A stretch of DNA of 57,330 nucleotides, from the IMG/VR virus record IMGVR_UViG_3300027833_001471, positions 1 through 57,330 of that record; one strand, written 5' to 3'. Below are positions 1 through 57,330 of the stretch, piece by piece. The notes under the pieces were generated by a model that saw only the letters and a program-made list of their open reading frames with translations, was not told the DNA's origin and did no database searches. Source of the DNA: a virus. Its lineage: Duplodnaviria > Caudoviricetes. The position numbers and the translations under genes are program-made. How positions within the stretch are numbered: the stretch's first letter is position 1; every line of letters begins with the position of its first letter.

Positions 1-61
1 CGTTAGGCAAACGAGACACAGCCACAGTAAAGCCGATGGGTGATAGGTAATTAGTATTCAT
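1..61 (-). CDS. N-terminus of a tail completion/tube terminator gp3-like protein (runs off the window)
   Basis: Minus strand reads MNTNYLSPIGFTVAVSRLPN, resembling the NxLSPxGF start of T4-like gp3; minus-strand TATAAATA at 105-112 upstream. Confidence 0.55.
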   Translation of the reverse strand, partial: MNTNYLSPIGFTVAVSRLPN

Positions 62-78
62 TTTCAAAACTTTCCTAT

Positions 79-112
79 TTGACAATCATTCTTTTCTATG
101 ATACTATTTATA
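79..112. promoter_or_regulatory. Overlapping divergent promoters: + sigma70 (TTGACA 79-84, 17 bp, TACTAT 102-107) and - strand T4-type late promoter (TATAAATA 105-112)
   Basis: Direct motif match between divergent genes. Confidence 0.7.
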
Positions 113-162
113 AATGTTACTAAATAAGGATTATTGATCAATCCTGAGAATAGCGAGGCCAC

Positions 163-1998
163 ATGGCAGAAGATTTTAAAATTTTAACAGCACGTCAACA
201 CGTCAGAGAACGTATTGGCATGTATATGGGTTCAAGTTCCCTTGAGGAAGTTGAGCGATTTGTTATGGGTGAATGGAAAACTGCAAAGTACGTTCCTGCA
301 CTATCTAAAATGGTAGATGAAATACTTGACAACTCAATCGATGAGGCAATTCGTACAAGCTTTAAACACGCCAATAAGATCGACGTATCAGTCAAGATGG
401 ATAACTCTATTACTATCTCTGACAACGGACGTGGTATCCCACATGAGGATGTGTTCGATGCAACCACCAAGAAGACTATAGCTAGGGCTACAGCGGCTTG
501 GACTAGAGTTAATGCGGGTACGTCTTTTGATGACGAACGTGTTACCATTGGCACGAATGGCGTTGGATCATCAGCTACTAACTTCCTATCAGCTAAGTTC
601 ATTGGCAAAACTTGGTCTAATGGTACTATCCTTCAAGTGTCATGCACTAATGGTGCTGAAAAGATACGTGAGACAAAGAAAGAAAAGACTGGCAATGGTA
701 CTGAGGTGTCATTCGTACCAGACTTTGATTTGTTTGAGGTGAACAACCTTAATGATCTCGACACACTCGCTTTGCTTGAGGATCGTTTGATTGCATTGCA
801 AATGGCTTTCCCTGAGATTGCTTTCTCTTTCAATAAGAAACGCATCAAGGTAAATAACCTTAAGAAATATTCTGAGATGTTCATCCAAGAGGGTGAAGCT
901 TCTATTATTGAAAAGAGCGACAACCTCTCGTTCTTCATTGCATCCAGTGAAGACGGTTTCAGATCAAACTCATATGTCAATGGTGTGAACACACGCCAAG
1001 GCGGCACATACGTTGACTTCGTGATGAATGGTATCGTTGACGAACTTGTTGTTAAGATCAAGCGTAAGTATAAGATCGAAATGGCTAAGATCACAATCAA
1101 GAGTGGGTTATCGTTCGTGATGTTCAGTCGTAACTTTGTCAATCCGAAGTTTGATTCACAAACAAAAGAGCGTTTGACAAATCCAATGGGTAATGTCAAA
1201 GCACATTATCTTGAGTCTGGCGTTAAGGACTTTGTGTTCTATTCGCAAAAGATCATGAATACACCTTCGATCATCGAACCAATCATTGAGGCTCAGTTGG
1301 CTAAGAAGTTAGCGCAAGATAAACGAGCCGCTACTCTAGCTCAAAAGAACCTTCGCAAGGTAAAGGTAGCCAAGCACATTGCCGCTAACAAGCCCTCAGC
1401 AACACTTAAGATTGTCGAGGGAGATTCTGCCATGGGGTTCCTACTGAAAGTTCGTAACGCCGATAAGGTGGGCGCTATGCCGCTCAGAGGGGTTATTATG
1501 AATACGTGGGACATGAAGCCAGCAGACGTTCTCAAGAACAAAGAGTTGTCTGAGTTGGTTGCTGTACTTGGTTTGAATATCAATGATCCAGATAGCGTAG
1601 ACAATATGCAATATGAGAACATCGCAACTCTTACAGATGCTGACCACGATGGTATCGGACACATCAGTCCATTGCTGATTGCTTTCTTCTATAAGTTTTG
1701 GCCTAGACTGCTATCTGAGCGAAGAGTTAAGATTACTCGAACACCAATTATGATCTCAAATAAAGATAAGAAGGTGAAGTGGTTCTACGGATACGAAGAA
1801 GCATCGAAGTTCAAAACAGACAACCCATCTGGTTGGAAGCATCGTTACATTAAGGGGCTTGGCTCTTTGACTGAAGAAGAATATGATGTGATTATTAACA
1901 AACCAAAGTACGACACTGTTACCGTTGACGATGCGTCTATGTTCCAAATGATGTTTGGTAAAGATTCGGCACTACGTAAACAGTTCATGTTTTCGTAG
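163..1998 (+). CDS. gp39: DNA topoisomerase II large subunit (gp39+gp60 fused, ATPase + TOPRIM)
   Basis: EILDNSIDE, DNGRGIP, GTNGVG, VEGDSA, PLRG, TDADHDG, RYIKGLGS motifs. Confidence 0.97.
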   Translation: MAEDFKILTARQHVRERIGMYMGSSSLEEVERFVMGEWKTAKYVPALSKMVDEILDNSIDEAIRTSFKHANKIDVSVKMDNSITISDNGRGIPHEDVFDATTKKTIARATAAWTRVNAGTSFDDERVTIGTNGVGSSATNFLSAKFIGKTWSNGTILQVSCTNGAEKIRETKKEKTGNGTEVSFVPDFDLFEVNNLNDLDTLALLEDRLIALQMAFPEIAFSFNKKRIKVNNLKKYSEMFIQEGEASIIEKSDNLSFFIASSEDGFRSNSYVNGVNTRQGGTYVDFVMNGIVDELVVKIKRKYKIEMAKITIKSGLSFVMFSRNFVNPKFDSQTKERLTNPMGNVKAHYLESGVKDFVFYSQKIMNTPSIIEPIIEAQLAKKLAQDKRAATLAQKNLRKVKVAKHIAANKPSATLKIVEGDSAMGFLLKVRNADKVGAMPLRGVIMNTWDMKPADVLKNKELSELVAVLGLNINDPDSVDNMQYENIATLTDADHDGIGHISPLLIAFFYKFWPRLLSERRVKITRTPIMISNKDKKVKWFYGYEEASKFKTDNPSGWKHRYIKGLGSLTEEEYDVIINKPKYDTVTVDDASMFQMMFGKDSALRKQFMFS

Positions 1999-2002
1999 GG
2001 GG

Positions 2003-2031
2003 TTGACAAGGTATGGACAGGGTGATAAACT
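2003..2031 (+). promoter_or_regulatory. sigma70-like early promoter TTGACA-17-TAAACT
   Basis: Consensus match just after the topoisomerase stop codon. Confidence 0.55.
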
Positions 2032-2201
2032 TTATTCATTGGTATCGACAGTTAAAAGCTGAAGGTGTGGAGATGGGTTGGGATACTAAAGAGTTAGCCT
2101 ACCACACAAGATACAATACATGGAACTGTTTACGTTGGGCAATTATGAACAGCGGAACACATTATACGGATGGGAGTTATTTCGATGAGCAAGATTGGTA
2201 A
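2013..2201 (+). CDS. hypothetical protein (start may be 2073)
   Basis: ORF track; the alternative ATG has a GGAG RBS. Confidence 0.5.
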   Translation: MDRVINFIHWYRQLKAEGVEMGWDTKELAYHTRYNTWNCLRWAIMNSGTHYTDGSYFDEQDW

Positions 2202-2304
2202 TTACGTAGTTGAGCTACAAGAGCAAATGACTGAAGAAGAAGCGCAAGCACAATACGAAGAAGAGTATGAGCCTTGCTTTGAATCAGATGAGGACGGTAG
2301 ATGA
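2185..2304 (+). CDS. small acidic hypothetical protein (39 aa, MSKIGNYVVELQEQ...)
   Basis: Manual translation; ATGA overlap with the gp52 start. Confidence 0.55.
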   Translation: MSKIGNYVVELQEQMTEEEAQAQYEEEYEPCFESDEDGR

Positions 2305-3647
2305 GTTTACTAGAATTTACAAAAGATGATAAGTCCACTACGGACTATCCGATTAGCAATGTTGCCAAGAACGAATGGCTTGACTTTGCTATGTACACGG
2401 TTGAGTCTCGTGCCATTCCAAATATGATCGATGGACTAAAGCCAGTTCAGCGGTTCTATTTGTATTCATCTTTGCTAAACTCTAAGCGAGACTTCAAGAA
2501 AGTATCAGCGGTTTCTGGTATTATCTCTGACTATGGGTATAACCACGGTGAAACTTCAGCCGCAGGTGCTGGTCAGTTAATGGCGGCTTCTTGGAATAAC
2601 AATGTCTGCCTTGTAGAGGGCAGAGGTTCATTCGGTACTAGACTTATACAACAAGCGGGTGCGGCACGTTATGTATACACACGTGTGCATAAAAACTTTG
2701 AAACATATATCAAAGACCTTGAGTTGTCACCAGTACATGATGATCCAGAGCATGAGCCACCATCATTCTATTTGCCTGTACTACCTTTAGTATTGGCTAA
2801 TGGTGCTAAGGGTATCGCTACAGGCTTTGCTACTAGCATTTTACCAAGAAGTACAAAGCATCTTGCCAAAGCAGTTAAAGAATATCTTGCGAAAGGTTCT
2901 ATTGCACGAAAGCTTCCTATCACCTTTCCAGACTTTAGTGGCAAGGTAGAATACAACAAAGAAGAAGATAAGTACCAAGTCATCGGTACGTTCGAGCGCA
3001 AAAGCAAAACTGTAATGGTTATCACTGAAGTACCTTATGGATTTGACCGTGAGGGTTACATCAAGGTGCTTGACACATTGGAAGACAATAACGACATTGT
3101 TTCATACGAAGACAAATGTGATAAGACTGGGTTTTGTTTTGAAATCAAACTTAAGCTTGCTTCTGCCAATGCTTGGACTGATGAACGCATCATCCGTAAG
3201 TTTAAGTTGAGCAAACCTCTGACTGAGAACCTTACTGTGATCGACCAGAATGGTAAGCTACGTGAATATAAAGATGAGCGTGAACTAATTAAAGATTTTG
3301 TCGATTACCGCTTGACTGTCTTGCAAAAAAGAATTAATCTACGAAAGAAACAAGAGACTGAAGAATCACGTTGGCTCAAAGTTAAGATGCAGTTTATCCA
3401 AGCAGTGCTAGATGGGACAATTCAGTTTAAAAACAAAAAGAAAGATGTTATTGCTACACAGATATTAAAAGTTACTGATGCATTAGAATTAGATGTTGAC
3501 AAACTTCTCAGAATCAATATGCTATCACTGACGGACGAAATGGTTAAAGACCTCAAACAACAAATCGAGAGTTCTAAAGACCGACTAAAATTTTGGAAAG
3601 CAACAACGCCTAAAGATCAATTCGAAATCGACTTATCGGAGATTTAA
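2301..3647 (+). CDS. gp52: DNA topoisomerase II medium subunit (gp52, GyrA/ParC-like)
   Basis: RAIPNMIDGLKPVQR, YNHGETS, AARY catalytic Tyr, NGAKGIATGFAT. Confidence 0.97.
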   Translation: MSLLEFTKDDKSTTDYPISNVAKNEWLDFAMYTVESRAIPNMIDGLKPVQRFYLYSSLLNSKRDFKKVSAVSGIISDYGYNHGETSAAGAGQLMAASWNNNVCLVEGRGSFGTRLIQQAGAARYVYTRVHKNFETYIKDLELSPVHDDPEHEPPSFYLPVLPLVLANGAKGIATGFATSILPRSTKHLAKAVKEYLAKGSIARKLPITFPDFSGKVEYNKEEDKYQVIGTFERKSKTVMVITEVPYGFDREGYIKVLDTLEDNNDIVSYEDKCDKTGFCFEIKLKLASANAWTDERIIRKFKLSKPLTENLTVIDQNGKLREYKDERELIKDFVDYRLTVLQKRINLRKKQETEESRWLKVKMQFIQAVLDGTIQFKNKKKDVIATQILKVTDALELDVDKLLRINMLSLTDEMVKDLKQQIESSKDRLKFWKATTPKDQFEIDLSEI

Positions 3648-4043
3648 ATGTACTACACTGCATACGCCAAGCCAAAGATTATAACAAACAAGCTAATGGA
3701 CAAAGTTGTCGTGTTTGCTTGTGACTTTCTTAATCTTGACGTTGACCTTGAAATAGAATTCAAGGGCGTAGAGAATGGTGGGTATGTTGACTTTGAAGAA
3801 GGTGAAGACATCGTTGTCGGTATCAATCCAGATCAAAGTAAGAACGAACTAATCCGTACTATCTTTCATGAGATGGTTCACGTTAAGCAGTATGTTGAAG
3901 GTGACTTGTCTCACGAAAATTCAGATAATCTCTGGAAAGGTGAGGTTGTTGATGTTCCTTATTCAGATCGTCCATGGGAGAAAGAAGCTTATGAGCAAGA
4001 AGAAGCTATGTGGCACATCTTTACAAAAGAGGTTGGACTATGA
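3648..4043 (+). CDS. HExxH zinc metallopeptidase-like protein
   Basis: TIFHEMVHVKQY and PWEKEAY. Confidence 0.7.
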   Translation: MYYTAYAKPKIITNKLMDKVVVFACDFLNLDVDLEIEFKGVENGGYVDFEEGEDIVVGINPDQSKNELIRTIFHEMVHVKQYVEGDLSHENSDNLWKGEVVDVPYSDRPWEKEAYEQEEAMWHIFTKEVGL

Positions 4044-4423
4044 TAATTGACGTTGCAGTCAACGAAAAATATGATGCTCTTTTGGATGACTTTGTTTACT
4101 ACATCTGCAAGCATTTTGGTATTATCCCACGGAAGATTTCTATAGAAACTGCTGACCTAGTTGGTAACAGAGGGATGTGCTTTGATGACGATGATGGAGA
4201 GTTTACTATCTTGGTAAAAACAAATGATGATATGGGACAGACTTTCGCAACTGTTGCGCATGAGATGATCCATGTTAAACAATATATGACACAAAATCTT
4301 GGTCAGATACTTGACGAAAGTACGGCAATGCCGTATGATTCGCGGTGGTGGGAAGATGAAGCTTTTAATGGTGCGGTTCCTCTTGTGGAATCTTTTGCAA
4401 CTAAGATCAAACTTTCTAGTTGA
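4040..4423 (+). CDS. HExxH zinc metallopeptidase-like protein, paralog of 3648-4043
   Basis: TVAHEMIHVKQY and WWEDEAF; ATGA overlap at 4040. Confidence 0.7.
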   Translation: MIIDVAVNEKYDALLDDFVYYICKHFGIIPRKISIETADLVGNRGMCFDDDDGEFTILVKTNDDMGQTFATVAHEMIHVKQYMTQNLGQILDESTAMPYDSRWWEDEAFNGAVPLVESFATKIKLSS

Positions 4424-4448
4424 CACCACCCAACCACTAGTGTATTAT
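4420..4448 (+). promoter_or_regulatory. sigma70-like promoter TTGACA-17-TATTAT
   Basis: Consensus match. Confidence 0.7.
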
Positions 4449-4476
4449 ACACTTAATCGAAAGAAAAGGAAAACAA

Positions 4477-4707
4477 ATGAGTATCGACTTAACATTCTTT
4501 GAGGTAACGGATACCCAAAAACAAGTGGCTAATCTTGGTCGCAAGATGATGGAGTATTCGGAGAACTACAAAGACTCTGATATTCCCTTGGAAATTCTTA
4601 ATGCAATGTCTCGTGTCGGAGAAAATCTTGCTGAAAATGCTTATGATAAAGTAAAGCTAGATGAGATCGATACTATGGTTGTTAAATATGCTAGGAGAGT
4701 GTTATGA
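4477..4707 (+). CDS. hypothetical protein
   Basis: ORF with AAAGGA RBS. Confidence 0.7.
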   Translation: MSIDLTFFEVTDTQKQVANLGRKMMEYSENYKDSDIPLEILNAMSRVGENLAENAYDKVKLDEIDTMVVKYARRVL

Positions 4708-4952
4708 GTGAGTTGGGCTTTGAAACTTCATATGAAGATGAAGTGACAGTTGAAATTATGGATTGGGCTTTGGATACAATGCCAGATGAAGTAAAAGGCA
4801 TGACACTAGAAGAAGTTGCAGATAAATATTGGGAAGTACACTTGAGTAGTACGCCAGATGAAGATGCCTTTTCTGTATTACCCGACTTCGATGATGATGC
4901 TCTAACAGACTTAACAAAAACATATGGGAATCAACCAAATGAAAAATTTTAA
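4704..4952 (+). CDS. acidic hypothetical protein
   Basis: ORF, AGGAG RBS, coupled to the previous gene. Confidence 0.7.
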   Translation: MSELGFETSYEDEVTVEIMDWALDTMPDEVKGMTLEEVADKYWEVHLSSTPDEDAFSVLPDFDDDALTDLTKTYGNQPNEKF

Positions 4953-5415
4953 GAAATTAGTATTGGTAGCCGCTCTGGCTACTGCAACACAGGCTACGGC
5001 AAACGAGAATGTAACAAACATTACAGTCTTTGATCATACTAAGACCGTAGTTACCAACAACCCTATTCAAGTTCGTGAATGTCGTGACGTAGAAGTCCCA
5101 GTTTATGAAAACTACCAAGGTGAAGGAGATGCCGCAGGCGGCGCATTTCTAGGAATGATCATTGGTGGCTTGCTTGGAAAAGGTGTTACTGGTGATGATG
5201 GTGGTGCGGCGGCTGGAGCGGTGATCGGTGGATTAGTTGGTGCTGATAAAGGCGCAAAAGGTTCGAATGGTCAACGTATTGTAGGATATTCTTACGAAGA
5301 GCGTTGTAATATCGTGACTGAGAATCGTAGAGAAGAGCGAGAAGTATATAGCCACTCTACCATTCGTTTCCATCTTGGTGGTGAGCGTCACGTTTTAAAG
5401 TTTCAACGCCGATGA
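4939..5415 (+). CDS. secreted glycine-zipper 2TM domain protein
   Basis: Signal peptide MKNFKKLVLVAALATATQATA; GAFLGMIIGGLLG...GAAAGAVIGGLVG. Confidence 0.8.
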   Translation: MKNFKKLVLVAALATATQATANENVTNITVFDHTKTVVTNNPIQVRECRDVEVPVYENYQGEGDAAGGAFLGMIIGGLLGKGVTGDDGGAAAGAVIGGLVGADKGAKGSNGQRIVGYSYEERCNIVTENRREEREVYSHSTIRFHLGGERHVLKFQRR

Positions 5416-5509
5416 TAGATATTGTCGTAGCTAACCTAATCTTTTGGAGTTTGTATATTTTCATAGGTACAATTCCTTATCGTGTAATGCAGAAAGCAAT
5501 TGACAATTC

Positions 5510-5695
5510 ATGAGATACACATTAGAAAGAAACGGTAAAGTGGTACAACACATTGTAATGGTTGGTGCTGAGAAAAGTAACTTCAAGACCCCTACTGTGT
5601 TTGACCTTAAATTTGAAACATACGAAGCGGCTAATGAAGTAGCCGAAGTGTTAAAAGCCAAAGTTGTAGATAACCAAGCTACATTAGCGGCGTAA
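5510..5695 (+). CDS. hypothetical protein ending in LAA
   Basis: ORF track. Confidence 0.6.
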   Translation: MRYTLERNGKVVQHIVMVGAEKSNFKTPTVFDLKFETYEAANEVAEVLKAKVVDNQATLAA

Positions 5696-5701
5696 GAATT
5701 A

Positions 5702-5778
5702 GTTTCCTTAGCTCAGCTGGATAGAGCAACTGCCTTCTAAGCAGTAGGTCGTAGGTTCGAATCCTACAGGGAACGCCA
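5702..5778 (+). tRNA. tRNA-Arg(TCT)
   Basis: Acceptor GTTTCCT/AGGGAAC, anticodon arm ACTGC-CTTCTAA-GCAGT, TTCGAAT T-loop, encoded CCA. Confidence 0.95.
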
Positions 5779-5787
5779 AAACAGTGT

Positions 5788-5862
5788 GCGAGAGTAGCTT
5801 AGCGGTAGAGCAAGACGCTCATAACGTCCAGGTCGTAGGTTCGATCCCTACCTCTCGCACCA
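5788..5862 (+). tRNA. tRNA with CAT anticodon (elongator Met or Ile2)
   Basis: Acceptor GCGAGAG/CTCTCGC, loop CTCATAA, TTCGATC T-loop, ACCA end; lacks the initiator GGG/CCC anticodon stem. Confidence 0.9.
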
Positions 5863-5869
5863 AGAACGT

Positions 5870-6060
5870 GTTGGGTAGCACCGACTAGTATGGGTCAGCA
5901 AATCCCATATGATGAGAAGTGATTTAGCAGTCACAACAAAAGGCTTGATGGAAGTATCTCGGCAGGTGCATGTCGTTAGCAAGGTAGGGGTGGAGTTATA
6001 CCAAAGAATATCTAACGTTCTACGATATTTGACTTTGAAACTCCTCTTGCGCACCACCCA
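5870..6060 (+). ncRNA. candidate structured RNA downstream of the tRNAs
   Basis: Several complementary segments forming two short hairpins and a long rod (see findings). Confidence 0.45.
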
Positions 6061-6082
6061 TAACTTTAACAAGGTAATAAGT

Positions 6083-6223
6083 ATGCGAAACATTTACGAG
6101 AAAAAAGACCTGACAATAAAAGAACTTACAAAACTATTTTCTGATAATGATATCGATTATTTCATCAAATCAGTAGATGGATGCGTTGCCGCAATACATT
6201 TTATCGTTAAGCCTGATGAGTAG
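6083..6223 (+). CDS. small hypothetical protein (MRNIYEKK...)
   Basis: 3' part of ORF 5909-6223, with AAGGT RBS before ATG 6083. Confidence 0.6.
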   Translation: MRNIYEKKDLTIKELTKLFSDNDIDYFIKSVDGCVAAIHFIVKPDE

Positions 6224-7082
6224 GGTTCTTGTAACAGGAGCTACTGGATATGTAGGTAGCCACTTAGTTAAGCGTCTTGCTGAATATGGGCATGAGGTTC
6301 ATGGTATTGACATTAACTTCCACGGTGAACATAACAATGTTGAAAAGTATTGTAGCTTAAAGCTACAGGATATCACATGGGTTATGAAGTATCGTTCAGA
6401 ATACGATGCTGTTGTCCATCTTGCTGGTAGAAGTGTCGTACCACAAAGTCTTATTGAACCATCTGAGTATTACAGAGTGAATACGATGGGTACAGATAAT
6501 CTGTTTAATTATATCGATACACCCAACCTTATTTTTGCGAGTACGTCTAGTGCATTTGAAATGGCATCTCCATACGCACGATCTAAGGTAGCGGCTGAGG
6601 ATATCATAAAGGAGAAGTCCAATGGGCATACTATTTTCCGCTTTTTTAATGTCTCTGGTTCTAATGGTGTTCATAGGCAACTTGGCTCTGCCACTCATCT
6701 TATTCGTCGTTGTGCTATGGTTGCTGCTGGAAATCTTCCCCACATTGATATATTTGGCGTGGATTATCCTACTCGTGACGGTACTTGTATACGCGATTAT
6801 GTACATGTCAGTGATCTTAGTTCTGCTATAGCAAAATCAGTTGAGACTGGCGCACTAAATACTGAGTATGAGTGTTTGGGTGGTAATGTAGGTTATACTG
6901 TTCTTGAAGTTGTTAGTGCAATGGAACGTGTGACAGGCAAGAAAATCAAGACTGTAATTCAAGGAAGACGACAGGGTGATGCAGTATCATCAGTTGTTGA
7001 CAATCTGAGTAAATGTGTTACACTTACAAAGACTTTAGAGGATATGTGTTTGGATCAATATAAGTTGGAACTAACACTTTAA
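6216..7082 (+). CDS. galE: UDP-glucose 4-epimerase / NAD-dependent epimerase
   Basis: VTGATGYVGS, YARSK (YxxxK), RFFNVSG, DGTCIRDYVHV. Confidence 0.9.
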   Translation: MSRVLVTGATGYVGSHLVKRLAEYGHEVHGIDINFHGEHNNVEKYCSLKLQDITWVMKYRSEYDAVVHLAGRSVVPQSLIEPSEYYRVNTMGTDNLFNYIDTPNLIFASTSSAFEMASPYARSKVAAEDIIKEKSNGHTIFRFFNVSGSNGVHRQLGSATHLIRRCAMVAAGNLPHIDIFGVDYPTRDGTCIRDYVHVSDLSSAIAKSVETGALNTEYECLGGNVGYTVLEVVSAMERVTGKKIKTVIQGRRQGDAVSSVVDNLSKCVTLTKTLEDMCLDQYKLELTL

Positions 7083-7157
7083 TGGGAAGTAGCTCAATGG
7101 TAGAGCATCTGTTTTTGGTACAGAAGGTTGTAGGTTCGAGTCCTACCTTCCCAGCCA
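7083..7157 (+). tRNA. tRNA-Gln(TTG)
   Basis: Acceptor TGGGAAG/CTTCCCA, G discriminator + CCA, anticodon arm TCTGT-TTTTGGT-ACAGA. Confidence 0.93.
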
Positions 7158-7176
7158 AATTATAAGAGGAACTTAA

Positions 7177-7692
7177 GTGGCTGATGTTTTGATGTTAAAT
7201 GCTGATGGTCAACCAGTCAGTTATCTACCACTTAGTACCATTAAATGGAAAGAAGCAATCATGTACATGTGGCACGATAAGTGTACTGTATTAGATTGGT
7301 ACGACGATTGGGTTGTAAGATCACCATCGTGGGAAACCAAAGTTCCATCTGTTATCATATTAAAAGATTATGTTCGCAAGAAAACCCAAGTGCGGTTCTC
7401 TAAAAATAACGTTTATCTAAGAGACTTGTATACTTGTCTGTATTGTGAACAGCACGTCAGTCGTTCCATGGCAACACTTGATCACGTCATACCACTTAGC
7501 TTGGGTGGCAAAACTACATGGGAAAACATCGCTACTGCGTGTAATAAATGTAATGGTATTAAAGCAAACAGGACAAATATGAAGCCAGTATATGTACCAT
7601 ACCGCCCTGGTTATTACGAGTTAGTTCGTAAGAAAAAACAATTCGAGATCGAAGCTACGCATCCTTCTTGGGAAAAGTGGTTGACAAGCTAA
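7177..7692 (+). CDS. HNH endonuclease (McrA-like)
   Basis: RDLYTCLYC, TLDHVIPLSLGG, WENIATACNKCN; GTG start with GAGGA RBS. Confidence 0.9.
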   Translation: MADVLMLNADGQPVSYLPLSTIKWKEAIMYMWHDKCTVLDWYDDWVVRSPSWETKVPSVIILKDYVRKKTQVRFSKNNVYLRDLYTCLYCEQHVSRSMATLDHVIPLSLGGKTTWENIATACNKCNGIKANRTNMKPVYVPYRPGYYELVRKKKQFEIEATHPSWEKWLTS

Positions 7693-7709
7693 ACGAATCA
7701 TAGTATTGG
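7681..7709 (+). promoter_or_regulatory. sigma70-like promoter with CGAATCA (GANTC) in the spacer
   Basis: TTGACA 7681-7686, 17 bp, TATTGG. Confidence 0.55.
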
Positions 7710-7738
7710 TTGTTCATCAACTATGAAAGGACGATGTT

Positions 7739-8140
7739 ATGACCTTCACCTATTGCGACGATTTAATCTCCGACTTCCACAAAGATGTGTATGGTTACCG
7801 CCCACGTGAAAGTTTTTGGAATGAATGGGAAACCCTTACCCCAACCCAAAAGCAAACAATTTGGGATGAGTATGATCGTGTCAGTGAACTTCAAGTGATT
7901 GAAACCAAAGCGCAAGAAGAGCGTGACGTTGCTAAGTTTGAAGATCGTGTTCAAGATGTTATCAATATCGGCGCGGGTAATCGTAAGACTGCCTTGAAGT
8001 GGATCGCTGATAGCGAAACTTTCTACCACGGACAAGATGTTGAGCATTTTGTGTGGCAACAAGGTATCCTTTTCACAGGATATGGCAAACAACTAATCAA
8101 AGATTTATTAGAAGTTGTTAAGTACAAGGAGTACGCATAA
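7739..8140 (+). CDS. conserved phage hypothetical protein
   Basis: ISDFHKDVYGYRPR motif recalled from marine T4-like phages; AAAGGA RBS. Confidence 0.75.
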   Translation: MTFTYCDDLISDFHKDVYGYRPRESFWNEWETLTPTQKQTIWDEYDRVSELQVIETKAQEERDVAKFEDRVQDVINIGAGNRKTALKWIADSETFYHGQDVEHFVWQQGILFTGYGKQLIKDLLEVVKYKEYA

Positions 8141-8340
8141 TGGAAGTTAAAGTATATAAGCATAAAATTGATCTGAATACAGTACACACTTTTGGGTCTT
8201 ATGGGTGCAACCTATACACGCAAGATGGAGAGTTCGTTGAGGCTCGTGTGTTCCATATGATGTCAGGTCAGATGTTCCACAATGAAATTCGTGAGATCGC
8301 TCAGTTTGAAAAGCTACGAGTGGAGTCTCTAGCTTACTAA
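8140..8340 (+). CDS. hypothetical protein
   Basis: TAATG coupling, AAGGAG RBS. Confidence 0.7.
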   Translation: MEVKVYKHKIDLNTVHTFGSYGCNLYTQDGEFVEARVFHMMSGQMFHNEIREIAQFEKLRVESLAY

Positions 8341-8343
8341 AAC

Positions 8344-8372
8344 TTGACAAATCGCACTTTTTGTGGTATCAT
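8344..8372 (+). promoter_or_regulatory. sigma70-like promoter TTGACA-17-TATCAT
   Basis: Consensus match upstream of the ABC-GNAT/hem genes. Confidence 0.65.
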
Positions 8373-8485
8373 AAATTAATAGGTTCTAGTAATGGAATAG
8401 GTAATATGATAGATAAAGCTAATACTATAGGAGACTTGATTATTAATTATTTAAGATTTATATCTCCTTATGATAAGGATAAACA

Positions 8486-9559
8486 ATGAAGGTTACAGTT
8501 GTTCAAGATGACATTACATCTGAGATTAGTCGTATTATGGACTATGAGTTTGATGGTACTACTACGTTCTATCCTCATGAGTTCAGTGCTATTGATCGTG
8601 AGACTACGCTTAAAGACTTTGGTGTTGGTTTGATTGTGGGACCTTCTGGTTCTGGTAAGACAACTTTACTTAAAGAGTTTGGTCAAGAGGTTGAACCTGT
8701 TTGGGATGGTGACAAATCTATTGCTTCTCATTTCAAGGATATTGATGATGTGCAAGATCGTTTAGGTGCTGTTGGGTTTAACAGTATCCCTTCTTGGTTG
8801 CGTCCTTATCATGTTCTTTCCAATGGTGAACAGTTTCGTGCTAGGTTGGCTAGACAGTTAGATAGTAATATCGTTGTTGATGAGTTCACATCTGTTATTG
8901 ACAGAGACGTTGCTAAGAGTTGTTCTAATGCTATTAGTCGTTACGTTAAAAGAAACAATTTAAAGAATATTGTATTTTCATCTTGTCATTATGACATCAT
9001 TGAGTGGTTGCAACCAGATTGGGTTTTTGACACTCATACTGGTAAGCTGACCACAAGGGGGTATCATCGGCCAGACATTGTTTTGGAAATCTTACCTTGC
9101 ACCAGAGACATCTGGACGATCTTCAGCGACCACCACTATCTCGACGGAAACATTCACTCAGGTGCATCATGTTGGATTGCAGTCTGGAACGACAGACTTG
9201 TCGGATTTCTTTCTAGCTTAAGCATGCCTTCTGGCAGTTTGAAGAATGCTTGGCGAGGTCATCGTACCGTCGTTTTGCCAGAGTTTCAAGGTTTGGGGAT
9301 TGGTGCTAGAATGACAGAAGCTATGGGAGAATTACACTTAATAGAAGGTAAAAGATATTTTACAAAAACGGCTCACCCTAGATTGGGAGAGTTTCGGAAT
9401 AATTCTGATAAATGGCGTGGTACATCTAAGAATGGCGTCGCACGTTTAGATTACAATACCAATGACAGTACCTTTGGTGGGTTTGCTGGTGGCTTACAAA
9501 AACATATGAACAGAATGTGCTATTCGCACGAGTATATCGGACTTGCTTCTAAAGCATAA
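8486..9559 (+). CDS. ABC-type ATPase fused to a GNAT acetyltransferase domain
   Basis: GPSGSGKT, LSNGEQFR, VVDEF; C-terminal VVLPEFQGLGIG acetyl-CoA motif. Confidence 0.88.
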   Translation: MKVTVVQDDITSEISRIMDYEFDGTTTFYPHEFSAIDRETTLKDFGVGLIVGPSGSGKTTLLKEFGQEVEPVWDGDKSIASHFKDIDDVQDRLGAVGFNSIPSWLRPYHVLSNGEQFRARLARQLDSNIVVDEFTSVIDRDVAKSCSNAISRYVKRNNLKNIVFSSCHYDIIEWLQPDWVFDTHTGKLTTRGYHRPDIVLEILPCTRDIWTIFSDHHYLDGNIHSGASCWIAVWNDRLVGFLSSLSMPSGSLKNAWRGHRTVVLPEFQGLGIGARMTEAMGELHLIEGKRYFTKTAHPRLGEFRNNSDKWRGTSKNGVARLDYNTNDSTFGGFAGGLQKHMNRMCYSHEYIGLASKA

Positions 9560-9595
9560 ATAATTGACCAACTAAGTTTTTGGAGCAAAGCTAAT

Positions 9596-10573
9596 ATGAA
9601 CGAAAAATTTACAAACGCAATTAACCGTGTCGAACAATCGTGTCCACCTATTTGGATGATGCGTCAAGCAGGTCGATACCAGAGTTCCTACATGCAACTC
9701 AAAGAACAATATAACTTTATGCAAATGTGTAAACTTCCGCAAATAGCGGCTAAGGTTGCTATGTTGCCTATTGATGAATTTGATTTTGATGTTGCTATCT
9801 TGTTTAGTGACATTCTTTGGCATGTCGAAGGATTGGGTCTTCCATTGGCGTTTGATCCTAGCCCAAAGTTTGAATTTCATTTATCCGAAGAAAATTACAA
9901 GAACCACATGTGTATTGAGACAGCAATGGAACACATAAACTTCCAAAAGGTTGCATTGGAAACCACAAGAGATATGTTGCCCAGTAGAAAAAGTTTGATT
10001 GGGTTTGTTGGCGGTCCTTGGAGTCTTCTTAACTATGCTTTAGGAGATAATAAGGTATCACTTGAGTTCAAAACGATGTATTTGAATGATGTTATTATTC
10101 CTCTTATGGCTAGAAGTATCAGAGCGCAGAAGTTAGCAGGTGCTGAGGTAGTCATGATCTTTGACAGTGGTTTGCATAATATGTCTAAAATATATTATGA
10201 GAACAAGTATCTCCCAATGATGGAACAGTTATCCGCAATCGGAAAAGTGGGTTACTACACACGTGATTTGCCTAATGGTTCTTTACCTAAAGTTAAGAAA
10301 ATGGAATGGGCTGGTATTGGTATCGACTCCACCCAAGACTTGGTAAAAACTTTGAAGACACATACCAATGGGTTTGTCCAAGGCAATTTTGACGAACAGC
10401 ATATGTTATTGGATACTAAACTTTATCATTATGAATTAGATAAATGGTTAGAAAGTTTGGATGGTGTTGACACCACTGGTTGGGTATGTGGATTGGGTCA
10501 TGGTATTCACAAACACACTCCAACAGATCACATAAAATACTTTATTAATCAAGTAAGGGATAAGTTTGAATAA
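9596..10573 (+). CDS. hemE: uroporphyrinogen decarboxylase
   Basis: PPIWMMRQAGRY signature, AILFSDIL, IGFVGGPWS, GLGHGI. Confidence 0.95.
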   Translation: MNEKFTNAINRVEQSCPPIWMMRQAGRYQSSYMQLKEQYNFMQMCKLPQIAAKVAMLPIDEFDFDVAILFSDILWHVEGLGLPLAFDPSPKFEFHLSEENYKNHMCIETAMEHINFQKVALETTRDMLPSRKSLIGFVGGPWSLLNYALGDNKVSLEFKTMYLNDVIIPLMARSIRAQKLAGAEVVMIFDSGLHNMSKIYYENKYLPMMEQLSAIGKVGYYTRDLPNGSLPKVKKMEWAGIGIDSTQDLVKTLKTHTNGFVQGNFDEQHMLLDTKLYHYELDKWLESLDGVDTTGWVCGLGHGIHKHTPTDHIKYFINQVRDKFE

Positions 10574-11370
10574 TGTTTGACGATTATGCGGCTTGGTTTA
10601 AAACCTTGCAGAATGATATATGTGACACCGTAGAAGACATTGAATGGGATACTTGTTATAACATGGAAGAGCATAAGAGTCCGACCAAAGAAGGTTGGAC
10701 TCAAATGCATAAAACGATCAGAGGCGATGTAATTGAAAAAGGTACTGTTAATTTCAGTAAAATCAATTCGTCGTTCGATCCTAAGTTCGCAAGTGAAATA
10801 CCTGGGACTGAAGAAAACAATGATTACCAAGCAACTGGTATTAGCGTTGTTCTGCATCCAAAAAACCCCCACGTACCAGCGATGCACTTTAATACACGAT
10901 ACATCAAGACATCAACCAAGGAATGGTTTGGTGGTGGAATGGATGTTACGCCCTGCTTGCCTTTCAATACGGAAGCTTATCATGACGTATTGAAAGAGAT
11001 GTGTGATAAACACGACGAAGCTTATTACCCAAAGTTTAAACAAGCCTGTGATGAATACTTCTTTATTCCACATCGTAATGAAATGCGTGGTGTTGGTGGG
11101 ATATTTTTTGAGTACCACGATCCAAAAGATATGAGTTTTGACTTCGTTAAGGATGTGGGACGAACATTTAATTATCTAGTCAAACATATTACAAATGATT
11201 TGTCTGACCTTTCCTATACTGATGAAGCTAGAAGAATACTAGAAGTTAAGCGTGGACGCTATGTAGAGTTCAATCTGTTGTACGATAGAGGAACAAGATT
11301 TGGTTTCAAAACAGGGGGCAACATGGAAGCTATTCTCATGACACTTCCCCCAAAAGTTAGGTGGGAATAA
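10573..11370 (+). CDS. hemF: oxygen-dependent coproporphyrinogen III oxidase
   Basis: HPKNPHVPAMHFNTRY, WFGGGMD, RGVGGIFF, RGRYVEFNLLYDRGTRFG. Confidence 0.96.
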   Translation: MFDDYAAWFKTLQNDICDTVEDIEWDTCYNMEEHKSPTKEGWTQMHKTIRGDVIEKGTVNFSKINSSFDPKFASEIPGTEENNDYQATGISVVLHPKNPHVPAMHFNTRYIKTSTKEWFGGGMDVTPCLPFNTEAYHDVLKEMCDKHDEAYYPKFKQACDEYFFIPHRNEMRGVGGIFFEYHDPKDMSFDFVKDVGRTFNYLVKHITNDLSDLSYTDEARRILEVKRGRYVEFNLLYDRGTRFGFKTGGNMEAILMTLPPKVRWE

Positions 11371-12107
11371 TGAAGATAGGCGTAAGAGGTAGTGACCTTG
11401 CATTAGCATATGCTGAGAGAGCCTGTAAGGAGCTACAGTGCGACACAGAGGTAGTAATCATCCAAACTGATGGTGATTTGAACCCTAACACTCCTATCCA
11501 CGAGATAGGTGGTAAGGGTGTATTCTGTAATGCTATTGAATATGCCTTAGTGCAAGGTATCATTGATGTTGGTGTTCATAGCTTAAAAGACATGCCCGGT
11601 GATATCGAACACCCTGATCTTGTTGTTGCATCTTATCTAAAGCGCAATAACCCACACGATGTATTGATAGGTAATGTGTTTGAAGGTTGTGTGATTGGTA
11701 CAAGCAGTCCACGAAGAAAAGAACAAATACAAGAATTGTATGGTCATTTGAACGTAGAGATAAAACCTATTAGAGGAAACATAGACACACGTTTACAGAA
11801 ACTTGACGATAAAGAGTACGATGCAATTATCTTAGCAAAAGCTGGTTTAGATGCTCTTGATATATCTAGGATATGCAAACCCTTAGATATCATACCAGCA
11901 GTTGGTCAAGGAACTACTGTATTGCAGTGTAGAAAAGATGATGTTGAAACTATAGAACTTGTTTCTAAAACAAATGATGATCTAACCATGAGACAGTCTT
12001 TCTTAGAAAGAGCATTGCTAAAAGGTATTATGGGAGACTGTAGTACATCAGTTGCCGCCTTTGCTTATGATGATGCGCCCATTAAAATGGATGTTGTTTA
12101 TTATTGA
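11370..12107 (+). CDS. hemC: hydroxymethylbilane synthase (porphobilinogen deaminase), short C-terminus
   Basis: IGVRGSDLA, GGKGVF, VHSLKDMP, GTSSPRR, IRGNIDTRL, PAVGQG, cofactor Cys in GDCS. Confidence 0.93.
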   Translation: MKIGVRGSDLALAYAERACKELQCDTEVVIIQTDGDLNPNTPIHEIGGKGVFCNAIEYALVQGIIDVGVHSLKDMPGDIEHPDLVVASYLKRNNPHDVLIGNVFEGCVIGTSSPRRKEQIQELYGHLNVEIKPIRGNIDTRLQKLDDKEYDAIILAKAGLDALDISRICKPLDIIPAVGQGTTVLQCRKDDVETIELVSKTNDDLTMRQSFLERALLKGIMGDCSTSVAAFAYDDAPIKMDVVYY

Positions 12108-12132
12108 CAACTTCATGACTTCATGATATGAT
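12104..12132 (+). promoter_or_regulatory. sigma70-like promoter TTGACA-17-TATGAT
   Basis: Consensus match overlapping the hemC stop. Confidence 0.65.
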
Positions 12133-12183
12133 ATAGAGATCATAAACGTAATATATGATTTGTAAGTCATAAGGAAGATTGTC

Positions 12184-12819
12184 ATGAGCGTTACGGATTA
12201 CACCGTATCACCAATAACTATACAAGAAGCTACACCGTTTGTTGTTGATTGGCATTACTCCAAGAATACGAATGGCTTGGCTACTCGTTTCTGTTTCGGT
12301 CTTTTCGATGGAACTGAAATGATTGGTGTTATGATATATGCGTATCTAGGCATGGCAAGTGTTTGGAAGAAGTATGGGGAAGTTGAAACAGACGTTGTTG
12401 AATTAAGACGATTGTGCTGTATTGATGACACCCCTAAGAACACGGAGAGTTACTTCATAGCTCAGACTATTAATTGGTTGAGGCAGAATACAGATTGTAA
12501 AGTTGTTGTCAGTTATGCTGACAGTATGCAAGGGCATGTAGGCACTATATACTATGCATCAAACTTTTACTATTTGGGTATGACTGCAAAGGGTAGATCG
12601 ATAAGGATTAAAGGTAATGATCGTCTGTATCACGAAAAGACAATACGGACTTACTACACACCTAAGAATGGCGAGAGGCGTCTTAAACCATACGCACAAA
12701 AGATTAAGGAACAGCTAGAGAACGGCGAAGCAGAATACGTTCATAGTAAAGGCAAACACATATTCGTATATCCTCTCAATAAGAAGGAAAGACGGAAGTA
12801 TAAAATGAAAGCAACTTAG
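12184..12819 (+). CDS. Mom-like GNAT-fold DNA modification protein
   Basis: WHYS, VELRRLC, KNTESYFI, VVSYAD...GHVGTIYYASNF motifs of the Mu Mom family. Confidence 0.8.
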   Translation: MSVTDYTVSPITIQEATPFVVDWHYSKNTNGLATRFCFGLFDGTEMIGVMIYAYLGMASVWKKYGEVETDVVELRRLCCIDDTPKNTESYFIAQTINWLRQNTDCKVVVSYADSMQGHVGTIYYASNFYYLGMTAKGRSIRIKGNDRLYHEKTIRTYYTPKNGERRLKPYAQKIKEQLENGEAEYVHSKGKHIFVYPLNKKERRKYKMKAT

Positions 12820-12820
12820 A

Positions 12821-14413
12821 ATGACTGATGTGAAACTTATGCTAGGCAATTGCTTAGATCGACTTAAAGACCTTGATGATAATTCTGTGGATAGTATCGT
12901 TACTGATCCACCTTATGGAATTGATTTCATGGGTAAGAAATGGGATTACGATGTTCCGTCCACAGAGATTTGGGAACAAGCAATGAGAGTTCTCAAACCA
13001 GGTGGTTATCTTCTAGCATTTGCTGGTACACGTACACAGCATCGCATGGCAGTTCGTATTGAAGATGCTGGTTTCGAAATCAGGGATATGATCGCTTGGG
13101 TATATGGTAGTGGATTTCCTAAGTCACATAATGTTAGTAAGGCTATTGATAAGCATAGTGAGAAACCAGAAACAAATGAAAAAATAATTGAATTGAAAAC
13201 CCAACTTATTGAAATGTTTGATCAGTGTGTGTTGACCAGAAAGAAAATAGATGAAAAATGTGGTTTTCGTGCTAGTAACTATTTGACACTTCCTTCTGAA
13301 ACTAAAAAATATGATCCATGGGTTAATATACTACCGTCACATGACAAATGGAAAATAATAAAAGAAGTTATTGGCGCTAAAGATGATTTGGATATTGATA
13401 CCTTGTATAATGATATTGAACGTGAAGTAATTGGAACACAGACAAAAGCAAGAAGCACAAGTGGTAAATCAGCATTACCCACAGTTGGTGGTGATGTCAT
13501 ATACGAAACTTGGACAATAACTGCGCCCGCTACTGATGCCGCAAAACAATGGGAAGGTTGGGGTACAGCACTCAAACCTGCCCTAGAACCTATTACAGTT
13601 GCTAGAAAACCATTAGGGGAAAAGACCGTTGCCGCTAATGTTTTGAAGTATGGCACAGGTGGTATCAATATTGATGCTAGTCGTATTCCTACTAATCCTG
13701 ATGTTGATGATGCACGACTTGGTGGGAATGGTTCTTGGAAAACGGATGGAATGGCGGTAAATGCGTATGGTAAGTTCGCAGGAACCGAAAACACTTCATC
13801 TGAGCAAGGTCGTTTCCCTACCAATCTTATTCACGATGGTTCTGAGGAAGTCACGAGTGGATTTCCTGATACTAAGGGTAGGTCAAATAAGGGATCAAGC
13901 AGTTCAACCAAAGTGGATGGCGGGGGTGTGGTATATGGAAAATACACTGGAGAACTGGAATGTGGCACATCCGCTAACCGTGACCCTATCGGTTTTCAAG
14001 AAGGTTCTGCCGCACGTTTCTTCTATGTACCAAAGACATCTAAGAAAGATCGTAATAATGGGCTAGAGAACTTTACACCAAAGGCTACAGCATCATCTGA
14101 GTTCAGACCAAATCATGCAGAGAAAGCAGACAACGGTGAAGATGGCAATCCATATGGACGTTGGACGCCTACACAGAACAACCACCCTACTGTGAAGCCC
14201 ACAGACCTTATGCGCTACCTTGTGACTATGGTGACGCCAAAAGGTGGCACAACCCTTGATCCGTTCATGGGTAGTGGTTCTACAGGACGTGGCGCAAAGT
14301 TAGGTGGGTTCAACTTTATCGGCATTGAGTTAGATGAAAACTACTTGGAGATTGCAAAGGCTAGGATTGATGCCATATCTACTGAGGTTACGCTAGAAGA
14401 ATTTTTTAAGTAA
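12821..14413 (+). CDS. site-specific DNA methyltransferase (N6-A/N4-C, beta class) with internal insertion
   Basis: VTDPPYG, HPTVKP, LDPFMGSGST, GIELD. Confidence 0.92.
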   Translation: MTDVKLMLGNCLDRLKDLDDNSVDSIVTDPPYGIDFMGKKWDYDVPSTEIWEQAMRVLKPGGYLLAFAGTRTQHRMAVRIEDAGFEIRDMIAWVYGSGFPKSHNVSKAIDKHSEKPETNEKIIELKTQLIEMFDQCVLTRKKIDEKCGFRASNYLTLPSETKKYDPWVNILPSHDKWKIIKEVIGAKDDLDIDTLYNDIEREVIGTQTKARSTSGKSALPTVGGDVIYETWTITAPATDAAKQWEGWGTALKPALEPITVARKPLGEKTVAANVLKYGTGGINIDASRIPTNPDVDDARLGGNGSWKTDGMAVNAYGKFAGTENTSSEQGRFPTNLIHDGSEEVTSGFPDTKGRSNKGSSSSTKVDGGGVVYGKYTGELECGTSANRDPIGFQEGSAARFFYVPKTSKKDRNNGLENFTPKATASSEFRPNHAEKADNGEDGNPYGRWTPTQNNHPTVKPTDLMRYLVTMVTPKGGTTLDPFMGSGSTGRGAKLGGFNFIGIELDENYLEIAKARIDAISTEVTLEEFFK

Positions 14414-14420
14414 AAAGTTC

Positions 14421-14449
14421 TTGACACGAAAAAAGAATCGTTCTATACT
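14421..14449 (+). promoter_or_regulatory. sigma70-like promoter TTGACA-17-TATACT with GAATC in the spacer
   Basis: Consensus match. Confidence 0.7.
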
Positions 14450-14476
14450 GAGTTCTGTAAAACGAAAGGAAATATT

Positions 14477-14773
14477 ATGAATAAATGGATATATGATTGT
14501 TGGAATGTAGTAATGGATCACGAAAAGAATCCACTAAGCAACATTCCTGACTTTGCTACACGACATATGATTATGCAAGTTCTTGCATGGATGTGGTGTA
14601 TTACATTTGCTATTATTGTAGGTAGCATGTGGGCAGGAGTAATTAGTATGATGTTACATGCATTAGTATTAGCCGCAATTGCAGTAACAGTAGCAACATT
14701 TGAAACAGCGAAGCGTAAACCAAATGTATTTGGGGCATACAATGGTCGTGCCAATGGGGGAGAACATGAGTAA
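14477..14773 (+). CDS. membrane hypothetical protein (2 TM)
   Basis: Hydrophobic helices; AAAGGA RBS. Confidence 0.75.
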   Translation: MNKWIYDCWNVVMDHEKNPLSNIPDFATRHMIMQVLAWMWCITFAIIVGSMWAGVISMMLHALVLAAIAVTVATFETAKRKPNVFGAYNGRANGGEHE

Positions 14774-15020
14774 ATTTGAAGTACACAAACCACACAAGAT
14801 GCTTGATTGGCTAGAAGGTGAAATGACCGATTGGGCTATTGGATTGGTGACAGAACATTTTGGTGTCGAAGAAGTTGACACAATGTCTCGTGAACAGATC
14901 GATGAAGTAATCGCTGAGTGGGAAAACCTACTAAATCAAAATGGTTATGATTGGTTAGCGCTTGGTTTGCGAAATGCAATTGGCATTTGGGAAAACGAGA
15001 ACGACGAATATATTATTTAA
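14766..15020 (+). CDS. hypothetical protein
   Basis: ATG 14766 with GGAG RBS inside ORF 14700-15020. Confidence 0.7.
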   Translation: MSKFEVHKPHKMLDWLEGEMTDWAIGLVTEHFGVEEVDTMSREQIDEVIAEWENLLNQNGYDWLALGLRNAIGIWENENDEYII

Positions 15021-15301
15021 ACAGCAAAACTCTCACCGCAACCGCACGAAGCTGTTGCGTTGGGATTAACTACCTTGAGGTAGCTACCACCTAGTTCCTC
15101 AACGTAGTCAATGGTACAACCGAAGATGAACATCTCTGCCATGGGATCAAGCCACAGATTTTCAACAGTGGGTTCCTTATCGGTAACTCCCCACTCATAT
15201 TGAAAACCAGAACAACCACCACCTTTTACATTAAGTGATACGTTTGGCTTTCCTGCCTTTGCTAAGTACGCTTTCGCGTTATCTGTGACTTGAATGTTCA
15301 T
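15017..15301 (-). CDS. iscA: Fe-S cluster assembly A-type carrier (IscA/HesB family)
   Basis: GGGCSGFQY and NPNATASCGCGESF. Confidence 0.93.
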   Translation of the reverse strand: MNIQVTDNAKAYLAKAGKPNVSLNVKGGGCSGFQYEWGVTDKEPTVENLWLDPMAEMFIFGCTIDYVEELGGSYLKVVNPNATASCGCGESFAV

Positions 15302-15454
15302 TTATTCAGACTTCCAAATCGTCCATGCACCATAGACAATCATGCCATATGCTACTAGACTTACTGGTGCTAATACCATTGCGATACCTGTGCCAATTAG
15401 CACGGCTCCGTCCAATGATGTACGCTCAGTACATCTGTTTTTAATCCAATTCAT
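15302..15454 (-). CDS. small membrane protein (50 aa, MNWIKNRCTERTSLDGAVLIG...)
   Basis: Manual translation; GGAG RBS; two hydrophobic segments; abuts iscA. Confidence 0.7.
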   Translation of the reverse strand: MNWIKNRCTERTSLDGAVLIGTGIAMVLAPVSLVAYGMIVYGAWTIWKSE

Positions 15455-15489
15455 AGTTTTTCTCCTAGTTTTTTATTGTTAACATAATG

Positions 15490-15840
15490 TTAATCAATTG
15501 CCACTATATTAGGCGATAAGCCTTCTTTCTTAGTCAGCGTTACCGCTTTTGCGCTATAACGTGGCTGTCCGTCATCTTTATTGACGAAGTAACTATATTT
15601 ATAAGGATTGTAAGTTACCGATGTCCCATTTTGAATGGTTTCTGTCGGTTCTACAAGTGTGCCTCTGATGAAAGCATGTACATTCTTTCTACCCTCACGA
15701 AGCACTTTTGCTCTGCCAGATGGCTGAACAGCAAATGTTGCGTCTTCTAGTTGGACGTCATATGTGTGGGCAATTACTTTACCCTTATGCCTTACACTAA
15801 ACAAGTTCTTGTGTAGATTGTAGTAAACTTCAACACGCAT
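15490..15840 (-). CDS. conserved phage hypothetical protein
   Basis: YYNLHK, RKNVHAF, TYNPY motifs; minus-strand TTGACA-17-TAAAGT promoter at 15869-15897. Confidence 0.75.
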   Translation of the reverse strand: MRVEVYYNLHKNLFSVRHKGKVIAHTYDVQLEDATFAVQPSGRAKVLREGRKNVHAFIRGTLVEPTETIQNGTSVTYNPYKYSYFVNKDDGQPRYSAKAVTLTKKEGLSPNIVAID

Positions 15841-15954
15841 TAGTACATCCTTTATTTGTTATCAAAACACTTTAATCGATAAACAAACTAATGTCAAGAC
15901 ACCAAAAACAGCCATCCTCCATTATATAACATAGGGAGCGGTTGTTTTTGGTGT

Positions 15955-16260
15955 CTATTTCTTTTTGCCGCCAAGCTTCTTTGGCTCTACTGCCTCTAGT
16001 CGCTTTTCAATCTCATCGATCTTAGCTGTTATCTTTGGATACTTCTTACGCCATGCGTCTTCTGGTTGCTCCAACCAAGTCCAACCCCAACGTTTTACTA
16101 AGAAGTCAACTGCATTGTCTACCTTCGCATAGCCCCAAAGGCCAATGCGTGTCGTGCTTATATATGCAACAAAGATTGCACCTAAGACTGAACCACCCAA
16201 CGCTGTGTATATCCACAGACGATCACTCGCCATTTGTTGTATCATATCAATCATTATCAT
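15955..16260 (-). CDS. membrane hypothetical protein (possibly holin-like)
   Basis: N-terminal TM, basic C-terminus. Confidence 0.65.
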   Translation of the reverse strand: MIMIDMIQQMASDRLWIYTALGGSVLGAIFVAYISTTRIGLWGYAKVDNAVDFLVKRWGWTWLEQPEDAWRKKYPKITAKIDEIEKRLEAVEPKKLGGKKK

Positions 16261-16984
16261 TCTCCTTGGTGTACTTACAATAATGGTTCATGCCATGATC
16301 ATATGCACCGTCAAATGGCATTCCCTTTTTCAAGGCTCTCCATCTGCCACGCCACTTATCTTTTACTCGTTGCCACTTTGTGCAGGCTCTAATATTTCCG
16401 TAGTAATTGATGTATCGTGGTGTGGAGTTGTGTCTGTACCCCAACAAAGCAAATGGTACACAAGTAACAAGATCGTTATTGTTGACGTGCCTAAAATGAG
16501 GTGTTTTGATAGATTTAACAAATTTCTTAGTCCCTGTTCTTGGTGATCCGTAGGTGAATAGCGCATCAACTTTATCTTGTAAACGACTACAAGCAATTGT
16601 TGCCATAGCACCACCCAACGAGTGACCACATATGAAAAAATTCTTTCCTTCTAATTTTAAACTGTCGATTGAAGTTGACAGTTGATCCCATAATTTATCT
16701 ACTTCTACTTGGAAGCCATTATGTACAAAACCAGAGCCATTCCATGCCCTGTCTGGTAATGCGTTTAGGTCTGCTTTGATATCAGAGAACTCTCCTGGTT
16801 CCGTCCCTCTAAAGCACAAAACATTTTCTTCTTTGTTTCCAATGATGTGAACTTGTGCGCCATCACTCTCAATAAATTTGTGTCTTGTATAACCTAGTTT
16901 TTTATATTGCTTCTTAGCATCTGCGCCATCCATATAAGCTATTTGGGCGCATTGAGCCATTACTGCACATTTATTTATGAACAT
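16247..16984 (-). CDS. class 3 lipase (alpha/beta hydrolase)
   Basis: FRGTE, VHNGF, GHSLGGA nucleophile elbow, TYGSPRTG, NNNDLVTCVP. Confidence 0.92.
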   Translation of the reverse strand: MFINKCAVMAQCAQIAYMDGADAKKQYKKLGYTRHKFIESDGAQVHIIGNKEENVLCFRGTEPGEFSDIKADLNALPDRAWNGSGFVHNGFQVEVDKLWDQLSTSIDSLKLEGKNFFICGHSLGGAMATIACSRLQDKVDALFTYGSPRTGTKKFVKSIKTPHFRHVNNNDLVTCVPFALLGYRHNSTPRYINYYGNIRACTKWQRVKDKWRGRWRALKKGMPFDGAYDHGMNHYCKYTKENDND

Positions 16985-16996
16985 CTTTCCTATCCT

Positions 16997-17350
16997 TTAC
17001 TTCAATCCTTTTAATTTAGCTTTCATCATTTCGTGGGCATCTCTAGGTGTCTCCGTGGCTTCTGGCGATAGTCTGGGTTCGGTTTCCCCCCTGCCAAGAG
17101 CAACACTGGATTGTACCTGTTTTCTGCCACGACTTTCTTTTCGATAGCTACCCTCAATACCAAAATATCCGACTTCTTTTTTGAGCCTTTCAAGTCTTCG
17201 CCTGAGATGGAAAACTTTTTCATTTAAGTCTATCCCTATGCTATTTAGTTGTTGCTCTGAAAATTCCGTCCCAATATGGCGGTAAGTCTTGGGTTGCCAT
17301 GTAATTACAACGTTCAATCCAAATATCGTAATATTCATCCATTTTGCCAT
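16997..17350 (-). CDS. hypothetical protein overlapping the cyclase 3' end
   Basis: ORF track; start uncertain. Confidence 0.5.
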   Translation of the reverse strand: MAKWMNITIFGLNVVITWQPKTYRHIGTEFSEQQLNSIGIDLNEKVFHLRRRLERLKKEVGYFGIEGSYRKESRGRKQVQSSVALGRGETEPRLSPEATETPRDAHEMMKAKLKGLK

Positions 17351-19292
17351 TAAAACCTCCTTTTAGTTGCTCACACATAGTGATAACTTCACCAAACTTT
17401 TGTTCTTTATAACACTTGTGCATAAAGTTGTGGCTTAGTTGGTTTGCACTATTGAATGCCTTGTCTGATCCACTCAAGTCTAATGCTGTGTATATGTCTA
17501 ATCCAACTGTCTTTCCTTTTACTGCAAGGCAATCAAGTTGAAGGTAAAAGAAATCTTTCTTGGTAGCTTGGTATGTAGAAGGTCCGACAATCAACACAAC
17601 ACCATAACCCTTACAGGCACTTTCTAATCTAGCCGCCGTGGATACCGCATCTCCAAGAATGTCATAGCTGTGTCTTGCAGTCGATCCCATTTCACCAATG
17701 TAACCTAGACCAGTGTTGATCCCAGCGCCCATAGCAACAGGTGGTTTGCCAGCAGCAACAAGCTTAGCGCTAAACTCATCTACCGCTCTTAACATAAGGA
17801 AACATGTTTTAACACCATTTCTAGGATGATCTGGATCATTGATAGGTGCGTTGTGAATATGCATAGAGGCGTCACCAATGTACTTAATGATCATTCCGTT
17901 TGCGTCTAAGACTGGCTTAGTAATTGCATCCATGTAACCATTCATGACATCAGTAAGACCTTTAACGTCATCTCCAAAACTTTCGCCCAATGGAGTGAAG
18001 CCACGCAAGTCACTAAACACAATAGAAACTTCTTTCTTCATGCCTTCTTTGACAAGAGCAGGATTTTCTTGAAGTAGGCGTACTACTTCTGGCGAAGCGT
18101 AACCTGCGAATTGTTTTTTGATTGCTTGCTTCTGTAGAAACTCATCTACAAACCTGAGTACATACTGTACAAGACCAACGAGCAAGAGCATAGCACTAAT
18201 GGTAACGCCATCAATAAGAATATTCGAAGTAGTAAAGACATAGATGGAACCCCCAATAAGTCCAGTGATTGTCATGACAAAAACACCAAGACCTATGAAA
18301 GTCCAATATGATAATAAAATTATGATAAGACCACTCACAACTAATGCGGCTAACTCGCCCCATGCTTTTGCATCTGCATTTCGTGTGATGTTACTCTCGT
18401 TAAATACAGTACCAAGCATTGCCGCCTGTATTTCGTGTGGGAACACAGAACCCATCGCAGTAGCAAGTGGTTGTGTAATACCTGATGCAGTCGTACCTAC
18501 AAAAACCACAGCCCCACCGAAGTCATTTGGTAATTCAGAAAGGCTTACTGAGTTGTATCCTTGTGACCAATCAACCCATACTTCACCAGCTTCGTTTGTT
18601 GGTATGATACCGAATTGAGGTATTCTTAACTTATCTACGCCCAAAGGTGATAACTTAATTTGGAAGCTTGGATCACCAGCAAGAATACGTAATACTTCCA
18701 TTGTAACGTTTGGATATAACGTACCACCACTCTCAAAAACTAAAGGTGCGCGTCTAGTAACACCATCTATTTCTGGGAAGGTGTTGATAATTCCTGACCC
18801 CACTGCATTAGACTCAATGACATCGACGTTAGCTGTAATGCCAAGTACGCTTGGAATAACATACATATAATCGCTATTAATAATAGCGGCTCCCGGATTA
18901 ATTGGCTCATTTTTATTCTCCTCAGTACCTAGCATTGTCACTATGACAGGGTAGTTTTGCAAGGTTAATGCAAGTAAGTCGTCTTCACCAGACCTATCTT
19001 CCTCACTCATCAAAACATTAAACACTACAAGCCCAGCGCCACGACTGTACAAATCTTCGATAATAGCACCGTATTCACCACGAGGGAAAGGCCACTGACC
19101 ATATTGATTCAATGCTTCTTCATCTATATTAACTGCGTAAATGTTATTTGGGACAATTTCTTGGCTTACAATTAACTGATCGAAATAACGTAAACGCATG
19201 CTTTCAATAAAGGATGGGTTTACAACATATAACCAAGCAAATAAACCTAGCATCATTACAGCCCATATCGGGGAAAATAGTATTTTTCTCAT
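17241..19292 (-). CDS. CHASE2-domain class III adenylate cyclase
   Basis: GQWPFPR and DGVTRR (CHASE2), 3 TM, FSDLRGFT, IKYIGDA, GINTG, YDILGDAVSTAARLE. Confidence 0.93.
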   Translation of the reverse strand: MRKILFSPIWAVMMLGLFAWLYVVNPSFIESMRLRYFDQLIVSQEIVPNNIYAVNIDEEALNQYGQWPFPRGEYGAIIEDLYSRGAGLVVFNVLMSEEDRSGEDDLLALTLQNYPVIVTMLGTEENKNEPINPGAAIINSDYMYVIPSVLGITANVDVIESNAVGSGIINTFPEIDGVTRRAPLVFESGGTLYPNVTMEVLRILAGDPSFQIKLSPLGVDKLRIPQFGIIPTNEAGEVWVDWSQGYNSVSLSELPNDFGGAVVFVGTTASGITQPLATAMGSVFPHEIQAAMLGTVFNESNITRNADAKAWGELAALVVSGLIIILLSYWTFIGLGVFVMTITGLIGGSIYVFTTSNILIDGVTISAMLLLVGLVQYVLRFVDEFLQKQAIKKQFAGYASPEVVRLLQENPALVKEGMKKEVSIVFSDLRGFTPLGESFGDDVKGLTDVMNGYMDAITKPVLDANGMIIKYIGDASMHIHNAPINDPDHPRNGVKTCFLMLRAVDEFSAKLVAAGKPPVAMGAGINTGLGYIGEMGSTARHSYDILGDAVSTAARLESACKGYGVVLIVGPSTYQATKKDFFYLQLDCLAVKGKTVGLDIYTALDLSGSDKAFNSANQLSHNFMHKCYKEQKFGEVITMCEQLKGGFNGKMDEYYDIWIERCNYMATQDLPPYWDGIFRATTK

Positions 19293-19405
19293 TCTTCTTT
19301 ACACTCGCATTTATAGCAGACGTCATTCACACACTCTTTGCAATCTGGACTGTAACAGTGACAACCATGACCGCATTTCTTACAGGTTCTTGGTGTTCCT
19401 TGCAT
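19289..19405 (-). CDS. Cys-rich metallothionein-like micro-protein (38 aa)
   Basis: MQGTPRTCKKCGHGCHCYSPDCKECVNDVCYKCECKEE; GGAG RBS; ATGA overlap with the cyclase. Confidence 0.7.
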   Translation of the reverse strand: MQGTPRTCKKCGHGCHCYSPDCKECVNDVCYKCECKEE

Positions 19406-19431
19406 GTATTAACTCCATATAAAGATACATG

Positions 19432-19439
19432 TATTTATA
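19432..19439 (-). promoter_or_regulatory. T4-type late promoter TATAAATA
   Basis: Exact match upstream of the micro-ORF and cyclase. Confidence 0.7.
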
Positions 19440-20153
19440 TTAATTTTGCGTTACGGTCACTGTGCAACCGTTTGCATTGTTGCAATATTGTGTAAGGCTG
19501 TATGAGTTTAATCCTGTATCTTGATAACTACTACCAAGTTGTCGAACATTGACAGTATTAGGACCACCTACATTTGTTACGTCTATGTTAGCAACATTAT
19601 TCATTGACCTTTGATATACGTTTACATAGTTATCATCACCAGTTACGCTGATATTCGATTCTGCTTCTCCATAACTGTCGCTACTAACCTTTACAGTATT
19701 ATCATCGCCTGTAATTAGAATATTACTTTCTTTAGTACCGCCCCAATCTTGATTACTATAACCGTGGCTTCCACTACTGTGGTTTGAAAACAAGACTTGT
19801 GCCTTGTTGCGATCACCTACAATTCCAATGTTTGTTTCATTGATGTTGTTGTTGCCTTGCCCAGTAGCGTGTGCTACAACAACTTTATTGTCATCGCCAA
19901 CTGTACTACTATTCACTATAGCATTGTCACTAGCGACTCCATCTGCCCGATTGTGTGCGTTGCCATCTACATCTTTACAATTTGAATCATTGCCGTTTGT
20001 ACAATACTGGAAGTAGTTGTCCTCACCATCTTGTATAACTTGCATTTCCAAGTCGTCACCTACTTGGTTGATGTATATTTCATTAGCATTACTGCTTCTG
20101 GGTAATATCGATAGTGTTACTACCAACGCCCATGCGATAATCGTATACTGCAC
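19440..20153 (-). CDS. secreted curlin-like repeat protein
   Basis: Signal peptide; NEIYINQVGD, QDGEDN and GDDN/GDRN repeats. Confidence 0.75.
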   Translation of the reverse strand: MQYTIIAWALVVTLSILPRSSNANEIYINQVGDDLEMQVIQDGEDNYFQYCTNGNDSNCKDVDGNAHNRADGVASDNAIVNSSTVGDDNKVVVAHATGQGNNNINETNIGIVGDRNKAQVLFSNHSSGSHGYSNQDWGGTKESNILITGDDNTVKVSSDSYGEAESNISVTGDDNYVNVYQRSMNNVANIDVTNVGGPNTVNVRQLGSSYQDTGLNSYSLTQYCNNANGCTVTVTQN

Positions 20154-21222
20154 CGTTGTTTTGCTCCAAGTTTAATATGTAACCGTAGTTGTTATTTAAA
20201 TACAAATCTACAGTATGTTGTAGTGTTTGATCCACTCTTTGAAAGTGGTAGTTTGGTTCTTCGTTCTCTAATAATATGCGTGTTGCGGGATCGTACCCAT
20301 ACCCTTTTTCTCTAAAAAATTCTACGTTCTGTTTGTCCAATTCTGATTTCAACTGATTTGCCAATGCCAAACTTAATTGATCAAGAATATCGTTCAGCAA
20401 TTCCTCAAGGTAGTAGTCTGCATCTTTAAGATCAGTATCCCAAATATCTTCAATACTATCCACAAGAGCATCAGTATCCAATCCATCAAAATCCAAGAAA
20501 TCTACCGCAAGAACATCTGGCTTTTCAACAATCTCACCTTCCATTGGTGGTGCTTCATCATATGGTGTGCTTTCCCTTAGTATCAGTAAATTAGTGATGT
20601 CTCGTTCACTTAGGTCAAGTAGTCTAGGTGGTAATGGTTTACTGAAAGAACTTCTCACCATCGTTGCTTGGAATGCTTGGTTCATAATAACATAACCTAC
20701 GTCAGTCTCCACAGATATTTCACCAATTACACAACTCCCACTAACATCACAACTTGGTAGTAGTGTAACCATCGTCCCACCAGCCTCATCAACAACCATA
20801 ATAAAGTCAGTTCCTCTAACACCAATCGTCGCTGCTGGAGTTTTGATACTTACGTTTCTTCTGTTCCTCTTGGCTATTTGCCCACTGGCATACCTAACCG
20901 TGCCTAATGTAGTCTTTAAACTCAATGCACCAACACCCACACTTGGGTCATAAACGAAATCGTCAATCAATAGACGTGTGTGAGCCTTAAGGTCAACAAG
21001 CGTATCGTCAATAAAGCTGATACGCATACTACCCTTTTCTGTGATGGCTGTGTCCATAGACTCAACACCAACACCTTTACCCCCTTCAATAACGTCACTG
21101 TCTCTTTCAAGAACACCTGACCCATTGAATTGATCTATCCTACCTGCTTCTCCATAAATGGATGTCGGCATCAAGATTAACCATGTCACCATGAGCTTCT
21201 TTATAATGATACGCCATTTCAT
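20089..21222 (-). CDS. FecR-domain periplasmic protein
   Basis: Signal peptide; GTVRYASG, IKTPAATIGVRGTDF, GEISV. Confidence 0.85.
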   Translation of the reverse strand: MKWRIIIKKLMVTWLILMPTSIYGEAGRIDQFNGSGVLERDSDVIEGGKGVGVESMDTAITEKGSMRISFIDDTLVDLKAHTRLLIDDFVYDPSVGVGALSLKTTLGTVRYASGQIAKRNRRNVSIKTPAATIGVRGTDFIMVVDEAGGTMVTLLPSCDVSGSCVIGEISVETDVGYVIMNQAFQATMVRSSFSKPLPPRLLDLSERDITNLLILRESTPYDEAPPMEGEIVEKPDVLAVDFLDFDGLDTDALVDSIEDIWDTDLKDADYYLEELLNDILDQLSLALANQLKSELDKQNVEFFREKGYGYDPATRILLENEEPNYHFQRVDQTLQHTVDLYLNNNYGYILNLEQNNGAVYDYRMGVGSNTIDITQKQ

Positions 21223-21230
21223 TTATGATA

Positions 21231-21950
21231 TTAATCGCTTTGCGTAATATCGACATCTTGTCCATCACCTGTAAAACTCCCAACTATTTTATTATCGTAA
21301 ATACCAGATTGACTGATATCATATGTGGAACCACCACCAACAATAGTTAAATTGATTTCATTTCCTAGTATGTCACCGTTCCCAGTAACATCAATGTCTA
21401 CAAAGTTTCCTTCATCGCCGTTTACACTGGCTGTACTCAAACTAGTTGAGTTGTTTTCAACCACAGTAATAGTTGCGTTAGTACCATCAATATCAACGTC
21501 ATAGTCAGAGTAATCACTCGTAACTGTGAAGTTTGCTATCAAAGTATCTGAATCGGCTACTTCACCGATATGGAATGAAAAATCGTTATCATCGCCAGTT
21601 GTAGTAATGTTCAACGTGACGTCTTCACAATTTAACCCACTTACACTGTCACATAGCATATCAACTGTGTTGCTGTCGCCTGTGAAAGCCCAAGTGCCTG
21701 TGTAGTTGTTTCCTTTGATAACCGCCGCAATAGTATTAAAGTTTCCCTGTTGAGTAACAGAAAATGTCATACTATCACCATTAAGCGTTACGCCTGTAGT
21801 GGAGTTACCAAATTGGTTGTCTTGACCGTCTTGGTTAATATCCAAGTCCAATCCATCGCCTGATTGCGTTATGTAAATGTCGTTCGCCCAAGCGCTTGTT
21901 GTCATAATGAAAATAGACGAAACCACATATATGAGTTTCTTACTAAACAT
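21231..21950 (-). CDS. secreted curlin-like repeat protein
   Basis: Signal peptide ending AWA; NDIYITQSGD, QDGQDN, QQGNFN, GDSN, GDDN repeats. Confidence 0.78.
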   Translation of the reverse strand: MFSKKLIYVVSSIFIMTTSAWANDIYITQSGDGLDLDINQDGQDNQFGNSTTGVTLNGDSMTFSVTQQGNFNTIAAVIKGNNYTGTWAFTGDSNTVDMLCDSVSGLNCEDVTLNITTTGDDNDFSFHIGEVADSDTLIANFTVTSDYSDYDVDIDGTNATITVVENNSTSLSTASVNGDEGNFVDIDVTGNGDILGNEINLTIVGGGSTYDISQSGIYDNKIVGSFTGDGQDVDITQSD

Positions 21951-22771
21951 TAATTATCTTCTTTCTCTTTAAATTTCCATAAGTCTTTATCTATACCTTC
22001 ATACACTAATTCTATAATCCCCTGTTCTATCGCCGCCCTAACAGCGTAGTTTACAGGCTCATTCACTGAATATCCATTCTCTACTTCCAACGCCTTAGTA
22101 CCTAAATCTAGGAACTTAAAAACATCTGTGCCGCTTCTGTAACTTGCTACGGTCTTTTCAGTAGCGATACTAACTAAAACTTTACCCGATGCTACACTTA
22201 CTAAGCGCATTACAACAGTAACCGTATCTATCCTATATTCCGTAGAAGCACCCAACCCCATAAATCTGACACCAATACCGCCAACGGCTGTGTTGCTATC
22301 ATATCCTACAATACCACCCTCTAATATAAGACCTGCAAATAAAAGTGGTTGTAGTGGTTCTGGACCCTTTTCGTCATTCTTCTCGTATATCTCACGAGTG
22401 TTTCTTATTAACTGTCTCTCTTTAATCAAATTGTCCATACCAACACGTTCGATCACTTGGAACCAACCCTCATCACCAACATCTTGTAATGCTTGGATCA
22501 CCCATGCCGCGCTACCCTGAGTAACCGCACTAGATAAATTAGCTACACCATCTCCTGGTTTTCTTTGACCAGTCATGTCAGAAAAGTTGTATACCGCAAT
22601 TGGTATCAACTCACCATCAAGTTTTGGAACCGCTTCTAACCTACCTTCGATAGGGCTAGGTTGATTGATAGGAGACTTGTCTATATTGCCTAAAATATCA
22701 AGGCTCTGTTCCATTGCACAACCGCTTAATGCAAGAACTATGCCAACTGATGCAATAAACATTTTCATCAA
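21950..22771 (-). CDS. csgG: curli secretion channel CsgG/HfaB-family lipoprotein
   Basis: Lipobox LSGC, AVYNFSDMTGQRKP, SSAVTQG, WFQVIER, LIKERQLIR, EGGIVGYD. Confidence 0.93.
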   Translation of the reverse strand: MMKMFIASVGIVLALSGCAMEQSLDILGNIDKSPINQPSPIEGRLEAVPKLDGELIPIAVYNFSDMTGQRKPGDGVANLSSAVTQGSAAWVIQALQDVGDEGWFQVIERVGMDNLIKERQLIRNTREIYEKNDEKGPEPLQPLLFAGLILEGGIVGYDSNTAVGGIGVRFMGLGASTEYRIDTVTVVMRLVSVASGKVLVSIATEKTVASYRSGTDVFKFLDLGTKALEVENGYSVNEPVNYAVRAAIEQGIIELVYEGIDKDLWKFKEKEDN

Positions 22772-23244
22772 AAATTAAACTCCCCTAATCCTGGGATAGA
22801 TATTTCTGTTACAGTGCCATCATCTCCTGTAATGGTCAGGGTGATCTGACCTGTTATCACATCTTTCTCCCAACTAATTTCTGATCCTTCGATGTCAGCA
22901 GTACCGCTTGTTGAGCATGTAGCCCCTGACGCATCAGCACAATCAGCAAACATAGAGTCTACTAATTGTTTCGAGATTGTTGCGTATATTCTTGATTCAA
23001 CGTTTCTTAAGAACTTGTTTAATGTAGAGTTTTCTAGTTCACGCTCAATACGATCTGCTTCTGCATCAGCCGCATCTTCCAATTCTTTTTTTCTGTTAAA
23101 TGAAAGTTGTTCTATACTTAAAACATGCGTAGAGTAGCCCTGTCCATTAAATGACGGATTTTTAAATCCCCATTGCATTGGACTTGAAACTGCTACGTTA
23201 CTTACTAGTGTCAGCGTTATCGCTACTATTATCGTTTTCATCAT
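22768..23244 (-). CDS. csgF: curli assembly protein CsgF-like
   Basis: Signal peptide followed by FKNPSFNG; directly upstream of csgG. Confidence 0.8.
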   Translation of the reverse strand: MMKTIIVAITLTLVSNVAVSSPMQWGFKNPSFNGQGYSTHVLSIEQLSFNRKKELEDAADAEADRIERELENSTLNKFLRNVESRIYATISKQLVDSMFADCADASGATCSTSGTADIEGSEISWEKDVITGQITLTITGDDGTVTEISIPGLGEFNF

Positions 23245-23566
23245 CTGCCTGTCCTGTTGAGTTGAAAGCCTTACTGCCTGCTTTGTATTCTTGTACTAGT
23301 CTATGCAACTCATCCTCACGCTGTGGGTTGAGCTTTGCTCTATATTCCAGTACCATACTTAGCTTACTGTTTAGTCTTATCATATCATTATCAAGCATTC
23401 GAACACGATCAACTAATTTGATCAGGGTGAACATAGTTTCACCGATGACTGGATCAATGGTTTCCGTCACCCATTTCCAAATAAAGAAAATGAAATAGCC
23501 CATGCCCATTGCCGCTATGATTGGAAAACCATATTCGCTTACAGCCTTGGCTAAATCAAATTCCAT
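23198..23566 (-). CDS. small membrane protein, GFPI motif + coiled coil (YvrJ/BhlA-like)
   Basis: EYGFPIIAA TM segment; paralog of 24016-24294. Confidence 0.7.
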   Translation of the reverse strand: MEFDLAKAVSEYGFPIIAAMGMGYFIFFIWKWVTETIDPVIGETMFTLIKLVDRVRMLDNDMIRLNSKLSMVLEYRAKLNPQREDELHRLVQEYKAGSKAFNSTGQADDENDNSSDNADTSK

Positions 23567-23579
23567 TTACTTCCCTTTG

Positions 23580-23789
23580 CTAATCCCTAACGACTCCATC
23601 AGCCGAAGAAATTTTAACTAACCAACCCCTCTCGTTTACACGAAAGACGTCACCTGGCTGATACAGCCAATAATCCTTTTCAGTGCCATCTTGTTTGACA
23701 CCCATAACCTCGCCTTCCCAGTTACCTTCGACTCGAAAGTTCTCTCCAGCTTGGTTGATGTTATATTCCATCCAGATCATTTGAATCAA
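23580..23789 (-). CDS. hypothetical protein
   Basis: ORF track; shares GDxFRVxxxG with its neighbour. Confidence 0.65.
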   Translation of the reverse strand: MIQMIWMEYNINQAGENFRVEGNWEGEVMGVKQDGTEKDYWLYQPGDVFRVNERGWLVKISSADGVVRD

Positions 23790-24016
23790 TCCTTACCATT
23801 ATATACGATTGAGGCGTATGAACTGTCATCAACCTCATTCATTTGATCAGTTATATTGCCGATACGCTCAAAGTATCCATTAGGACCCACTCTAAACTCA
23901 TCACCAATTTCGAGTTTCACATCATCAATAACGAAGAACTTATCATCTGTGTTCTTTCCATTGAGAATCCGAAACCCATTTTCAAACTTAGTTAGTACCA
24001 AATCTTTCCATAACAT
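23786..24016 (-). CDS. hypothetical protein
   Basis: ORF track; coupled on both sides. Confidence 0.65.
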   Translation of the reverse strand: MLWKDLVLTKFENGFRILNGKNTDDKFFVIDDVKLEIGDEFRVGPNGYFERIGNITDQMNEVDDSSYASIVYNGKD

Positions 24017-24294
24017 TAGTCTCTCCTTGCGTCATCCTTGCCTTCGTTAGCCGCAATACGATCAATGTTTGGTTTCACGTTTAGAGCATAACTAAGTAGG
24101 GCATCAATTTTCACTAAATCATTATTCATGGTCTGAACTCTATTATCCAATCCAGTCATAATATTCTTCAAAGAAGTAACGGAATCTGTAACACTCGCCA
24201 AAATAAACTTAAGCGTTATGAAAACGAATAACCCAGCAGCAAGCGCACCCGCAATTGGAAATCCTACGTCTCCGACTAGTGATAAAAAGTCCAT
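24016..24294 (-). CDS. small membrane protein, GFPI motif + coiled coil (YvrJ/BhlA-like)
   Basis: DVGFPIAGA; AAGGAG RBS; first gene after a late promoter. Confidence 0.75.
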   Translation of the reverse strand: MDFLSLVGDVGFPIAGALAAGLFVFITLKFILASVTDSVTSLKNIMTGLDNRVQTMNNDLVKIDALLSYALNVKPNIDRIAANEGKDDARRD

Positions 24295-24312
24295 TCCGTC
24301 TCCTTCGTTTAC

Positions 24313-24320
24313 TATTTATA
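24313..24320 (-). promoter_or_regulatory. T4-type late promoter driving the curli/cyclase operon
   Basis: TATAAATA on the minus strand. Confidence 0.72.
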
Positions 24321-24359
24321 ATAAATAGAACGACAAAGCTAAAAAAAAGGGAAAATGTC

Positions 24360-24830
24360 ATGTACGAATACAGAGCGCAGATTACAAGAGTTGTTGATGG
24401 GGATACGGTTGATTGTGACATCGAATTGGGTTTTGGTGTAGTTTTAGCCGATGAACGTGTGAGAATTATGGGTATTGATACTCCTGAGTCACGTACAAGC
24501 GACAAAGTTGAGAAGGTTTTTGGTCTAGCCGCAAAGCAAAGACTTAAAGAGTTGCTTGGCAAAGAGTGTATTTTAAAAACACAAATCGCAAAGAATGGTG
24601 AAGATATGAAGGGTAAGTTTGGTCGTGTCCTTGGAGACTTTATCATGGATGATGATCGTATGGTCACTGAAGTTATGGCTGAAGAAGGACATTGTGTTCC
24701 TTACTATGGTGGTGCTAAAGGTGATACGCAAGACGCTCACATGGTAAACAGACAGAAGCTATTGAGCGAAGGTGTAGTAACCCAAGCCGATTATGATAAA
24801 GCTGTCGCAATTATGGAGAAAAGAAAATAA
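24360..24830 (+). CDS. thermonuclease (SNase-like) family nuclease
   Basis: RVVDGDTVD, VRIMGIDTPES, GKFGRVLG. Confidence 0.88.
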   Translation: MYEYRAQITRVVDGDTVDCDIELGFGVVLADERVRIMGIDTPESRTSDKVEKVFGLAAKQRLKELLGKECILKTQIAKNGEDMKGKFGRVLGDFIMDDDRMVTEVMAEEGHCVPYYGGAKGDTQDAHMVNRQKLLSEGVVTQADYDKAVAIMEKRK

Positions 24831-25093
24831 TGGATAATTTTACTTTAGAAGAACTAAATGCAATGGTAGTTGAAGCGGGTGAAACCCAAGTTATAGTACA
24901 AGCTAATTGGATAGGACTAAACGCATCTAACGAAGGTGTGTATTATGCTACTGATACTGATGGAGATGCTGGACACATTTACATCAATCTACGTGATGGG
25001 GAATATGTTATCAATGTAGCTTCTTTGATTACTGCCAACGATGTTATTACTGATTACGTACCAGCAGATACAGCACCAGAAGATACTGAATAA
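24830..25093 (+). CDS. acidic hypothetical protein
   Basis: TAATG coupling. Confidence 0.7.
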   Translation: MDNFTLEELNAMVVEAGETQVIVQANWIGLNASNEGVYYATDTDGDAGHIYINLRDGEYVINVASLITANDVITDYVPADTAPEDTE

Positions 25094-25101
25094 TTTAAGT
25101 G

Positions 25102-25130
25102 TTGACAACCTTTTCGTGATTCGCTATAAC
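25102..25130 (+). promoter_or_regulatory. early promoter TTGACA-17-TATAAC with TGATTCG in the spacer
   Basis: Direct motif match. Confidence 0.7.
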
Positions 25131-25166
25131 TTAATAGTAAAAAGAATCAAACGAAAGAGAAATCAA

Positions 25167-25535
25167 ATGCTTTATCAAATTTTTCAAATTCAGTTCTCAG
25201 ATCAAGACATCGCAGAAGTTAATTCAGATCAGCCTAACGCTAAGTATACTGCTAAGCGTAATCTTGATTTTGACTTTGGTGATATTGGCATCACTACTCT
25301 TGCTTCTGAAGCTTTTGATAGCGGTCTTTACACTCACGTTGCCAACATCACTGGCAATGATCTTGAGCATGTCTTCGAAATCAGCAACCTTTGCATTGAA
25401 AGCAATATCGAGCGTTTAGGTCGTAAGTCTTCTTTGTCTGTTGGCGACATCATTGTTGATGGCAACGGCATCATGTGGGTATGTGCTAATTTTGGCTTTG
25501 ATGAAATTAAAGTGCTTGACAGCGTAGCCGCCTAG
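25167..25535 (+). CDS. YodL-like domain hypothetical protein
   Basis: YQIFQI...LEHVFEISN...SLSVGDII pattern; start placed after the promoter. Confidence 0.6.
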   Translation: MLYQIFQIQFSDQDIAEVNSDQPNAKYTAKRNLDFDFGDIGITTLASEAFDSGLYTHVANITGNDLEHVFEISNLCIESNIERLGRKSSLSVGDIIVDGNGIMWVCANFGFDEIKVLDSVAA

Positions 25536-25544
25536 TGCTACAAA
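25516..25544 (+). promoter_or_regulatory. early promoter TTGACA-17-TACAAA
   Basis: Motif match; GAATC downstream at 25557. Confidence 0.55.
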
Positions 25545-25575
25545 AGTGAGTAATTAGAATCAGAAGGGATTCGAA

Positions 25576-25845
25576 ATGATATATAAGCACACTGCCGTAG
25601 TTGCCAAAACAAAAAGTGCTGAGACATATGCCATTGGGCGGTCAGATGTTCTTGACGGTAAACCACCTGAGTGGGGTGGCTACTACGTGTGGGTGCGGAA
25701 GGCTAATTACATGTCTCACGTCAAAGGTGGCATCGGCTACACATGGCGGTACGTCAAGAAAGATTTGACTTACAACGAAGCCGTTATCTTGATGAACAAA
25801 CGGATCAAGTTCAAAGCTTTCGAAACAAATGAAGCATACGGATAA
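25576..25845 (+). CDS. hypothetical early protein
   Basis: ORF track, AAGGGA RBS. Confidence 0.7.
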   Translation: MIYKHTAVVAKTKSAETYAIGRSDVLDGKPPEWGGYYVWVRKANYMSHVKGGIGYTWRYVKKDLTYNEAVILMNKRIKFKAFETNEAYG

Positions 25846-25848
25846 ATT

Positions 25849-25883
25849 AGGGGGTTGACAGCCCCCTTTTTTGATTCTATAAC
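25849..25883 (+). terminator. intrinsic terminator fused with an early promoter (TTGACA in loop; -10 TATAAC at 25878)
   Basis: AGGGGG-TTGACAG-CCCCCT followed by a T run. Confidence 0.7.
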
Positions 25884-25915
25884 ATATGAGTAATCAGTCT
25901 TGAAAGGACGCAAAG

Positions 25916-26116
25916 ATGTTTGAAGTTGGTATGGGATTTATTCGCAACTACGCAAAAAACACTGCTACAGGTGAGATCACTTCGATCCACGATAATGCAG
26001 ATGGCGTAACACTTGTGACTGTATCGTTCGATGACGGTTCAATGAAGTCTTACACTGAGGACTGCGTTATCGCAAACCTTGGCAAGCGCATAATAGTAAC
26101 AGTAGGAGTTATTTAA
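25916..26116 (+). CDS. hypothetical early protein
   Basis: ORF track, AAAGGA RBS. Confidence 0.7.
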   Translation: MFEVGMGFIRNYAKNTATGEITSIHDNADGVTLVTVSFDDGSMKSYTEDCVIANLGKRIIVTVGVI

Positions 26117-26361
26117 TGATAAAAGCGGGATCAAACGAAATCGAAGCGAGAGCAAATGCTCTACAAGCCTCTATTGATAACAAGGGGCAGTACGTGACCC
26201 TCTATGCTTGCTTTGGAGTTTTCATGAAGATGTCTAAGTCACTTCACGTCTTTGATCCCAGTGACAGTCTTTTCGGGGTCTATTGGCTAAATGGTAAAGA
26301 GAAGCCCTTTACTATGGCTCAGCAAATAAAAGATGAACAATCAACTCCTAGTATGACTTAG
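26116..26361 (+). CDS. hypothetical early protein
   Basis: TAATG coupling, AGGAG RBS. Confidence 0.7.
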   Translation: MIKAGSNEIEARANALQASIDNKGQYVTLYACFGVFMKMSKSLHVFDPSDSLFGVYWLNGKEKPFTMAQQIKDEQSTPSMT

Positions 26362-26364
26362 GGG

Positions 26365-26393
26365 TTGACAACATCAGAATGATTCTCTATACA
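26365..26393 (+). promoter_or_regulatory. early promoter TTGACA-17-TATACA with GATTC
   Basis: Direct motif match. Confidence 0.68.
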
Positions 26394-26423
26394 GTAAGAG
26401 TAAGTTAAAAAGAAAGAGAGCCA

Positions 26424-26648
26424 ATGCTAGTTCAAACAACAATGACCGAAAATAACAAAATGTGTTATAGCCTCGAAGCGCGTGGCACTAAGTATGAAGT
26501 TGTTGATGATCGTGATGGCTTCTATGCTGTTTGGTCTAAGCGTAATAGCCTGACAACTACTAATCTAGTTCTTATGACTTTGAAAGAAATGAAGGCTCGT
26601 TCAAAGGCTCTTAATCACCTCGCAACTCTTATCGAAATGGAAGTATAA
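26424..26648 (+). CDS. hypothetical early protein
   Basis: ORF track. Confidence 0.7.
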   Translation: MLVQTTMTENNKMCYSLEARGTKYEVVDDRDGFYAVWSKRNSLTTTNLVLMTLKEMKARSKALNHLATLIEMEV

Positions 26649-26649
26649 T

Positions 26650-26946
26650 ATGGCTTTTGCTCCTGACTCAGTTGGTTTCACATATGGTGATAGCAGTATT
26701 CAAGGGTGTTTTCGTTTGAAAGAGAACGATAACCTTTTCGAGTATAGTCGCAACGACGATCCATTCAGCTTTTGTGAAGACTTTCCTCACAAGGTATGGG
26801 TTACTTCGACTATTGAAGGTATCGACTCTGGCTTTCGTTATGGCATTGTCAAAAAGACCGTTGCTTACGTTGCTGTAGATGAAGATGAGTTTGGCTTGCC
26901 TGTACTTGAGAAGTGGGACTTAAAACAAAGTCGAGTTTATGGTTGA
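26650..26946 (+). CDS. hypothetical early protein
   Basis: ORF track. Confidence 0.7.
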   Translation: MAFAPDSVGFTYGDSSIQGCFRLKENDNLFEYSRNDDPFSFCEDFPHKVWVTSTIEGIDSGFRYGIVKKTVAYVAVDEDEFGLPVLEKWDLKQSRVYG

Positions 26947-26971
26947 CAAGTACAAATAGATTCGCTATAAA
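26943..26971 (+). promoter_or_regulatory. early promoter TTGACA-17-TATAAA with GATTCG
   Basis: Direct motif match; shares downstream GTAAGAGTAA with the 26365 promoter. Confidence 0.68.
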
Positions 26972-27007
26972 GTAAGAGTAAATAGAATCACTTGAAAGGG
27001 GTTCCCA

Positions 27008-27205
27008 ATGAAACCAGAATTTGTAAGTCTACAGTCTCTCTATTGGATGGTCTTTGACCAAGCATCAGATTTGATGGCAGTAGCAGAAGGTCTTGAGCCA
27101 ACATCAGCTTTAAAGCAGTGTGCTTTTGATAATGGTATTGCTGAGGGTTCTGAAATGGGTGCTTTCATCAATTGGGCGCACGACGTCATCGACGGAAAAA
27201 TTTAA
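27008..27205 (+). CDS. hypothetical early protein
   Basis: ORF track, AAAGGGG RBS. Confidence 0.7.
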   Translation: MKPEFVSLQSLYWMVFDQASDLMAVAEGLEPTSALKQCAFDNGIAEGSEMGAFINWAHDVIDGKI

Positions 27206-27308
27206 TAGGAATAGGCACATCCCAAAGCAATCACGTTGCCTACCAATCGGCAGAGCTAAGACTCGGATTAACAATGGGTGTCACAAGAGCCTGATATAAA
27301 TCAGGGAG

Positions 27309-27337
27309 AAAGGGAGAGTTTTGGCTCTCCCTTTTTT
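27309..27337. terminator. intrinsic terminator, probably bidirectional
   Basis: AAAGGGAGAG-TTTTGG-CTCTCCCTTT followed by a T run, between convergent genes. Confidence 0.8.
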
Positions 27338-27340
27338 ATT

Positions 27341-27688
27341 TTATTTTTTATTCTTGATCGCGTCTGCACCAAAAAATGCCGCTACCAGTGCTGAAATAGC
27401 GATGAAATACGTGGGTGCGATATCACCAACAATACCTGCGGCTTCGTCTAACCCAAGGAATGATGTCATAACGATTGCGAAGGGATATAGCAACATCCCG
27501 AATAATGCGAACCATGTCATTTTTCTCATCGCATCTCTTTGCGAGTCCTGATCTTCAAGTGCTTTTCTTTTGAATTCTAACGCCATGTCCATTTCAGCTT
27601 TTGAAATGTGTCCGTCTCCATTGGCATCCATGCCTTCGAGTGCGTCTGCGTCGATTGTTTTTTTATCTGTCATGTTAGCTCCTATCAT
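27341..27688 (-). CDS. EF-hand + 2 TM membrane protein
   Basis: DANGDGHISKAE canonical EF-hand loop; two hydrophobic helices; start may be the MTDKK ATG. Confidence 0.75.
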   Translation of the reverse strand: MIGANMTDKKTIDADALEGMDANGDGHISKAEMDMALEFKRKALEDQDSQRDAMRKMTWFALFGMLLYPFAIVMTSFLGLDEAAGIVGDIAPTYFIAISALVAAFFGADAIKNKK

Positions 27689-27722
27689 AAAGTTTTCATC
27701 ACAAATAATTCAAATACAAATC

Positions 27723-27739
27723 TATTTATGTTATAAATA
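27723..27739. promoter_or_regulatory. divergent late promoters (+ TATAAATA 27732-27739; - CATAAATA 27723-27730)
   Basis: Motif match between divergent genes. Confidence 0.65.
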
Positions 27740-27771
27740 CATTAAGTAGCCTAGTCAAATTAGCAAAGGAG

Positions 27772-27960
27772 ATGAACATGGCAATCAAAGTAAGCACCAC
27801 AACGGTGATTGATAACGCATTACAACTACAAAATATCGCAACTTTAGACGGTACAACAGGTACGACAATACAAGATATGATAAAAGCAGTCGATCACAAG
27901 CTAATCATAAGAGATTCAGCAGGAAACGAAACTTTTAGAATTTACGGCTTGCCAGCGTAA
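27772..27960 (+). CDS. small late, probably virion-associated, protein
   Basis: Follows a late promoter; MAIKVSTTTVID start resembles tail-fibre accessory proteins. Confidence 0.6.
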   Translation: MNMAIKVSTTTVIDNALQLQNIATLDGTTGTTIQDMIKAVDHKLIIRDSAGNETFRIYGLPA

Positions 27961-28964
27961 TGGCAGGTTGGTTACTACAGGGCGATTTAACAGGTGCTGG
28001 CGTTGGTCTTGATATGCCAATTACGGCACTTGACCCGTATGAAGGTCAGGTTCTACAAAGAATTGCTTATCTATATTCTCTTAATACTACTGTAAACGTT
28101 AACGTTGTTGCTACAGGTGGTAATTTAGATGCTATTACAGATAATCGCATGATAGCAGGTGCTGTGGAAACACGCACAGCCGCCGAAGGTGGATTTGCAT
28201 CTGCGGCAAACACACCTAACATATCATCAATTTTAGGTGGTACTTATGACAGAATTAATACAACAGAAAGTGCTTCACCACCTGCATTACCTACTGATAC
28301 TAATCTACATAGGTTTCCACTGTTTATCTCGCCTGACGTTCCTGGCTCATTTCAAGCTATGGATATTGCAGACTGTGTTGAGTTCTTCATCCAACCAGCA
28401 ATTGCGCTTATTACAAGTGGAACCGTATCAGCCGCTGCTGGTGGAGCTTATCACATATCTACATCAAACAGTGTCGCTGGCTCTACTTTACAATCAGCAA
28501 CTCCTGTATTTATTGACACAAGAGCAAATGCCGCCCTCTATACTTCTGGTGGTATCGGTGAAACTTTAGACCAACCTACAACTGTGAGTAACTATTACTT
28601 ACATAAAATTACACCAACAGGCAACACTCCTGACTTTATGCCAGTGTATTGGGATTATGCTTCTGGCGAAGTAAGAGAAATGTCATTGGCTATATTTGAC
28701 GCTATATTCGGACCTATGATACAAAACATGGCAGTTAATGGAAGTGGCATTGCGGGGTTTGACACAAAAATAACATATAACGTAAATGGTACTGGCAATA
28801 CAATGGGTACTGTGATGGCTGACACAAGATTGTCTGGTTCATCAGCTTCTGGTTACACTCAAAGATTCGTAAGTACATCTGATTATCGTACACAAGAGTT
28901 TCCAAATGGTACTCCAACAACGAACCAATCTCACACATTAAGAACTACAGTAACAGCAACTTAA
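27960..28964 (+). CDS. putative virion structural protein (Thr/Gly/Ala-rich)
   Basis: Composition and late context; YRTQEFPNG C-terminal motif. Confidence 0.65.
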   Translation: MAGWLLQGDLTGAGVGLDMPITALDPYEGQVLQRIAYLYSLNTTVNVNVVATGGNLDAITDNRMIAGAVETRTAAEGGFASAANTPNISSILGGTYDRINTTESASPPALPTDTNLHRFPLFISPDVPGSFQAMDIADCVEFFIQPAIALITSGTVSAAAGGAYHISTSNSVAGSTLQSATPVFIDTRANAALYTSGGIGETLDQPTTVSNYYLHKITPTGNTPDFMPVYWDYASGEVREMSLAIFDAIFGPMIQNMAVNGSGIAGFDTKITYNVNGTGNTMGTVMADTRLSGSSASGYTQRFVSTSDYRTQEFPNGTPTTNQSHTLRTTVTAT

Positions 28965-28974
28965 GGAATATATT

Positions 28975-29574
28975 ATGGCAGAATTTAGCGGTAGCATCAA
29001 TACGGCATATTACGTGAACGAAGATTACAGTTTAATCGAAGTTGTGTATACGAACCCTAATGATGAAAAAATCAATTACATGGTTGAAGTAGGGGATAAT
29101 GCAGATCATAAAGCTTTGATCGAAGAAGGTTATGACCTTGAAACTCTTTTAGAGAGAACTTCTGAATACAAAAGAGTACATGCTGGTGCGCTTGGCGCAT
29201 TAGTTAACGAACAAGCACAAGCCTTGGCTGAAGAGATGCTAGGCATGAAGCATATGAAAGAATTAAAGGCACAACTTCAAATTGAAAATGAACAATTAGG
29301 TGTAGCCCAATTAAAGAACAAAGAGAAAATCGAGAAAACAGAAAAAACTCTTTTAAGTCTTGACCAAGATGTTAAAGTCAAAACAAACAAAATTGACCAC
29401 GGACTATTTGATTTCATCTTTAGTGTAAATGAAGACAAAGAAGAATTGTTTAAATTTAAGCTTTGGGCATTAGAGCAAGATGTAGTTAAAGCGGCTGATA
29501 AGAAGATCAAGTCTTCAATTCGTAAAGCTAAACGCATCACAGAAGCCATGGCAATCTTAGACTCAATTATTTAA
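28975..29574 (+). CDS. coiled-coil hypothetical protein
   Basis: ORF track, AAGGA RBS. Confidence 0.7.
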   Translation: MAEFSGSINTAYYVNEDYSLIEVVYTNPNDEKINYMVEVGDNADHKALIEEGYDLETLLERTSEYKRVHAGALGALVNEQAQALAEEMLGMKHMKELKAQLQIENEQLGVAQLKNKEKIEKTEKTLLSLDQDVKVKTNKIDHGLFDFIFSVNEDKEELFKFKLWALEQDVVKAADKKIKSSIRKAKRITEAMAILDSII

Positions 29575-30231
29575 ATGACATATCAGGTTGTAGCCAGTCA
29601 CCGTACTGGCTCTTCACTTTTAAATCATTATGCGATAGACCACAATGATGGATTTGGGTTTCATGAGTTGTTTTTAAAACCCGCCAGCACTGAAATACAA
29701 AGTTTAAGATTTGCGAGTACAGAGCAGAAGTTCGAGTTTTTAGAATACTACAAAAAACAAGATATTCATTTTTCTATTAAAGTATTTCCGTGTATAGTCA
29801 TAACTGAAGGATACGAAAGTAGATTGTTGGACTACTTAGATGGGTATAAGATACTTACTATCAATAGAAATCCATTTGATACATTTTTAAGTTACGCATA
29901 TCAAAATTACACTTATTGGAAAAATTCTCATAGGCTAGTCAAAGACAATAAGTTTATGGAAGTTAGTTTTGAAATTGATTGTAGTTCTATTAGAGAATTC
30001 TGTGATGAAATAAAAGCTACTAATAAATTTATCGACAAACTAGATATACACAAGACGTTTGAATACGCAGAATTGACTGTGCCAAATCTGAATAAATACT
30101 TCAAAAGCAAGTTTAAACCATTCACATCACCATCTGGTGTAGATTATAAAAATCTTGCTACTAATTATGCAGAAGTGAAAGAGATATTTAATAATGAAAT
30201 GCATGGTTCCCGAAACAGGGCTTACGATTAA
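29575..30231 (+). CDS. sulfotransferase-like P-loop protein
   Basis: ASHRTGSSLL PAPS-loop-like motif; RNPFDTFLS. Confidence 0.6.
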   Translation: MTYQVVASHRTGSSLLNHYAIDHNDGFGFHELFLKPASTEIQSLRFASTEQKFEFLEYYKKQDIHFSIKVFPCIVITEGYESRLLDYLDGYKILTINRNPFDTFLSYAYQNYTYWKNSHRLVKDNKFMEVSFEIDCSSIREFCDEIKATNKFIDKLDIHKTFEYAELTVPNLNKYFKSKFKPFTSPSGVDYKNLATNYAEVKEIFNNEMHGSRNRAYD

Positions 30232-31381
30232 CCCTATTGGTGAAATGGTTATATGTTGTGCAGGTGACAACGTAGCGCTTTCTCATATCAAAAATGTAGA
30301 TGATCTTACTGATTTCTTTAATGGAGAAGTCTATGAAAAGCTACGTTCTGATTTCAAAGCAAAATCGTTTCCAAAACAATGTAATGTTTGTTGGAAGCAT
30401 TGGGATGCAGGGCGTATTGCTAGGTTTGACTCATATAACAGATTTGACTTTCCAACATATGAAGAAGACTTGGCGTCTGATGTTATTCCTATTAGGTTTC
30501 TTGAGATTACTACAAGCAACATATGCAATCAAATGTGTGTATCTTGTTCTGGAAAATATTCTTCTAAGTGGTCGCCATATGAGCAAATGGCTATTGACTC
30601 TGGCTTAACGTGGCGCAATGAAAACCACAAGTTCCATACTGAAACATATAAGATGACCAAGGCTGATGTTGATAAGGTTCTCGACATTGTACCTAATTTA
30701 CAGCACCTGACTATCAAAGGTGGTGAGCCTTTTGCTGATCCCAACAACATCAAGATATTAAAGAAGTTAGCTGAGACTAATCCAAGTTGTCGTGTAGAGA
30801 TATGCACGAATATGCAACTCGTAACTAACACTGTTATTGAAATATTACATCAAATAAATGAGGTACACATCCAAGCAAGTATTGATGGCGTACACGAAAT
30901 GTACGATTGGATACGTGGTGGCAACTTTAAAAGAACAGTGAATAACATTAAGCGATACCACGAACACTCTGGTCGTAAGGTTGTTATTGTGTCAACAGTA
31001 TCTGTATATAATTGGATGCATCTACCAGAACTTATTGATTACTGGAAAGATATTGAGGGTGTGGATAGAATTAGTATGGCTAATCTCGTTACCTTCCCTA
31101 AATATTGTAGTCCATGTTACCTAGACGTGCATCACATCGAAGAAGGTAGAAACAAGCTGTTTGATTATCTTAAGGATTGGAATAAAATTTCTGATACTTA
31201 TTATGAGACAGATAACCTACATTTATCTGGTATGAATAACATATTGAGTGTAGTGCAAGGCGATGATGATATTAAACTAATACAGGATAGAATGATACAA
31301 TGGATCGACTTTTGTTTAGTCGCTCGTGAAAACAATGAAGACATATATGAATTAGCACCATACTTAGAGGATTACAGATGA
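30194..31381 (+). CDS. radical SAM protein with SPASM/twitch-like Cys clusters
   Basis: CNQMCVSC, GGEPF, N-terminal CC and CxxC. Confidence 0.88.
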   Translation: MKCMVPETGLTINPIGEMVICCAGDNVALSHIKNVDDLTDFFNGEVYEKLRSDFKAKSFPKQCNVCWKHWDAGRIARFDSYNRFDFPTYEEDLASDVIPIRFLEITTSNICNQMCVSCSGKYSSKWSPYEQMAIDSGLTWRNENHKFHTETYKMTKADVDKVLDIVPNLQHLTIKGGEPFADPNNIKILKKLAETNPSCRVEICTNMQLVTNTVIEILHQINEVHIQASIDGVHEMYDWIRGGNFKRTVNNIKRYHEHSGRKVVIVSTVSVYNWMHLPELIDYWKDIEGVDRISMANLVTFPKYCSPCYLDVHHIEEGRNKLFDYLKDWNKISDTYYETDNLHLSGMNNILSVVQGDDDIKLIQDRMIQWIDFCLVARENNEDIYELAPYLEDYR

Positions 31382-32454
31382 GTTGGGATTTCTTTCAAAG
31401 CAACAGAACAATACCACAACACCATAAGTTAATAACGTGTTATGCTCCATTTAACCACATGCGAATTCGTAGAAATGGTGAAATGCATCCTTGCTGTTTT
31501 ACTACAAGTAAAACGAGATGGAAAAAAGATGAGGTTAGTTTAAAAGATTATTGGTTTGGTGAACTAAATCAATCGTACCAAGATGCAATGCTTGGCGGCG
31601 ATTTGCATAAAGGATGTGAGTTAGTATGTGGTACTAGGATAAAGAATAAAATTCACCCACCTATTAATGAATATGATTGGAATGTTGGGGATGAACGTTT
31701 AGAACACGCAATGGATGCCAGTTCTTATCCTAAAATATTCGAGTTTGAAATATCAAATCTGTGTAACATGGCTTGCCCAATGTGTAATGGTGAGTTAAGT
31801 TCAAAACACATGTTAGGTCGAGACAAAGATTTAAAAGTATACGATCCAAATGTATTCGACAATAATGAAAACTTAGACCAACTGATAGAACAGTTTAAAG
31901 AATTTATCCCACACCTCAAAGAAATTAGATTTGTTGGTGGCGAACCTTTTTCTCATAAGGGTTTGTATAAATTGTGTAGTGAGATTGCTGAAATTAATCC
32001 TGATATGAGAGTACAAATTTGTACTAATGGTAGTGTATTCAATAAAAAAGTTTTAAAGATGTGCCAAGAAAACAATTTAAAATTAACAATGTCAGTTGAT
32101 ACAATAATACCAGAAGAATATTCGCAAATACGAATTGGTGGCAATTACGACGAGACATTTGCAAATGTTAAAAAGTTTGCAGAATACTCAAATGAGGTTA
32201 CAGTGAACGCAACACTAATGTCTATTAACGCTTTAAACATTGATAAGCTAATAGCTTTTGCAAAAGAAAATGGTTTTGGATTCTTTATAAACATTTACTC
32301 AAGGAACGGCAGAAGCCACACGCCAGATTGGAGTATAAGCACAATGACAATCGATGATAGGAAAACCTCAATTGGTAGGCTTACTGCTCTATTGGGTGAT
32401 AAAGACTATGAGATATACCACGAAGAAATTCAAAAGGTTATTGATTTATTATGA
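31378..32454 (+). CDS. radical SAM protein with SPASM/twitch-like Cys clusters
   Basis: CNMACPMC, GGEPF, CYAPF...PCC. Confidence 0.88.
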   Translation: MSWDFFQSNRTIPQHHKLITCYAPFNHMRIRRNGEMHPCCFTTSKTRWKKDEVSLKDYWFGELNQSYQDAMLGGDLHKGCELVCGTRIKNKIHPPINEYDWNVGDERLEHAMDASSYPKIFEFEISNLCNMACPMCNGELSSKHMLGRDKDLKVYDPNVFDNNENLDQLIEQFKEFIPHLKEIRFVGGEPFSHKGLYKLCSEIAEINPDMRVQICTNGSVFNKKVLKMCQENNLKLTMSVDTIIPEEYSQIRIGGNYDETFANVKKFAEYSNEVTVNATLMSINALNIDKLIAFAKENGFGFFINIYSRNGRSHTPDWSISTMTIDDRKTSIGRLTALLGDKDYEIYHEEIQKVIDLL

Positions 32455-33068
32455 CACCAGATAATATTATATTCGTAAAACACGGCGATAAGTATAACGC
32501 TGGGCATGTAAATAGGCTACACAAACAGCTTAAAGAATACTTTCCTAATGCGGATTACCTGTGCTACACAGATGATCCTGTTGGCGTTAATATTGTCTGT
32601 ATGCCTGTTTTTACTAAACCAACTCTAAGATTTTGGTGGAACAAACTTGCCATGTTTAGTGAAGACTTTACAGTTGCTGGTGTCGTAGGTAAGTGCCTAT
32701 TCTTTGATCTTGATATGGATATTAAGGAAGACCCAAGTTCTTTCTTGAAGTGGGATGGGCTAACCATACTCAAAGACTATTGGAAAGACGATCTCTACAT
32801 GGCTCCACATGCTTATGATGTTCATATAAATAGTTCAGTAATCACATGGACTGCTGGAGAACAGACGCATATATGGGATCACTTTATGTCTAATAAAGAT
32901 TACTTCATGCGTAAGTATAAAGGCATCGACAGATTTTTAGTCCACGAAGGATTGGAGTTTAATACTTTCGATCATGGGCTTGTAAACAGTGTTGCTAATG
33001 AATTTAGAAATGCACCAATTGATATGTATAATGGAATGAAATATGAGCTACCTAGAAACAATCTATAA
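32451..33068 (+). CDS. GT-A glycosyltransferase-like protein
   Basis: KHGDKY, CYTDDP, WWNKL, FFDLD (DxD), NSSV. Confidence 0.7.
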   Translation: MTPDNIIFVKHGDKYNAGHVNRLHKQLKEYFPNADYLCYTDDPVGVNIVCMPVFTKPTLRFWWNKLAMFSEDFTVAGVVGKCLFFDLDMDIKEDPSSFLKWDGLTILKDYWKDDLYMAPHAYDVHINSSVITWTAGEQTHIWDHFMSNKDYFMRKYKGIDRFLVHEGLEFNTFDHGLVNSVANEFRNAPIDMYNGMKYELPRNNL

Positions 33069-33708
33069 AAATGCATTAAACGCATGTGAAGATATTTACA
33101 GAGAATCGCAATACAATAAAGACGTAGATTTGTATAGAAGCTACGACATTATGAACTCTGTCAACGAAACGCAGTTGAAAAGCAAGCAGTGGCTAGTTGA
33201 TACGCTAGTGCCTTTCCTTACAGATGAGCAATTCGAATGGTGTCCTCTACAGGATATTATTATTCTTGGTGGGTGGTACGGCATGAATGGCATGTTACTT
33301 CGCCAAAAGATAGACAACGATATTAATATTTGGAATGTCGATACAGATCAATGGTGTGAACATTACACAAACATGCTACAAGATGGCAACGATGACTATA
33401 AAAACAACCATTCGATCACTGACGATGCCTTAGACTACTTTTTCACAAGGGCTGATGCATACCAACTTATTATCAATACAAGTTGTGAGCATATGGAACC
33501 AGATGATATACGATTGATGCTTGGCGCGAAAACGCGCGAGACTATGATTTGTTTTCAAAGCAATAATTATCATTCTATCCAAAGCCATATCAATACACAC
33601 AATAGCTTAGATGAGTTTGTCGAGTCGTTAGACTTGGCTGGTGTTTTGTGGAAAGGTGAGAAGAAAGTAAATGAGGAATGCGATAGGTATATGGTGATAG
33701 GCGTATGA
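33043..33708 (+). CDS. class I SAM-dependent methyltransferase-like protein
   Basis: ILGGWYG, INTSCEHM, FQSNNY. Confidence 0.6.
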   Translation: MSYLETIYKNALNACEDIYRESQYNKDVDLYRSYDIMNSVNETQLKSKQWLVDTLVPFLTDEQFEWCPLQDIIILGGWYGMNGMLLRQKIDNDINIWNVDTDQWCEHYTNMLQDGNDDYKNNHSITDDALDYFFTRADAYQLIINTSCEHMEPDDIRLMLGAKTRETMICFQSNNYHSIQSHINTHNSLDEFVESLDLAGVLWKGEKKVNEECDRYMVIGV

Positions 33709-35414
33709 AAAGAGTTATTTTTACGACATATGACGATATTGAAAAAGAACAAGATCAATGGGGAACAAACCATTACGCTACTGAGTCTATTAAAACGTAT
33801 TTTGATAAACTAATCGCAAACAAAGAAGAATACGCTAACAGTCTAATTAACGTTGAGTTTAAATTTTACCATAACACAATGAAAGACTTTAATATTGATG
33901 CTGACTTAGAATTTACAAAGACTAATCTATACAAACACCATATCATGGCAGAGTTAGCTGATGATTACGATGAGGTTATGTATGTAGATATGGATGTTGT
34001 ATTCAACACAGAAAAGAACGTGTTTGACGAATTAGACTTGAGCGAAGGCATTCACATCCAAGTGCAAACAGATGAGGTCACGAACAAAGACATTGAAGGT
34101 GTCATGTTTGAAAATATCGGTAGTCGTAGCCCTACACTAAAGTATCACATCACGAAAGATTTGTTGGGTGGTGGAGACAATCATGTAATGAACACTGGCA
34201 TTATGATAGCCAAGTCAGAGCATATCAAACAGATTAAGTTTATGGAAAGATTGCCAAGTATCATTGAAAAAGTTGATGATCTTAAACGCAATGGCATTTC
34301 TGATGATCAATATAAATTTTTAAGAATGTATTACTATCCAAACAATGAATCTATATTTTCGTATATTATGGAGAGTGAAGCCATTCCATATGTTATTATG
34401 GAAGATAGATGGCATACACTTGTTGGCAAAGACCCCTCTGATTTAGATTGGGACAACATTGAGATAGCACACTTCATTAGCAAGAAGTTTAATATGTTTT
34501 TTAAAGACAAGACAAAGCTGATATATTCTATCTACATTGAAATACCCGACGAACGCTTAGACAATCCACGTGGACCTAACGATGATCCTGTCAATAAGAG
34601 TAAGCGAACACAAGAAAGATTGGCAGAATATAAAGATAAGTTGTATAATAACCATCTTGAATACGCACACAATCACGAAGCGACTTACATCCACTTTACG
34701 AGAGACAACCAATACGAAGAGTTTCGTGCTAGGTTCCCTGATCTATCAGAGTACGATGTAATCAATCTATATAAAGTATATCTATTAGATTACCTGACGC
34801 ATCAGTATGATCTGGTATTGTATGTAGATTTTGATGTTGTGTTTGTGTCTGATCATGATGTGTTTGGTTACCTTAGAGGCGAACATCTATTTTGCTGTTA
34901 TGCAACGAACGCTAAAGATGCTGGCGTAAATCTGTGGGATGCAAGGTATCTAAAAGCTTATGACAAAGACTTTAGATCGCCAGAAGCAAAGTATTGGAAT
35001 TCACATGCCATGTTATCTGAACAAGATGTAGACCCTGATAATTATGTTTTTAACACAGGTATCATGATGGCTAGTAGAGAAGTTATGGAAAAACTAGGGT
35101 ACTTTTCTGACATAAGCGAGACTATCGCTATGATGAAAGAACTCAAGGAAGACTCTATCTATCCACCTCAAGTACAAGCGTCTTTTGGTTACGATAACGA
35201 AACAATAATGTCATACAAAGTTAAAATGAATAACGTGCCTGTCCAAAGGCTATCTGATACATGGCATTTTAAGCATGTTGAGCAACCACTCGCCGCTTAC
35301 ACTAAGGGTACAGAAGAATACAAAACAAGCAAGTACACTCTTAACGCAGAAATAACTAAGCACAACAGCGTAATGGTTCACATGATTTCTAAGAACTTTG
35401 GATTACTTTTTTGA
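33705..35414 (+). CDS. tandem two-domain GT-A glycosyltransferase
   Basis: Internal duplication: YVDMDVVF/NTGIM/NNE and YVDFDVVF/NTGIM/DNE. Confidence 0.75.
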   Translation: MKRVIFTTYDDIEKEQDQWGTNHYATESIKTYFDKLIANKEEYANSLINVEFKFYHNTMKDFNIDADLEFTKTNLYKHHIMAELADDYDEVMYVDMDVVFNTEKNVFDELDLSEGIHIQVQTDEVTNKDIEGVMFENIGSRSPTLKYHITKDLLGGGDNHVMNTGIMIAKSEHIKQIKFMERLPSIIEKVDDLKRNGISDDQYKFLRMYYYPNNESIFSYIMESEAIPYVIMEDRWHTLVGKDPSDLDWDNIEIAHFISKKFNMFFKDKTKLIYSIYIEIPDERLDNPRGPNDDPVNKSKRTQERLAEYKDKLYNNHLEYAHNHEATYIHFTRDNQYEEFRARFPDLSEYDVINLYKVYLLDYLTHQYDLVLYVDFDVVFVSDHDVFGYLRGEHLFCCYATNAKDAGVNLWDARYLKAYDKDFRSPEAKYWNSHAMLSEQDVDPDNYVFNTGIMMASREVMEKLGYFSDISETIAMMKELKEDSIYPPQVQASFGYDNETIMSYKVKMNNVPVQRLSDTWHFKHVEQPLAAYTKGTEEYKTSKYTLNAEITKHNSVMVHMISKNFGLLF

Positions 35415-35684
35415 AGCCTTTTCAGCATCTTCTCGTTCGATTACACCCTTGAGTTCAGCAATGAGTTCTTCTGCTAACTCAACCTGTCTTAAGGTAATTC
35501 TGTGTGGAGTGTTAGGAAACAAAAACGGAATAAACGCATGAGTGTATCCAGTAATTGCATTGACCAAGCCAAAGGTACTTAGTTTTATAGCAAACCACAT
35601 GTGTTGGAAATATCCAGAACGAACTTCTTCTAAGTGTTCAGTATTAATCAAATAGCCATATCGGCCTAAGTTACCAAATTTCAT
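35403..35684 (-). CDS. DUF6356-like small membrane protein
   Basis: HL...GYFQHMWFA...HAFIPF. Confidence 0.6.
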   Translation of the reverse strand: MKFGNLGRYGYLINTEHLEEVRSGYFQHMWFAIKLSTFGLVNAITGYTHAFIPFLFPNTPHRITLRQVELAEELIAELKGVIEREDAEKASKK

Positions 35685-35890
35685 TTGTGATGCTCGAATG
35701 TTGTGTCTACTAAACTTGCCAATTTCTTTGCCGCATTCATAGATGATGCTTCAAGAGCAAATGGTAAGATAGCATGAATTGTACTTGTCACGAATACTGC
35801 TAATGACCAAAATACCATGTGTGATCCAATTTTAAGATGACCGAAGTATCCTGTGTCTGCCTTTTCGCAATGTGCTGTAAGTGTAGTCAT
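35681..35890 (-). CDS. DUF6356-like small membrane protein (paralog)
   Basis: HC...GYFGHL...HAILPF; GGAG RBS; late promoter at 35919-35926. Confidence 0.6.
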   Translation of the reverse strand: MTTLTAHCEKADTGYFGHLKIGSHMVFWSLAVFVTSTIHAILPFALEASSMNAAKKLASLVDTTFEHHK

Positions 35891-35928
35891 TTTGTTCTCC
35901 TTATATGATGTTACTACCTATTTATAAT

Positions 35929-36543
35929 TCAATACCCAACAATTCCCAAAGCTGTCTCTGGTCTTACTCGAATATCCATGTAGTTAAACCAATCCGTGGT
36001 TCCTGTCTTTACGTGGTGATGATCTAATTGACTTTTTAAATGTTCTGTATCAAATGCACTCCAAAGAATACCTTTTTCATCTCGTGTGTATGATACATCC
36101 CCACCATCAAAGTTTAAATCATAATACTTGTCTCGAAATTTATCTAGGAATGTGTTGTTAGTTGGGTCTATGTAAGTGAATACAATCCTGTTCGTATATT
36201 TCGAAAGATGTCTAATGCAGTACAAAGCTTCATCTAATATGTGATGGGTAAACACACTATTCGCAAATACTATATCGTGCCATGGTATTTTTGGGAACGG
36301 CTCGTGAGCATTTCCGTTTGGGTTATAATAAGAGTGGTGTCTGTTCCAATGGATTGACTTCACGTTATTTGGTAAGGCATCTAATCCTTCTTTGCTAATA
36401 TCCAAGCACGTATACTTTTTAACATTAATTTCACCATCTAACAAGTTTCCCCTGTTACCACCAAAGTCTAGTACACTTTGCCAACTGTAATCAGGCACAC
36501 ACTGCTTAAATATAGCATATGTATTTGTTTTCCTAAACTTCAT
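35929..36543 (-). CDS. class I SAM-dependent methyltransferase
   Basis: VLDFGGNRG, CLDIS, DIVFANSVFTH. Confidence 0.8.
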   Translation of the reverse strand: MKFRKTNTYAIFKQCVPDYSWQSVLDFGGNRGNLLDGEINVKKYTCLDISKEGLDALPNNVKSIHWNRHHSYYNPNGNAHEPFPKIPWHDIVFANSVFTHHILDEALYCIRHLSKYTNRIVFTYIDPTNNTFLDKFRDKYYDLNFDGGDVSYTRDEKGILWSAFDTEHLKSQLDHHHVKTGTTDWFNYMDIRVRPETALGIVGY

Positions 36544-36719
36544 TTCTTGTTCCACAAAACTATTATCATGATAACCTCACGATAAATTGGGATCATACAC
36601 CCCACAAATCTTGTTGCTTTATCGCATTTTTTCCACACAAGTGATGGTGGATACTTTTCTGTCAACATGAAAGCTACAATAGTCACTAGTATATATTGAA
36701 TTATGAATAGTTCTATCAT
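36540..36719 (-). CDS. small membrane protein (59 aa, MIELFIIQYILVTIVAF...)
   Basis: Manual translation; ATGA overlaps at both ends fill the gap exactly. Confidence 0.65.
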   Translation of the reverse strand: MIELFIIQYILVTIVAFMLTEKYPPSLVWKKCDKATRFVGCMIPIYREVIMIIVLWNKK

Positions 36720-37288
36720 GGCAATATATCCGCAACTAAATGAATACGATCAATATCACTTGCATTTAATGCCGTGTGGTTACCCTTATCAGTATGAGCA
36801 AACGTCCAAAGTTCTAGTGGCAAATGCTTTACTTCGTCTTCAATGATCATAAGACAAGCTTCATCTGTTTGTATTGGGTAATGCAATCTTGGGATTGGAT
36901 CGATATGCCAATTCATACAAGTGTATGGTTTTGATTTTAATAGACGAACTCTGCCAATTTCATATTCAGTTTCCATAGCTTTATACATAGCTTCGAATAC
37001 TGTACCTTTAAAAACATCACACAACTCCCAGTCATATACTGACTTTGGAGACATTGGTATTCTAACATCTCCCTGTGGTGTAAGCCTGATGAAGAAGTCT
37101 GACTTACCTTTATCTGCGAAGTAACCAGCGCCAAAGCTGTAATCATCCGTATAGTCGGGTGCGGCGTTCAGACATATCTGTTGGGCGCTGTGTGGATTGG
37201 ATGGTTGGAACCATTCTAAATTTAAGCTGTCTAATTCTTCTAGCAGACCTTTAAACTGGGGCAACTTTATGTTATCATAATAAGTCAA
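36716..37288 (-). CDS. Fe(II)/2OG oxygenase, aspartyl/asparaginyl beta-hydroxylase-like
   Basis: GRVRLL, WHID (HxD), RLHYPI, HTALN, RIHLV; TTG start probable. Confidence 0.75.
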   Translation of the reverse strand: MTYYDNIKLPQFKGLLEELDSLNLEWFQPSNPHSAQQICLNAAPDYTDDYSFGAGYFADKGKSDFFIRLTPQGDVRIPMSPKSVYDWELCDVFKGTVFEAMYKAMETEYEIGRVRLLKSKPYTCMNWHIDPIPRLHYPIQTDEACLMIIEDEVKHLPLELWTFAHTDKGNHTALNASDIDRIHLVADILP

Positions 37289-39326
37289 TGTTGAACATCT
37301 CACTTTCTTTGCCTTCAATCGCTTTCAATACTTCATCGTAACTCTTGTCGAATATCGCTAGTTTGAGGAATATCCTATCATCATTTGAGAAGACGCTGTG
37401 CATCTGTTGTACGTTTAGTAAAGCACATTCATAGTAAACATCAATGTCTTCATCCCACGTAATAGGTCCCGATCCATTTAAAATTATATTTATAGCAGTG
37501 GCTGTTCCGTGATCACGATGAGCCGCTAAATGACTACCAGCTTCTTGGTGATAATATCGTGGGAATACTTCACACCCAACAATAGATGCTACTTGCCATG
37601 CAACCTCGTTAGCAACTTCACAGTCTTCAACATCATCAAATCTAATCACTTGTAACATTTCAAGTGTCTTCGTTTCCGTTTCGTTAGAGGCAGTAAATGC
37701 TTTAGATTTATCTTTATGCTCGTGGTATTCTGTTATCAAAGCATCTTTCAGTTCTTGAGTAACTGGTAGATTTTTCATATATTTTATGTTGGGTTCTTTC
37801 TCATCAACACCCAAGAACTTCACAACCTTTGAATAGTAACTCTTTTGCAGATATTGACGCGCCCTTCTTTTAATCATAGGGTTAGTGAACAACTCTGTGA
37901 ACGTCATTTTACGTAGCTCTTCGAATCCAAATCCAAGACATTGGTAGAACATCAAGAAAAATGTGGACACTTTTATCTCATCAAAATATCCTTCTTGCAA
38001 GTCTTTTACGTACTCAACAACCTCATCACTTGTCCAGTATTGGTTAGACCACTTGTTTTCCATATTAGATTGACGATCAATGGTATAACCAAAGTAATCT
38101 GATCTTTTGGATAATTCGGATGCAGTACCAAGTTCAAGAGGGCTAAAAGAATAAGCATCAAACAAATCCTTTCTTTCAAACAATTCCTTAGTCCATTCAT
38201 CCATTGTTTCTCTATTGTCGTGTGGCAATCCAGCAATGAAACTTCCATACACACTTAACGATCCACCGAATACTTCTTTTGACTTTTCAATCGTTTCAAA
38301 CACTTTCTCTTTTGGACAGCCTTTGCCAATTGATTTAGCTGACTCATAATTAAGAGATTCGACACCAAGAAACCACGCGCATACATTAATTCTTTTAAGT
38401 AAATCTAACTGTTGTGGGAATGCCGCTATAAGATCGATGCGAATGAAAGAAGAGAACTGCAACTTGACTGGAAGGTTCAGTTCTTCTATAGCCTCAGCAA
38501 TAGCCTCTAGTTTTACTGTTTGTTCGTTAAACGTGTCATCAATAATAACGTACTTCGTAGTACCATACAGATCATAGTTCTGCTGTAGTTCAGCCTTAAT
38601 GCATTCTTTATTCCTAAGAAAAGAATTGTCACCTTTCTTTTTACCTATAAGGGGATATGCACAGAACTTACATTTGAATATACAACCCCTACCAAACTCA
38701 ATGCCCATAGCATCTTCAGCATTCCAAAAATCTTCTGGGACGTAGTTTACTCTTTCGTTTCTAAAATCAAACAACGCACCTTTCTGGTCAAAATCAATAA
38801 CGTATGGGTAGTCTCCATATTCCTTGTTGTATTTAAGTTCTATTCCATTCTTGAGATGTTCTGTGATGTGAAGTGCTGGTGCTTCGCCCATGCCAACAAC
38901 AAAGTAATCCACACTTTCGCGTACTTCAGATGCGCGATAATAGGTCATCATACCACCATATACTGTCTTGACACCCTTCGAACGGATGTAGTCAGTCATA
39001 TCTTTTACTTCTTCATCACTGATAGGCCAACGCCAAAGAATGTTTTGCCTTGCACTATCACGAGTGTGGCGCTTGTTATAAACATCCTTACTCTTTCGCA
39101 TGAATAGAGAAGAACTAAACCCAACCCATAATGTGTTGTCACCAATTAGTTTGTCAAGGATTTCGTTTATGTTTCCTTTTTGCATGAAGTGGGTAAAGTT
39201 GTTCAATACAAATACTGAGTAGCCTTGATTTCTTAAATAGGACGCAATTTTATAACCACCAACAGCACGAGCCACGTTGAATACAGGGTCACTCCCCTCA
39301 GTCATAATGATAATGTCGTATGTCAT
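37275..39326 (-). CDS. B12-binding-type radical SAM protein with C-terminal Fe/2OG-like domain
   Basis: GRGCIFKCKFC, DDTFN, GVES, FIAGLP; C-terminal AHRD...MHSV...R. Confidence 0.82.
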   Translation of the reverse strand: MTYDIIIMTEGSDPVFNVARAVGGYKIASYLRNQGYSVFVLNNFTHFMQKGNINEILDKLIGDNTLWVGFSSSLFMRKSKDVYNKRHTRDSARQNILWRWPISDEEVKDMTDYIRSKGVKTVYGGMMTYYRASEVRESVDYFVVGMGEAPALHITEHLKNGIELKYNKEYGDYPYVIDFDQKGALFDFRNERVNYVPEDFWNAEDAMGIEFGRGCIFKCKFCAYPLIGKKKGDNSFLRNKECIKAELQQNYDLYGTTKYVIIDDTFNEQTVKLEAIAEAIEELNLPVKLQFSSFIRIDLIAAFPQQLDLLKRINVCAWFLGVESLNYESAKSIGKGCPKEKVFETIEKSKEVFGGSLSVYGSFIAGLPHDNRETMDEWTKELFERKDLFDAYSFSPLELGTASELSKRSDYFGYTIDRQSNMENKWSNQYWTSDEVVEYVKDLQEGYFDEIKVSTFFLMFYQCLGFGFEELRKMTFTELFTNPMIKRRARQYLQKSYYSKVVKFLGVDEKEPNIKYMKNLPVTQELKDALITEYHEHKDKSKAFTASNETETKTLEMLQVIRFDDVEDCEVANEVAWQVASIVGCEVFPRYYHQEAGSHLAAHRDHGTATAINIILNGSGPITWDEDIDVYYECALLNVQQMHSVFSNDDRIFLKLAIFDKSYDEVLKAIEGKESEMFNIDLL

Positions 39327-39327
39327 T

Positions 39328-40110
39328 CTATCCCTTACGCGGTCTATTAAAGTCTACTGTAGTTCCATCTCTACCTTTGTAAAAGAATATGCCATGTTTA
39401 GCGTCGAATGAAACTTTATCTTTAGTATCGTACCAATCGTCAAACACACATATATCACCTTCGACAAGCAAGTTGCCATCTCCAACAGAAATCCAACTAC
39501 AATTAATTATGTCCCCAAGAATAGTAGTGTTGGGTGGTGTAATTGATTTTGCATATTCTACTTCAGCCATGTTAGTAAACCTATGCATAATTGCATTAGG
39601 TCCTATTTCAGTCATGCCCCATATAAGTATAACTTCACACCCTCTTCCAACAAACGCTTCTATTATATCATATGTAACAGGCTCTGATCCAACTAGAAAA
39701 ATGTGTCCCTCAAGATCAAGAGTTTTAAATGTTTTAGTCTTCATAACAGCCTTGGCTTGTTTTGGGGTCAAGTGGCTGTGTGTGTATTTAGCTACATTCC
39801 TAACATAATCGTATGGATTAAACCTAACGAGATCAACTGTCGCACCTACGGAGAGAGCGGGTATTGTTTGTGCAAATAACCCCCCTGCCTTTTCTGGGCT
39901 TAAACATGTGTATATTACACTCGAATTGGTTATACGTTGTACATAACAAGCGTTCTTTGCATCTATTGCTATCTTTGATGGTGTTTGTTCAATTGCTTTT
40001 GGTTCACCACTTGTGCCTGACGTGTAAATGATCTTTCCATTTTCAATCACATCATCGAAGTAATTATTGTCATACTTATCATAAAACTGTCTAATCATCG
40101 AAGTAACCAA
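39328..40110 (-). CDS. compact adenylate-forming (AMP-binding) enzyme
   Basis: YTSGTSGEPK, WGMTEIGP, YDTKD, KGR. Confidence 0.82.
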   Translation of the reverse strand: MVTSMIRQFYDKYDNNYFDDVIENGKIIYTSGTSGEPKAIEQTPSKIAIDAKNACYVQRITNSSVIYTCLSPEKAGGLFAQTIPALSVGATVDLVRFNPYDYVRNVAKYTHSHLTPKQAKAVMKTKTFKTLDLEGHIFLVGSEPVTYDIIEAFVGRGCEVILIWGMTEIGPNAIMHRFTNMAEVEYAKSITPPNTTILGDIINCSWISVGDGNLLVEGDICVFDDWYDTKDKVSFDAKHGIFFYKGRDGTTVDFNRPRKG

Positions 40111-41221
40111 ACTCGAATTCTTTGTCTACATATCTTAACACATGATGACCCATGAACCTTTCGGTAATTGTTTTGAACATTTCATCATCTTGATTTGCAA
40201 CATATCTTTTCAAAACATTTGTCTGTTCGATACGTTTACTTGACGTCTCTTTAGCCCAATCCCAAAACTCATTTTCGTATATAGAACCACCATGGTAGAT
40301 CAGGTTGATTAAATCTTCTACTGCACGATAGTTTAGGATACATAGTTCGTTAGCTTTATCTTGGGTAATTTCTCCACGTATGTATTGAGAATGAATTTCG
40401 GCATTCTTGACTGTCATGTAAAGAGAGTTTGCACTCATTGGTTCAAAGAACACTGCTCGGTTCCCACTCTTTAGTATTTTGCCATCAATCGTTTTCTTAC
40501 AATAATATGGTTTTAAATCAAATGTTCTAAAATTACTCCTATCATCATCTGATGCTTCCGTGATGCGAATAAGTTCATCTTCTGCTTCTTTACGTGTGCA
40601 AAACTCATTATTGTATAGGAAACCATGGGATGTTCTGTGTTGTAGTGGGATAACAAACATCCAACCATACTTGTGGGCAACGTGTTTAGTAAAGCCAAAA
40701 TCAGATGGGGTTGGATCATCGTAAACTAATGCAGAGTTTAAAACAAGGTTACACTCTTCGTAATCAGAGAAATTTGTTGGTCTGCCACGACAATCAATTA
40801 CATAATCATATTCTGTCAAGTCTTTATATTCTACGTTAGCATCAACACGTCTATAATTAGAGTACATCTTTTGTAATCTCTTCAATCCCATTTCGGCAAA
40901 ATCACGAGCATCAAAGTGAATAGCATGATAACCAGATTGGAATGGAAATATGATTTCTTTTTCGCGCCAATCAATATACTGCGTACCATACTTAGTCGTG
41001 CTGTTGAGTTCTTTTGCTTCTGTTGCGAATATGAAATCAAATGCTTGACCAATTGCAAACGTCACTTCAGACGTGGTACTTTCTCCAACCCCAAGAATGG
41101 GTTTGTTGCTATCGTAGATGTGAGTTACCTCGCAGTCAATGCCTCTGTTCTTAAAGTCTTTTAGTATACAACCAGTAGTTAAGATGCCTGCACTACCAGC
41201 ACCAAGTATTGCAATCTTCAT
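40091..41221 (-). CDS. flavin-dependent tryptophan halogenase-like protein
   Basis: GAGSAG, GVGESTT, GWMFVIPL, FFEPMSA. Confidence 0.8.
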   Translation of the reverse strand: MKIAILGAGSAGILTTGCILKDFKNRGIDCEVTHIYDSNKPILGVGESTTSEVTFAIGQAFDFIFATEAKELNSTTKYGTQYIDWREKEIIFPFQSGYHAIHFDARDFAEMGLKRLQKMYSNYRRVDANVEYKDLTEYDYVIDCRGRPTNFSDYEECNLVLNSALVYDDPTPSDFGFTKHVAHKYGWMFVIPLQHRTSHGFLYNNEFCTRKEAEDELIRITEASDDDRSNFRTFDLKPYYCKKTIDGKILKSGNRAVFFEPMSANSLYMTVKNAEIHSQYIRGEITQDKANELCILNYRAVEDLINLIYHGGSIYENEFWDWAKETSSKRIEQTNVLKRYVANQDDEMFKTITERFMGHHVLRYVDKEFEFGYFDD

Positions 41222-41730
41222 TCGTCACCCCTAACTTCAAAATATCTATCAGCATTTAATAACCAAATATTCTGATCTACCCCAAACACTTCTTCAGTGC
41301 TTACTAGGTCTACCAAACCATTTCTTTCGAGAATGTAATATAGCTTATTAAGTCTTCCCATCTTGCCACTTGCATCGTTATTTATGTTGGTTGTAATGTA
41401 TATTGGATCGTTAGTAGCATATATGACCTTTGGAAGATGGTAGTAGAACATCCAACAGTTCATATGGTTTTTGCTCAAACCCTTTGGTCTTGAGTATAAT
41501 TGACATCCTCTATATAAAGCCCTAACGCCATCTCTAAATTGATGTACACCAGATATGCCTACCATCTTGCCATCAACTGATGTCTCGAACCACACGCCAC
41601 CATCGTCAAGAGTCTTTTGGAAATTCATGACTTCTAACGAGTTGTTGTTTTTATAACCAAGTTTGTCACATTCTTCTATAAAAGTTAGAAGTTGGGGTGT
41701 CACTTCGTGTAGTTGATTAGTGCGTATCAT
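41218..41730 (-). CDS. GNAT-fold-like hypothetical protein
   Basis: DGKMVGISG...RALYRG pattern; weak. Confidence 0.45.
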   Translation of the reverse strand: MIRTNQLHEVTPQLLTFIEECDKLGYKNNNSLEVMNFQKTLDDGGVWFETSVDGKMVGISGVHQFRDGVRALYRGCQLYSRPKGLSKNHMNCWMFYYHLPKVIYATNDPIYITTNINNDASGKMGRLNKLYYILERNGLVDLVSTEEVFGVDQNIWLLNADRYFEVRGDE

Positions 41731-42974
41731 GAGAACTTGAATTCTAAATCTTTGTATACGGTAGTTGACCCAAACATCGCTGGTAATAGTTCTGGCTCTT
41801 TCGTAATCTCAAAATTGTCAAACCTATCAAGCAAGCTATTAATTATCATTTCAAGAAAGTGCTTGACAAGGAAGTCGCCAGTACAGTGGTGAGGTCCGTA
41901 AGCAAGGGTTACTGGAAGTGGTTCGTCATCTCGTTCAAGACTAAACTCTAGGGGATTTTTAAAGTATTTGGGGTCACGGTTTGCTCCATATGTATACAAA
42001 AGAATTCTACCATTTGCATCAAACTTGTATCCATGGTAATCTATGTCTTCTGTGATATCACGTATGCCACCCTTTAGTGGGGCGAGACGCATACTTTCTC
42101 TTGCAAACTTTGAGACAAGTGTTCTATCTGCTTTAATTCTCTTGACAATATCAGGATACTTGGCAAGGTTCATAGCTAGGTTCTGGTACATACTCAGAGC
42201 AAAGGTTGGAATTACAACAGTCCATAAGCTTTGGATAAACATATATCCCATCCTACGTGGGTTGTCATTGTATATCCATTGCTTGTCACTCAAGTTCTTC
42301 GTCATATTAATCATTGTATCGTCATCAACACCCTCAAGATGATAATAGCTAATAGCTTCATCTACGATACGTGCAAACATATTATAGAACTCAGTAGTTT
42401 CGGCAACTGGCTTATCGTAGTCAAAGTCTGGGTTGAAATTAGAGAAGACACCCCCAGGGCGCATCCACTCGTGAAAGCCATCCTTAACATAATCCTCTGA
42501 CACATCTAGTTCTGCCCAAGGAAATTCTATAGTCTGTATCTGAGTGTCGGTAACAATCCTACCGATGACGTCATAAGACACGAATGGTTTGTTCTTTTCT
42601 ATCTTATCGAACCATTTGTCTATATTTGACTTCAGCGCGTCAATCATAAAGCCAGAACGTCTTTTCGCCCAATTAAGGCTTTCCTTCTTCGCAAGATGAT
42701 GATGCGGACCTTCTCTTAGTGTCAATGCATAACCTGCTCTCCAAATACCACCAAGTGGTGTTGGGTCAAAAGGTGCTGGTGATGTCTTAGCTAAGCTGAA
42801 TTCTTCATTCATCTTTGAGGCTTCTTTGAGCCTATCCATTGAGAAGATTATCCAGTGTTTGTATATTGGATGCCAAAAGAAACCTCTTGGTTCGTTTTCG
42901 AAACAAAAAGTAGTGTGTTCATCCATGTTATACAGGAAATCGGGATTAACGATTTCAAAATCATTTTTTCTCAT
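41727..42974 (-). CDS. cytochrome P450
   Basis: ESMR (ExxR), ANRDPKYF, heme-ligand loop AYGPHHCTG. Confidence 0.9.
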   Translation of the reverse strand: MRKNDFEIVNPDFLYNMDEHTTFCFENEPRGFFWHPIYKHWIIFSMDRLKEASKMNEEFSLAKTSPAPFDPTPLGGIWRAGYALTLREGPHHHLAKKESLNWAKRRSGFMIDALKSNIDKWFDKIEKNKPFVSYDVIGRIVTDTQIQTIEFPWAELDVSEDYVKDGFHEWMRPGGVFSNFNPDFDYDKPVAETTEFYNMFARIVDEAISYYHLEGVDDDTMINMTKNLSDKQWIYNDNPRRMGYMFIQSLWTVVIPTFALSMYQNLAMNLAKYPDIVKRIKADRTLVSKFARESMRLAPLKGGIRDITEDIDYHGYKFDANGRILLYTYGANRDPKYFKNPLEFSLERDDEPLPVTLAYGPHHCTGDFLVKHFLEMIINSLLDRFDNFEITKEPELLPAMFGSTTVYKDLEFKFS

Positions 42975-42989
42975 AATATACTCTAATTG

Positions 42990-43292
42990 TTAGAGGTCGG
43001 CAGTCTCTGGTGTAAATGAAATAGTCCAACCATCTGAAATCAAAGATGCCTTTGCAGAAGCAGAAACATTAGCCATAAGAGTAGTGTATTGAGAAGCGGC
43101 TTCATCTGTCCAGTTTGTTACAATAGTATGTGTCCCTGAGTCTACCGACGTAGTTGTTGTTCTACCACCATTTGTAGTTTGCTCATTGAGAAAAGATAAT
43201 ACATCAGAAGGCAGATAACTAGCAATATGAGAAAGAGCCTCATCTGTAGTGATATCTGTTGGTGGTGTGAAAGTAACTGTTTGTTGTACCAT
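42990..43292 (-). CDS. Thr/Ser-rich 100-aa protein heading the late P450 operon
   Basis: AAGGAG RBS; TATAAATA at 43311-43318. Confidence 0.75.
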   Translation of the reverse strand: MVQQTVTFTPPTDITTDEALSHIASYLPSDVLSFLNEQTTNGGRTTTTSVDSGTHTIVTNWTDEAASQYTTLMANVSASAKASLISDGWTISFTPETADL

Positions 43293-43310
43293 ATTTAATC
43301 TCCTTTTGTC

Positions 43311-43318
43311 TATTTATA
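43311..43318 (-). promoter_or_regulatory. T4-type late promoter
   Basis: TATAAATA on the minus strand. Confidence 0.7.
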
Positions 43319-43823
43319 CGTTATCCCAGAAACTCTTCTTCTTTCTACCATGTACGATTAAATGCAACCTATCTTCGTTAGAGTTGTTCTCAACCCAATG
43401 TGGGTAATGCACATTAAGGACAAATGATGCCCCAGAGTGATAAGGAACTTCTTTCCCATCTAATATGAACTTACTTCCTTTTGGATATGTTATTGACATA
43501 TTAAGAGTGTCAAGCCAATTGTGTTCTGGTACATCTCTATGTTCAGCAATCATACCACCAGACTTTATAAGCAGAAACCTACAATCATCTATTTTATCAT
43601 ATGGTAATGACTTAATAAAATCTGTAGTCTTAGGACATTTCAATCCTACTTCTGTGATATTATCTTTTAAGAACAAAGATACAGCAAACCAGTCTTTATG
43701 ACCATCTTGTGGTCTATTGATTGTTAATGTTTCTTTGACTGATAAGTATTCTTGTTCTATATCATGACAAGGAACATTAAAGTTCATTTTAACCCAAGGG
43801 ACGTCACTGCTTCTATAATACAT
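43314..43823 (-). CDS. Fe(II)/2OG oxygenase, aspartyl/asparaginyl beta-hydroxylase-like
   Basis: EHRD (HxD), HWVENNS, RLHLIVH. Confidence 0.78.
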   Translation of the reverse strand: MYYRSSDVPWVKMNFNVPCHDIEQEYLSVKETLTINRPQDGHKDWFAVSLFLKDNITEVGLKCPKTTDFIKSLPYDKIDDCRFLLIKSGGMIAEHRDVPEHNWLDTLNMSITYPKGSKFILDGKEVPYHSGASFVLNVHYPHWVENNSNEDRLHLIVHGRKKKSFWDNV

Positions 43824-43870
43824 AATTTACCTTAATTAGAATCTTATTGTATATCATAAGGGATAACCCT

Positions 43871-43940
43871 ATTATACATGACTTAGAAAGTTTGTCAAGC
43901 AAAAAGTAACTGTTGACAACAAGTATTTATAGTGTAGAAT
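43871..43940. promoter_or_regulatory. divergent promoter region: - TTGACA-16-TATAAT (43871-43898), - late TATAAATA (43924-43931), + TTGACA-16-TAGAAT (43913-43940)
   Basis: Motif matches. Confidence 0.6.
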
Positions 43941-43941
43941 A

Positions 43942-44262
43942 GTGTTTATGAATGCTTATGATGTAATGATACAAAAGATAGTTCGCAATGCAATCTACAC
44001 AATTCGTCGTAGAGGCATGGAGTGCGAACCAGAACAGATCGAACCAATGGAGTACGATGCACTTCCTATGGGCAATGGTCTGGAACATCGTGGCTTCCTC
44101 AAAACTAAAGATGCATACATGTTTAAAGACTTGTTAGCACTAGAACTTACCATCCAATATATTGCATACCAAAAGAAGCACGATGATGATCGTATCAACG
44201 AACCACGTGTTAGTTTGAGAAAAGATGGTTTAGAAATACTTTTTTATACTCAAGGGGGTTGA
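43942..44262 (+). CDS. hypothetical protein
   Basis: ORF track; start uncertain. Confidence 0.6.
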   Translation: MFMNAYDVMIQKIVRNAIYTIRRRGMECEPEQIEPMEYDALPMGNGLEHRGFLKTKDAYMFKDLLALELTIQYIAYQKKHDDDRINEPRVSLRKDGLEILFYTQGG

Positions 44263-44287
44263 CAAGCCCGAATCAATATGACATACA
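44259..44287 (+). promoter_or_regulatory. early promoter TTGACA-CGAATCAATATG-CATACA
   Basis: Near-duplicate of the promoter at 44780. Confidence 0.7.
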
Positions 44288-44315
44288 GTATAGGTAACAA
44301 CACGAAAGAAATAAA

Positions 44316-44486
44316 ATGACACTTAATGAATTATGCGACCAGTACGATGATTTTCTTTTTGAAAACGATTTGCCTCCTATGAGTGCTGATGAGCTTTTGT
44401 TTGAACATGATCTTACACCAGAACAGTGTGATTATCTGGAACAGTTTATTGAATCATGGCATGTAGCAGAAAAGGAAGCCGCATAA
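44316..44486 (+). CDS. small acidic hypothetical protein (56 aa, ends EKEAA)
   Basis: Manual translation; TAATG coupling to the next gene. Confidence 0.7.
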   Translation: MTLNELCDQYDDFLFENDLPPMSADELLFEHDLTPEQCDYLEQFIESWHVAEKEAA

Positions 44487-44776
44487 TGGGCAAACGTGGT
44501 GAACTAAAAGACATGGATGGCTTTGAAGAAGGTGTACGTCAAAGTGCTGTTCAGTACAATGTTGTTTTGTTTCAGCCAAGAAAACCATCACTCGTTAGTG
44601 GCACTTTCAAAGATTTAGGGGAAGCCCAAACATATAGTAGAGATATGTTATCAGAACAAACAAAAGTTCGCAGTGCAATGATTTATGCAATAGATGAGTC
44701 TGATCACCATGCATTAGTTGGTACTATTACTCGTAATATGAAATGGAACTTAGTAATACCAGAGGCGCACAAATAA
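44486..44776 (+). CDS. hypothetical protein
   Basis: ATG 44486 with AAAGGA RBS. Confidence 0.7.
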   Translation: MGKRGELKDMDGFEEGVRQSAVQYNVVLFQPRKPSLVSGTFKDLGEAQTYSRDMLSEQTKVRSAMIYAIDESDHHALVGTITRNMKWNLVIPEAHK

Positions 44777-44779
44777 GTC

Positions 44780-44808
44780 TTGACACCATCGAATCAATAT
44801 GGCATAAA
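44780..44808 (+). promoter_or_regulatory. early promoter TTGACA-CGAATCAATATG-CATAAA
   Basis: Near-duplicate of the promoter at 44259. Confidence 0.7.
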
Positions 44809-44843
44809 GTATGTATAAGTTATCTAAACAGAAGGAAATCAAA

Positions 44844-45023
44844 ATGGATATTCAATCAGCAACACAAGTCGCAGAAACTATGCGTCGATTAGTACGCCGT
44901 TCTGCAAATTTTGGCAAAAGCCGTGAAGATATTCTTGATGAGATCATGATGATCGCAGAAGATTATGAAGGATTGGCAGATCGAATGGATCAGTCAATGG
45001 CGCAAGAATGTGAGGTAGCATGA
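44844..45023 (+). CDS. hypothetical early protein
   Basis: MDIQSATQ start after AAGGA RBS. Confidence 0.7.
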   Translation: MDIQSATQVAETMRRLVRRSANFGKSREDILDEIMMIAEDYEGLADRMDQSMAQECEVA

Positions 45024-45184
45024 TACACAAATATCATATGAACCGCTTTGTTACTAAAGAACAGATGCAAGAACTCTGGGACGAAGCAAAGGTTGCTGAA
45101 AAGAACAATGATGTCGAAACCTTAGATATGTTAGATTTAATTTTTGAGAAAATTGATTTGGGCAAAATTCTGGTTCCTGCGTAA
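45020..45184 (+). CDS. small hypothetical protein (54 aa)
   Basis: Manual translation; GAGGT RBS, ATGA overlap. Confidence 0.65.
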   Translation: MIHKYHMNRFVTKEQMQELWDEAKVAEKNNDVETLDMLDLIFEKIDLGKILVPA

Positions 45185-45200
45185 TATAAATAAAGTTTCT

Positions 45201-45228
45201 AAAGGGGCTGTTCTGGCCTCTTTTTTTT
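45201..45228 (+). terminator. intrinsic terminator
   Basis: AGGGGC...GCCTCT hairpin followed by a T run. Confidence 0.7.
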
Positions 45229-45271
45229 ATGTGAGCGACAGGGTAAAGCTGTCAAGCAAAAGGAGAAACAA

Positions 45272-46231
45272 ATGGACGCACTCACTATATGGATGGTGGT
45301 AGGATTTATATTCGCCGCTTATGCCGTAATTGCAAATGATTCAGTACAAACATTAGGTACATGGATCGCATCAAACAATGAAAAGTTTCATTGGAGAACA
45401 ATGTGGATAGCCGCATCGGCTGTTCTAATCTATACATTATGGTATGGATGGTACATGAATGGTGGAGACATCAGTTATGGACGATTAAACAAAATTCCAT
45501 TTCAAGAAGTAAAATGGTATCACGCACTAGCACCCGCAGTTCTGTTGGGGCTAACACGTTTCGGCGTACCAGTATCAACATCATTCCTAGTTCTATCAGC
45601 ATTCGCTAGTACATTTGTACTAGAAAAGATGTTGATGAAGTCAATGATGGGTTATGCAGTTGCGGCTGTGGCGGCATACGTCATATGGCTCGTAGTAAGC
45701 CGCCTGTTGGACGAAGCGAAGCCTGTTAAAGAAAACCATAAAACGGCATGGAGAGTGGCTCAGTGGGTCACTACAGGCTTCCTGTGGTTCACTTGGTTAT
45801 CGCACGATATGGCTAACATCGCGGTGTTTTTACCACGTCAGTTAGACGTACCATTAATGCTTATGATCACAGCAGTATTTGTGATTGGGCTTGGCTTCAT
45901 GTTTCGTGAAGGTGGTGGTAAGATTCAACAGATTGTAGTCGAGAAACATAACACTCGCTACGTTCGATCTGCTACAATCATCGATCTGGTGTATTGGTTG
46001 ATCCTATACTTCTTTAAGGAACTGAATGATATTCCAATGTCAACGACTTGGGTATTTGTAGGATTGCTTTGTGGGCGTGAATTGGCTATGGCTAGTTACA
46101 CAGGCAAGGCAAAATTTAAGACAGTCTTCCCACTGATTGGGCGAGACTTTATGAAGATGATGGTGGGTCTTGGCGCATCCTTGGGTATCGTGCTACTTAT
46201 CCATTACATCTTAGTACCAAACGGATTTTAA
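45272..46231 (+). CDS. multi-pass transporter, PiT/PHO4 inorganic phosphate transporter-like
   Basis: About 10 TM; IANDSVQTLG and SHDMAN resemble the PiT GANDxAN signatures; PVSTS/PMSTT repeats. Confidence 0.65.
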   Translation: MDALTIWMVVGFIFAAYAVIANDSVQTLGTWIASNNEKFHWRTMWIAASAVLIYTLWYGWYMNGGDISYGRLNKIPFQEVKWYHALAPAVLLGLTRFGVPVSTSFLVLSAFASTFVLEKMLMKSMMGYAVAAVAAYVIWLVVSRLLDEAKPVKENHKTAWRVAQWVTTGFLWFTWLSHDMANIAVFLPRQLDVPLMLMITAVFVIGLGFMFREGGGKIQQIVVEKHNTRYVRSATIIDLVYWLILYFFKELNDIPMSTTWVFVGLLCGRELAMASYTGKAKFKTVFPLIGRDFMKMMVGLGASLGIVLLIHYILVPNGF

Positions 46232-46247
46232 TTGAAAGGACTATATT

Positions 46248-46679
46248 ATGAGTAGCTACGAAATTGTTTTGATAATACATATCTTGGCAGTAATATCATG
46301 GATGGCAGGGCTGTTCTATTTGCCAAGAGTAATGGTGTATCATTCCCAAGAGACGAAACCTGGGGATGATATGGATAAAGTTTTCCAAACAATGGAAGTA
46401 AAACTGTTAAGAGCAATAATGATGCCAGCAATGTTTGCCACATTATTCTCTGGTATTGCTTTGATTGGTTTGGGATACGTTGATTGGTCACTCACGTGGC
46501 CTTATGTAAAGCTTGTGAGTGTATTCTTGATGTTTGGCTTTCATGGCTTCTTGAGTAAACAGCGTAAGAACTTTATCAAAGGTGAGAATATCCCATCACC
46601 AAAGAAGATGCGGATATTAAATGAAGTACCTACGATCTTGTTGATCATTATCGTGGCGTCAGTAATTCTTAAATATTAA
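46248..46679 (+). CDS. hemJ: protoporphyrinogen IX oxidase HemJ
   Basis: HILAVISWMAGLFYLPRVMVYH, IMMPAM, RILNEVPT. Confidence 0.93.
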   Translation: MSSYEIVLIIHILAVISWMAGLFYLPRVMVYHSQETKPGDDMDKVFQTMEVKLLRAIMMPAMFATLFSGIALIGLGYVDWSLTWPYVKLVSVFLMFGFHGFLSKQRKNFIKGENIPSPKKMRILNEVPTILLIIIVASVILKY

Positions 46680-46690
46680 GGAGATATATA

Positions 46691-46843
46691 ATGGCTTACA
46701 AATTAGTAGTTGAGAGTAATTATGAAACATACGTCAGAAAACGTGGTAAAAATAAGCAAGCACTTGAAGATTTAGCGCTTAAGTTGTCGATGAAGAAACC
46801 ACATGCCAAATTCTATGTCGTTAAGGACACTATGAAAATCTGA
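46691..46843 (+). CDS. small basic hypothetical protein (50 aa)
   Basis: Manual translation; AAGGAG RBS. Confidence 0.65.
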   Translation: MAYKLVVESNYETYVRKRGKNKQALEDLALKLSMKKPHAKFYVVKDTMKI

Positions 46844-46871
46844 CAAATATGTCACACAAAAATAACTAATT

Positions 46872-46911
46872 AGGCTGGATGATTGACATCTGGCCTTTTT
46901 AATGATATATA
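46872..46911 (+). terminator. terminator hairpin overlapping the tmRNA promoter (-35 TTGACA in/at the loop)
   Basis: AGGCTGGATG-ATTGA-CATCTGGCCT followed by TTTT; -10 TATATA at 46906. Confidence 0.65.
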
Positions 46912-46917
46912 CTATAT

Positions 46918-47230
46918 GTGAACGTTGAAGTGACGTAAATACGGATCGGACTTGGGGGCAGTACCCAACGCCTCCACCACAAGCACATTACGCCTTACTG
47001 CAATAAGGTGTTTTTGCAGAGACACAGACCTCACGAGGGTTGAAGATGATGTGCTTTTGATGGGGGCGAACTAGGATCGACGGACGGAATAGCTGAGTGG
47101 AGTTCATCGGGTGATCGCGTATAGATCAATTAAACTAAATGCAAATGAAAATTTCGCACCATCTGGATTTGCCTTAGCGGCATAATCACAGGGGGTTGGC
47201 GACTTACCTAGCAACAGAAAAGTCGTACTT
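46918..47230 (+). ncRNA. ssrA: circularly permuted (two-piece) tmRNA, alphaproteobacterial type
   Basis: Acceptor 3' arm with GGCAGTAC T-loop and CGCCTCCACCA (ends 46979) precedes the 5' arm GGGGGCG (47062) with G3:U70; tag ORF 47141-47185 ANENFAPSGFALAA; outer ends approximate. Confidence 0.92.
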
Positions 47231-47256
47231 AAAACAATTATAAAGGAAAAGATGTA

Positions 47257-48069
47257 ATGAATAGACTATTAACAACAACAGCAGTGATGGTACTGCTAAC
47301 GGGAACTGCACATGCAGACCAAACTTTGATTTCACCAGCAGCACCACTAGTAACTGGCTCAATCGAAACTGTAATCGCAGAAACTGGAACAACTGATAAG
47401 TACGGAGCAACTACATCTTTTGATCTCGACGTTAACACACCAGACGGTATTGTGACTGGCGGCATTTCTTTTAAAGCAACTCCAAGTACATCAGTATCTG
47501 TTGATGAATGGAATATTGCTACAACTGTAGGCGCGGCAACGTTGTCTTTTGGTGACCAAGGTAACATCTGGTTCGATACAGAAAGTGCCGCAGTAAACGG
47601 TACAATCGAAGAGCCAACGATGGCTAAAGAGAGCTTGCAAGTATCAGCAATGGGTGCAACTGTTGCACTTGGTTTTGATGCAATCGCCACAGACGTCACA
47701 GATTTGGAAAACGTCCAAGTAGGATATGGTTTTGACGCAAGCATTCTTAGTGTTGCAACCGTAGCTGACTATAACGTAGACTCAAAAGAGTGGGTTCTTG
47801 CGGGTCGTGCAGACACAGCAGGTATGCTTGAAGGTGTACGTCTTGGTGGTGCAGTATCATACGGTTCGCTAAGTGAGAAAACAAACTTCGAAGCAGATGC
47901 TACTGTAATGGGGATCACTGGTTACTTGAACGGTGACACAGATGACCTAACGCAAAACGTTGGTGCATCATACATCATGGGTGAAGTATTGACAGTAGAA
48001 GGCGCAGTAAACTATAACTTGAATACAGAAGTGGTTGCACCATCTGTAACGTTGTCTTTCGACTTCTAA
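47257..48069 (+). CDS. outer-membrane porin, Rhodobacterales-like
   Basis: Signal peptide ending AHA, amphipathic beta-strands, C-terminal LSFDF. Confidence 0.78.
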   Translation: MNRLLTTTAVMVLLTGTAHADQTLISPAAPLVTGSIETVIAETGTTDKYGATTSFDLDVNTPDGIVTGGISFKATPSTSVSVDEWNIATTVGAATLSFGDQGNIWFDTESAAVNGTIEEPTMAKESLQVSAMGATVALGFDAIATDVTDLENVQVGYGFDASILSVATVADYNVDSKEWVLAGRADTAGMLEGVRLGGAVSYGSLSEKTNFEADATVMGITGYLNGDTDDLTQNVGASYIMGEVLTVEGAVNYNLNTEVVAPSVTLSFDF

Positions 48070-48116
48070 GATACGCTACGCAGTAAAAACTGCAAATTTA
48101 CGCTTAAACGTAAACT

Positions 48117-48151
48117 AAAGGGGTTGCTAGTTAATACAGCAACCCTTTTTT
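48117..48151 (+). terminator. intrinsic terminator after the porin
   Basis: AAAGGGGTTGCT...AGCAACCCTTTT. Confidence 0.8.
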
Positions 48152-48160
48152 GTTTCTTTG

Positions 48161-48168
48161 TATAAATA
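48161..48168 (+). promoter_or_regulatory. T4-type late promoter upstream of the heme oxygenase
   Basis: TATAAATA. Confidence 0.65.
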
Positions 48169-48197
48169 CAAGAAAGCAGTGCAAAGAGAGGTATATT

Positions 48198-48740
48198 ATG
48201 ACAAATAAACTAAAACAACTCACATGGGCGCATCACCAAGCGGCTGAACGTCGAAAGTTCGCAAAGCAATTAATCAGTGGTGGCATTGATCCTTTCGTAT
48301 ATTACAAATTTCTAAACTGCCAGTATCTCGTATACAAGATGCTCGAAGAACTTGTAATCATTCCACCCAATCTAACAACAATCTATAGAGCGCCTCGTAT
48401 CCTACAGGATATCGAAGAGCTTAGCGAAATATATGGCTTTGATGATATTGACCATTACCCCAAATCAGTCGGTAAATGTATGACGCATATGCAAGGTCTT
48501 GCAGACGCAGACAATAATGACGGTCTACTATCACATATGTACGTTCGTCACTTTGGTGAATTACATGGTGGGCAGATAATCAAAGCCAAGACCCCAGGTA
48601 AGGGTATCATGTACGAATTTGAAGGTGACACTAAGGTTCTTATCGAAGAATTTAGGAAGCTTCTCCACGATGGTATGGAAGAAGAAGCCAAGCGTTGCTT
48701 TGACTTCGCTTCAGAATTATTTGATGAGCTATCAAAATAG
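48198..48740 (+). CDS. hemO: heme oxygenase (phage HemO/Ho1-like)
   Basis: LKQLTWAHHQAAE (proximal His), HMYVRHFGELHGGQII, EEAKRCF. Confidence 0.9.
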   Translation: MTNKLKQLTWAHHQAAERRKFAKQLISGGIDPFVYYKFLNCQYLVYKMLEELVIIPPNLTTIYRAPRILQDIEELSEIYGFDDIDHYPKSVGKCMTHMQGLADADNNDGLLSHMYVRHFGELHGGQIIKAKTPGKGIMYEFEGDTKVLIEEFRKLLHDGMEEEAKRCFDFASELFDELSK

Positions 48741-48769
48741 TTGACAAATCGGAGTTTTTGTTATACAAT
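48741..48769 (+). promoter_or_regulatory. sigma70-like promoter TTGACA-17-TACAAT
   Basis: Consensus match. Confidence 0.65.
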
Positions 48770-48803
48770 AAATCTATTATAAACCACATAAGGAGTGTCC
48801 AAG

Positions 48804-48971
48804 ATGCAAGATCAAGCATTAGAAGAAATTAACCTTAAACCAAAGCCGAAGGCTGAACGACTTGCCAAAGATGTTGCGGCAAGGAAGCGTCGAAAAGAAG
48901 CTAAAGGTATTATAGAAACTCGAACGACTAATGAGTATAATAGACTACGTAGGGAACGTAAAAAGAAATAA
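48804..48971 (+). CDS. small very basic protein (55 aa)
   Basis: Manual translation MQDQALEEINLKPKPK...RRERKKK; AAGGAG RBS; TAATG coupling. Confidence 0.65.
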   Translation: MQDQALEEINLKPKPKAERLAKDVAARKRRKEAKGIIETRTTNEYNRLRRERKKK

Positions 48972-49672
48972 TGTTATTTAAATTTAAAAAAAATACAATA
49001 ACAGTAGACGCTTTTACTGATCAGGAAAATGTTGCCAAGACGCCAATTGCTTCTAGCACAAAATATGTTCCTGATTGGTTTAAGTCTATGAAGCCTACCA
49101 AGGCGTATGCCCAAGATGGGATGGTGGTTGTCTCTAGTACATTCAAGAAGTGTCCTGGAATGATCGACAATCTAAAGCACAGCTTCACTATCCCAGCATG
49201 GTCTGACTTCATTGTCAAGGCTACAGATAATGGCATCGTCAAACAGTTCCCTCATTCTGAATTTGATTATGGGGCGCAATATCACAATGACCCCGAAACA
49301 TCACCTATTGGAGCATTCGCACCAAAAGTGCATGTTAAGATTTTGTCGCCGTGGTATCTCAAGGAAAAGTCAGGCGTAAACTTTTATCAGTCACAGGCGT
49401 TCTGGTCATTCAACGCAACCAATTCTACTATATTGATACCACCGGGTGTTGTTAATTATAAGCACCAACACAGTACACATATCAACATGTTCATAACTAA
49501 AGATTTGCAATGTGATTTTGAACGTGGTGACGCATTAATGTATTTGCACCCAATGTCTGAGGACAAAGTTGTTATCAAAACACATGTAGTAGATACAAAT
49601 GAATACAACAAGATCAAAGGGTCTACATATTACCCCAAGTTCACAAATGGGTATAGGGAGATGATGGAATGA
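48971..49672 (+). CDS. conserved marine-phage hypothetical protein
   Basis: PDWFKSM, TFKKCPG, KILSPW, PGVV motifs. Confidence 0.7.
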   Translation: MLFKFKKNTITVDAFTDQENVAKTPIASSTKYVPDWFKSMKPTKAYAQDGMVVVSSTFKKCPGMIDNLKHSFTIPAWSDFIVKATDNGIVKQFPHSEFDYGAQYHNDPETSPIGAFAPKVHVKILSPWYLKEKSGVNFYQSQAFWSFNATNSTILIPPGVVNYKHQHSTHINMFITKDLQCDFERGDALMYLHPMSEDKVVIKTHVVDTNEYNKIKGSTYYPKFTNGYREMME

Positions 49673-50355
49673 GTTTTTCGTTATGGGGGCGTTTGGATAA
49701 TTACGCTGATGATTTGACTAAGCGTTTCGACAAATCTTTTGTGAGATACGACAACCCTAAGTACACTGAAAACATGAAGTTCGAAGGTTGGACAGACACG
49801 TTTTGGCATTCAGATAAGATCGGTAAGTGCCATCTAAAAACAATTCAACCAAAAGATGTTAAGTCTTTGTGGTTGATGCACATCAACATTTTTCCTAAAG
49901 AGGGCATTGAACTTCCAATCTTGGGCTTTGATATCGTAGCAGGACCCAAAAAGATCACTGGATCGTTTATGGACTTCTCACCATTACATGGGTATGGGCA
50001 TCCATACAACGAATATATGAAACAAGCCATCTTAGGATTAGAATGGATTAAACCACGTGAGTTACCAGATTGGGCTAAAGAAATATTCTCAGATGATATG
50101 ATTGCTGTTGGCAACATACGAGAGGGGCATGAGTTGGATCAGTTCATCTCAGTCACATCTCAACTAGTGACATATTACTTGAAGAACTTGGAAGAACAGG
50201 CAGTTGTATCAAACCGTGATACACTTCCTATACTGAATAAATACTGCTCAAACCAAAAGCTAAATCCTCATTTGCACAGGTCAATTTTGGCTATGGGCAT
50301 CAGTGAAGAAGACAAGGAATCTTACGTAAACAACGTACTCTTCGAGGAAAAATAA
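49669..50355 (+). CDS. pcyX: ferredoxin-dependent bilin reductase, PcyX/PcyA-like
   Basis: LWLMHINIFP, LPILGFDIVAG, GSFMDFSP, RELPDWAKEIFS, YCSNQKLNPH. Confidence 0.85.
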   Translation: MSFSLWGRLDNYADDLTKRFDKSFVRYDNPKYTENMKFEGWTDTFWHSDKIGKCHLKTIQPKDVKSLWLMHINIFPKEGIELPILGFDIVAGPKKITGSFMDFSPLHGYGHPYNEYMKQAILGLEWIKPRELPDWAKEIFSDDMIAVGNIREGHELDQFISVTSQLVTYYLKNLEEQAVVSNRDTLPILNKYCSNQKLNPHLHRSILAMGISEEDKESYVNNVLFEEK

Positions 50356-50503
50356 CTTGACAATTAGTGGGTGTTGTGGTAATATGTCTATATGTAAAGG
50401 TATAGATTACATAACGTTTAATAATCATGCATTTAAGATAACTGTACACTACTGCGAAGGCTGTGGACAGGTAAAGGCAACCTCTAACATTAAGGAAAGT
50501 AAC

Positions 50504-50704
50504 ATGGCAGGTGATAATATTATTGTAGAAAAGGCAGGGCAAACGCTCAGAGCCGAATATTTCAAAACTGAAAACGGATCGGGCATTCGTTGTTTTATTA
50601 ATGAAGAGTTCATCCAAGAAGAAATCTACGAAGGTAAGTCGATTCATTGGGCAGAGAGTGCGGCATCTAATTGGACGTCGGGTGTCAAGACACTGAATGG
50701 ATAA
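50504..50704 (+). CDS. hypothetical protein
   Basis: ATG 50504 after AAGGA; promoter TTGACA-17-TAATAT at 50357-50385. Confidence 0.65.
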   Translation: MAGDNIIVEKAGQTLRAEYFKTENGSGIRCFINEEFIQEEIYEGKSIHWAESAASNWTSGVKTLNG

Positions 50705-50951
50705 ACAACAGCCTACGATCAACCCAAGAACACCTGAGAAGGTTCATCACGAGATATCAAATATGTTATCTAATGGCGTCAATTATATTGATGCTCTAAT
50801 TGAATATGCACGTCAGAACGACTTAGAAATAGAAGCAGTCGCTGACATAGTTAAGAAGTCCTCAATCCTAAAAGAAAAGGTAAGAACTGAGGCAGTGAAA
50901 ATGAAAATGGTGGTTAAAGATGAAAGAGACATCACGGAGTTATGTGACTAA
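50697..50951 (+). CDS. gp33: late transcription coactivator gp33
   Basis: NYIDAL..Y...DLEIEAVA...LKEKVRTEA; synteny with gp59-gp32. Confidence 0.85.
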   Translation: MDKQQPTINPRTPEKVHHEISNMLSNGVNYIDALIEYARQNDLEIEAVADIVKKSSILKEKVRTEAVKMKMVVKDERDITELCD

Positions 50952-51522
50952 AGAATCGTTTGAGACATATCGTATGTACCAAGCAATGCATAGACACTTC
51001 AACGTTGACAAATTTGATTTCCATAGGTACAGAGGGAAAACGAATGTTAAGGTAGAAAGCTTCAGAACAAGGAATGACGTATATTCATTCTATAGGTTGT
51101 CGCAAGAAGATAATGTACAAGAACTCATATTGGCAAATCTTATCCACAACAAGAAGGCGTGGGTAAGAGATATTGTTTCAGATGAAGGCAAGCAACGCTA
51201 TTTAGAATGGCGGCGTAAGAAAGAATCTTTGACGAGAGTGGTAAAGGATGATCTGAACCAACTAAATGATGATTGGCAATCCAACTTCGTTTCAGTTAAA
51301 GGTCAGCATCCTATTATCATATCATTATTATTACAGAAGCAAATAACGTTGGAGACATTTACAATTCTCACTCACGTAGCAAATATTTTTGCGTATTGGG
51401 AGACGAATTTACTTGACAAAATCGTTGCTTATGATATAATTAAACAATCAAGAAAATACAGACCTTTCTTGAATATTGATGAAAAAAAGTTCAAGAAAGT
51501 CATTCGAGAACACTTTTTCTGA
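50920..51522 (+). CDS. gp59: helicase loader gp59
   Basis: YQAMHRHF...FDFHRYRGK, RND.YSF, ISLLLQKQITLET; synteny. Confidence 0.85.
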   Translation: MKETSRSYVTKESFETYRMYQAMHRHFNVDKFDFHRYRGKTNVKVESFRTRNDVYSFYRLSQEDNVQELILANLIHNKKAWVRDIVSDEGKQRYLEWRRKKESLTRVVKDDLNQLNDDWQSNFVSVKGQHPIIISLLLQKQITLETFTILTHVANIFAYWETNLLDKIVAYDIIKQSRKYRPFLNIDEKKFKKVIREHFF

Positions 51523-51530
51523 TATAAATA
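51523..51530 (+). promoter_or_regulatory. late promoter TATAAATA upstream of gp32
   Basis: Exact match. Confidence 0.6.
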
Positions 51531-51608
51531 AGCAGTGGACTTAGTTCACTACACATCGCAATATAACATACACAACGCTATAAAAAGCAAAATTAGGAGA
51601 TACAAGTC

Positions 51609-52535
51609 ATGGACTTTAATACACTCAAAAAGAATCGTTCAAACTCATTGAACAAACTAAACTCACAGCTTGAGAAAATTCAAAGCAAGAGTTACTCAGA
51701 CCCCAACGAAGGTAAAATGTGGAAACCTACACGCGACAAAGCGGGTAACGGTTTCGCAGTAATTCGTTTCCTACCAGCACCATCAGGTGAAGATGTTCCA
51801 TTTGTTCGCATGTGGGATCACGGTTTCCAAGGACCAACAGGTCTGTGGTATATCGAAAACTCTTTGACTACATTAGATCGTGATGATCCAGTATCAGAAT
51901 ACAACAGTAAGTTGTGGAACTCTGGTGTCGAAGACGATAAGGCAGAAGCACGTAAAATGAAACGTCGCTTGAAGTATGTTTCTAACATCTTGGTGATTTC
52001 TGACCCATCAAACCCACAAAATGAAGGCAAGGTCTTTATGTATCAGTATGGTGCAAAAATCTTTGGTAAACTTCAAGAGCTTATGAACCCACAGTTTGAC
52101 GATGAAACTGCGGCTGATCCGTTCAACATGTGGGAAGGTGCTAACTTCCGTCTGAAAATTCAGAAGGTTGCTGGTTACCCCAACTACGATAAGTCAACGT
52201 TCGACACACCATCTGCTATTTCGGATGATGATTCTGAATTGGAACGCATCTTTAACGAAGCACATTCCTTGAAGGAATTGGTTGATCCAAAGAACTTCAA
52301 GTCATATGATGAGTTGAAAACAAAGTTCTACCGCGTACTTGCGTTGGATCAATCACCATCAACACCCAACACAGCGGCAGAGGTTGATGATTTGGATATG
52401 TCTAGCTTTGGTGGTAATTCACCAGAACCTACACTAACCACAATGCCAGAGGCGCAATCAACTGCTCCTTCAATGTCCATGAGTGATGACGATGATGATG
52501 ATCTGTCAATCTTTAAGGAACTTGCGAATGGCTAA
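51609..52535 (+). CDS. gp32: single-stranded DNA-binding protein gp32
   Basis: DKAGNGFAVIRFLP, WYIENSLTT, GANFRLKI, NYDKS, acidic tail. Confidence 0.96.
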   Translation: MDFNTLKKNRSNSLNKLNSQLEKIQSKSYSDPNEGKMWKPTRDKAGNGFAVIRFLPAPSGEDVPFVRMWDHGFQGPTGLWYIENSLTTLDRDDPVSEYNSKLWNSGVEDDKAEARKMKRRLKYVSNILVISDPSNPQNEGKVFMYQYGAKIFGKLQELMNPQFDDETAADPFNMWEGANFRLKIQKVAGYPNYDKSTFDTPSAISDDDSELERIFNEAHSLKELVDPKNFKSYDELKTKFYRVLALDQSPSTPNTAAEVDDLDMSSFGGNSPEPTLTTMPEAQSTAPSMSMSDDDDDDLSIFKELANG

Positions 52536-52854
52536 TAAAACCTATGAAGAGGTTTTAGATTTTGACTTTGGTTTCAGCTTCATTGATGAAGAGCTTCAAG
52601 AGAAAGAAGCTGAAGCCAAGGTTGCTATTGAGAGAGTTAGCAGTGAGAAGCAGACGTTAGAAGACCAACTAACTGACGCTAAACTCGCGGCTGACGATCT
52701 TGAATATCGTTTAGAACTATTATTTAAATCGGTAACACCGTTCTTGGACAACTTATGTAAGAACTCTGAGAAATCAACAATTTATTGGCCTGATCGCGTA
52801 GCAAAGATTGAGGCTTATAAGAGCAAACTTAAATCTATAGTAGAAGGTAGTTAA
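52528..52854 (+). CDS. conserved T4-like hypothetical coiled-coil protein
   Basis: DFDFGFSF, PFLDNL, IYWPDR. Confidence 0.75.
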   Translation: MANKTYEEVLDFDFGFSFIDEELQEKEAEAKVAIERVSSEKQTLEDQLTDAKLAADDLEYRLELLFKSVTPFLDNLCKNSEKSTIYWPDRVAKIEAYKSKLKSIVEGS

Positions 52855-52857
52855 ATT

Positions 52858-53955
52858 ATGAATGATTTATTGAACTCAATCGTCAGTAACAGTACGATTA
52901 AAATGACTGCCCCTATTATGAAGTCCAAGGTATATGGCAAGAAAGACATGGCTCCTACACAGGTTCCTATGGTCAACGTTGCTTTGTCTGGACGTATTGA
53001 TGGCGGTTTGACACCAGGACTGCTAGTCTTAGCAGGACCTTCCAAACACTTTAAGTCAGCATTTGCCCTACTTATGGCAGGTGCTTTCATGAAACGGAAC
53101 CCAGATGCAATTCTGATGTTCTTTGATGCAGAGTTTGGAACACCACAAGCATACTTCGAAAGCTTTGGTATCGACATGGAACGTGTAGCCCACATTCCAA
53201 TCACAGACGTTGAGCAATTGAAGTTTGAGATGATGCAACAGCTTGATAAAATTGAGCCTAAGCATTATGGTAAAATTGTTATGGTTGTCGACTCTATTGG
53301 TAACCTAGCTTCCAAGAAAGAGGTACAGGATTCACTTGATGGCAAATCAGTTGCTGATATGTCAAGAGCTAAATCTATCAAGTCTCTATTCCGTATGGTA
53401 ACACCACACCTTAACCTTAAAGACATTCCATTGATTGCGGTTAATCACACGTATCAAACACAAGAGATGTATTCTAAGGCTGTTGTGTCTGGTGGTACAG
53501 GCATTATGTATAGTGCGGATACTGTTTGGATTGTTGGACGTCAACAAGACAAGGTGGGTACTGAAATCCAAGGCTACCATTTCATCATTAACATTGAGAA
53601 GTCTCGATATGTTAAAGAGAAGTCTAAGATTCCAATCTCAGTATCGTGGGACAGTGGTATTATGAAGTGGTCTGGTCTTATGGAAGTTGCTGAAAAAGGT
53701 GGCTATCTACGCAAACCTAAAGTTGGTTGGTACGAAGCACTTGATCCAGAGACTGGTGTAATCCTTTCTGAAAAACTGATGAGGGCAAAGGAAATCGTTG
53801 ACAACAAAGATTTCTGGCTTAACATGTTCGAAGAAACAAACTTCGGCAAGTACATCAAGGATTCGTTTACTATCGGTGCATCAGGTGCTATCATGCGTGA
53901 TGACGAAGTAAGCCCAGAAGTTATCGATGAACTAATCGACGATAGCGAAGAATAA
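52858..53955 (+). CDS. uvsX: RecA-like recombinase UvsX
   Basis: AGPSKHFKS, DAEFG, DSIGNLASKKE, SGGTG, EKSRYVKEKS. Confidence 0.96.
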   Translation: MNDLLNSIVSNSTIKMTAPIMKSKVYGKKDMAPTQVPMVNVALSGRIDGGLTPGLLVLAGPSKHFKSAFALLMAGAFMKRNPDAILMFFDAEFGTPQAYFESFGIDMERVAHIPITDVEQLKFEMMQQLDKIEPKHYGKIVMVVDSIGNLASKKEVQDSLDGKSVADMSRAKSIKSLFRMVTPHLNLKDIPLIAVNHTYQTQEMYSKAVVSGGTGIMYSADTVWIVGRQQDKVGTEIQGYHFIINIEKSRYVKEKSKIPISVSWDSGIMKWSGLMEVAEKGGYLRKPKVGWYEALDPETGVILSEKLMRAKEIVDNKDFWLNMFEETNFGKYIKDSFTIGASGAIMRDDEVSPEVIDELIDDSEE

Positions 53956-53960
53956 TTTCC

Positions 53961-54027
53961 TTGACATTACACGTTTAGTGTAATATTATATACCTTAAGA
54001 TGGCGGCTAATTTCATTGGTCGCCATC
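53961..54027 (+). promoter_or_regulatory. sigma70-like promoter TTGACA-17-TATTAT followed by a strong 5'-UTR hairpin
   Basis: GATGGCGGCTAAT/ATTGGTCGCCATC at 53999-54027. Confidence 0.6.
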
Positions 54028-54054
54028 ATGCAACTCAGACGTATGGAATTTGAA

Positions 54055-55494
54055 ATGATAGAATTAACAGTATTATCCAATCTAGTGTTCAATGATGAAT
54101 ACTATCGCCGTGTATATCCCTATATAAAATCTGAATATTTTGATGATCAAGGCGTGAAGAAAATCTTTACTGCGTATAGTGACTACGTGGATGAATACAA
54201 CTATGCACCGTCTGTCGAAGCGCTTAAGATTTGTATTGATAAGCGCAAGGATATGAATGAAGATAGTTACAAGCAAGTAATGTCTACAGTTGATAATCTA
54301 AAGCGTGACGAAGACACTAATACTGATTGGCTCGTTTCTGAAACAGAAAAGTTCTGTCAAGACAAAGACCTCTTTAATACTATTCGAAAAGCCATTCTAG
54401 TTATTGATGGTGAAGAGAAAGAAATCGACAAAGGTGCGTTGCCCCAGATGTTGACTGATAGCCTTGGCATCAGCTTTGATACCTCTATTGGTCACGACTA
54501 TCTTGAGGACTACGAAAGTCGTTATGAATTCTACCACAAGAAAGAAGAGCGTATTCCATTCGATATTGATATCTTGAATAAGATCACTAAGGGTGGTTTA
54601 CCACGCAAGTCTATGACTGTATTGTTGGCAACAACTGGTGGTGGTAAATCGTTGGTCAAATGTCATGCGGCGGCTTCTGCATTGATGATGGGCAAGAACG
54701 TTGTTTACATCACTATGGAGATGGCTGAAGAACGCATCTCAGAGCGTATTGATGCTAATATGATGGGTATCCGTGTTGATGAGATTAAAGACATGGACAA
54801 AGATACATACGCTAAACGTATGGAACGAATTACATCTAAGACAACAGGGAAACTTATTGTCAAAGAATATCCTACTGGATCAGCACATGCGGGTCACTTC
54901 CGTCATCTACTCAATGAATTAAAGATGAAGCGTAACTTTAAGCCTGACATCATTATGATCGATTACTTGAACATCTGTGCTTCATCACGCATTAAAGGTG
55001 CGGCGGCGGCAAACTCCTATACGCTAGTCAAGTCTATCGCTGAAGAAATTCGTGGTTTGGCTATGGAATTTGATTGTGCTGTAATCACATCCTCACAGTT
55101 TAATCGTGATGGGTATGGCAACTCTGATGTTGATCTTACTAACACTTCTGAGTCTATGGGTATTACTCACACTGCTGACTGTATTCTTGGTTTGATTACG
55201 GATGAAGAACTTGATAGCCTTGGACAGATTATGATCAAGCAATTGAAAAATCGTTGGGGTGATATTAGTTGGTATAGAAGGTTTGTTGTTGGTATTGATA
55301 GGGCTAAGATGTCAATCTTTGATCTGGAAGACTCAGCACAGTCTGGTATTCAACAAGGGCAGTCTACAGCAAATAATACACCAGTAAAGGCAGTTACACG
55401 CGCTGGGGTTGATGATCCAATATTCGACAAGACAACATTTAGTAATCCTAAGAATGGAAAGAAAAGCCTATTTGGCGCAGGGGGTATCACATGA
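54055..55494 (+). CDS. gp41: replicative helicase gp41 (DnaB-like)
   Basis: ATTGGGKS, TMEMAEE, KEYPTG, IDYLNI, QLKNR. Confidence 0.96.
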   Translation: MIELTVLSNLVFNDEYYRRVYPYIKSEYFDDQGVKKIFTAYSDYVDEYNYAPSVEALKICIDKRKDMNEDSYKQVMSTVDNLKRDEDTNTDWLVSETEKFCQDKDLFNTIRKAILVIDGEEKEIDKGALPQMLTDSLGISFDTSIGHDYLEDYESRYEFYHKKEERIPFDIDILNKITKGGLPRKSMTVLLATTGGGKSLVKCHAAASALMMGKNVVYITMEMAEERISERIDANMMGIRVDEIKDMDKDTYAKRMERITSKTTGKLIVKEYPTGSAHAGHFRHLLNELKMKRNFKPDIIMIDYLNICASSRIKGAAAANSYTLVKSIAEEIRGLAMEFDCAVITSSQFNRDGYGNSDVDLTNTSESMGITHTADCILGLITDEELDSLGQIMIKQLKNRWGDISWYRRFVVGIDRAKMSIFDLEDSAQSGIQQGQSTANNTPVKAVTRAGVDDPIFDKTTFSNPKNGKKSLFGAGGIT

Positions 55495-55682
55495 GCTACG
55501 TTGTAAAGCAAGTCGGTAATAAGTATCACATTCACGAAACTGAGTGGGATGTCACTATTCCACTTTATCTAACTAAAGTTAAAGCCAATCAAATGGCAAG
55601 AAAACTAAATCTTGGTTCTGGCTTTGGGGCAAGTCCTATCCCAATATTCTTCTGTGGTGAATTTAAATCAATTAACGTGTAA
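55491..55682 (+). CDS. hypothetical protein
   Basis: ATGA overlap; LNLGSGFG motif. Confidence 0.7.
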   Translation: MSYVVKQVGNKYHIHETEWDVTIPLYLTKVKANQMARKLNLGSGFGASPIPIFFCGEFKSINV

Positions 55683-55688
55683 CTTATT

Positions 55689-55892
55689 ATGAAAACAATT
55701 GTGAAAAAGATAGTGCTTACGAGAGATCGTATGTTGCTCTCCGCATTGCTGAAAGCAATGAATCGTTATATGAACCATCAACAGAAAATTAAGAAATATA
55801 TTAATCCCAAATCACAATGGTCTGGGGTTAACAAAACTGAAGAAACTCTTATGTTGCAAGTTAAGAGAGCTTTAGAAAGACGGTTGGGTTAA
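55689..55892 (+). CDS. basic hypothetical protein
   Basis: ORF track. Confidence 0.6.
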   Translation: MKTIVKKIVLTRDRMLLSALLKAMNRYMNHQQKIKKYINPKSQWSGVNKTEETLMLQVKRALERRLG

Positions 55893-56260
55893 GACGTGTA
55901 ACCAGTCTCTTTAGTCAATTTCATTATGCAATGGAAAGGTCCGTCACCAACAATTCGTATGTCTCTATTTGCATATACGTTATCTACGAAACCTGTGAAT
56001 TCCAATGAACCTGAGTTTACGAAATAGTAATGTCCGTGTGGTGCTACTCCATCCCACCTAGAAACGTCTACGTGTTTATTGACTTTACAACCCCAATGGA
56101 TTTCTTTAATCGTAACAGAAGCTGTACCTGCGTCAAACGTTTCGCCAGCAGCGATAAGATCAGCTATAGCAATATCTACTGTATCACCAGATGAGTCTGT
56201 TACGTATACTTTGATTATTGCTTCGTTATGAGATCGTTTTAGATAATGGATACTAGACAT
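55889..56260 (-). CDS. late hypothetical, possibly virion, protein
   Basis: GAGG RBS; minus-strand TATAAATA at 56281-56288. Confidence 0.7.
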   Translation of the reverse strand: MSSIHYLKRSHNEAIIKVYVTDSSGDTVDIAIADLIAAGETFDAGTASVTIKEIHWGCKVNKHVDVSRWDGVAPHGHYYFVNSGSLEFTGFVDNVYANRDIRIVGDGPFHCIMKLTKETGYTS

Positions 56261-56430
56261 TGTTAACCTCTCTTTTGTTTTATTTATAAAATGACAAACT
56301 GTCACGGTTTCCTAGAACGCAATCCGACTATGCAATCTTAGCGTATCTCATGGGGTAGTATTTTCAAAAATAGGTGCTAAATATATTTGTAAGAACAAAA
56401 GAAACACTTATTTAAAAGGATTGATTATCA

Positions 56431-56718
56431 ATGGCACACACATTATTCACCCCAAATTCCCAATCAAACGGACTGTCAATTGCGGCATACAAAGTAGTAA
56501 CATTCTTCGACAGAATTGGAGAAGCAATGGCTAAACGTAAAGTAGCAAGAGATACTTACAAATCCCTACACAAACTAACAGATAGAGAACTAAGCGACAT
56601 TGGTATCAGTCGTGGTGATATTCGCTCTATCTCAGAAGACAAATGGCACGAAAACAGTCTTCGTGACACATACCCACATAATATTCCTTCGAACCCAAAT
56701 TTAAGAGGTTCTGTATAA
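56431..56718 (+). CDS. DUF1127 (YjiS-like) protein
   Basis: LHKLTDRELSDIGISRGDI; NPNLRGSV C-terminus. Confidence 0.9.
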   Translation: MAHTLFTPNSQSNGLSIAAYKVVTFFDRIGEAMAKRKVARDTYKSLHKLTDRELSDIGISRGDIRSISEDKWHENSLRDTYPHNIPSNPNLRGSV

Positions 56719-56903
56719 TGGAATTAGCAGGTAACACACCAGTAAACTTTAACATATTTAAATTGTTAAGCAGAGTATTAGTAATAACAGGAATGTTCCT
56801 TTGGGGTATTGGTGAGTCAGCAGGTCGTGCAAGAGCGGCATCAGAATTAGCTCGTATGGGCTACCACGAAGAAGCAAAAAGATTAATGTTGGAGAGTAAA
56901 TAA
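56718..56903 (+). CDS. small Rhodobacterales-type hypothetical protein
   Basis: [22 protein letters not shown]; TAATG coupling. Confidence 0.7.
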
Positions 56904-57127
56904 TGTATGGTGATATAGCAACAATGGGCGCAATGATTGGCGCAGGACTAGCAACATTTGGCATGGGTGGCGCGGCTATCGGTGTTGGAATTATTGTAGG
57001 AGCGGTACTTAAAGTAATGCCTAAGAAAGCAGACACAGGCACTATGTTTGTCGGTGTTGCATTTGCAGAAGCATTAGGAATCTTTGCATTCTTAGTAGCG
57101 CTACTATTAATGTTTGCTGTTGTTTAA
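56903..57127 (+). CDS. atpE: F0 ATP synthase subunit c homolog with altered loop
   Basis: [16 protein letters not shown] helix 1; FAEALGIF with the proton-carrying Glu. Confidence 0.9.
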
Positions 57128-57330
57128 ATGGTAGGCGAACAGCACGTTGAGATATCAGCACAAGTGGTACAGAAGTTAGGCTTCTATATGTTTGTGGTAA
57201 TGACTTCATTATTATTAATATGTACAGCATTTGGGTTCTATGCAGTAATTCAAAAGTTTAACGAACCAAACTGGAAAGAGGTATGTATCGCAAAAGGCGG
57301 TGTACCAGTACAATTAGAAAAATCAGTCTT
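57128..57330 (+). CDS. membrane hypothetical protein (partial, runs off the window)
   Basis: Open frame from ATG 57128 with one TM. Confidence 0.55.
   Translation, partial: MVGEQHVEISAQVVQKLGFYMFVVMTSLLLICTAFGFYAVIQKFNEPNWKEVCIAKGGVPVQLEKSV

Follow-up and report, generated by a model that had tools for sequence, protein, structure and literature searches.

The stretch of DNA analysed here (57,330 nucleotides, hereafter the window) makes up 26% of a marine T4-like phage that has not been cultured. It contains the T4-like core genes gp32, UvsX and gp41, and its GC content is 39%, compared with 33% in Pelagibacter phage HTVC008M. Features other than promoters are as follows:

12821..14413 (+): phage-encoded DNA methyltransferase of the N6/N4 type, interrupted by about 340 inserted aa
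17241..24294 (-): module of a CHASE2-cyclase and curli-like (CsgF/G-type) genes, syntenic with HTVC008M 6909-13795
46879..47229 (+): two-piece tmRNA of the alphaproteobacterial type

The tmRNA is evidence for the class of the host. It scored 107.2 bits with the alpha_tmRNA model (Rfam RF01849; gathering score 50), covering the full model (positions 1-355), was read by ARAGORN as permuted with the tag ANENFAPSGFALAA, and had a T-arm pattern that was matched in 10/10 Alphaproteobacteria genomes. Judged from such features, the host is most likely an alphaproteobacterium. Window positions 20089-24294 aligned with HTVC008M 6909-10657 (40-52% match; 34% for the cyclase), and both pelagimyophage traits, i.e. 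T4-like core genes and a curli-like CsgF/CsgG operon, are present. According to the available part of a study of these phages, the curli/cyclase module occurs in every pelagimyophage group except the fonsimyophages (PMC7029224). Since the phage resembles pelagimyophages, SAR11 is a candidate host. GcrA and CcrM occur in candidate host lineages: GcrA was present in 38/41 genomes sampled from the order of one Ca. Pelagibacter MAG and in 2/5 alphaproteobacterial genomes reached via the tmRNA pattern, and in a marine alphaproteobacterial MAG of 30% GC, GcrA scored 138 bits and was accompanied by a CcrM-like gene of full length (588 bits).

The predicted sigma70 promoters of the window form two classes. 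The first carries GAWTC in the spacer. Eight such promoters had been described in the initial annotation, and re-reading of the sequence found all eight as described, each with TTGACA, a 17-nt spacer containing GAATC or GATTC, and then a -10 element. Exact TTGACA, N16-17 and TAnnnn/CAnnnn 5' of ORFs satisfies the sigma70-type layout for these predicted promoters, which are listed here with a ninth candidate and one promoter that has downstream sites only:

3496..3523 (+): ninth candidate, TTGACA-N16-TATGCT, AGAATCA box at 3511-3515, within the topoisomerase medium-subunit gene
7681..7709 (+): box promoter TTGACA-N17-TATTGG, CGAATCA box (GANTC 7695-7699), predicted to drive ORF 7739-8140
14421..14449 (+): box promoter TTGACA-N17-TATACT, AGAATCG box (GANTC 14435-14439), predicted to drive ORF 14477-14773
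25102..25148 (+): box promoter TTGACA-N17-TATAAC, TGATTCG box at 25118-25122 and second box, AGAATCA, at 25144-25148 (about +10), predicted to drive ORF 25167-25535
25516..25572 (+): promoter TTGACA-N17-TACAAA, spacer box absent, GANTC downstream at 25557 and 25568 (about +9 and +20)
25849..25883 (+): hairpin resembling a terminator (25849-25867), its loop forming the -35 of box promoter TTGACA-N17-TATAAC (from 25855), with a TGATTCT box (25873-25877) adjoining the -10
26365..26393 (+): box promoter TTGACA-N17-TATACA, TGATTCT box at 26381-26385, predicted to drive ORF 26424-26648
26943..26989 (+): box promoter TTGACA-N17-TATAAA, AGATTCG at 26959-26963 and AGAATCA at 26985-26989 (about +10)
44259..44287 (+): box promoter TTGACA-N17-CATACA with TGn, CGAATCA box at 44270-44274
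44780..44808 (+): box promoter TTGACA-N17-CATAAA with TGn, CGAATCA box at 44791-44795

As also described earlier, four of the eight boxes read CGAATCA/TGATTCG (7695, 25118, 44270 and 44791). The ninth candidate is weak, because coding constraint may account for its conservation.

The second class is free of the box and would be self-sufficient, with TTGACA, frequently followed 14 nt on by TG, and with T as the last base of the -10:

12104..12132 (+): TTGACA-N14-TGA-TATGAT (extended -10), 5' of the Mom-like and methylase genes
43839..43898 (-): consensus promoter TTGACA-N16-TATAAT, with GATTC at about +24
79, 2003, 4420, 8344, 43913, 46883, 48741, 50357, 51413 and 53961: further box-free promoters

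Box-free promoters precede replication and DNA-metabolism genes and the tmRNA, and box promoters precede series of short genes that have no known function. The latter had been called short early hypothetical genes. Ten downstream ORFs were tested, none of which had a Pfam match above the curated cut-off and three of which matched PHROGs of unknown function (among them ORF 7739-8140, phrog_21968); the word early follows from promoter type alone.

Enrichment of GANTC in promoter spacers was confirmed with a promoter set that was defined without reference to GANTC, counting only sites entirely inside the spacer. Nine of 19 promoters contained GANTC, compared with 0.87 expected, and none of 5000 spacer shuffles reached this count. 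A stricter -10 filter gave 7/17 (0.78 expected; 0/5000) and a second promoter filter 9/21 (0/5000), and GANTC ranked first among 256 gapped 5-mers in the window spacers. The earlier estimate of about one occurrence by chance agrees with these expectations. The result was repeated in 60,976 non-overlapping bases of the related record G006 (7/15 promoters, 0.57 expected; 0/5000), so that the enrichment is real and well above chance. In HTVC008M none of 22 TTGACA-type promoters had GANTC in the spacer, although GcrA is frequent (38/41) in the order of the Ca. Pelagibacter MAG; the spacer box is therefore lineage-specific.

The identity of the box was obtained from a k-mer scan without a prior. 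It covered 261 promoter families, whose spacers came from the window and from 127 viral loci. The top 7-mer was CGAATCA (6 vs 0.26 expected; p = 3.4e-7; 2341 words tested; because promoters are partly paralogous, the p-values here and below overstate independence), and the top 6-mer was CGAATC (9 vs 0.72). CGAATCA is the reverse strand of TGATTCG, which is the GcrA consensus in the available part of the Caulobacter study, where the broader form is YGAKTCK (Haakonsen 2015, PMC4647560); the top spacer 7-mer is thus the published GcrA optimum. YGAKTCK, a form defined in Caulobacter alone, was matched by 8/9 spacer sites of the window and by 23/76 other GANTC sites (p = 0.001), the single spacer exception being AGATTCG at 26959-26963. 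Among 45 pooled box promoters, 42 fit YGAKTCK, 18 the strict YGAKTCG, and all 45 GAWTC. The box is therefore best described as a 7-bp asymmetric TGATTC[G/T] that occurs in both orientations, often with a second copy 10-25 nt past the start.

The box is also conserved. In four position classes its entropy was 0-0.30 bit, compared with 0.54-1.17 in the remaining spacer. The promoter at 25102..25148 is conserved in the related loci L001 and L006, the 25516 promoter in L001, the 25855 cassette in L001, L006 and G006, promoter 44259 in L021, and promoter 44780 in L021 and L022. In the L001 counterpart of promoter 26943, box, -10 and downstream box are retained despite divergence of the upstream spacer. 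The GATTC at about +24 of the box-free promoter 43839..43898 is retained in three relatives despite variable flanks. Clear paralogues do exist (44259/44780 and the 25855-type cassettes), as expected if the box were a functionless word inherited with duplicated promoter cassettes and kept by chance. This explanation is hardly credible, since the box was found in about 22 distinct spacer contexts, is near-invariant where the remaining spacer diverges, recurs in the non-overlapping G006 sequence, and belongs to a word that is otherwise avoided in the genome.

This avoidance was pronounced. GANTC occurred in the window at 0.44 of expectation, the lowest value among 16 words with the same structure; the corresponding ratios were 0.40 in G006, 0.10 in HTVC008M and 1.09 in Aeromonas phage 31. 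Intergenic DNA (6.3% of the window) held 16/90 GANTC sites, compared with 52/906 control-word sites. This pattern matches that published for CcrM-bearing alphaproteobacteria, i.e. GANTC depletion with intergenic concentration (Gonzalez 2014, PMC3973325, available part). All 100 first-fetched loci taken together showed no intergenic GANTC enrichment (intergenic DNA made up 5.3% of bases and held 5.7% of sites).

The box promoters had further been described as lacking the final T of the -10 (-7T), a feature linked to CarD. CarD-dependent -7T-less promoters are known in alphaproteobacteria (Henry 2020, PMC7703639, available part). In the N17 register, -7T was missing in 7/8 box promoters and 2/14 GANTC-free ones; in the pooled set it was present in 19/45 box and 195/244 box-free promoters (missing in 26/45 and 49/244; p = 1e-6). 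However, 6/8 box promoters also read TAnnnT two bases further (N19 register), and relatives of the L005 type have a near-consensus TTGACA-N17-TATATT that includes -7T. The feature thus depends on register and subfamily, and the proposed CarD link likewise varies with the -10 register. In the pooled set, TGn was rarer in box promoters (9/45 vs 90/244) and downstream GANTC was commoner after them (15/45 vs 32/244).

Inferred spacer box centres in the window lie at -15, -17 (four), -19 (two) and -22 (two), and overall span -15 to -24, most often falling at -17/-18; downstream centres in the window are +9, +10, +10, +20 and +24. Available data for Caulobacter place the box centre narrowly at -20 +/- 1 or -30 +/- 2, with further GcrA boxes known at +2/+5 to +30. 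With starts and the -10 register being predicted, the phage positions appear to fit this rule only partly. In seven unique promoters the box adjoins the -10, a region almost devoid of GcrA sites in the accessible Haakonsen data (PMC4647560).

These seven boxes would sit at the sigma/melting region, and L005-type relatives have a GAATC that follows the -10 and precedes the start, both of which would suit a direct effect of methylation. N6-methyladenine in the spacer or at the start would then alter polymerase binding or melting without GcrA, and promoter strength would track hemi- or full methylation after replication. Promoter activity affected by methylation is known from Dam-sensitive promoters of mobile elements. 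We consider this reading quite improbable, as CcrM requires GANTC alone, yet the flanks fit YGAKTCK in 42/45 cases with N always A/T, which argues for a reader with the preference of GcrA.

The box varies in position (-15 to -24 and +9 to +24) and occurs in either orientation, which would also suit overlap with the polymerase footprint by another protein, either phage-made or injected or a host factor other than GcrA. For such a protein the box would be an operator by which the first promoters are shut off or tuned, methylation being optional. Repression instead of activation is conceivable for several box promoters with near-consensus elements (the L005-type promoters show no obvious need for an activator), and ORF 44486-44776 gave a hint of a helix-turn-helix below threshold (17 bits, cut-off 24.6). 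An operator of this kind is unlikely, as it accounts neither for the match between the top 7-mer and the GcrA optimum nor for the genome-wide depletion of GANTC, which resembles that in CcrM hosts; a lone asymmetric 7-bp site would be unusual for dimeric repressors, and no protein emerged as a candidate.

A search for phage-borne gcrA, as proposed in the initial annotation, yielded none in the window and none in five related records, all of them fragments. No true ccrM turned up either: the methylase at 12821-14413 was rejected as a CcrM orthologue (76.7 bits against an equivalog cut-off of 830, below which the six-frame control also fell, full-length CcrM-like matches scoring 583-631 bits), and it aligned to 6PBD in the motif regions only (residues 7-101 and 451-519), not in the target-recognition and C-terminal parts of CcrM. 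In one relative with box promoters, this methylase was absent from the 80,000 bases searched.

The idea of a CcrM/GcrA link, as first proposed, is supported in part: promoter sites of the CcrM/GcrA type have gained support, but the phage genes were not found and the predicted positions fit only in part. Support beyond that proposal comes from the alpha_tmRNA, the synteny with a Pelagibacter phage, the GANTC signature and the identity of the top 7-mer. With moderate confidence we favour the view that one of the two classes of host-type (sigma70) promoters carries a GcrA-type box read by the CcrM/GcrA system of the host. The data show the two promoter classes, the enrichment, conservation and identity of the box motif, the class of the host and the occurrence of GcrA and CcrM in candidate host lineages; from these patterns we infer methylation, GcrA binding, activation and timing. 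GcrA, a sigma70 cofactor of alphaproteobacteria, recognises GANTC that CcrM has N6-methylated and aids promoter opening by RNA polymerase. Recognition of the methylated box by GcrA-loaded host holoenzyme would boost the otherwise weaker box promoters, and expression of the first phage genes would then be set by the methylation state of phage DNA and the availability of host GcrA. The box in the spacers suggests that these genes are wired into the host epigenetic circuit; an epigenetic timer for infection is speculation. A stronger proposition, which is tentative and rather doubtful as a whole, is that in a widespread lytic marine T4-like lineage the CcrM-GcrA module is the specificity key of immediate-early promoters. 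If take-over genes fired only from methylated DNA with GcrA-loaded polymerase, early expression would be licensed by the host cell-cycle state and would fade as unmethylated progeny DNA accumulates.

To our knowledge, GcrA/CcrM control is known solely for bacterial cell-cycle genes. No earlier description of GcrA-box phage promoters was found in the literature searched, which includes a minority of subscription journals. If the stronger proposition is true, these would be the first phage promoters read via a methylation-dependent sigma70 cofactor. The optimal GcrA box as the hallmark of a phage promoter class would mean that lytic phages could sense the epigenetic and cell-cycle state of the host directly at transcription initiation. 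The box would also offer a sequence-based way to predict which uncultured marine phages have alphaproteobacterial hosts.

In phage T4, early and middle promoters differ in that the MotA box takes the place of the -35. There, as proposed here, two promoter classes are read by host polymerase with or without a helper; unlike T4 middle promoters, the box class keeps its -35 and has the extra element in the spacer. Dam-sensitive promoters are known from IS10, P1 and Mu mom, in which methylation is a timing cue for mobile DNA; here the system would be CcrM/GANTC and not Dam/GATC.

HTVC008M and the pelagimyophages share with the window the T4-like replication genes, the curli-like and cyclase module and strong GANTC avoidance, and the TTGAC[AT]-N14-TGA-TATAAT promoters of HTVC008M resemble the box-free class. 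HTVC008M differs in having no spacer GANTC in its 22 promoters and no topoisomerase match, and 13/98 window ORFs match it. SAR11 is described as nearly devoid of restriction systems in the available part of one paper (PMC7029224), and a GcrA-read box, if true, would help to explain the purge of GANTC from these phage genomes despite this near-lack.

GcrA/CcrM promoters of Caulobacter crescentus (PcsM and PmipZ; PMC4647560, PMC9976885, Wu 2023) likewise combine a sigma70 core with GANTC in YGAKTCK, have the site in the -35/-10 spacer or just past the start, sometimes with two boxes, and use a monomer-type, asymmetric box in either orientation. Unlike these, the present promoters belong to a lytic phage, have a consensus TTGACA -35, and have predicted box centres mostly at -17/-18, down to -15, instead of -20 +/- 1. 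CtrA-box phages ('lytic deferment', Mascolo 2022, PMC9437464) also have sites for a host cell-cycle regulator in phage regulatory regions, but the regulator is CtrA and the site TTAA-N7-TTAA; a GcrA-matrix scan of other alphaproteobacterial phages gave no positional asymmetry in that study. Phages that encode GcrA homologues, namely phiCbK-like phages (PMC3556154) and Agrobacterium phage Atu_ph08 (PMC6630229), are alphaproteobacterial phages that engage the GcrA module as well; they carry the protein, which is proposed to act on host genes, whereas the phage studied here carries the DNA sites.

Re-reading of the window sequence confirmed all eight GAWTC sites that the initial annotation had placed in the spacers of TTGACA promoters, and four of these were confirmed as CGAATCA/TGATTCG. 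A ninth candidate site was found at 3496, within a gene. Promoters whose -35/-10 spacer contains GANTC are called box promoters here, and the remainder box-free. The predicted enrichment was borne out with a promoter rule blind to GANTC (exact TTGACA, spacer of 16–18 nt, -10-like hexamer, ORF start 30–160 nt downstream), under which 9 of 19 promoters contained the word vs 0.87 in shuffled spacers, with 0 of 5000 shuffles as high. When a stricter -10 was applied, GANTC lay wholly in the spacer of 7 of 17 promoters (0.78 in spacer shuffles; 0 of 5000 as high), and a second promoter filter gave 9 of 21. GANTC ranked first of all 256 gapped 5-mers in the window promoter spacers, and 12 of the 13 non-tRNA intergenic GAWTC sites lay within about 25 nt of an inferred TTGACA promoter start. 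The initial observation is thus confirmed, and it is extended by the related record G006 (81–92% identical over the shared part, reaching 61 kb past the window's start), the non-overlapping part of which held a second box-promoter cluster (7/15, null 0.57, 0 of 5000 shuffles as high). A standard promoter scan was unusable; it requires a T at -7, so no TTGACA promoter was listed at 25.1–26.9 kb, and its total of 9 was no excess over shuffles (10.9). Across the 100 first-fetched loci, mostly distant, intergenic DNA made up 5.3% of bases and contained 5.7% of GANTC sites, which is no enrichment and indicates that the effect is confined to a few lineages, that of the window among them.

The same design, with different sequence, was found in other IMG/VR relatives. 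In one group the promoter is TTGACA-ttctnttt[A/C]GAATC[A/G]GT-TATATT, and aGAATCaacaaa often comes next; others carry CGAATC[A/G] at 9 to 15 nt past the TTGACA start. When promoters were pooled, spacer GANTC was present in 45 of 289 unique gene-upstream cores, and every site was GAWTC (30 GAATC at offsets 9–15; 15 GATTC at offsets 16 and 18). The 7-mer was nearly invariant (0–0.30 bit vs 0.54–1.17 bit at other spacer positions, in four position classes), and about 22 distinct spacer contexts were left once it was masked. When k-mers were counted in spacers from 261 promoter families against a background from the same loci, the scan placed CGAATCA at the top of the 2341 7-mers seen (6 vs 0.26 expected, p = 3.4e-7), CGAATC at the top of the 6-mers (9 vs 0.72) and GAATC second among the 5-mers. 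Further enriched words (ACACT, ACACTA) came from the TG-bearing region just 5' of the -10 in the box-free class.

Read on the opposite strand, CGAATCA is TGATTCG, the consensus site of GcrA in Caulobacter, with YGAKTCK as the broader form (Haakonsen et al., PMC4647560). In the window, YGAKTCK fitted 8 of 9 spacer sites; among the remaining GANTC sites it fitted 23 of 76 (Fisher p = 0.001), and among the remaining GAWTC sites 8 of 40 (p = 0.0002). In the pooled set it fitted 42 of 45, and the strict YGAKTCG 18 of 45. Since CcrM requires just GANTC, this flank preference points to a reader that shares the site preference of GcrA. From the sequence evidence, we lean modestly towards these being GcrA-box promoters, in which host CcrM would methylate the box and host GcrA would then read it at the phage promoters. 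The cell-cycle and methylation timing model offered in the initial annotation is speculative.

The box promoters had also been described as lacking the T at -7. As a pooled statistic this held (-7T in 19 of 45 box vs 195 of 244 box-free promoters, p = 1e-6). However, 6 of 8 in the window also read TAnnnT two bases on, and the type seen in the related locus L005 has TATATT. Absence of -7T together with use of CarD is reported for many alphaproteobacterial promoters (PMC7703639). An extra GANTC at most 45 nt downstream was more frequent in the box class (15/45 vs 32/244, p = 0.002). TGn was rejected as a clean class divider, its association being weak (9 of 45 box vs 90 of 244 box-free, p = 0.04) and both 44259 and 44780 carrying box and TGn together. 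As initially described, box promoters precede series of short ORFs that have no known function; box-free promoters precede topoisomerase, Mom-like/methylase, gp32 and helicase genes and the tmRNA. The box-free -10 is usually T-final with TG often 14 nt past the -35, similar to the promoters of Pelagibacter phage HTVC008M (TTGACT-N14-TGA-TATAAT). This TG is fixed 14 nt after TTGACA with 16- and 17-nt spacers alike (79, 2003, 8344, 12104, 43913, 46883, 50357; 43898 on the - strand), and therefore forms TGn ahead of some -10 hexamers and abuts others.

With the -10 hexamer set at -12 to -7, the inferred spacer box centres in the window were -15, -17 (four), -19 (two) and -22 (two), and the downstream boxes +9, +10, +10, +20 and +24. 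In the published distribution, GcrA boxes lie in the spacer at -20 ± 1 and -30 ± 2 and downstream from +2/+5 to +30, with almost none at the -10. The downstream boxes of the window fit this and the spacer boxes do so loosely; for boxes abutting the -10 the agreement is poor, barring a shift in the -10 register. The main rival explanation, which we consider less likely, is that some other factor binds the box.

A terminator-like hairpin was also observed at 25849–25867 (+), with a GGGGG/CCCCC stem, a T run and a loop that is itself the following promoter's -35 TTGACA. This compact stop-and-restart cassette recurs in G006 and in the related locus L001. GANTC was further seen between Shine-Dalgarno and start codon at 23783, at 25568 and in the 5' leaders of the related loci L118/L119 (AAGGATTC..ATG, GAGAATCACATG); such sites may be by-products of the ribosome binding site and not promoter elements.

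The possibility of phage-borne gcrA or ccrM, raised by the initial annotation, found no support: neither a GcrA-family ORF nor a CcrM orthologue was found in the window (an estimated 26% of the genome), and GcrA was likewise not found in five related records 16–59% complete. Phage-encoded GcrA homologues have been reported (PMC3556154, PMC6630229). The methylase locus of the window is:

12184–14413, + strand: Mom-like gene directly 5' of a 530-aa N6/N4 methylase gene (insert of about 340 aa)

This methylase aligned with CcrM (6PBD) just over the catalytic and SAM-binding motifs, between which lie the roughly 340 extra residues, and scored 76.7 bits on the CcrM model vs 583–631 for full-length CcrM-like genes. 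The related record G010 has two adjacent methylase-like frames (269 and 443 aa). In G006 the methylase gene was not found in the 80,000 bases searched and box promoters are present, so host CcrM would be the simpler source of methylation, if methylation matters. Of 41 genomes sampled from the order to which a Ca. Pelagibacter MAG belongs, 38 carried GcrA, and SAR11 was therefore dropped as a natural negative control. Both GcrA and a CcrM-like gene were present in a marine alphaproteobacterial MAG of 30% GC.

The window is one whole linear IMG/VR record (57,330 bases, estimated 26% complete, 39% G+C) encoding T4-type topoisomerase II subunits, gp32, UvsX and a gp41-type helicase, with core protein identities to cultured phages of at most 47–57%. 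Named phages gave no match by megablast of 24000–34000, nor by tblastn for the radical-SAM protein or a 319-aa protein. Its RNAs comprise three tRNAs and a permuted tmRNA, and its auxiliary genes include uroporphyrinogen decarboxylase, ferredoxin-dependent bilin reductase, tryptophan halogenase, P450, several radical-SAM proteins and a CHASE2-cyclase. The features concerned are:

9596–10573, 49669–50355, 40091–41221, 41727–42974, 30194–32454, 37275–39326: dense auxiliary gene set (uroporphyrinogen decarboxylase, bilin reductase, tryptophan halogenase, P450, three radical-SAM proteins)
17241–24294, - strand: curli/cyclase module (CHASE2-adenylate/guanylate cyclase, FecR-like protein, curli-type CsgF/CsgG-like genes)
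46879–47229, + strand: two-piece tmRNA of alphaproteobacterial type (tag ANENFAPSGFALAA); a box-free TTGACA promoter of its own lies at 46883

No PHROG family was found for the 683-aa radical-SAM protein or the P450. The 319-aa protein (45272–46231, +) is W- and M-rich, with no PHROG match and a sub-threshold PHO4 hint; relatives occur in 597 IMG/VR stretches, of which the 80 kept were 81–97% identical, on contigs of 28–42% G+C. Region 24300–28300 or near relatives occurred in DNA runs from at least nine marine studies (excluding a run that is possibly the window's source) and, as a small fraction, in metatranscriptome runs, indicating that the lineage is common in seawater. Contigs of relatives from four RNA runs (three studies) covered parts of 24.4–28.3 kb; they carry no start or strand information, and DNA carry-over is possible.

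The tmRNA matched Rfam alpha_tmRNA over the full model (107 bits, gathering score 50), and its promoter and gene start are kept in the related contig L024. No genome matched the exact 32-nt T-arm, and a degenerate T-arm pattern matched 10 genome contigs, all Alphaproteobacteria. Only conserved parts aligned to these 10, so no single closest lineage could be named from the tmRNA. A hemE search of a protein atlas for the host gave no usable taxa. The curli/cyclase module is syntenic with HTVC008M 6909–13795 (gp011–gp019), with identities of 40–52% for the CsgF/CsgG-type genes and 34% for the cyclase; matches to HTVC008M were obtained for 13 of the window's 98 ORFs. The curli operon is reported for all pelagimyophage groups except fonsimyophages (Zaragoza-Solas et al., PMC7029224). 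The tmRNA, the T-arm matches and the synteny together suggest that the host is likely an alphaproteobacterium, with SAR11 as a candidate.

The literature search returned no report of GcrA-type boxes as a phage promoter element; supplementary files, outside that search, might hold such scans. A study of CtrA boxes in phages also scanned phage genomes with a GcrA matrix and saw no positional asymmetry (PMC9437464).

GANTC is avoided genome-wide. The window has 90 sites; base composition predicts 202 and a third-order estimate 163. Among 16 strand-collapsed words of the same structure it is the most depleted (0.44 of expected). The ratio was 0.40 in the separate part of G006 and 0.10 in HTVC008M, but Aeromonas phage 31 showed no depletion (1.09 over its first 50 kb). 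Across its whole genome HTVC008M has 43 sites vs 441 expected, a roughly ten-fold depletion and the lowest of 16 comparable words, and GANTC was found in none of its 22 TTGAC[AT] promoter-like sites. Intergenic DNA, 6.3% of the window's bases, held 16 of the 90 GANTC sites vs 52 of 906 for five control words. CcrM-bearing alphaproteobacteria, including SAR11, show at least two-fold GANTC depletion with an intergenic excess (Gonzalez et al., PMC3973325), and the depletion and intergenic excess in the window are the same pair of biases.

Follow-up and report, generated by a model that had tools for sequence, protein, structure and literature searches.

A predicted heme and bilin gene set conserved in T4-like marine phages

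Why would a phage encode enzymes both for making heme and for breaking it down? The question is raised by a 57-kb fragment of viral DNA (the window, which is the entire record), originally read as encoding a tetrapyrrole pipeline. The encoded steps are consecutive, one series leading from porphobilinogen to protoporphyrin IX and another from heme to a bilin, and all of the named genes (hemE, hemF, hemC, hemJ, heme oxygenase, bilin reductase, P450 and IscA) are present with scores far above chance (Table 1). Catalytic motifs and family matches hold for six of the six heme and bilin enzymes, and the genes appear, from their sequences, to be functional auxiliary metabolic genes. The reading preferred here, with moderate confidence, is that they sustain the synthesis of protoporphyrin and heme after infection of an alphaproteobacterium while also feeding a heme oxygenase-PcyX branch.

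Table 1. Features of the heme and bilin gene set and associated genes, in window coordinates
Feature	Coordinates	Strand	Family evidence
P-loop ATPase fused to GNAT acetyltransferase	8486..9559	+	Pfam AAA/ABC_tran plus Acetyltransf_7/1
hemE, uroporphyrinogen decarboxylase, 325 aa, divergent	9596..10573	+	Pfam URO-D E 2e-56
hemF, oxygen-dependent coproporphyrinogen III oxidase, 265 aa	10573..11370	+	Pfam E 1e-85
hemC, short hydroxymethylbilane synthase, 245 aa	11370..12107	+	Pfam Porphobil_deam E 5e-58
A-type Fe-S cluster carrier, IscA/ErpA/HesB type, 94 aa	15017..15301	-	TIGR00049 69.9 bits vs 58.8
Cytochrome P450-like protein, likely heme user	41727..42974	-	Pfam p450 E 1e-11, 44.6 bits vs 22.8, residues 284-388
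hemJ, protoporphyrinogen IX oxidase, 143-aa membrane protein	46248..46679	+	UPF0093 E 9e-49
Heme oxygenase	48150..48740	+	Pfam Heme_oxygenase E 2e-18
233-aa protein, function unknown, between heme oxygenase and bilin reductase	48971..49672	+	phrog_7084 E 8e-16, function unknown
PcyX-type ferredoxin-dependent bilin reductase, 228 aa	49669..50355	+	Pfam Fe_bilin_red E 3e-15

The translational coupling proposed for hemE, hemF and hemC is real, as stop and start codons overlap in TAATG at both the hemE/hemF and the hemF/hemC junctions. The ATPase-GNAT gene, which matches phrog_11143 (E 3e-111, family function unknown) and is kept upstream of hemE in loci L002, L003 and L023, is probably the first of a transcription unit that runs on into the three hem genes. 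A promoter-like site (8344-8372, 11/12 match) lies 5' of this gene, and no comparable site was found before hemE; the count of such sites in the window is no greater than in shuffled sequence. Metatranscriptome contigs from three libraries span hemE and hemF and bridge both junctions, although RNA libraries may contain DNA.

The individual enzymes differ in how closely they follow their families. None of the 281 matches to HemE in 301 Pseudomonadota genomes exceeds 34% identity, and the protein scores 187.6 bits against TIGR01464, under the cut-off of 302.95. Alignment to PDB 3CYV places its MRQAGRY, FSDIL, QGN.D and LGHGI stretches. HemF passes its NCBIfam equivalog NF003727 (314.3 bits, cut-off 297) and matches PDB 3E8J with an E value of 8e-59. 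For hemC, the open reading frame list gives a GTG start at 11361, and the ATG at 11370 is likelier. The protein passes TIGR00212 (224.6 bits, cut-off 164), and its cofactor Cys and Asp/Arg motifs align with PDB 4MLQ and 1PDA. Compared with these structures, its C-terminus comes about 60-70 residues early and most of domain 3 is absent. The predicted model nevertheless resembles HMBS structures (pLDDT 89.9; TMq 0.84-0.87), and the length is constant, at 242-254 aa in 120 of the 120 best homologues listed. On this evidence, the protein is a conserved short form that retains the cofactor cysteine.

HemJ scores 124.5 bits against TIGR00701, slightly under the cut-off of 138.05, and has relatives in ten IMG/VR loci (73-99% identity). 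The probable ATG start of the heme oxygenase, at 48198, gives a protein of 180 aa, which can be aligned to heme oxygenases of solved structure over its TWAHHQAAE and ELHGGQI stretches. The best solved relative of the bilin reductase is PcyX (5OWG, E 9e-41, vs 4e-12 for PcyA), and its best cultured match, at 34% identity, is a gene of Pelagibacter phage Mosig that adjoins the Mosig heme oxygenase. The intervening 233-aa protein, whose gene overlaps the reductase start by ATGA, has no Pfam or NCBIfam match and a poor model (pLDDT 66) with merely weak dUTPase-like similarity; it was found in 12 related loci with dN/dS of 0.10-0.20. The P450 gene lies within a cluster of tailoring-type enzymes and is kept at 91-100% in L037, L052 and L055. 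Its ESMR stretch is presumably the ExxR motif, and its YGPHHCTG stretch presumably supplies the Cys ligand. The Fe-S carrier has the motifs GGGCSG and CGCGESF and matches phrog_17776.

The source of the window is a large T4-like marine myophage of the pelagimyophage/Melnitz-like group, with a full genome estimated by CheckV at about 220 kb. Its backbone genes include topoisomerase II, gp59, gp32, UvsX and gp41, with Melnitz top-listed for the gp41 and gp32 queries (51% and 56% identity, respectively), and the closest relative contig carries baseplate, tail and DNA polymerase genes together with hemE-F-C. The predicted link of this clade to alphaproteobacteria was upheld. The window encodes a two-piece tmRNA of the alphaproteobacterial type, and phage hemF forms a single clade (support 1.0) whose sister is an alphaproteobacterial single-cell genome in which hemF adjoins hemJ (support 0.93). 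Additionally, 76 of the 80 best cellular hemF loci name Pelagibacter, Pelagibacteraceae or Pelagibacterales in their titles. G+C is even along the window, at 35-41%; that of SAR11 is lower, which counts against the preferred reading. The host is most likely, judging from these similarities, a marine alphaproteobacterium.

It is very improbable that the genes form a non-working system of mis-assembled host DNA or of newly captured, decaying genes. Such an origin would suit a metagenome-derived fragment with a very divergent hemE and a truncated HemC. However, independent contigs (L001-L003, L010 and L023) repeat the junctions between hem and phage genes, and sequence near-identical to the window occurs in runs of 16 studies; agreement on these junctions among so many separate assemblies shows that the genes are phage-borne and not chimeric. 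Frames are open, dN/dS is about 0.1, and both the even G+C and the constant length of the short HemC speak against such an origin. Moreover, neither hemE nor hemC is present within 6 kb in 79 of 80 bacterial hemF loci, indicating that the phage module is not a copied host operon. Mis-assembly or decay is thus largely refuted.

Relatives of hemF were found in 38 IMG/VR stretches. In a co-occurrence survey, hemE, hemF and hemC stand together in 33 of 36 hemF loci, in the order E-F-C in 17 and F-C-E in 16. Purifying selection acts on the hem and bilin genes (dN/dS 0.06-0.19 for the set; hemE 0.06-0.15, hemF 0.06-0.09, hemJ 0.08-0.13, heme oxygenase 0.02-0.08) and is comparable to that on gp32 and UvsX (0.05-0.11). 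The heme and bilin enzyme set is common to many related ocean phages. Nevertheless, two complete relative genomes possess heme oxygenase and reductase with hemC, hemE and hemF absent, so the upstream genes are dispensable.

The reported absence of hemA, hemB, hemD and hemH from the window was confirmed by profile searches in six frames, with no Aminotran_1_2, HEM4 or Ferrochelatase match, and by tblastn of the window with a relative's hemB and alaS, which found neither. This says little of the whole phage genome because CheckV completeness is 26%. In relatives, hemB follows hemE in 12 loci, and alaS, retaining conserved 5-aminolevulinate synthase stretches, occurs in 11 loci or records; one 107-kb contig carries alaS, hemB, hemC, hemE, hemF, heme oxygenase and bilin reductase. 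Neither hemD nor hemH turned up in any of the five records searched, two of which are complete genomes, so the phage cannot carry the pathway through by itself.

Under the preferred reading, the phage would supply its own HemC, HemE, HemF and HemJ. One early-type transcript starting upstream of the ATPase-GNAT gene probably yields HemC, HemE and HemF. Host HemD and ferrochelatase would fill the two missing steps, and the flow from porphobilinogen through protoporphyrin IX to heme would be maintained during the shutdown of host gene expression. The resulting heme could be used in the respiratory chain and by hemoproteins of the phage, the P450 among them, and could also pass through the phage heme oxygenase and PcyX to biliverdin and then, most likely, the pink bilin phycoerythrobilin. 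We infer enzyme activity, the need for host HemD, HemH and ferredoxin, when the genes act and what the phage gains. Counted against this reading are the hemE and hemJ scores under equivalog cut-offs, the loss of most of HemC domain 3, the lack of hemD and hemH and the dispensability of the upstream genes. In addition, heme synthesis and degradation in the same cell look contradictory unless they are timed apart or bilin is the goal. The purposes named in the original prediction, respiration, iron release or diversion, all stay plausible for a flux to heme and bilins, and the results do not tell them apart.

If bilin is the goal, the upstream genes would mainly feed heme oxygenase and PcyX, and the selected product would be phycoerythrobilin, biliverdin or CO rather than heme, with the bilin acting within infected cells as a chromophore, a signal or an antioxidant. 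This is possible, though tentative. The two bilin genes hold a fixed position upstream of gp59-gp32-UvsX-gp41, and of the 80 reductase loci kept, 72 have heme oxygenase alongside; in the other eight, the reductase begins less than 900 nt from the locus start. The reductase is much commoner than hemF (167 IMG/VR stretches), and all hemF contigs long enough to span both regions also carry it (six, window included). This nesting fits a substrate-supplying add-on, but rests on few cases because most contigs are fragments. Net iron gain, moreover, cannot account for new heme made only for breakdown. Weighing against a bilin product, a search of the window for the ferredoxin and bilin-binding proteins sought since the original prediction found neither, nor a lyase; ferrochelatase, which the route requires, is not phage-encoded; and the discussion by Wegner 2024 (PMC11480375) gives no known bilin function in these hosts.

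Timing apart would instead suit an economy of iron and redox cofactors, in which early synthesis sustains cytochromes and Fe-S/heme enzymes and iron released later by heme oxygenase goes to Fe-S enzymes of the phage, namely radical SAM proteins aided by the IscA-type carrier. The window contains three radical SAM enzymes, the A-type carrier and Fe/2OG-type hydroxylases, with separate promoter-like sites ahead of the hem operon and beyond heme oxygenase, and iron supply has been discussed as a role of hemO-pcyX (Wegner 2024, PMC11480375). This explanation is doubtful, as iron release needs heme oxygenase alone and not a reductase under strong purifying selection, and the promoter-like sites do not outnumber those of shuffled sequence.

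Among known systems, the cyanophage genes ho1, pcyA and pebS likewise provide T4-like marine myophages with a heme oxygenase and a bilin reductase that depends on ferredoxin. The window reductase is merely 24-31% identical to the cyanophage enzymes, and these cyanophages did not turn up in hemE and hemF searches of phage records. Cyanophage hosts use bilins in phycobilisomes, whereas the presumed host of the window phage is a non-cyanobacterial alphaproteobacterium. Viral alaS-hemO-pcyA/X cassettes are described from pelagimyophage-like and large freshwater phages (Wegner 2024, PMC11480375; reportedly also a 2020 preprint by Chen et al.). Deposited phage records contain no genuine hemE or hemF, the matches there coming from records that look bacterial or mislabelled, and no PHROGs family matches hemE, hemF, hemC or hemJ.

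The claim of a wholly undescribed system is nonetheless too strong, since the set has been mentioned in passing. Coproporphyrinogen oxidase and porphobilinogen deaminase, the hemF and hemC products, are named among the unique genes of the 'deep ecotype' pelagimyophage (Zaragoza-Solas 2020, PMC7029224), and phage sequences are said to hint at more heme-pathway genes (Wegner 2024, PMC11480375). On phage hemE, hemJ and hemB, the conserved operon and the short HemC, the literature search found nothing. The 'deep ecotype' paper gives the matter one sentence, with no hemE, hemJ, hemB, heme oxygenase, bilin reductase, operon structure or short HemC. It also describes a curli CsgG/CsgF cluster, radical SAM genes and GT8 glycosyltransferases, all encoded in the window; the likeness is one of gene content, its sequences lying outside the phage collection searched. 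Cultured Mosig/Melnitz-type phages share the curli genes and two-piece tmRNA (Buchholz 2022, PMC9004378), in genomes of about 141 kb vs the larger estimate for the window phage. A close parallel is with the cassettes of Wegner 2024 (PMC11480375), which join heme oxygenase to a PcyX-type reductase in marine phages that are, as here, of the T4-like kind. Those cassettes include alaS, as do relatives of the window but not the window itself. In place of alaS, the window encodes HemC, HemE, HemF and HemJ, which act later in the pathway, and an extra gene separates its heme oxygenase from the reductase. The main text of that paper does not contain the words hemC, hemF, hemJ or coproporphyrinogen. 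The purpose proposed for the cassettes and for the window genes, maintaining the tetrapyrrole supply of the infected cell, is the same.

The tetrapyrrole genes of the window form an extended gene set in pelagimyophage-like phages. Every gene named in the original prediction (hemE, hemF, hemC, hemJ, a heme oxygenase, a bilin reductase, a P450 and an Fe-S carrier) is present with a family match, and the signature motifs that it cited are borne out by conserved stretches of HemE, HemF, HemC and the heme oxygenase that align with solved structures. HemE spans positions 3-344 of 346 of the Pfam URO-D model (PF01208; 191.9 bits against 23.9) and is a member of this superfamily. Its score against the NCBIfam equivalog TIGR01464 is 187.6 bits, below the cut-off of 302.95, and its putative equivalence to HemE is thus not certified by score. 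The MRQAGRY stretch, the FSDIL Asp and the C-terminal LGHGI His all align with PDB 3CYV, and the Arg, Asp and His are taken here to have substrate-binding or catalytic roles. The HemF core motifs HPKNPHVP, IPHRNE.RG.GG.FF and GRY.EFNL align with PDB 3E8J. HemJ covers positions 4-144 of 146 of PF03653 (165.9 bits against 34.2) and falls slightly under the cut-off of TIGR00701 (124.5 against 138.05 bits); its N-terminal helix contains a His, which is presumably functional. In the heme oxygenase, for which no NCBIfam match was obtained, AHHQAAE with the proximal His and ELHGGQI of the distal Gly-Gly helix align with PDB 5KZL. The best solved relative of the bilin reductase is the phage enzyme PcyX (5OWG; E 9e-41, residues 3-225), and the best PcyA match reaches 4e-12. 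Among the bilin reductases, PcyA and PebS included, PcyX is the one that its sequence resembles most, and the reductase is predicted to be of the PcyX type, which would reduce biliverdin by four electrons to phycoerythrobilin rather than phycocyanobilin. According to the available text of one study, one PcyX-like phage enzyme turned out to make phycocyanobilin (Wegner, 2024, PMC11480375).

Features of the window, with supporting matches or position and pairwise dN/dS against relatives
Feature	Coordinates	Strand	Match or position	dN/dS
Topoisomerase II, both subunits	163-3647		T4-like backbone	
HNH endonuclease	7177-7692	+	directly 3' of tRNA-Gln	
ATPase-GNAT gene	8486-9559		upstream of hemE	
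hemE	9596-10573		Pfam URO-D, E 2e-56	0.06-0.15
hemF	10573-11370		Pfam, E 1e-85; NCBIfam equivalog NF003727, 314.3 bits (cut-off 297)	0.06-0.09
hemC	11370-12107		TIGR00212, 224.6 bits (cut-off 164)	0.10-0.19
Mom-methylase pair	12184-14413	+	right after hemC; Mom family, E 3e-42	
A-type Fe-S carrier	15017-15301	-		
Curli and CHASE2 cyclase cluster	17241-23244	-		
Radical SAM and glycosyltransferase region	27960-35414	+		
Tailoring-type enzyme run	35929-43823	-		
P450	41727-42974	-	Pfam, E 1e-11	
319-aa protein	45272-46231	+	adjoins hemJ	
hemJ	46248-46679		UPF0093, E 9e-49	0.08-0.13
tmRNA, two-piece (permuted)	46879-47229	+	alphaproteobacterial type; between hemJ and heme oxygenase; tag ANENFAPSGFALAA	
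First ORF of hypothetical function	47257-48069			
Heme oxygenase	48150-48740 (probable ATG 48198)		PF01126, E 2e-18, 67.3 bits against 23	0.02-0.08
Second ORF of hypothetical function	48971-49672		between heme oxygenase and reductase	
Bilin reductase	49669-50355		Fe_bilin_red, E 3e-15	0.06-0.24
gp59, gp32, UvsX, gp41-type helicase	50920-55494		T4-like backbone	0.05-0.11 (gp32 and UvsX)

The HemC of the window is short. Its LKDMP, SSPRR, RGNIDTR and GDC motifs align with PDB 4MLQ and 1PDA, and 15 phage-type sequences show no variation at the positions of the catalytic Asp, the Arg cluster and the cofactor cysteine. The protein keeps all of these, including the cysteine that carries the dipyrromethane cofactor, and stops soon after. 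Specifically, it aligns to chain residue 250-251 of the 312-313 in the solved enzymes and ends about 10 residues later; the C-terminal domain PF03900 gave no match, and the complete three-domain architecture is not seen. In the predicted structure (pLDDT 89.9; TMq 0.84-0.87 to hydroxymethylbilane synthase structures), just a β-hairpin would follow the cysteine. The best 120 of 2,886 homologues are all 242-254 aa in length, 117 of them with PF01379 only, and some lie on contigs of 192-336 kb. The HemC frames of SAR11 are 312-324 aa, and that of the phage clade with the gene order hemF-hemC-hemE-hemB is 273 aa with a weak PF03900 match. Based on these lengths and the end of the alignment, the truncation is, as judged from sequence, a fixed trait of the window's lineage. 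The short HemC would then be a natural, conserved minimal hydroxymethylbilane synthase and would show what domain 3 of a much-studied enzyme does.

The translational coupling claimed for hemE-hemF-hemC is evident in the TAATG overlaps at both junctions, and the start of hemC is most likely the ATG at 11370 rather than the GTG at 11361. A promoter scan found no strong promoter-like site before hemE and 11-of-12 sites at 8344, before the ATPase-GNAT gene, and at 12104, after hemC. This arrangement suggests a four-gene unit of the ATPase-GNAT gene with hemE, hemF and hemC, with the reservation that promoter-like sites are no more numerous than expected by chance (19 against 16.3 and 15 against 18.1 in shuffled sequence); just the positions of four sites matching 10-11 of 12 bases were used, as a hint only. 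Three metatranscriptome libraries yielded contigs that cover hemE and hemF and run across the two junctions linking hemF to hemE and to hemC, and one 211-base piece has zero differences to the window. These contigs fit transcription of the hem genes, bearing in mind that RNA libraries can contain DNA. Those parts of the compared stretch beyond about 11,500 that lack cover in the RNA libraries X16 and X17 were not counted as evidence either way.

The hem genes are phage DNA under selection. A scan of IMG/VR with hemF yielded 38 related stretches, which share 57-95% identity with it and fall into 36 loci. The three genes hemE, hemF and hemC occur together in 33 of these loci, 17 in the order E-F-C of the window's lineage and 16 in the order F-C-E, and a contig end truncates two of the other three. 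The junctions of the window with topoisomerase, Mom, lipase and CHASE2-cyclase/curli genes recur in five related loci (L001-L003, L010 and L023), and the closest relative, the 80-kb contig G004, also encodes baseplate and tail proteins and a DNA polymerase. The dN/dS values of the tetrapyrrole genes and of phage replication genes are listed in the table. The genes thus show the features of auxiliary metabolic genes, being host-type metabolic genes that are phage-flanked, intact and under selection, and it is extremely improbable that they are an assembly artefact or in decay. Additionally, near-identical sequence was found in 20 public runs from 16 studies, with at least half of the sampled words in 10 runs. 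One run compared with positions 8400-14500 of the window, X2, bears the name of an organism and not a metagenome label; it carries the hemE-hemC region, with several contigs identical to the window, and might lead to the host or a co-culture.

At 57,330 bases, the window, a linear viral contig, is 26% complete according to CheckV, and a full genome of roughly 220 kb would be extrapolated from this. It encodes T4-type replication genes, a CsgG/CsgF curli cluster, three tRNAs, a two-piece tmRNA of alphaproteobacterial type, and the heme oxygenase and reductase, the combination expected of a pelagimyophage or Melnitz-like phage. Among deposited phages, the Methylophilales phage Melnitz is listed first for gp41 (51% identity) and gp32 (56%), followed by cyanomyophages and Sinorhizobium phages. 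In the available text of the relevant papers, curli genes and the two-piece tmRNA are hallmarks of pelagimyophages and Melnitz (Zaragoza-Solas, 2020, PMC7029224; Buchholz, 2022, PMC9004378). A glutamine riboswitch is described for Melnitz, whereas Rfam reported none in the window. The G+C content is 35-41% across the window, with no step at the hem genes.

Several other features of the window are recorded here. The curli cluster comprises CsgF, CsgG, an ORF of no assigned function, a FecR-domain protein, a curlin-repeat protein and a 683-aa nucleotide cyclase with a CHASE2 sensor. Its CsgG/CsgF part is already published for pelagimyophages and Melnitz, and no discussion of the CHASE2 cyclase or the FecR protein was found in the available text of the same papers (PMC7029224, PMC9004378). 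Both are kept beside the curli genes in three loci (L001, L003 and L010) and in two longer relative records (G001 and G003). The tailoring-type run contains a methyltransferase, two Asp/Asn beta-hydroxylase-like proteins, a fragment of an AMP-binding enzyme, a 683-aa radical SAM protein that weakly matches a B12-binding family, a protein resembling flavin-dependent tryptophan halogenases, and the P450. It is kept at 71-100% identity in three loci, except for one small ORF at 47% in one of them (L055), and looks like a phage cluster for small-molecule or peptide modification. Two SPASM-type radical SAM enzymes, several unassigned ORFs and a 569-aa GT8 glycosyltransferase make up a further region, which resembles a pelagimyophage variable island. 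The Mom-family protein and the 530-aa N6/N4 DNA methylase after it are preceded by an 11-of-12 promoter-like site and probably form a DNA-modification module; the Mom copies of L001 and L003 share 99% identity with that of the window, against just 80-96% for the adjoining hem genes. The HNH endonuclease lies between an epimerase and the hem region and shares 94-97% identity with its counterparts in L002, L003 and L023.

Relatives carry a wider set of hem genes. In 12 loci of the F-C-E lineage, hemB lies directly 3' of hemE in a short form of 282 aa (Pfam ALAD, E 9e-53). This hemB, found in L036 (12670-13518) and 11 further loci, compares with a family model of 317 positions and has the Cys-rich stretch DICLC...GHCC. 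An alaS-type gene occurs within a few kb in nine loci, as well as in G001 and G003. The latter record (107 kb, CheckV 31%) has alaS, hemB, hemC, hemE, hemF, heme oxygenase and bilin reductase on one contig. Fewer loci (10) carry hemJ, and every one of them belongs to the window's lineage. The reductase is common: 167 related stretches were found, and in 72 of the 80 loci kept, the heme oxygenase is just upstream, with gp59, gp32, UvsX and gp41 following in most of them. Six contigs, the window included, carry both hemF and the reductase, and hemC, hemE and hemF are lacking from two complete relatives, of 221 kb and 195 kb, in which the heme oxygenase and reductase are present.

Some steps are missing. 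The original prediction had hemA, hemB, hemD and hemH absent from the window, and model and homologue searches of its 57,330 bases (CheckV 26%) agree, with none of alaS, hemB, hemD or hemH found. The HEM4 (hemD) and ferrochelatase models likewise had no match in five records, while matching 12 and 9 of 14 control genomes, respectively. No Cys-rich ferredoxin-like ORF is present among the 26 small ORFs inspected. Beside the richest hem cluster, in L036, are a PRPP synthetase, a fatty-acid desaturase and a methyltransferase-like protein, with neither hemD nor hemH among its neighbors. Three ORFs were considered as further pathway members and rejected. The first ORF of hypothetical function in the table, a candidate hidden HemD, has no family match, and the protein atlas returned viral hypotheticals and a porin-like lead. 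The second, a candidate bilin-binding protein or reductase partner, has no sequence match in Pfam, NCBIfam or PDB. Its sole hit is a PHROG of unknown function, with a protein-atlas lead to DUF6065 on 12-23% of members in two clusters, and its model (pLDDT 66) gives weak dUTPase-like matches (E about 1e-3, TMq 0.3). The 319-aa protein has a sub-threshold PHO4 match only and nothing in NCBIfam or PHROGs, and because it also occurs without hemJ it was not counted in the pathway. It is the best-conserved gene of its region across lineages (73-99% identity) and lies near the hemE/hemB cluster in the F-C-E lineage.

Overall, the phage would provide four of the six steps from porphobilinogen to heme, its relatives would add two steps upstream of porphobilinogen, and the phage itself would also provide two steps from heme to bilin. 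Uroporphyrinogen III synthase, ferrochelatase and ferredoxin, none of which was found on the phage side, would be supplied by the host. There is about an even chance that the phage in this way sustains the synthesis of protoporphyrin and heme once the host is shut off, to the benefit of respiration and of phage hemoproteins (the P450, for example) and to supply the heme oxygenase and PcyX with substrate. The nested distribution of the hem genes relative to the heme oxygenase-reductase pair, and the oddity of both making and breaking heme, speak for the bilin as the goal of the pathway, but no bilin user was found, and this alternative is possible if somewhat unlikely. That the genes serve an iron economy is improbable.

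As to origin, 76 of the best 80 cellular hemF loci kept are titled Pelagibacter, Pelagibacteraceae or Pelagibacterales, at 39-48% identity, in a search biased to close relatives because it was seeded by query peptides. In a hemF tree of 102 distinct sequences (from 117 available, two having been left out because their matches were short or interrupted), rooted on two Caulobacteraceae, the 23 phage tips form a single clade with support of 1.0. Its sister (support 0.93) is L128, a contig from an uncultured alphaproteobacterial single-cell genome. This contig is bacterial by its other genes; its hemF adjoins hemJ (1-1164) and is 55% identical to that of the window. Since L128 is sister to all phage hemF, a donor or host lineage other than typical SAR11 is possible. 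Neither hemE nor hemC occurs within 6 kb in 79 of 80 bacterial hemF loci, and hemC is located elsewhere than hemF in four SAR11 genomes, which argues that the operon is a phage construction and not a captured host operon. The best of 281 hemE matches in 301 sampled Pseudomonadota genomes do not exceed 34% identity, the SAR11 genome is not among the best, and hemE thus appears to be without a close cellular relative among these genomes. The hints of a putative SAR11 or OM43 host are indirect: the nearest cellular relatives of hemF are the alphaproteobacterial single-cell genome and Pelagibacteraceae. The phage tmRNA is divergent from both. The tmRNA was rejected as a host marker; with an insert of about 70 nt, it differs from all five copies compared (four from SAR11 and one from another alphaproteobacterium) and does not discriminate hosts.

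A broader reading joins these points. The phage clade may have assembled, without copying a host operon, its own route from glycine and succinyl-CoA to bilin, comprising across the clade AlaS, a short HemB, HemC, a very divergent HemE, HemF, HemJ, heme oxygenase and PcyX, and the host would consistently be needed just for uroporphyrinogen III synthase and ferrochelatase. The bilin, and not heme, would be the product under selection, and the HemC architecture of the window's lineage, 245 aa with most of domain 3 missing, would be new. Taken as a whole this is doubtful and, on balance, unlikely. If true, the bilin would be a chromophore, signal or protectant of a new kind in an infected heterotroph, and the 245-aa HemC would be a new minimal hydroxymethylbilane synthase architecture.

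To our knowledge, why phages whose hosts are not photosynthetic should encode a heme oxygenase and a bilin reductase has gone unexplained ever since these genes were discovered. For the biosynthetic arm, these phages encode as many as six enzymes as well, in an operon that is conserved and strongly selected, and the puzzle becomes a testable pathway question, namely whether the phage is after heme or bilin. The genes, phage context and coupling of the original prediction hold up; its claim to novelty does not stand in full, as parts are published. In the available text of earlier studies, hemO-pcyX cassettes, viral alaS, curli genes and the tmRNA are all described (PMC11480375, PMC7029224, PMC9004378). 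Coproporphyrinogen oxidase and porphobilinogen deaminase are named in one sentence on a deep-water pelagimyophage, in a text that, in its available part, has no heme oxygenase, phycocyanobilin, "bilin" or "porphyrin" (Zaragoza-Solas, 2020, PMC7029224). Further heme genes in phage sequences were suggested by Wegner (2024, PMC11480375), whose main text, as available, never names hemC, hemF, hemJ or coproporphyrinogen, in contrast to the window, which carries all three genes. A full-text literature search for phage hemE, hemF or hemC as auxiliary genes gave nothing beyond the main texts of these papers, whose figures and supplements may show more. No genuine hemE or hemF was found in deposited phage genomes, and no PHROGs family matches hemE, hemF, hemC or hemJ. 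Compared with these known systems, the conserved hemE-hemF-hemC operon, phage hemJ and hemB, the minimal HemC and the fact that hemD and hemH are consistently missing appear to be unreported in main texts, and would broaden what is known of how far viruses reprogram the cofactor metabolism of very abundant ocean bacteria.

Follow-up and report, generated by a model that had tools for sequence, protein, structure and literature searches.

Genes and predicted control signals of the operon

The locus lies in an uncultured T4-like ocean phage (IMGVR_UViG_3300027833_001471), of which the whole stretch analysed, here called the window, is 57,330 nt long. The phage looks pelagimyophage-like and is not a classical cyanomyophage. 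It carries an operon of 12 coupled minus-strand genes, which mostly encode oxidizing, methylating, and acyl-activating enzymes (Table 1). In the ORF calls, neighboring genes overlap by as much as 44 nt or lie up to 21 nt apart, and there are 4-nt overlaps between start and stop codons. The enzymes have dN/dS values of 0.03-0.16 wherever dS is estimable. The operon is translationally coupled and under purifying selection. These ORFs match the tightly coupled run of tailoring-type genes that the first-pass annotation had placed at 35929-43931. The run itself stands, but its lower boundary moves to 35403, because the two DUF6356 genes keep their synteny in 12 of 15 relatives.

Table 1. Features of the operon and its surroundings in the window (Pfam matches graded against the curated cut-off)
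Feature	Position	Strand	Description
GT8-containing block	27732-35414	+	late-promoter motif, 62-aa ORF, S/T-rich p334, p199, p218, two radical SAM proteins with SPASM-like motifs, p205, p221, tandem GT8 glycosyltransferase GT569
Operon	35403-43823	-	12 coupled genes
DUF6356 pair	35403-35890	-	tandem small membrane proteins; PF19883 1.4e-6 and 4.1e-10
TATAAATA	35926-35919	-	upstream of DUF6356 pair
MT	35929-36555	-	class I SAM methyltransferase-like; PF08242 3.1e-5, 25 vs 30 bits, below cut-off
TM59	36540-36719	-	small hydrophobic protein (translation)
Oxy200	36716-37318	-	Asp/Asn beta-hydroxylase-like cupin; 3.9e-4, 20.7 vs 22.6 bits, below cut-off
rSAM683	37275-39326	-	683 aa; Radical_SAM 4e-16, above cut-off
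rSAM683 residues 515-683	37275-37784	-	fused double-stranded beta-helix (dioxygenase/cupin) domain
rSAM683 residues 1-514	37785-39326	-	B12-binding-like N-terminal domain and radical SAM core (C-IFK-C-KF-C)
ANL260 (mini-ANL)	39328-40110	-	260-aa adenylate-forming enzyme core; AMP-binding 1.1e-17, above cut-off
Hal376	40091-41221	-	short (376 aa) flavin-dependent halogenase-like enzyme; PF04820 Trp_halogenase 2.3e-28, above cut-off
g170	41218-41730	-	GNAT-fold protein; AlphaFold (AF2) model, pLDDT 85.6
P450	41727-42974	-	cytochrome P450; p450 1.1e-11, above cut-off
T100	42990-43292	-	Thr-rich 100-aa protein; preceded by TATAAATA and AAGGAG ribosome-binding site
TATAAATA	43318-43311	-	just upstream of T100
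Oxy169	43314-43823	-	Asp/Asn beta-hydroxylase-family Fe/2OG-type cupin; PF05118 Asp_Arg_Hydrox 2.5e-16, above cut-off
Upstream control region	43824-43941	-	motif matches only
12/12 sigma-70-type promoter	43898-43871	-	motif match
TATAAATA	43931-43924	-	in upstream control region
11/12 promoter	43913-43940	+	motif match; points opposite way

The P450 and halogenase-like families named in the first-pass annotation both lie above the Pfam cut-off. At the NCBIfam level, the operon enzymes match superfamilies, far below equivalog cut-offs, and these matches assign a substrate to none of them. The P450 belongs to an orphan family whose known members all come from viral or metagenomic contigs; its relatives are at least 66% identical, after which matches fall to E 7e-14 over the C-terminal third. 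C364 (the Cys ligand), E293xxR296, and the I-P-T of the I-helix are invariant, and the I-helix acid is missing. Hal376 matches Trp halogenases in the PDB at 3e-11, and its K77, which is invariant together with GWMFVIP and FFEPMSANS, aligns with the Lys of the N-A-S-Y-K motif. The Pfam search with g170 gave no match and there was one Atlas lead; nevertheless, its earlier description as GNAT-like is borne out by the predicted structure, which matches GNAT acetyltransferases (Foldseek E 8e-6, TM 0.5-0.6).

ANL260 covers only positions 167-359 of the 384-position AMP-binding profile and is missing both the C-terminal lid and some 165 residues at its start. Its assignment as an adenylate-forming enzyme agrees with the family match, though for a truncated core. 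The family (121 clusters, 160-276 aa) conserves SSGTSGxPK, WGM(S/T)E, D231, and R247, and motifs A3, A5, A7, and A8 are kept across 25 members. Adenylation is only putative because the lid domain with the catalytic A10 lysine is missing.

rSAM683 was described earlier as a B12-type radical SAM enzyme. The radical SAM part holds, with the cysteine triad present, whereas the B12-binding domain falls below the Pfam cut-off (0.009, or 5e-4 when only the N-terminal 209 aa are searched); PF02310 is found in many relatives at ~33% identity. In a Bdellovibrionales MAG, a radical SAM relative has a fatty-acid desaturase gene two genes upstream. The C-terminal domain, which has no sequence match in Pfam or the PDB, is modelled as a double-stranded beta-helix (pLDDT 91.8). 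Its top structural match is the prolyl hydroxylase PHD2 (E 9e-7), followed by PolD, SnoN, P4H, and AspH, so that the earlier call of an Fe/2OG-like domain agrees with the dioxygenase fold of the model. The H-R-D...H motif is intact in the window phage; in L013 and L014, R-T-E takes the place of H-R-D and HxD is lost. In the relatives, this domain is fused to the radical SAM protein in 8, encoded by a separate gene in 6, and absent in 1. Oxy200 has invariant residues H138-x-D140...H181 and R191, and its orthologue in L013 matches the Pfam family at 1.7e-9.

The late-promoter motif TATAAATA occurs 14 times in the window against 4.7 expected, a count reached in 0 of 100 shuffles. The late operon proposed at first is a reading from motifs, and a perfect early-type promoter is also predicted upstream, so that "late" is not the whole story. 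Parts of the operon are covered by short contigs from RNA libraries (two studies), with T100 in 4/4 runs, which is a hint of expression, short of proving transcription. It had also been suggested that the phage supplies heme and Fe-S clusters. IscA-like and UPF0093/HemJ-family genes agree with this, but the adjoining heme oxygenase and bilin reductase use up heme.

Conservation of the core and the wider cassette family

The P450, GNAT-fold protein, mini-ANL, radical SAM enzyme, and methyltransferase occur in the same order in all 15 related viral contigs that span the region (40-100% amino-acid identity, with differing flanks), and they constitute the invariant core. The independent assortment that would speak against a co-inherited module was not seen for these genes; as the contigs are related, such counts are not independent events. 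The core usually comes with cupin oxygenases, the halogenase-like enzyme, and small membrane proteins. Oxy200 is found in 14/15 relatives, Hal376 is missing from 3/15, and TM59 (dN/dS 0.12-0.16) is seen by tblastn in 7/15. Oxy169 was correctly placed among the Fe/2OG oxygenases but is an accessory gene rather than a fixed member, as only one of the 15 relatives carries it.

The mini-ANL and the GNAT-fold protein are the core of a much wider phage cassette family, often with DUF6356. A total of 197 viral mini-ANL loci were found and 80 examined, among which 63 distant loci were used for neighbor counts. A GNAT-like gene adjoins the mini-ANL in 42 of these, which together with two fusions makes 44/63; DUF6356 does so in 20/63 and a small cupin resembling the C-terminal domain of the radical SAM protein in 15/63. 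The window operon is the most elaborate form of the cassette found.

The operon could also be a hypervariable island of unrelated auxiliary genes that share no pathway. It lies in the variable part of a T4-like genome, to judge from the available text of PMC7029224; Oxy169, T100, TM59, the halogenase-like gene, and DUF6356 are present in some contigs and absent from others; and mosaic recombination is evident from DUF6356a, with a dS of 0.09 against L008 while its neighbors are saturated. However, the constant order of the five core genes between differing flanks, the mini-ANL/GNAT pairing in distant loci, and the fusion and fission events that connect the radical SAM protein with the cupin, and GNAT with the F2 family, make this very improbable, and for the core it is largely refuted. 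The operon is very probably a real, functionally linked unit.

The first-pass annotation knew of no described phage operon with this full combination, and none is represented among 50,697 deposited phage records. In these records, the P450, GNAT, radical SAM, DUF6356a, and T100 gave no tblastn match, the mini-ANL gave a single weak partial match (not in Pelagibacter phage Mosig), and only the halogenase-like gene has relatives. A comparable phage operon was not found in the literature searched.

Possible products of the operon

The operon enzymes may all act on one substrate. In the leading, still tentative, reading, the product would be an acyl-amide decoration on a glycan or glycoprotein of the envelope or virion. 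The mini-ANL would convert a carboxylic acid to an acyl-adenylate, and the GNAT-fold protein would use it to acylate an amine. On the acyl or the acceptor part, the B12-type radical SAM enzyme would carry out C-methylation, the P450 and two or three Fe/2OG-type cupins hydroxylation, and the flavin enzyme perhaps halogenation or oxygenation; this part would also be O- or N-methylated, while the small membrane proteins would anchor the pathway at the membrane. A sugar, a glycan, or an S/T-rich glycoprotein (T100 or p334, for example) would be the likeliest acceptor. The adjoining GT8 block would handle this acceptor, and the outcome would therefore be an unusual decoration of the infected-cell envelope or virion.

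In favor of a glycan or surface target, the GT8 block adjoins the operon in 6 of the 15 contigs, on either strand. It is convergent with the operon in the window phage and co-directional and contiguous with T100-P450 in L009, L011, L012, and L020. T100 is present in exactly these six contigs. T100 and GT569 occur together in 6/6 and are both missing in the other 9/9, where neither the block nor T100 lies within 10 kb. The relatives carry UDP-glucose dehydrogenase, QueC-like PP-loop proteins, and additional radical SAM genes, and the sugar-tailoring genes of the Mosig type beside some cassettes (last section) also speak for a glycan. Against a glycan, the focal operon has no sugar-nucleotide enzyme and the window lineage no aminotransferase. 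Aromatic compounds, peptides, or lipids are the more usual substrates of P450s, flavin halogenases, and B12 radical SAM enzymes, and lipids are also where the best weak matches of the operon's ANL, P450, cupins, and radical SAM enzyme lean.

This lean would fit membrane-lipid remodeling. A fatty acid would be activated and attached through an amide, as in aminolipids or lipid A; the P450 and LpxO/OlsC-like cupins would then hydroxylate it, and the radical SAM enzyme would C-methylate it. The best matches of ANL260 are long-chain fatty-acid CoA ligases (2e-13), rSAM683 matches a "lipid biosynthesis B12-binding/radical SAM protein" at 1e-16 and also HpnJ/HpnR, and Oxy169 weakly matches LpxO (8e-6). 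The P450 matches CYP152 at 4.8e-10, and its nearest PDB entries are P450tol and CYP153-type enzymes (alkane hydroxylases). The three small membrane proteins of the operon and the desaturase gene in the Bdellovibrionales MAG also agree with a lipid. However, weak best matches point to lipid families by default because these are the largest in their superfamilies, no lipid-type acyltransferase was found, and the structural matches of the GNAT are generic acetyltransferases, which leaves lipid remodeling distinctly unlikely.

A diffusible, oxidized, methylated, and possibly halogenated acyl-amide or amino-acid-derived metabolite made during infection, the small-molecule option put first in the first-pass annotation, is also rather unlikely. 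The enzyme set is typical of tailoring steps, the nearest NCBIfam matches of the P450 include TxtE, SolI, and cyclodipeptide-associated P450s (1e-12 to 1e-13), and the halogenase Lys is conserved. In addition, the core travels without the GT8 block in 9/15 contigs, and TctA-type transporters occur in 9/63 distant cassettes. In contrast, the operon showed no enzyme that builds a scaffold (NRPS, PKS, terpene synthase, or cyclodipeptide synthase) and no carrier protein, the window operon has no exporter, and every match is far below the family cut-offs.

T100 had been regarded as a partner of the enzymes. It is Thr-rich (21 Thr in 100 residues of the translation) and next to the P450, as described, but its restriction to 6/15 contigs shows that it is not their universal partner. 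No family was found for it, and the Atlas leads are weak. It evolves fast (dN/dS 0.35-0.47), with a conserved C-terminus (GWxISFxPETADL). With its B12-type radical SAM enzyme, P450, Fe/2OG hydroxylases, halogenase-like enzyme, methyltransferase, and GNAT-fold protein, the operon resembles the tailoring sets of RiPPs such as microbisporicin and polytheonamides, and it could accordingly modify side chains of T100 or of a structural protein. Weak matches to the RiPP enzymes ApyD (9e-7) and ApyO (1.3e-4), the adjoining SPASM-type radical SAM genes, and T100 itself, which evolves fast and is preceded by a late-promoter motif and a strong ribosome-binding site, point this way. Phage beta-hydroxylase-type dioxygenases have likewise been proposed to hydroxylate co-encoded tail/collagen-like proteins (Iyer et al. 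2010, available text of PMC2938197). Nevertheless, T100 tracks the GT8 block rather than the core, its conserved ends and variable middle are unlike a leader-core precursor, there was no universal small ORF to take its place, and neither a leader peptidase nor a recognition element turned up. Such RiPP-like or direct protein modification is quite improbable.

Comparison with known systems

Phage-encoded biosynthetic gene clusters are likewise multi-gene loci of specialized metabolism; as far as the available text goes, they are rare and mostly found in temperate phages of commensals or pathogens (Dragos et al., bioRxiv 10.1101/2020.10.01.322628; PMC10452541). The window phage differs in being T4-like, marine, and presumably lytic, with no recognizable scaffold synthase in its operon.

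Among single enzymes, VirX1 (PDB 6qgm) is a marine viral flavin-dependent halogenase of the Trp-halogenase superfamily, which Hal376 matches at E 2e-6, with 531 aa in VirX1 and 376 aa in Hal376. Compared with Trp halogenases, Hal376 carries Ser at the Glu position of EPLES, and the second W of WxWxIP is replaced by F. The B12-dependent radical SAM methylases TokK (7kdx) and CysS (9n1b) and the related radical SAM enzyme AprD4 (6fd2) share with rSAM683 a B12-binding-like N-terminal domain and a CxxxCxxC core. The profile matches to them are very distant (E 3.5e-4 to 5e-3); the best PDB match is 9ccb, an unnamed radical SAM protein (1.3e-6). The dioxygenase-fold fusion of rSAM683 is not seen in the 7kdx, 9n1b, and 6fd2 entries.

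Flavin halogenase-like genes also accompany rows of Fe/2OG-type dioxygenases in the tandem dioxygenase/halogenase neighborhoods of cyanophages (T4-like marine phages), whose proposed role is to modify peptides or metabolites (Iyer, Abhiman, de Souza, Aravind 2010, PMC2938197). Hal376 is ~33% identical to the "tryptophan halogenase" of S-SSM5, S-SSM7, and S-ShM2. In the window operon, however, dioxygenases are a minority, and the clusters in the available text of that paper hold none of its core genes.

The hypervariable islands of pelagimyophages contain GT8 and radical SAM cassettes (Zaragoza-Solas et al. 2020, PMC7029224). According to the available text, they share with the window a T4-like marine phage background, GT8, radical SAM, Asp/Asn beta-hydroxylase, and a curli-type CsgG block, whereas a P450 or halogenase is not mentioned in the main text of PMC7029224. 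Pelagibacter phage Mosig (MT647606) was part of the 50,697-record search, which yielded no homologue of the P450, g170, radical SAM enzyme, DUF6356a, or T100. Mosig does carry homologues of p334, p205, p221, and GT569 beside the baseplate gene gp8 and VrlC, accompanied by sugar aminotransferase, epimerase, carbamoyltransferase, and methyltransferase genes. These Mosig tailoring genes recur at 50-63% identity directly beside the mini-ANL/GNAT cassettes of L127, L081, L121, and L124.

Conservation and layout of the operon

The operon consists of twelve ORFs whose junctions vary between overlaps of up to 44 nt and gaps of up to 38 nt, and it lies in a 57,330-base IMG/VR virus record of 26% completeness (CheckV). 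IMG/VR was scanned with the P450 and with an alignment of the mini-ANL (ANL260), a short adenylating enzyme. The P450 is carried by 18 other contigs, 15 of which span the stretch from the P450 to the methyltransferase (MT). In all 15, the P450, the GNAT-fold protein g170, the ANL, the radical SAM protein rSAM683, and MT follow each other in the same order, and the flanks of the operon vary among contigs. The cupin Oxy200 is present in 14 of these contigs, the halogenase-like gene and at least one DUF6356 gene in 12 each, TM59 in seven (by tblastn), the 100-aa protein T100 in six, and the cupin Oxy169 in one. The first-pass annotation regarded independent assortment of the genes as evidence against a shared pathway. 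The core does not assort in this way, because its order is kept while its flanks differ, whereas Oxy169 and T100 do assort independently. The operon is real and conserved. The dioxygenase-fold domain of rSAM683 is fused to the radical SAM protein in eight contigs, encoded by a separate gene of 167-169 aa in six, and missing in one (L009), which also lacks Oxy200. Where dS was estimable, dN/dS was 0.03-0.16 for the enzymes and 0.35-0.47 for T100; of the 27 gene pairs, 11 gave a saturated or undefined dS. DUF6356a shows a dS of 0.09 between the window and the related locus L008, while the adjoining genes are saturated (dS above 0.9), which suggests recent recombination within the operon.

With 14 occurrences in the window, the late-promoter motif TATAAATA exceeds the 4.7 expected, and T100 is also preceded by an AAGGAG site. 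The earlier description of the operon as late agrees with these motifs, but an early-type promoter is equally well matched; judged from such signals, late expression is possible. Two studies with RNA libraries yielded short contigs that partly cover the radical SAM gene, the ANL, the g170/P450 junction, Oxy169, and T100, the last of these in four of four runs. DNA carry-over is possible, and operon stretches lacking such contigs carry no information.

Coordinates of the operon, its control signals and other features of the window
Feature	Position	Strand	Remark
Operon, twelve ORFs	43823-35403	minus	
TATAAATA	43931-43924	minus	motif match
TATAAATA	43318-43311	minus	motif match; overlaps Oxy169 stop, 18 nt before T100
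TATAAATA	35926-35919	minus	motif match
Perfect TTGACA-N16-TATAAT	43898-43871	minus	motif match; faces 11/12 promoter on opposite strand
DUF6356a	35403-35684	minus	
GT8 block	27732-35414	plus	convergent with and downstream of operon
62-aa ORF and S/T/G/N-rich p334	27772-28964	plus	after TATAAATA at 27732
Two adjoining radical SAM proteins	30194-32454	plus	
Curli-like block	15017-23566	minus	IscA-like Fe-S protein, L5 gp82-like, class 3 lipase, 683-aa CHASE2-nucleotide cyclase, curlin-repeat, FecR-like, CsgG
UPF0093/HemJ-family membrane protein	46248-46679	plus	near heme oxygenase/bilin reductase
Heme oxygenase and ferredoxin-dependent bilin reductase	48150-50355	plus	flank the 233-aa gene
233-aa protein without family	48971-49672	plus	between heme oxygenase and bilin reductase
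Epimerase-like ORF	6177-7082	plus	near topoisomerase genes, far from operon

Enzyme families and motifs

The enzyme list of the first-pass annotation was right according to family profiles and two structure predictions, because the Pfam assignments are joined by the predicted folds of g170 and of the rSAM683 C-terminus. The weakest assignments are B12 dependence and the methyltransferase. MT is methyltransferase-like at 3.1e-5, below the curated cut-off, and is followed by the two DUF6356 proteins. The N-terminus of rSAM683 matches PF02310 weakly (16-20 bits against a cut-off of 32.1), and its matches to B12 radical SAM NCBIfam models fall far below their cut-offs; PF02310 is carried by many relatives of about 33% identity. 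The Radical_SAM assignment itself reaches 4e-16, and C215, C219, and C222 (CxxxCxxC) are invariant in 24 sequences. The last 169 residues are predicted to form a double-stranded beta-helix (pLDDT 91.8) that most resembles prolyl hydroxylases and further Fe/2OG enzymes. In this domain, H-R-D...H is found in seven of nine aligned sequences, and the loci L013 and L014 have R-T-E instead. A PDB profile search with the domain gave no match, and hhalign gave no profile relation to Oxy200.

Oxy169 belongs to the cupins of the Asp/Asn beta-hydroxylase family (2.5e-16; 60.4 bits against a cut-off of 22.6). Oxy200 matches the same family at 3.9e-4 and 20.7 bits, below the curated cut-off, and its L013 orthologue reaches 38.2 bits. 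H138, D140, H181, and R191 of Oxy200 are invariant and include the HxD...H triad of the family. The P450 is assigned to PF00067 (1.1e-11; 44.6 bits against a gathering score of 22.8). Its heme-thiolate motif is YGPHHCTG, and C364 as well as E293 and R296 of the ExxR motif are invariant in 14 sequences; both motifs align with P450tol. The I-helix motif (A/G)Gx(D/E)T is not found in the P450; the corresponding segment is an invariant V-I-P-T (G-H-D-T in 7v40), so that the Thr is retained and a Pro takes the place of the acid.

Hal376 is a Trp_halogenase match (2.3e-28) with the FAD motif GAGSAG. Its K77, invariant in nine sequences, aligns with the Lys in N-A-S-Y-K of 9lmg, which we take to be the catalytic Lys of Trp halogenases. 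The WxWxIP motif reads GWMFVIP, with an invariant F for the second W, and the EPLES region reads FFEPMSANS, with an invariant Ser for the Glu. Hal376 is a putative halogenase, in which the Trp-type motifs are partly kept. ANL260 matches AMP-binding (1.1e-17) over profile positions 167-359 of 384 only. It has the core motifs A3 (SSGTSGxPK), A5 (WGM(S/T)E), A7 (D231), and A8 (R247), conserved in 25 sequences, and lacks both a full N-terminal domain and the C-terminal lid that bears the A10 Lys. All 121 clusters of the family are 160-276 aa long. No Pfam or NCBIfam match was obtained for g170; its predicted model (pLDDT 85.6) is a GNAT fold matching several GNATs (Foldseek probability 1.00, E 8e-6, TM 0.5-0.6), and from this fold an acyltransferase role is putative. 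T100 received no family assignment in Pfam and NCBIfam profile searches, and its single match in a PDB profile search was non-significant (E 0.31).

The combination of enzymes recalls RiPP tailoring. A natural-product biosynthetic gene cluster has a scaffold-forming enzyme or a precursor peptide; neither was recognized among the 12 operon genes, and T100 is not universal.

Phage type, neighboring blocks and the wider cassette family

The phage was not accepted as a classical T4-like cyanomyophage, since its closest core-gene relatives are not cyanophages. The gp41-type helicase best matches Methylophilales phage Melnitz and the Sinorhizobium phiM phages (51-53%), and the T4-type topoisomerase II best matches Aeromonas phages. 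Pelagibacter phage Mosig is the best phage match of the bilin reductase (34%) and the sole deposited-phage match of p334. A streamlined marine heterotroph is more likely as host than a cyanobacterium. The ORF near the topoisomerase genes is 29% identical to a 'putative epimerase' of Mosig.

The window also contains a CsgG/curlin-repeat block. A block of this type is reported for pelagimyophages, and the one found here resembles their 'curli operon'; the CHASE2 cyclase and the lipase go unmentioned in the passages of that account consulted (PMC7029224). Equal ORF sizes (683 and 377 aa) had led to a reading of this block as a duplicate of the operon, which was rejected because the block encodes CHASE2-cyclase, FecR-like, curlin-repeat, and CsgG proteins.

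The GT8 block begins with the late-promoter motif, the 62-aa ORF, and S/T-rich p334, a possible structural or fibre-associated protein. After these come p199 and p218, a pair of radical SAM genes that bear SPASM-like motifs, p205, p221, and GT569, a tandem GT8 glycosyltransferase. The Cys-rich SPASM-like motifs are N-terminal to the radical SAM core (residues 3-67 and 21-65) and are C-terminal, as usual, in the relatives encoded by L010 and L017; this could reflect a permuted architecture or shifted gene boundaries. In L009, L011, L012, and L020, the block points the same way as the operon and is continuous with T100 and the P450. T100 and GT569 occur together in the same six of the 15 spanning contigs and are both absent from the other nine (10-kb flanks), a co-occurrence that serves as a lead rather than a statistic because the contigs are related. 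Directly behind baseplate gp8 and VrlC, Mosig has homologues of p334, p205 (in two copies), p221 (there called a methyltransferase), and GT569, accompanied by an epimerase, a carbamoyltransferase, a MoaA-like radical SAM protein, and a sugar aminotransferase. Counterparts of these Mosig tailoring genes, 50-63% identical, stand immediately next to mini-ANL/GNAT cassettes in L127, L081, L121, and L124.

The mini-ANL search found 197 viral loci. Neighborhoods were taken from 80 listed loci, comprising 17 of the P450-bearing family and 63 more distant ones (39-52% identity). Among the 63 distant loci listed, none has the P450; the ANL has a g170-like GNAT gene as its neighbor in 42, and in two more this gene forms a fusion with the one after it. 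F2, a family of about 255 aa, comes next in 41 of these 63, and F3 (about 235 aa) occurs in 22. DUF6356 adjoins in 20 of them, a family of 140-150 aa in 15 (one of its members shows weak similarity to the C-terminal cupin domain of the radical SAM protein), QueC-like PP-loop proteins in 12, TctA transporters in nine, and further radical SAM genes in eight to nine. F2 and F3 are P-loop-like, recur beside the mini-ANL/GNAT pair (L069-L131), and are related to each other (87% probability); F2 is fused to GNAT in L084 and L085. One representative of each gave no Pfam match, and PDB searches gave none for F2 and a non-significant one for F3 (E 0.95). Both may resemble sulfotransferases, and no relation to p205, p221, or MT was found. 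The 233-aa protein of the window is homologous to F23, a family located two genes upstream of DUF6356 and mini-ANL in L091-L096. Because mini-ANL and GNAT recur in the distant loci, this pair is the minimal core of a modular system, of which the operon is the richest form.

Possible product and relation to known systems

The reading placed first, tentatively, is that the product would be a sugar, glycan, or glycoprotein decorated with an amide-linked acyl group. It is preferred because of the GT8 block, the T100/GT569 co-occurrence, and the links to the Mosig tailoring genes. Its weakness is that every functional match lies at superfamily level, and the weak best matches of the ANL, P450, cupins, and radical SAM protein lean instead to lipid enzymes. 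The GT8 block is also absent from nine of 15 relatives. Further points against the acyl-amide reading are the P450 without its I-helix acid, the loss of the Glu and of one Trp in the halogenase-like enzyme (though the Lys is kept), the loss of HxD from the fused cupin in two relatives, and the cellular radical SAM relatives, which share only AspH-like or 2OG neighbors. At 32 such cellular loci, about 22-35% identical (Bdellovibrionota MAGs, Enhygromyxa, and others), no homologous cluster was found, and AspH-like or 2OG neighbors, the sole shared tendency, recur in three.

A broader proposal is considered unlikely. In this proposal, streamlined ocean bacteria are infected by abundant, presumably lytic T4-like phages with a self-contained pathway of secondary-metabolism type. 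Its orphan viral P450 family, radical SAM-dioxygenase fusion, lid-less mini-ANL with GNAT, and halogenase would make a new methylated, oxidized, and possibly halogenated acyl-amide during infection, either free or on the cell or virion surface. If true, the chemistry would be a viral kind of natural-product synthesis for which cells have no counterpart cluster.

The operon as such would provide a P450 family that is new, a radical SAM-dioxygenase fusion of natural origin, and a minimal adenylating enzyme paired with GNAT, all of them compact enzymes that could be of use in biocatalysis. Should the product decorate the host envelope or the virion, it would be relevant to superinfection exclusion and to host recognition among the most abundant bacteria of the ocean.

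The P450 family, searched in a collection of 5.8 billion proteins, ends at 66% identity, after which the next match (E 7e-14) covers only the heme-binding third. The radical SAM family forms a tight group of 53-96% identity, followed by many 500-aa relatives of about 33% identity without informative names. The operon protein families are represented in many marine metagenome collections, and the same proteins lie on complete contigs of about 190-220 kb. A comparison with 50,697 deposited phage records, from which those very close to the window may be missing, gave no megablast match for the whole region, and tblastn with the P450, radical SAM protein, g170, DUF6356a, and T100 gave none. The ANL gave one weak partial match. 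Hal376 is otherwise the sole operon protein with relatives there (69 records, about 28-35% identity), mostly in Synechococcus and Prochlorococcus phages. Full-text searches found no paper on such an operon, which on this evidence is undescribed. Marine T4-like phages are known to keep glycosyltransferases, dioxygenases, and radical SAM genes in hypervariable islands, and the operon, which has clear limits, is conserved, and occurs widely, offers a test case for the chemistry of these islands. As far as the main texts of the sources go, the two nearest descriptions are the hypervariable islands of pelagimyophages (PMC7029224), from whose main text P450 and halogenase are absent, and the tandem dioxygenase/halogenase neighborhoods of cyanophages (PMC2938197). 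The operon belongs to the tailoring islands of T4-like marine phages.
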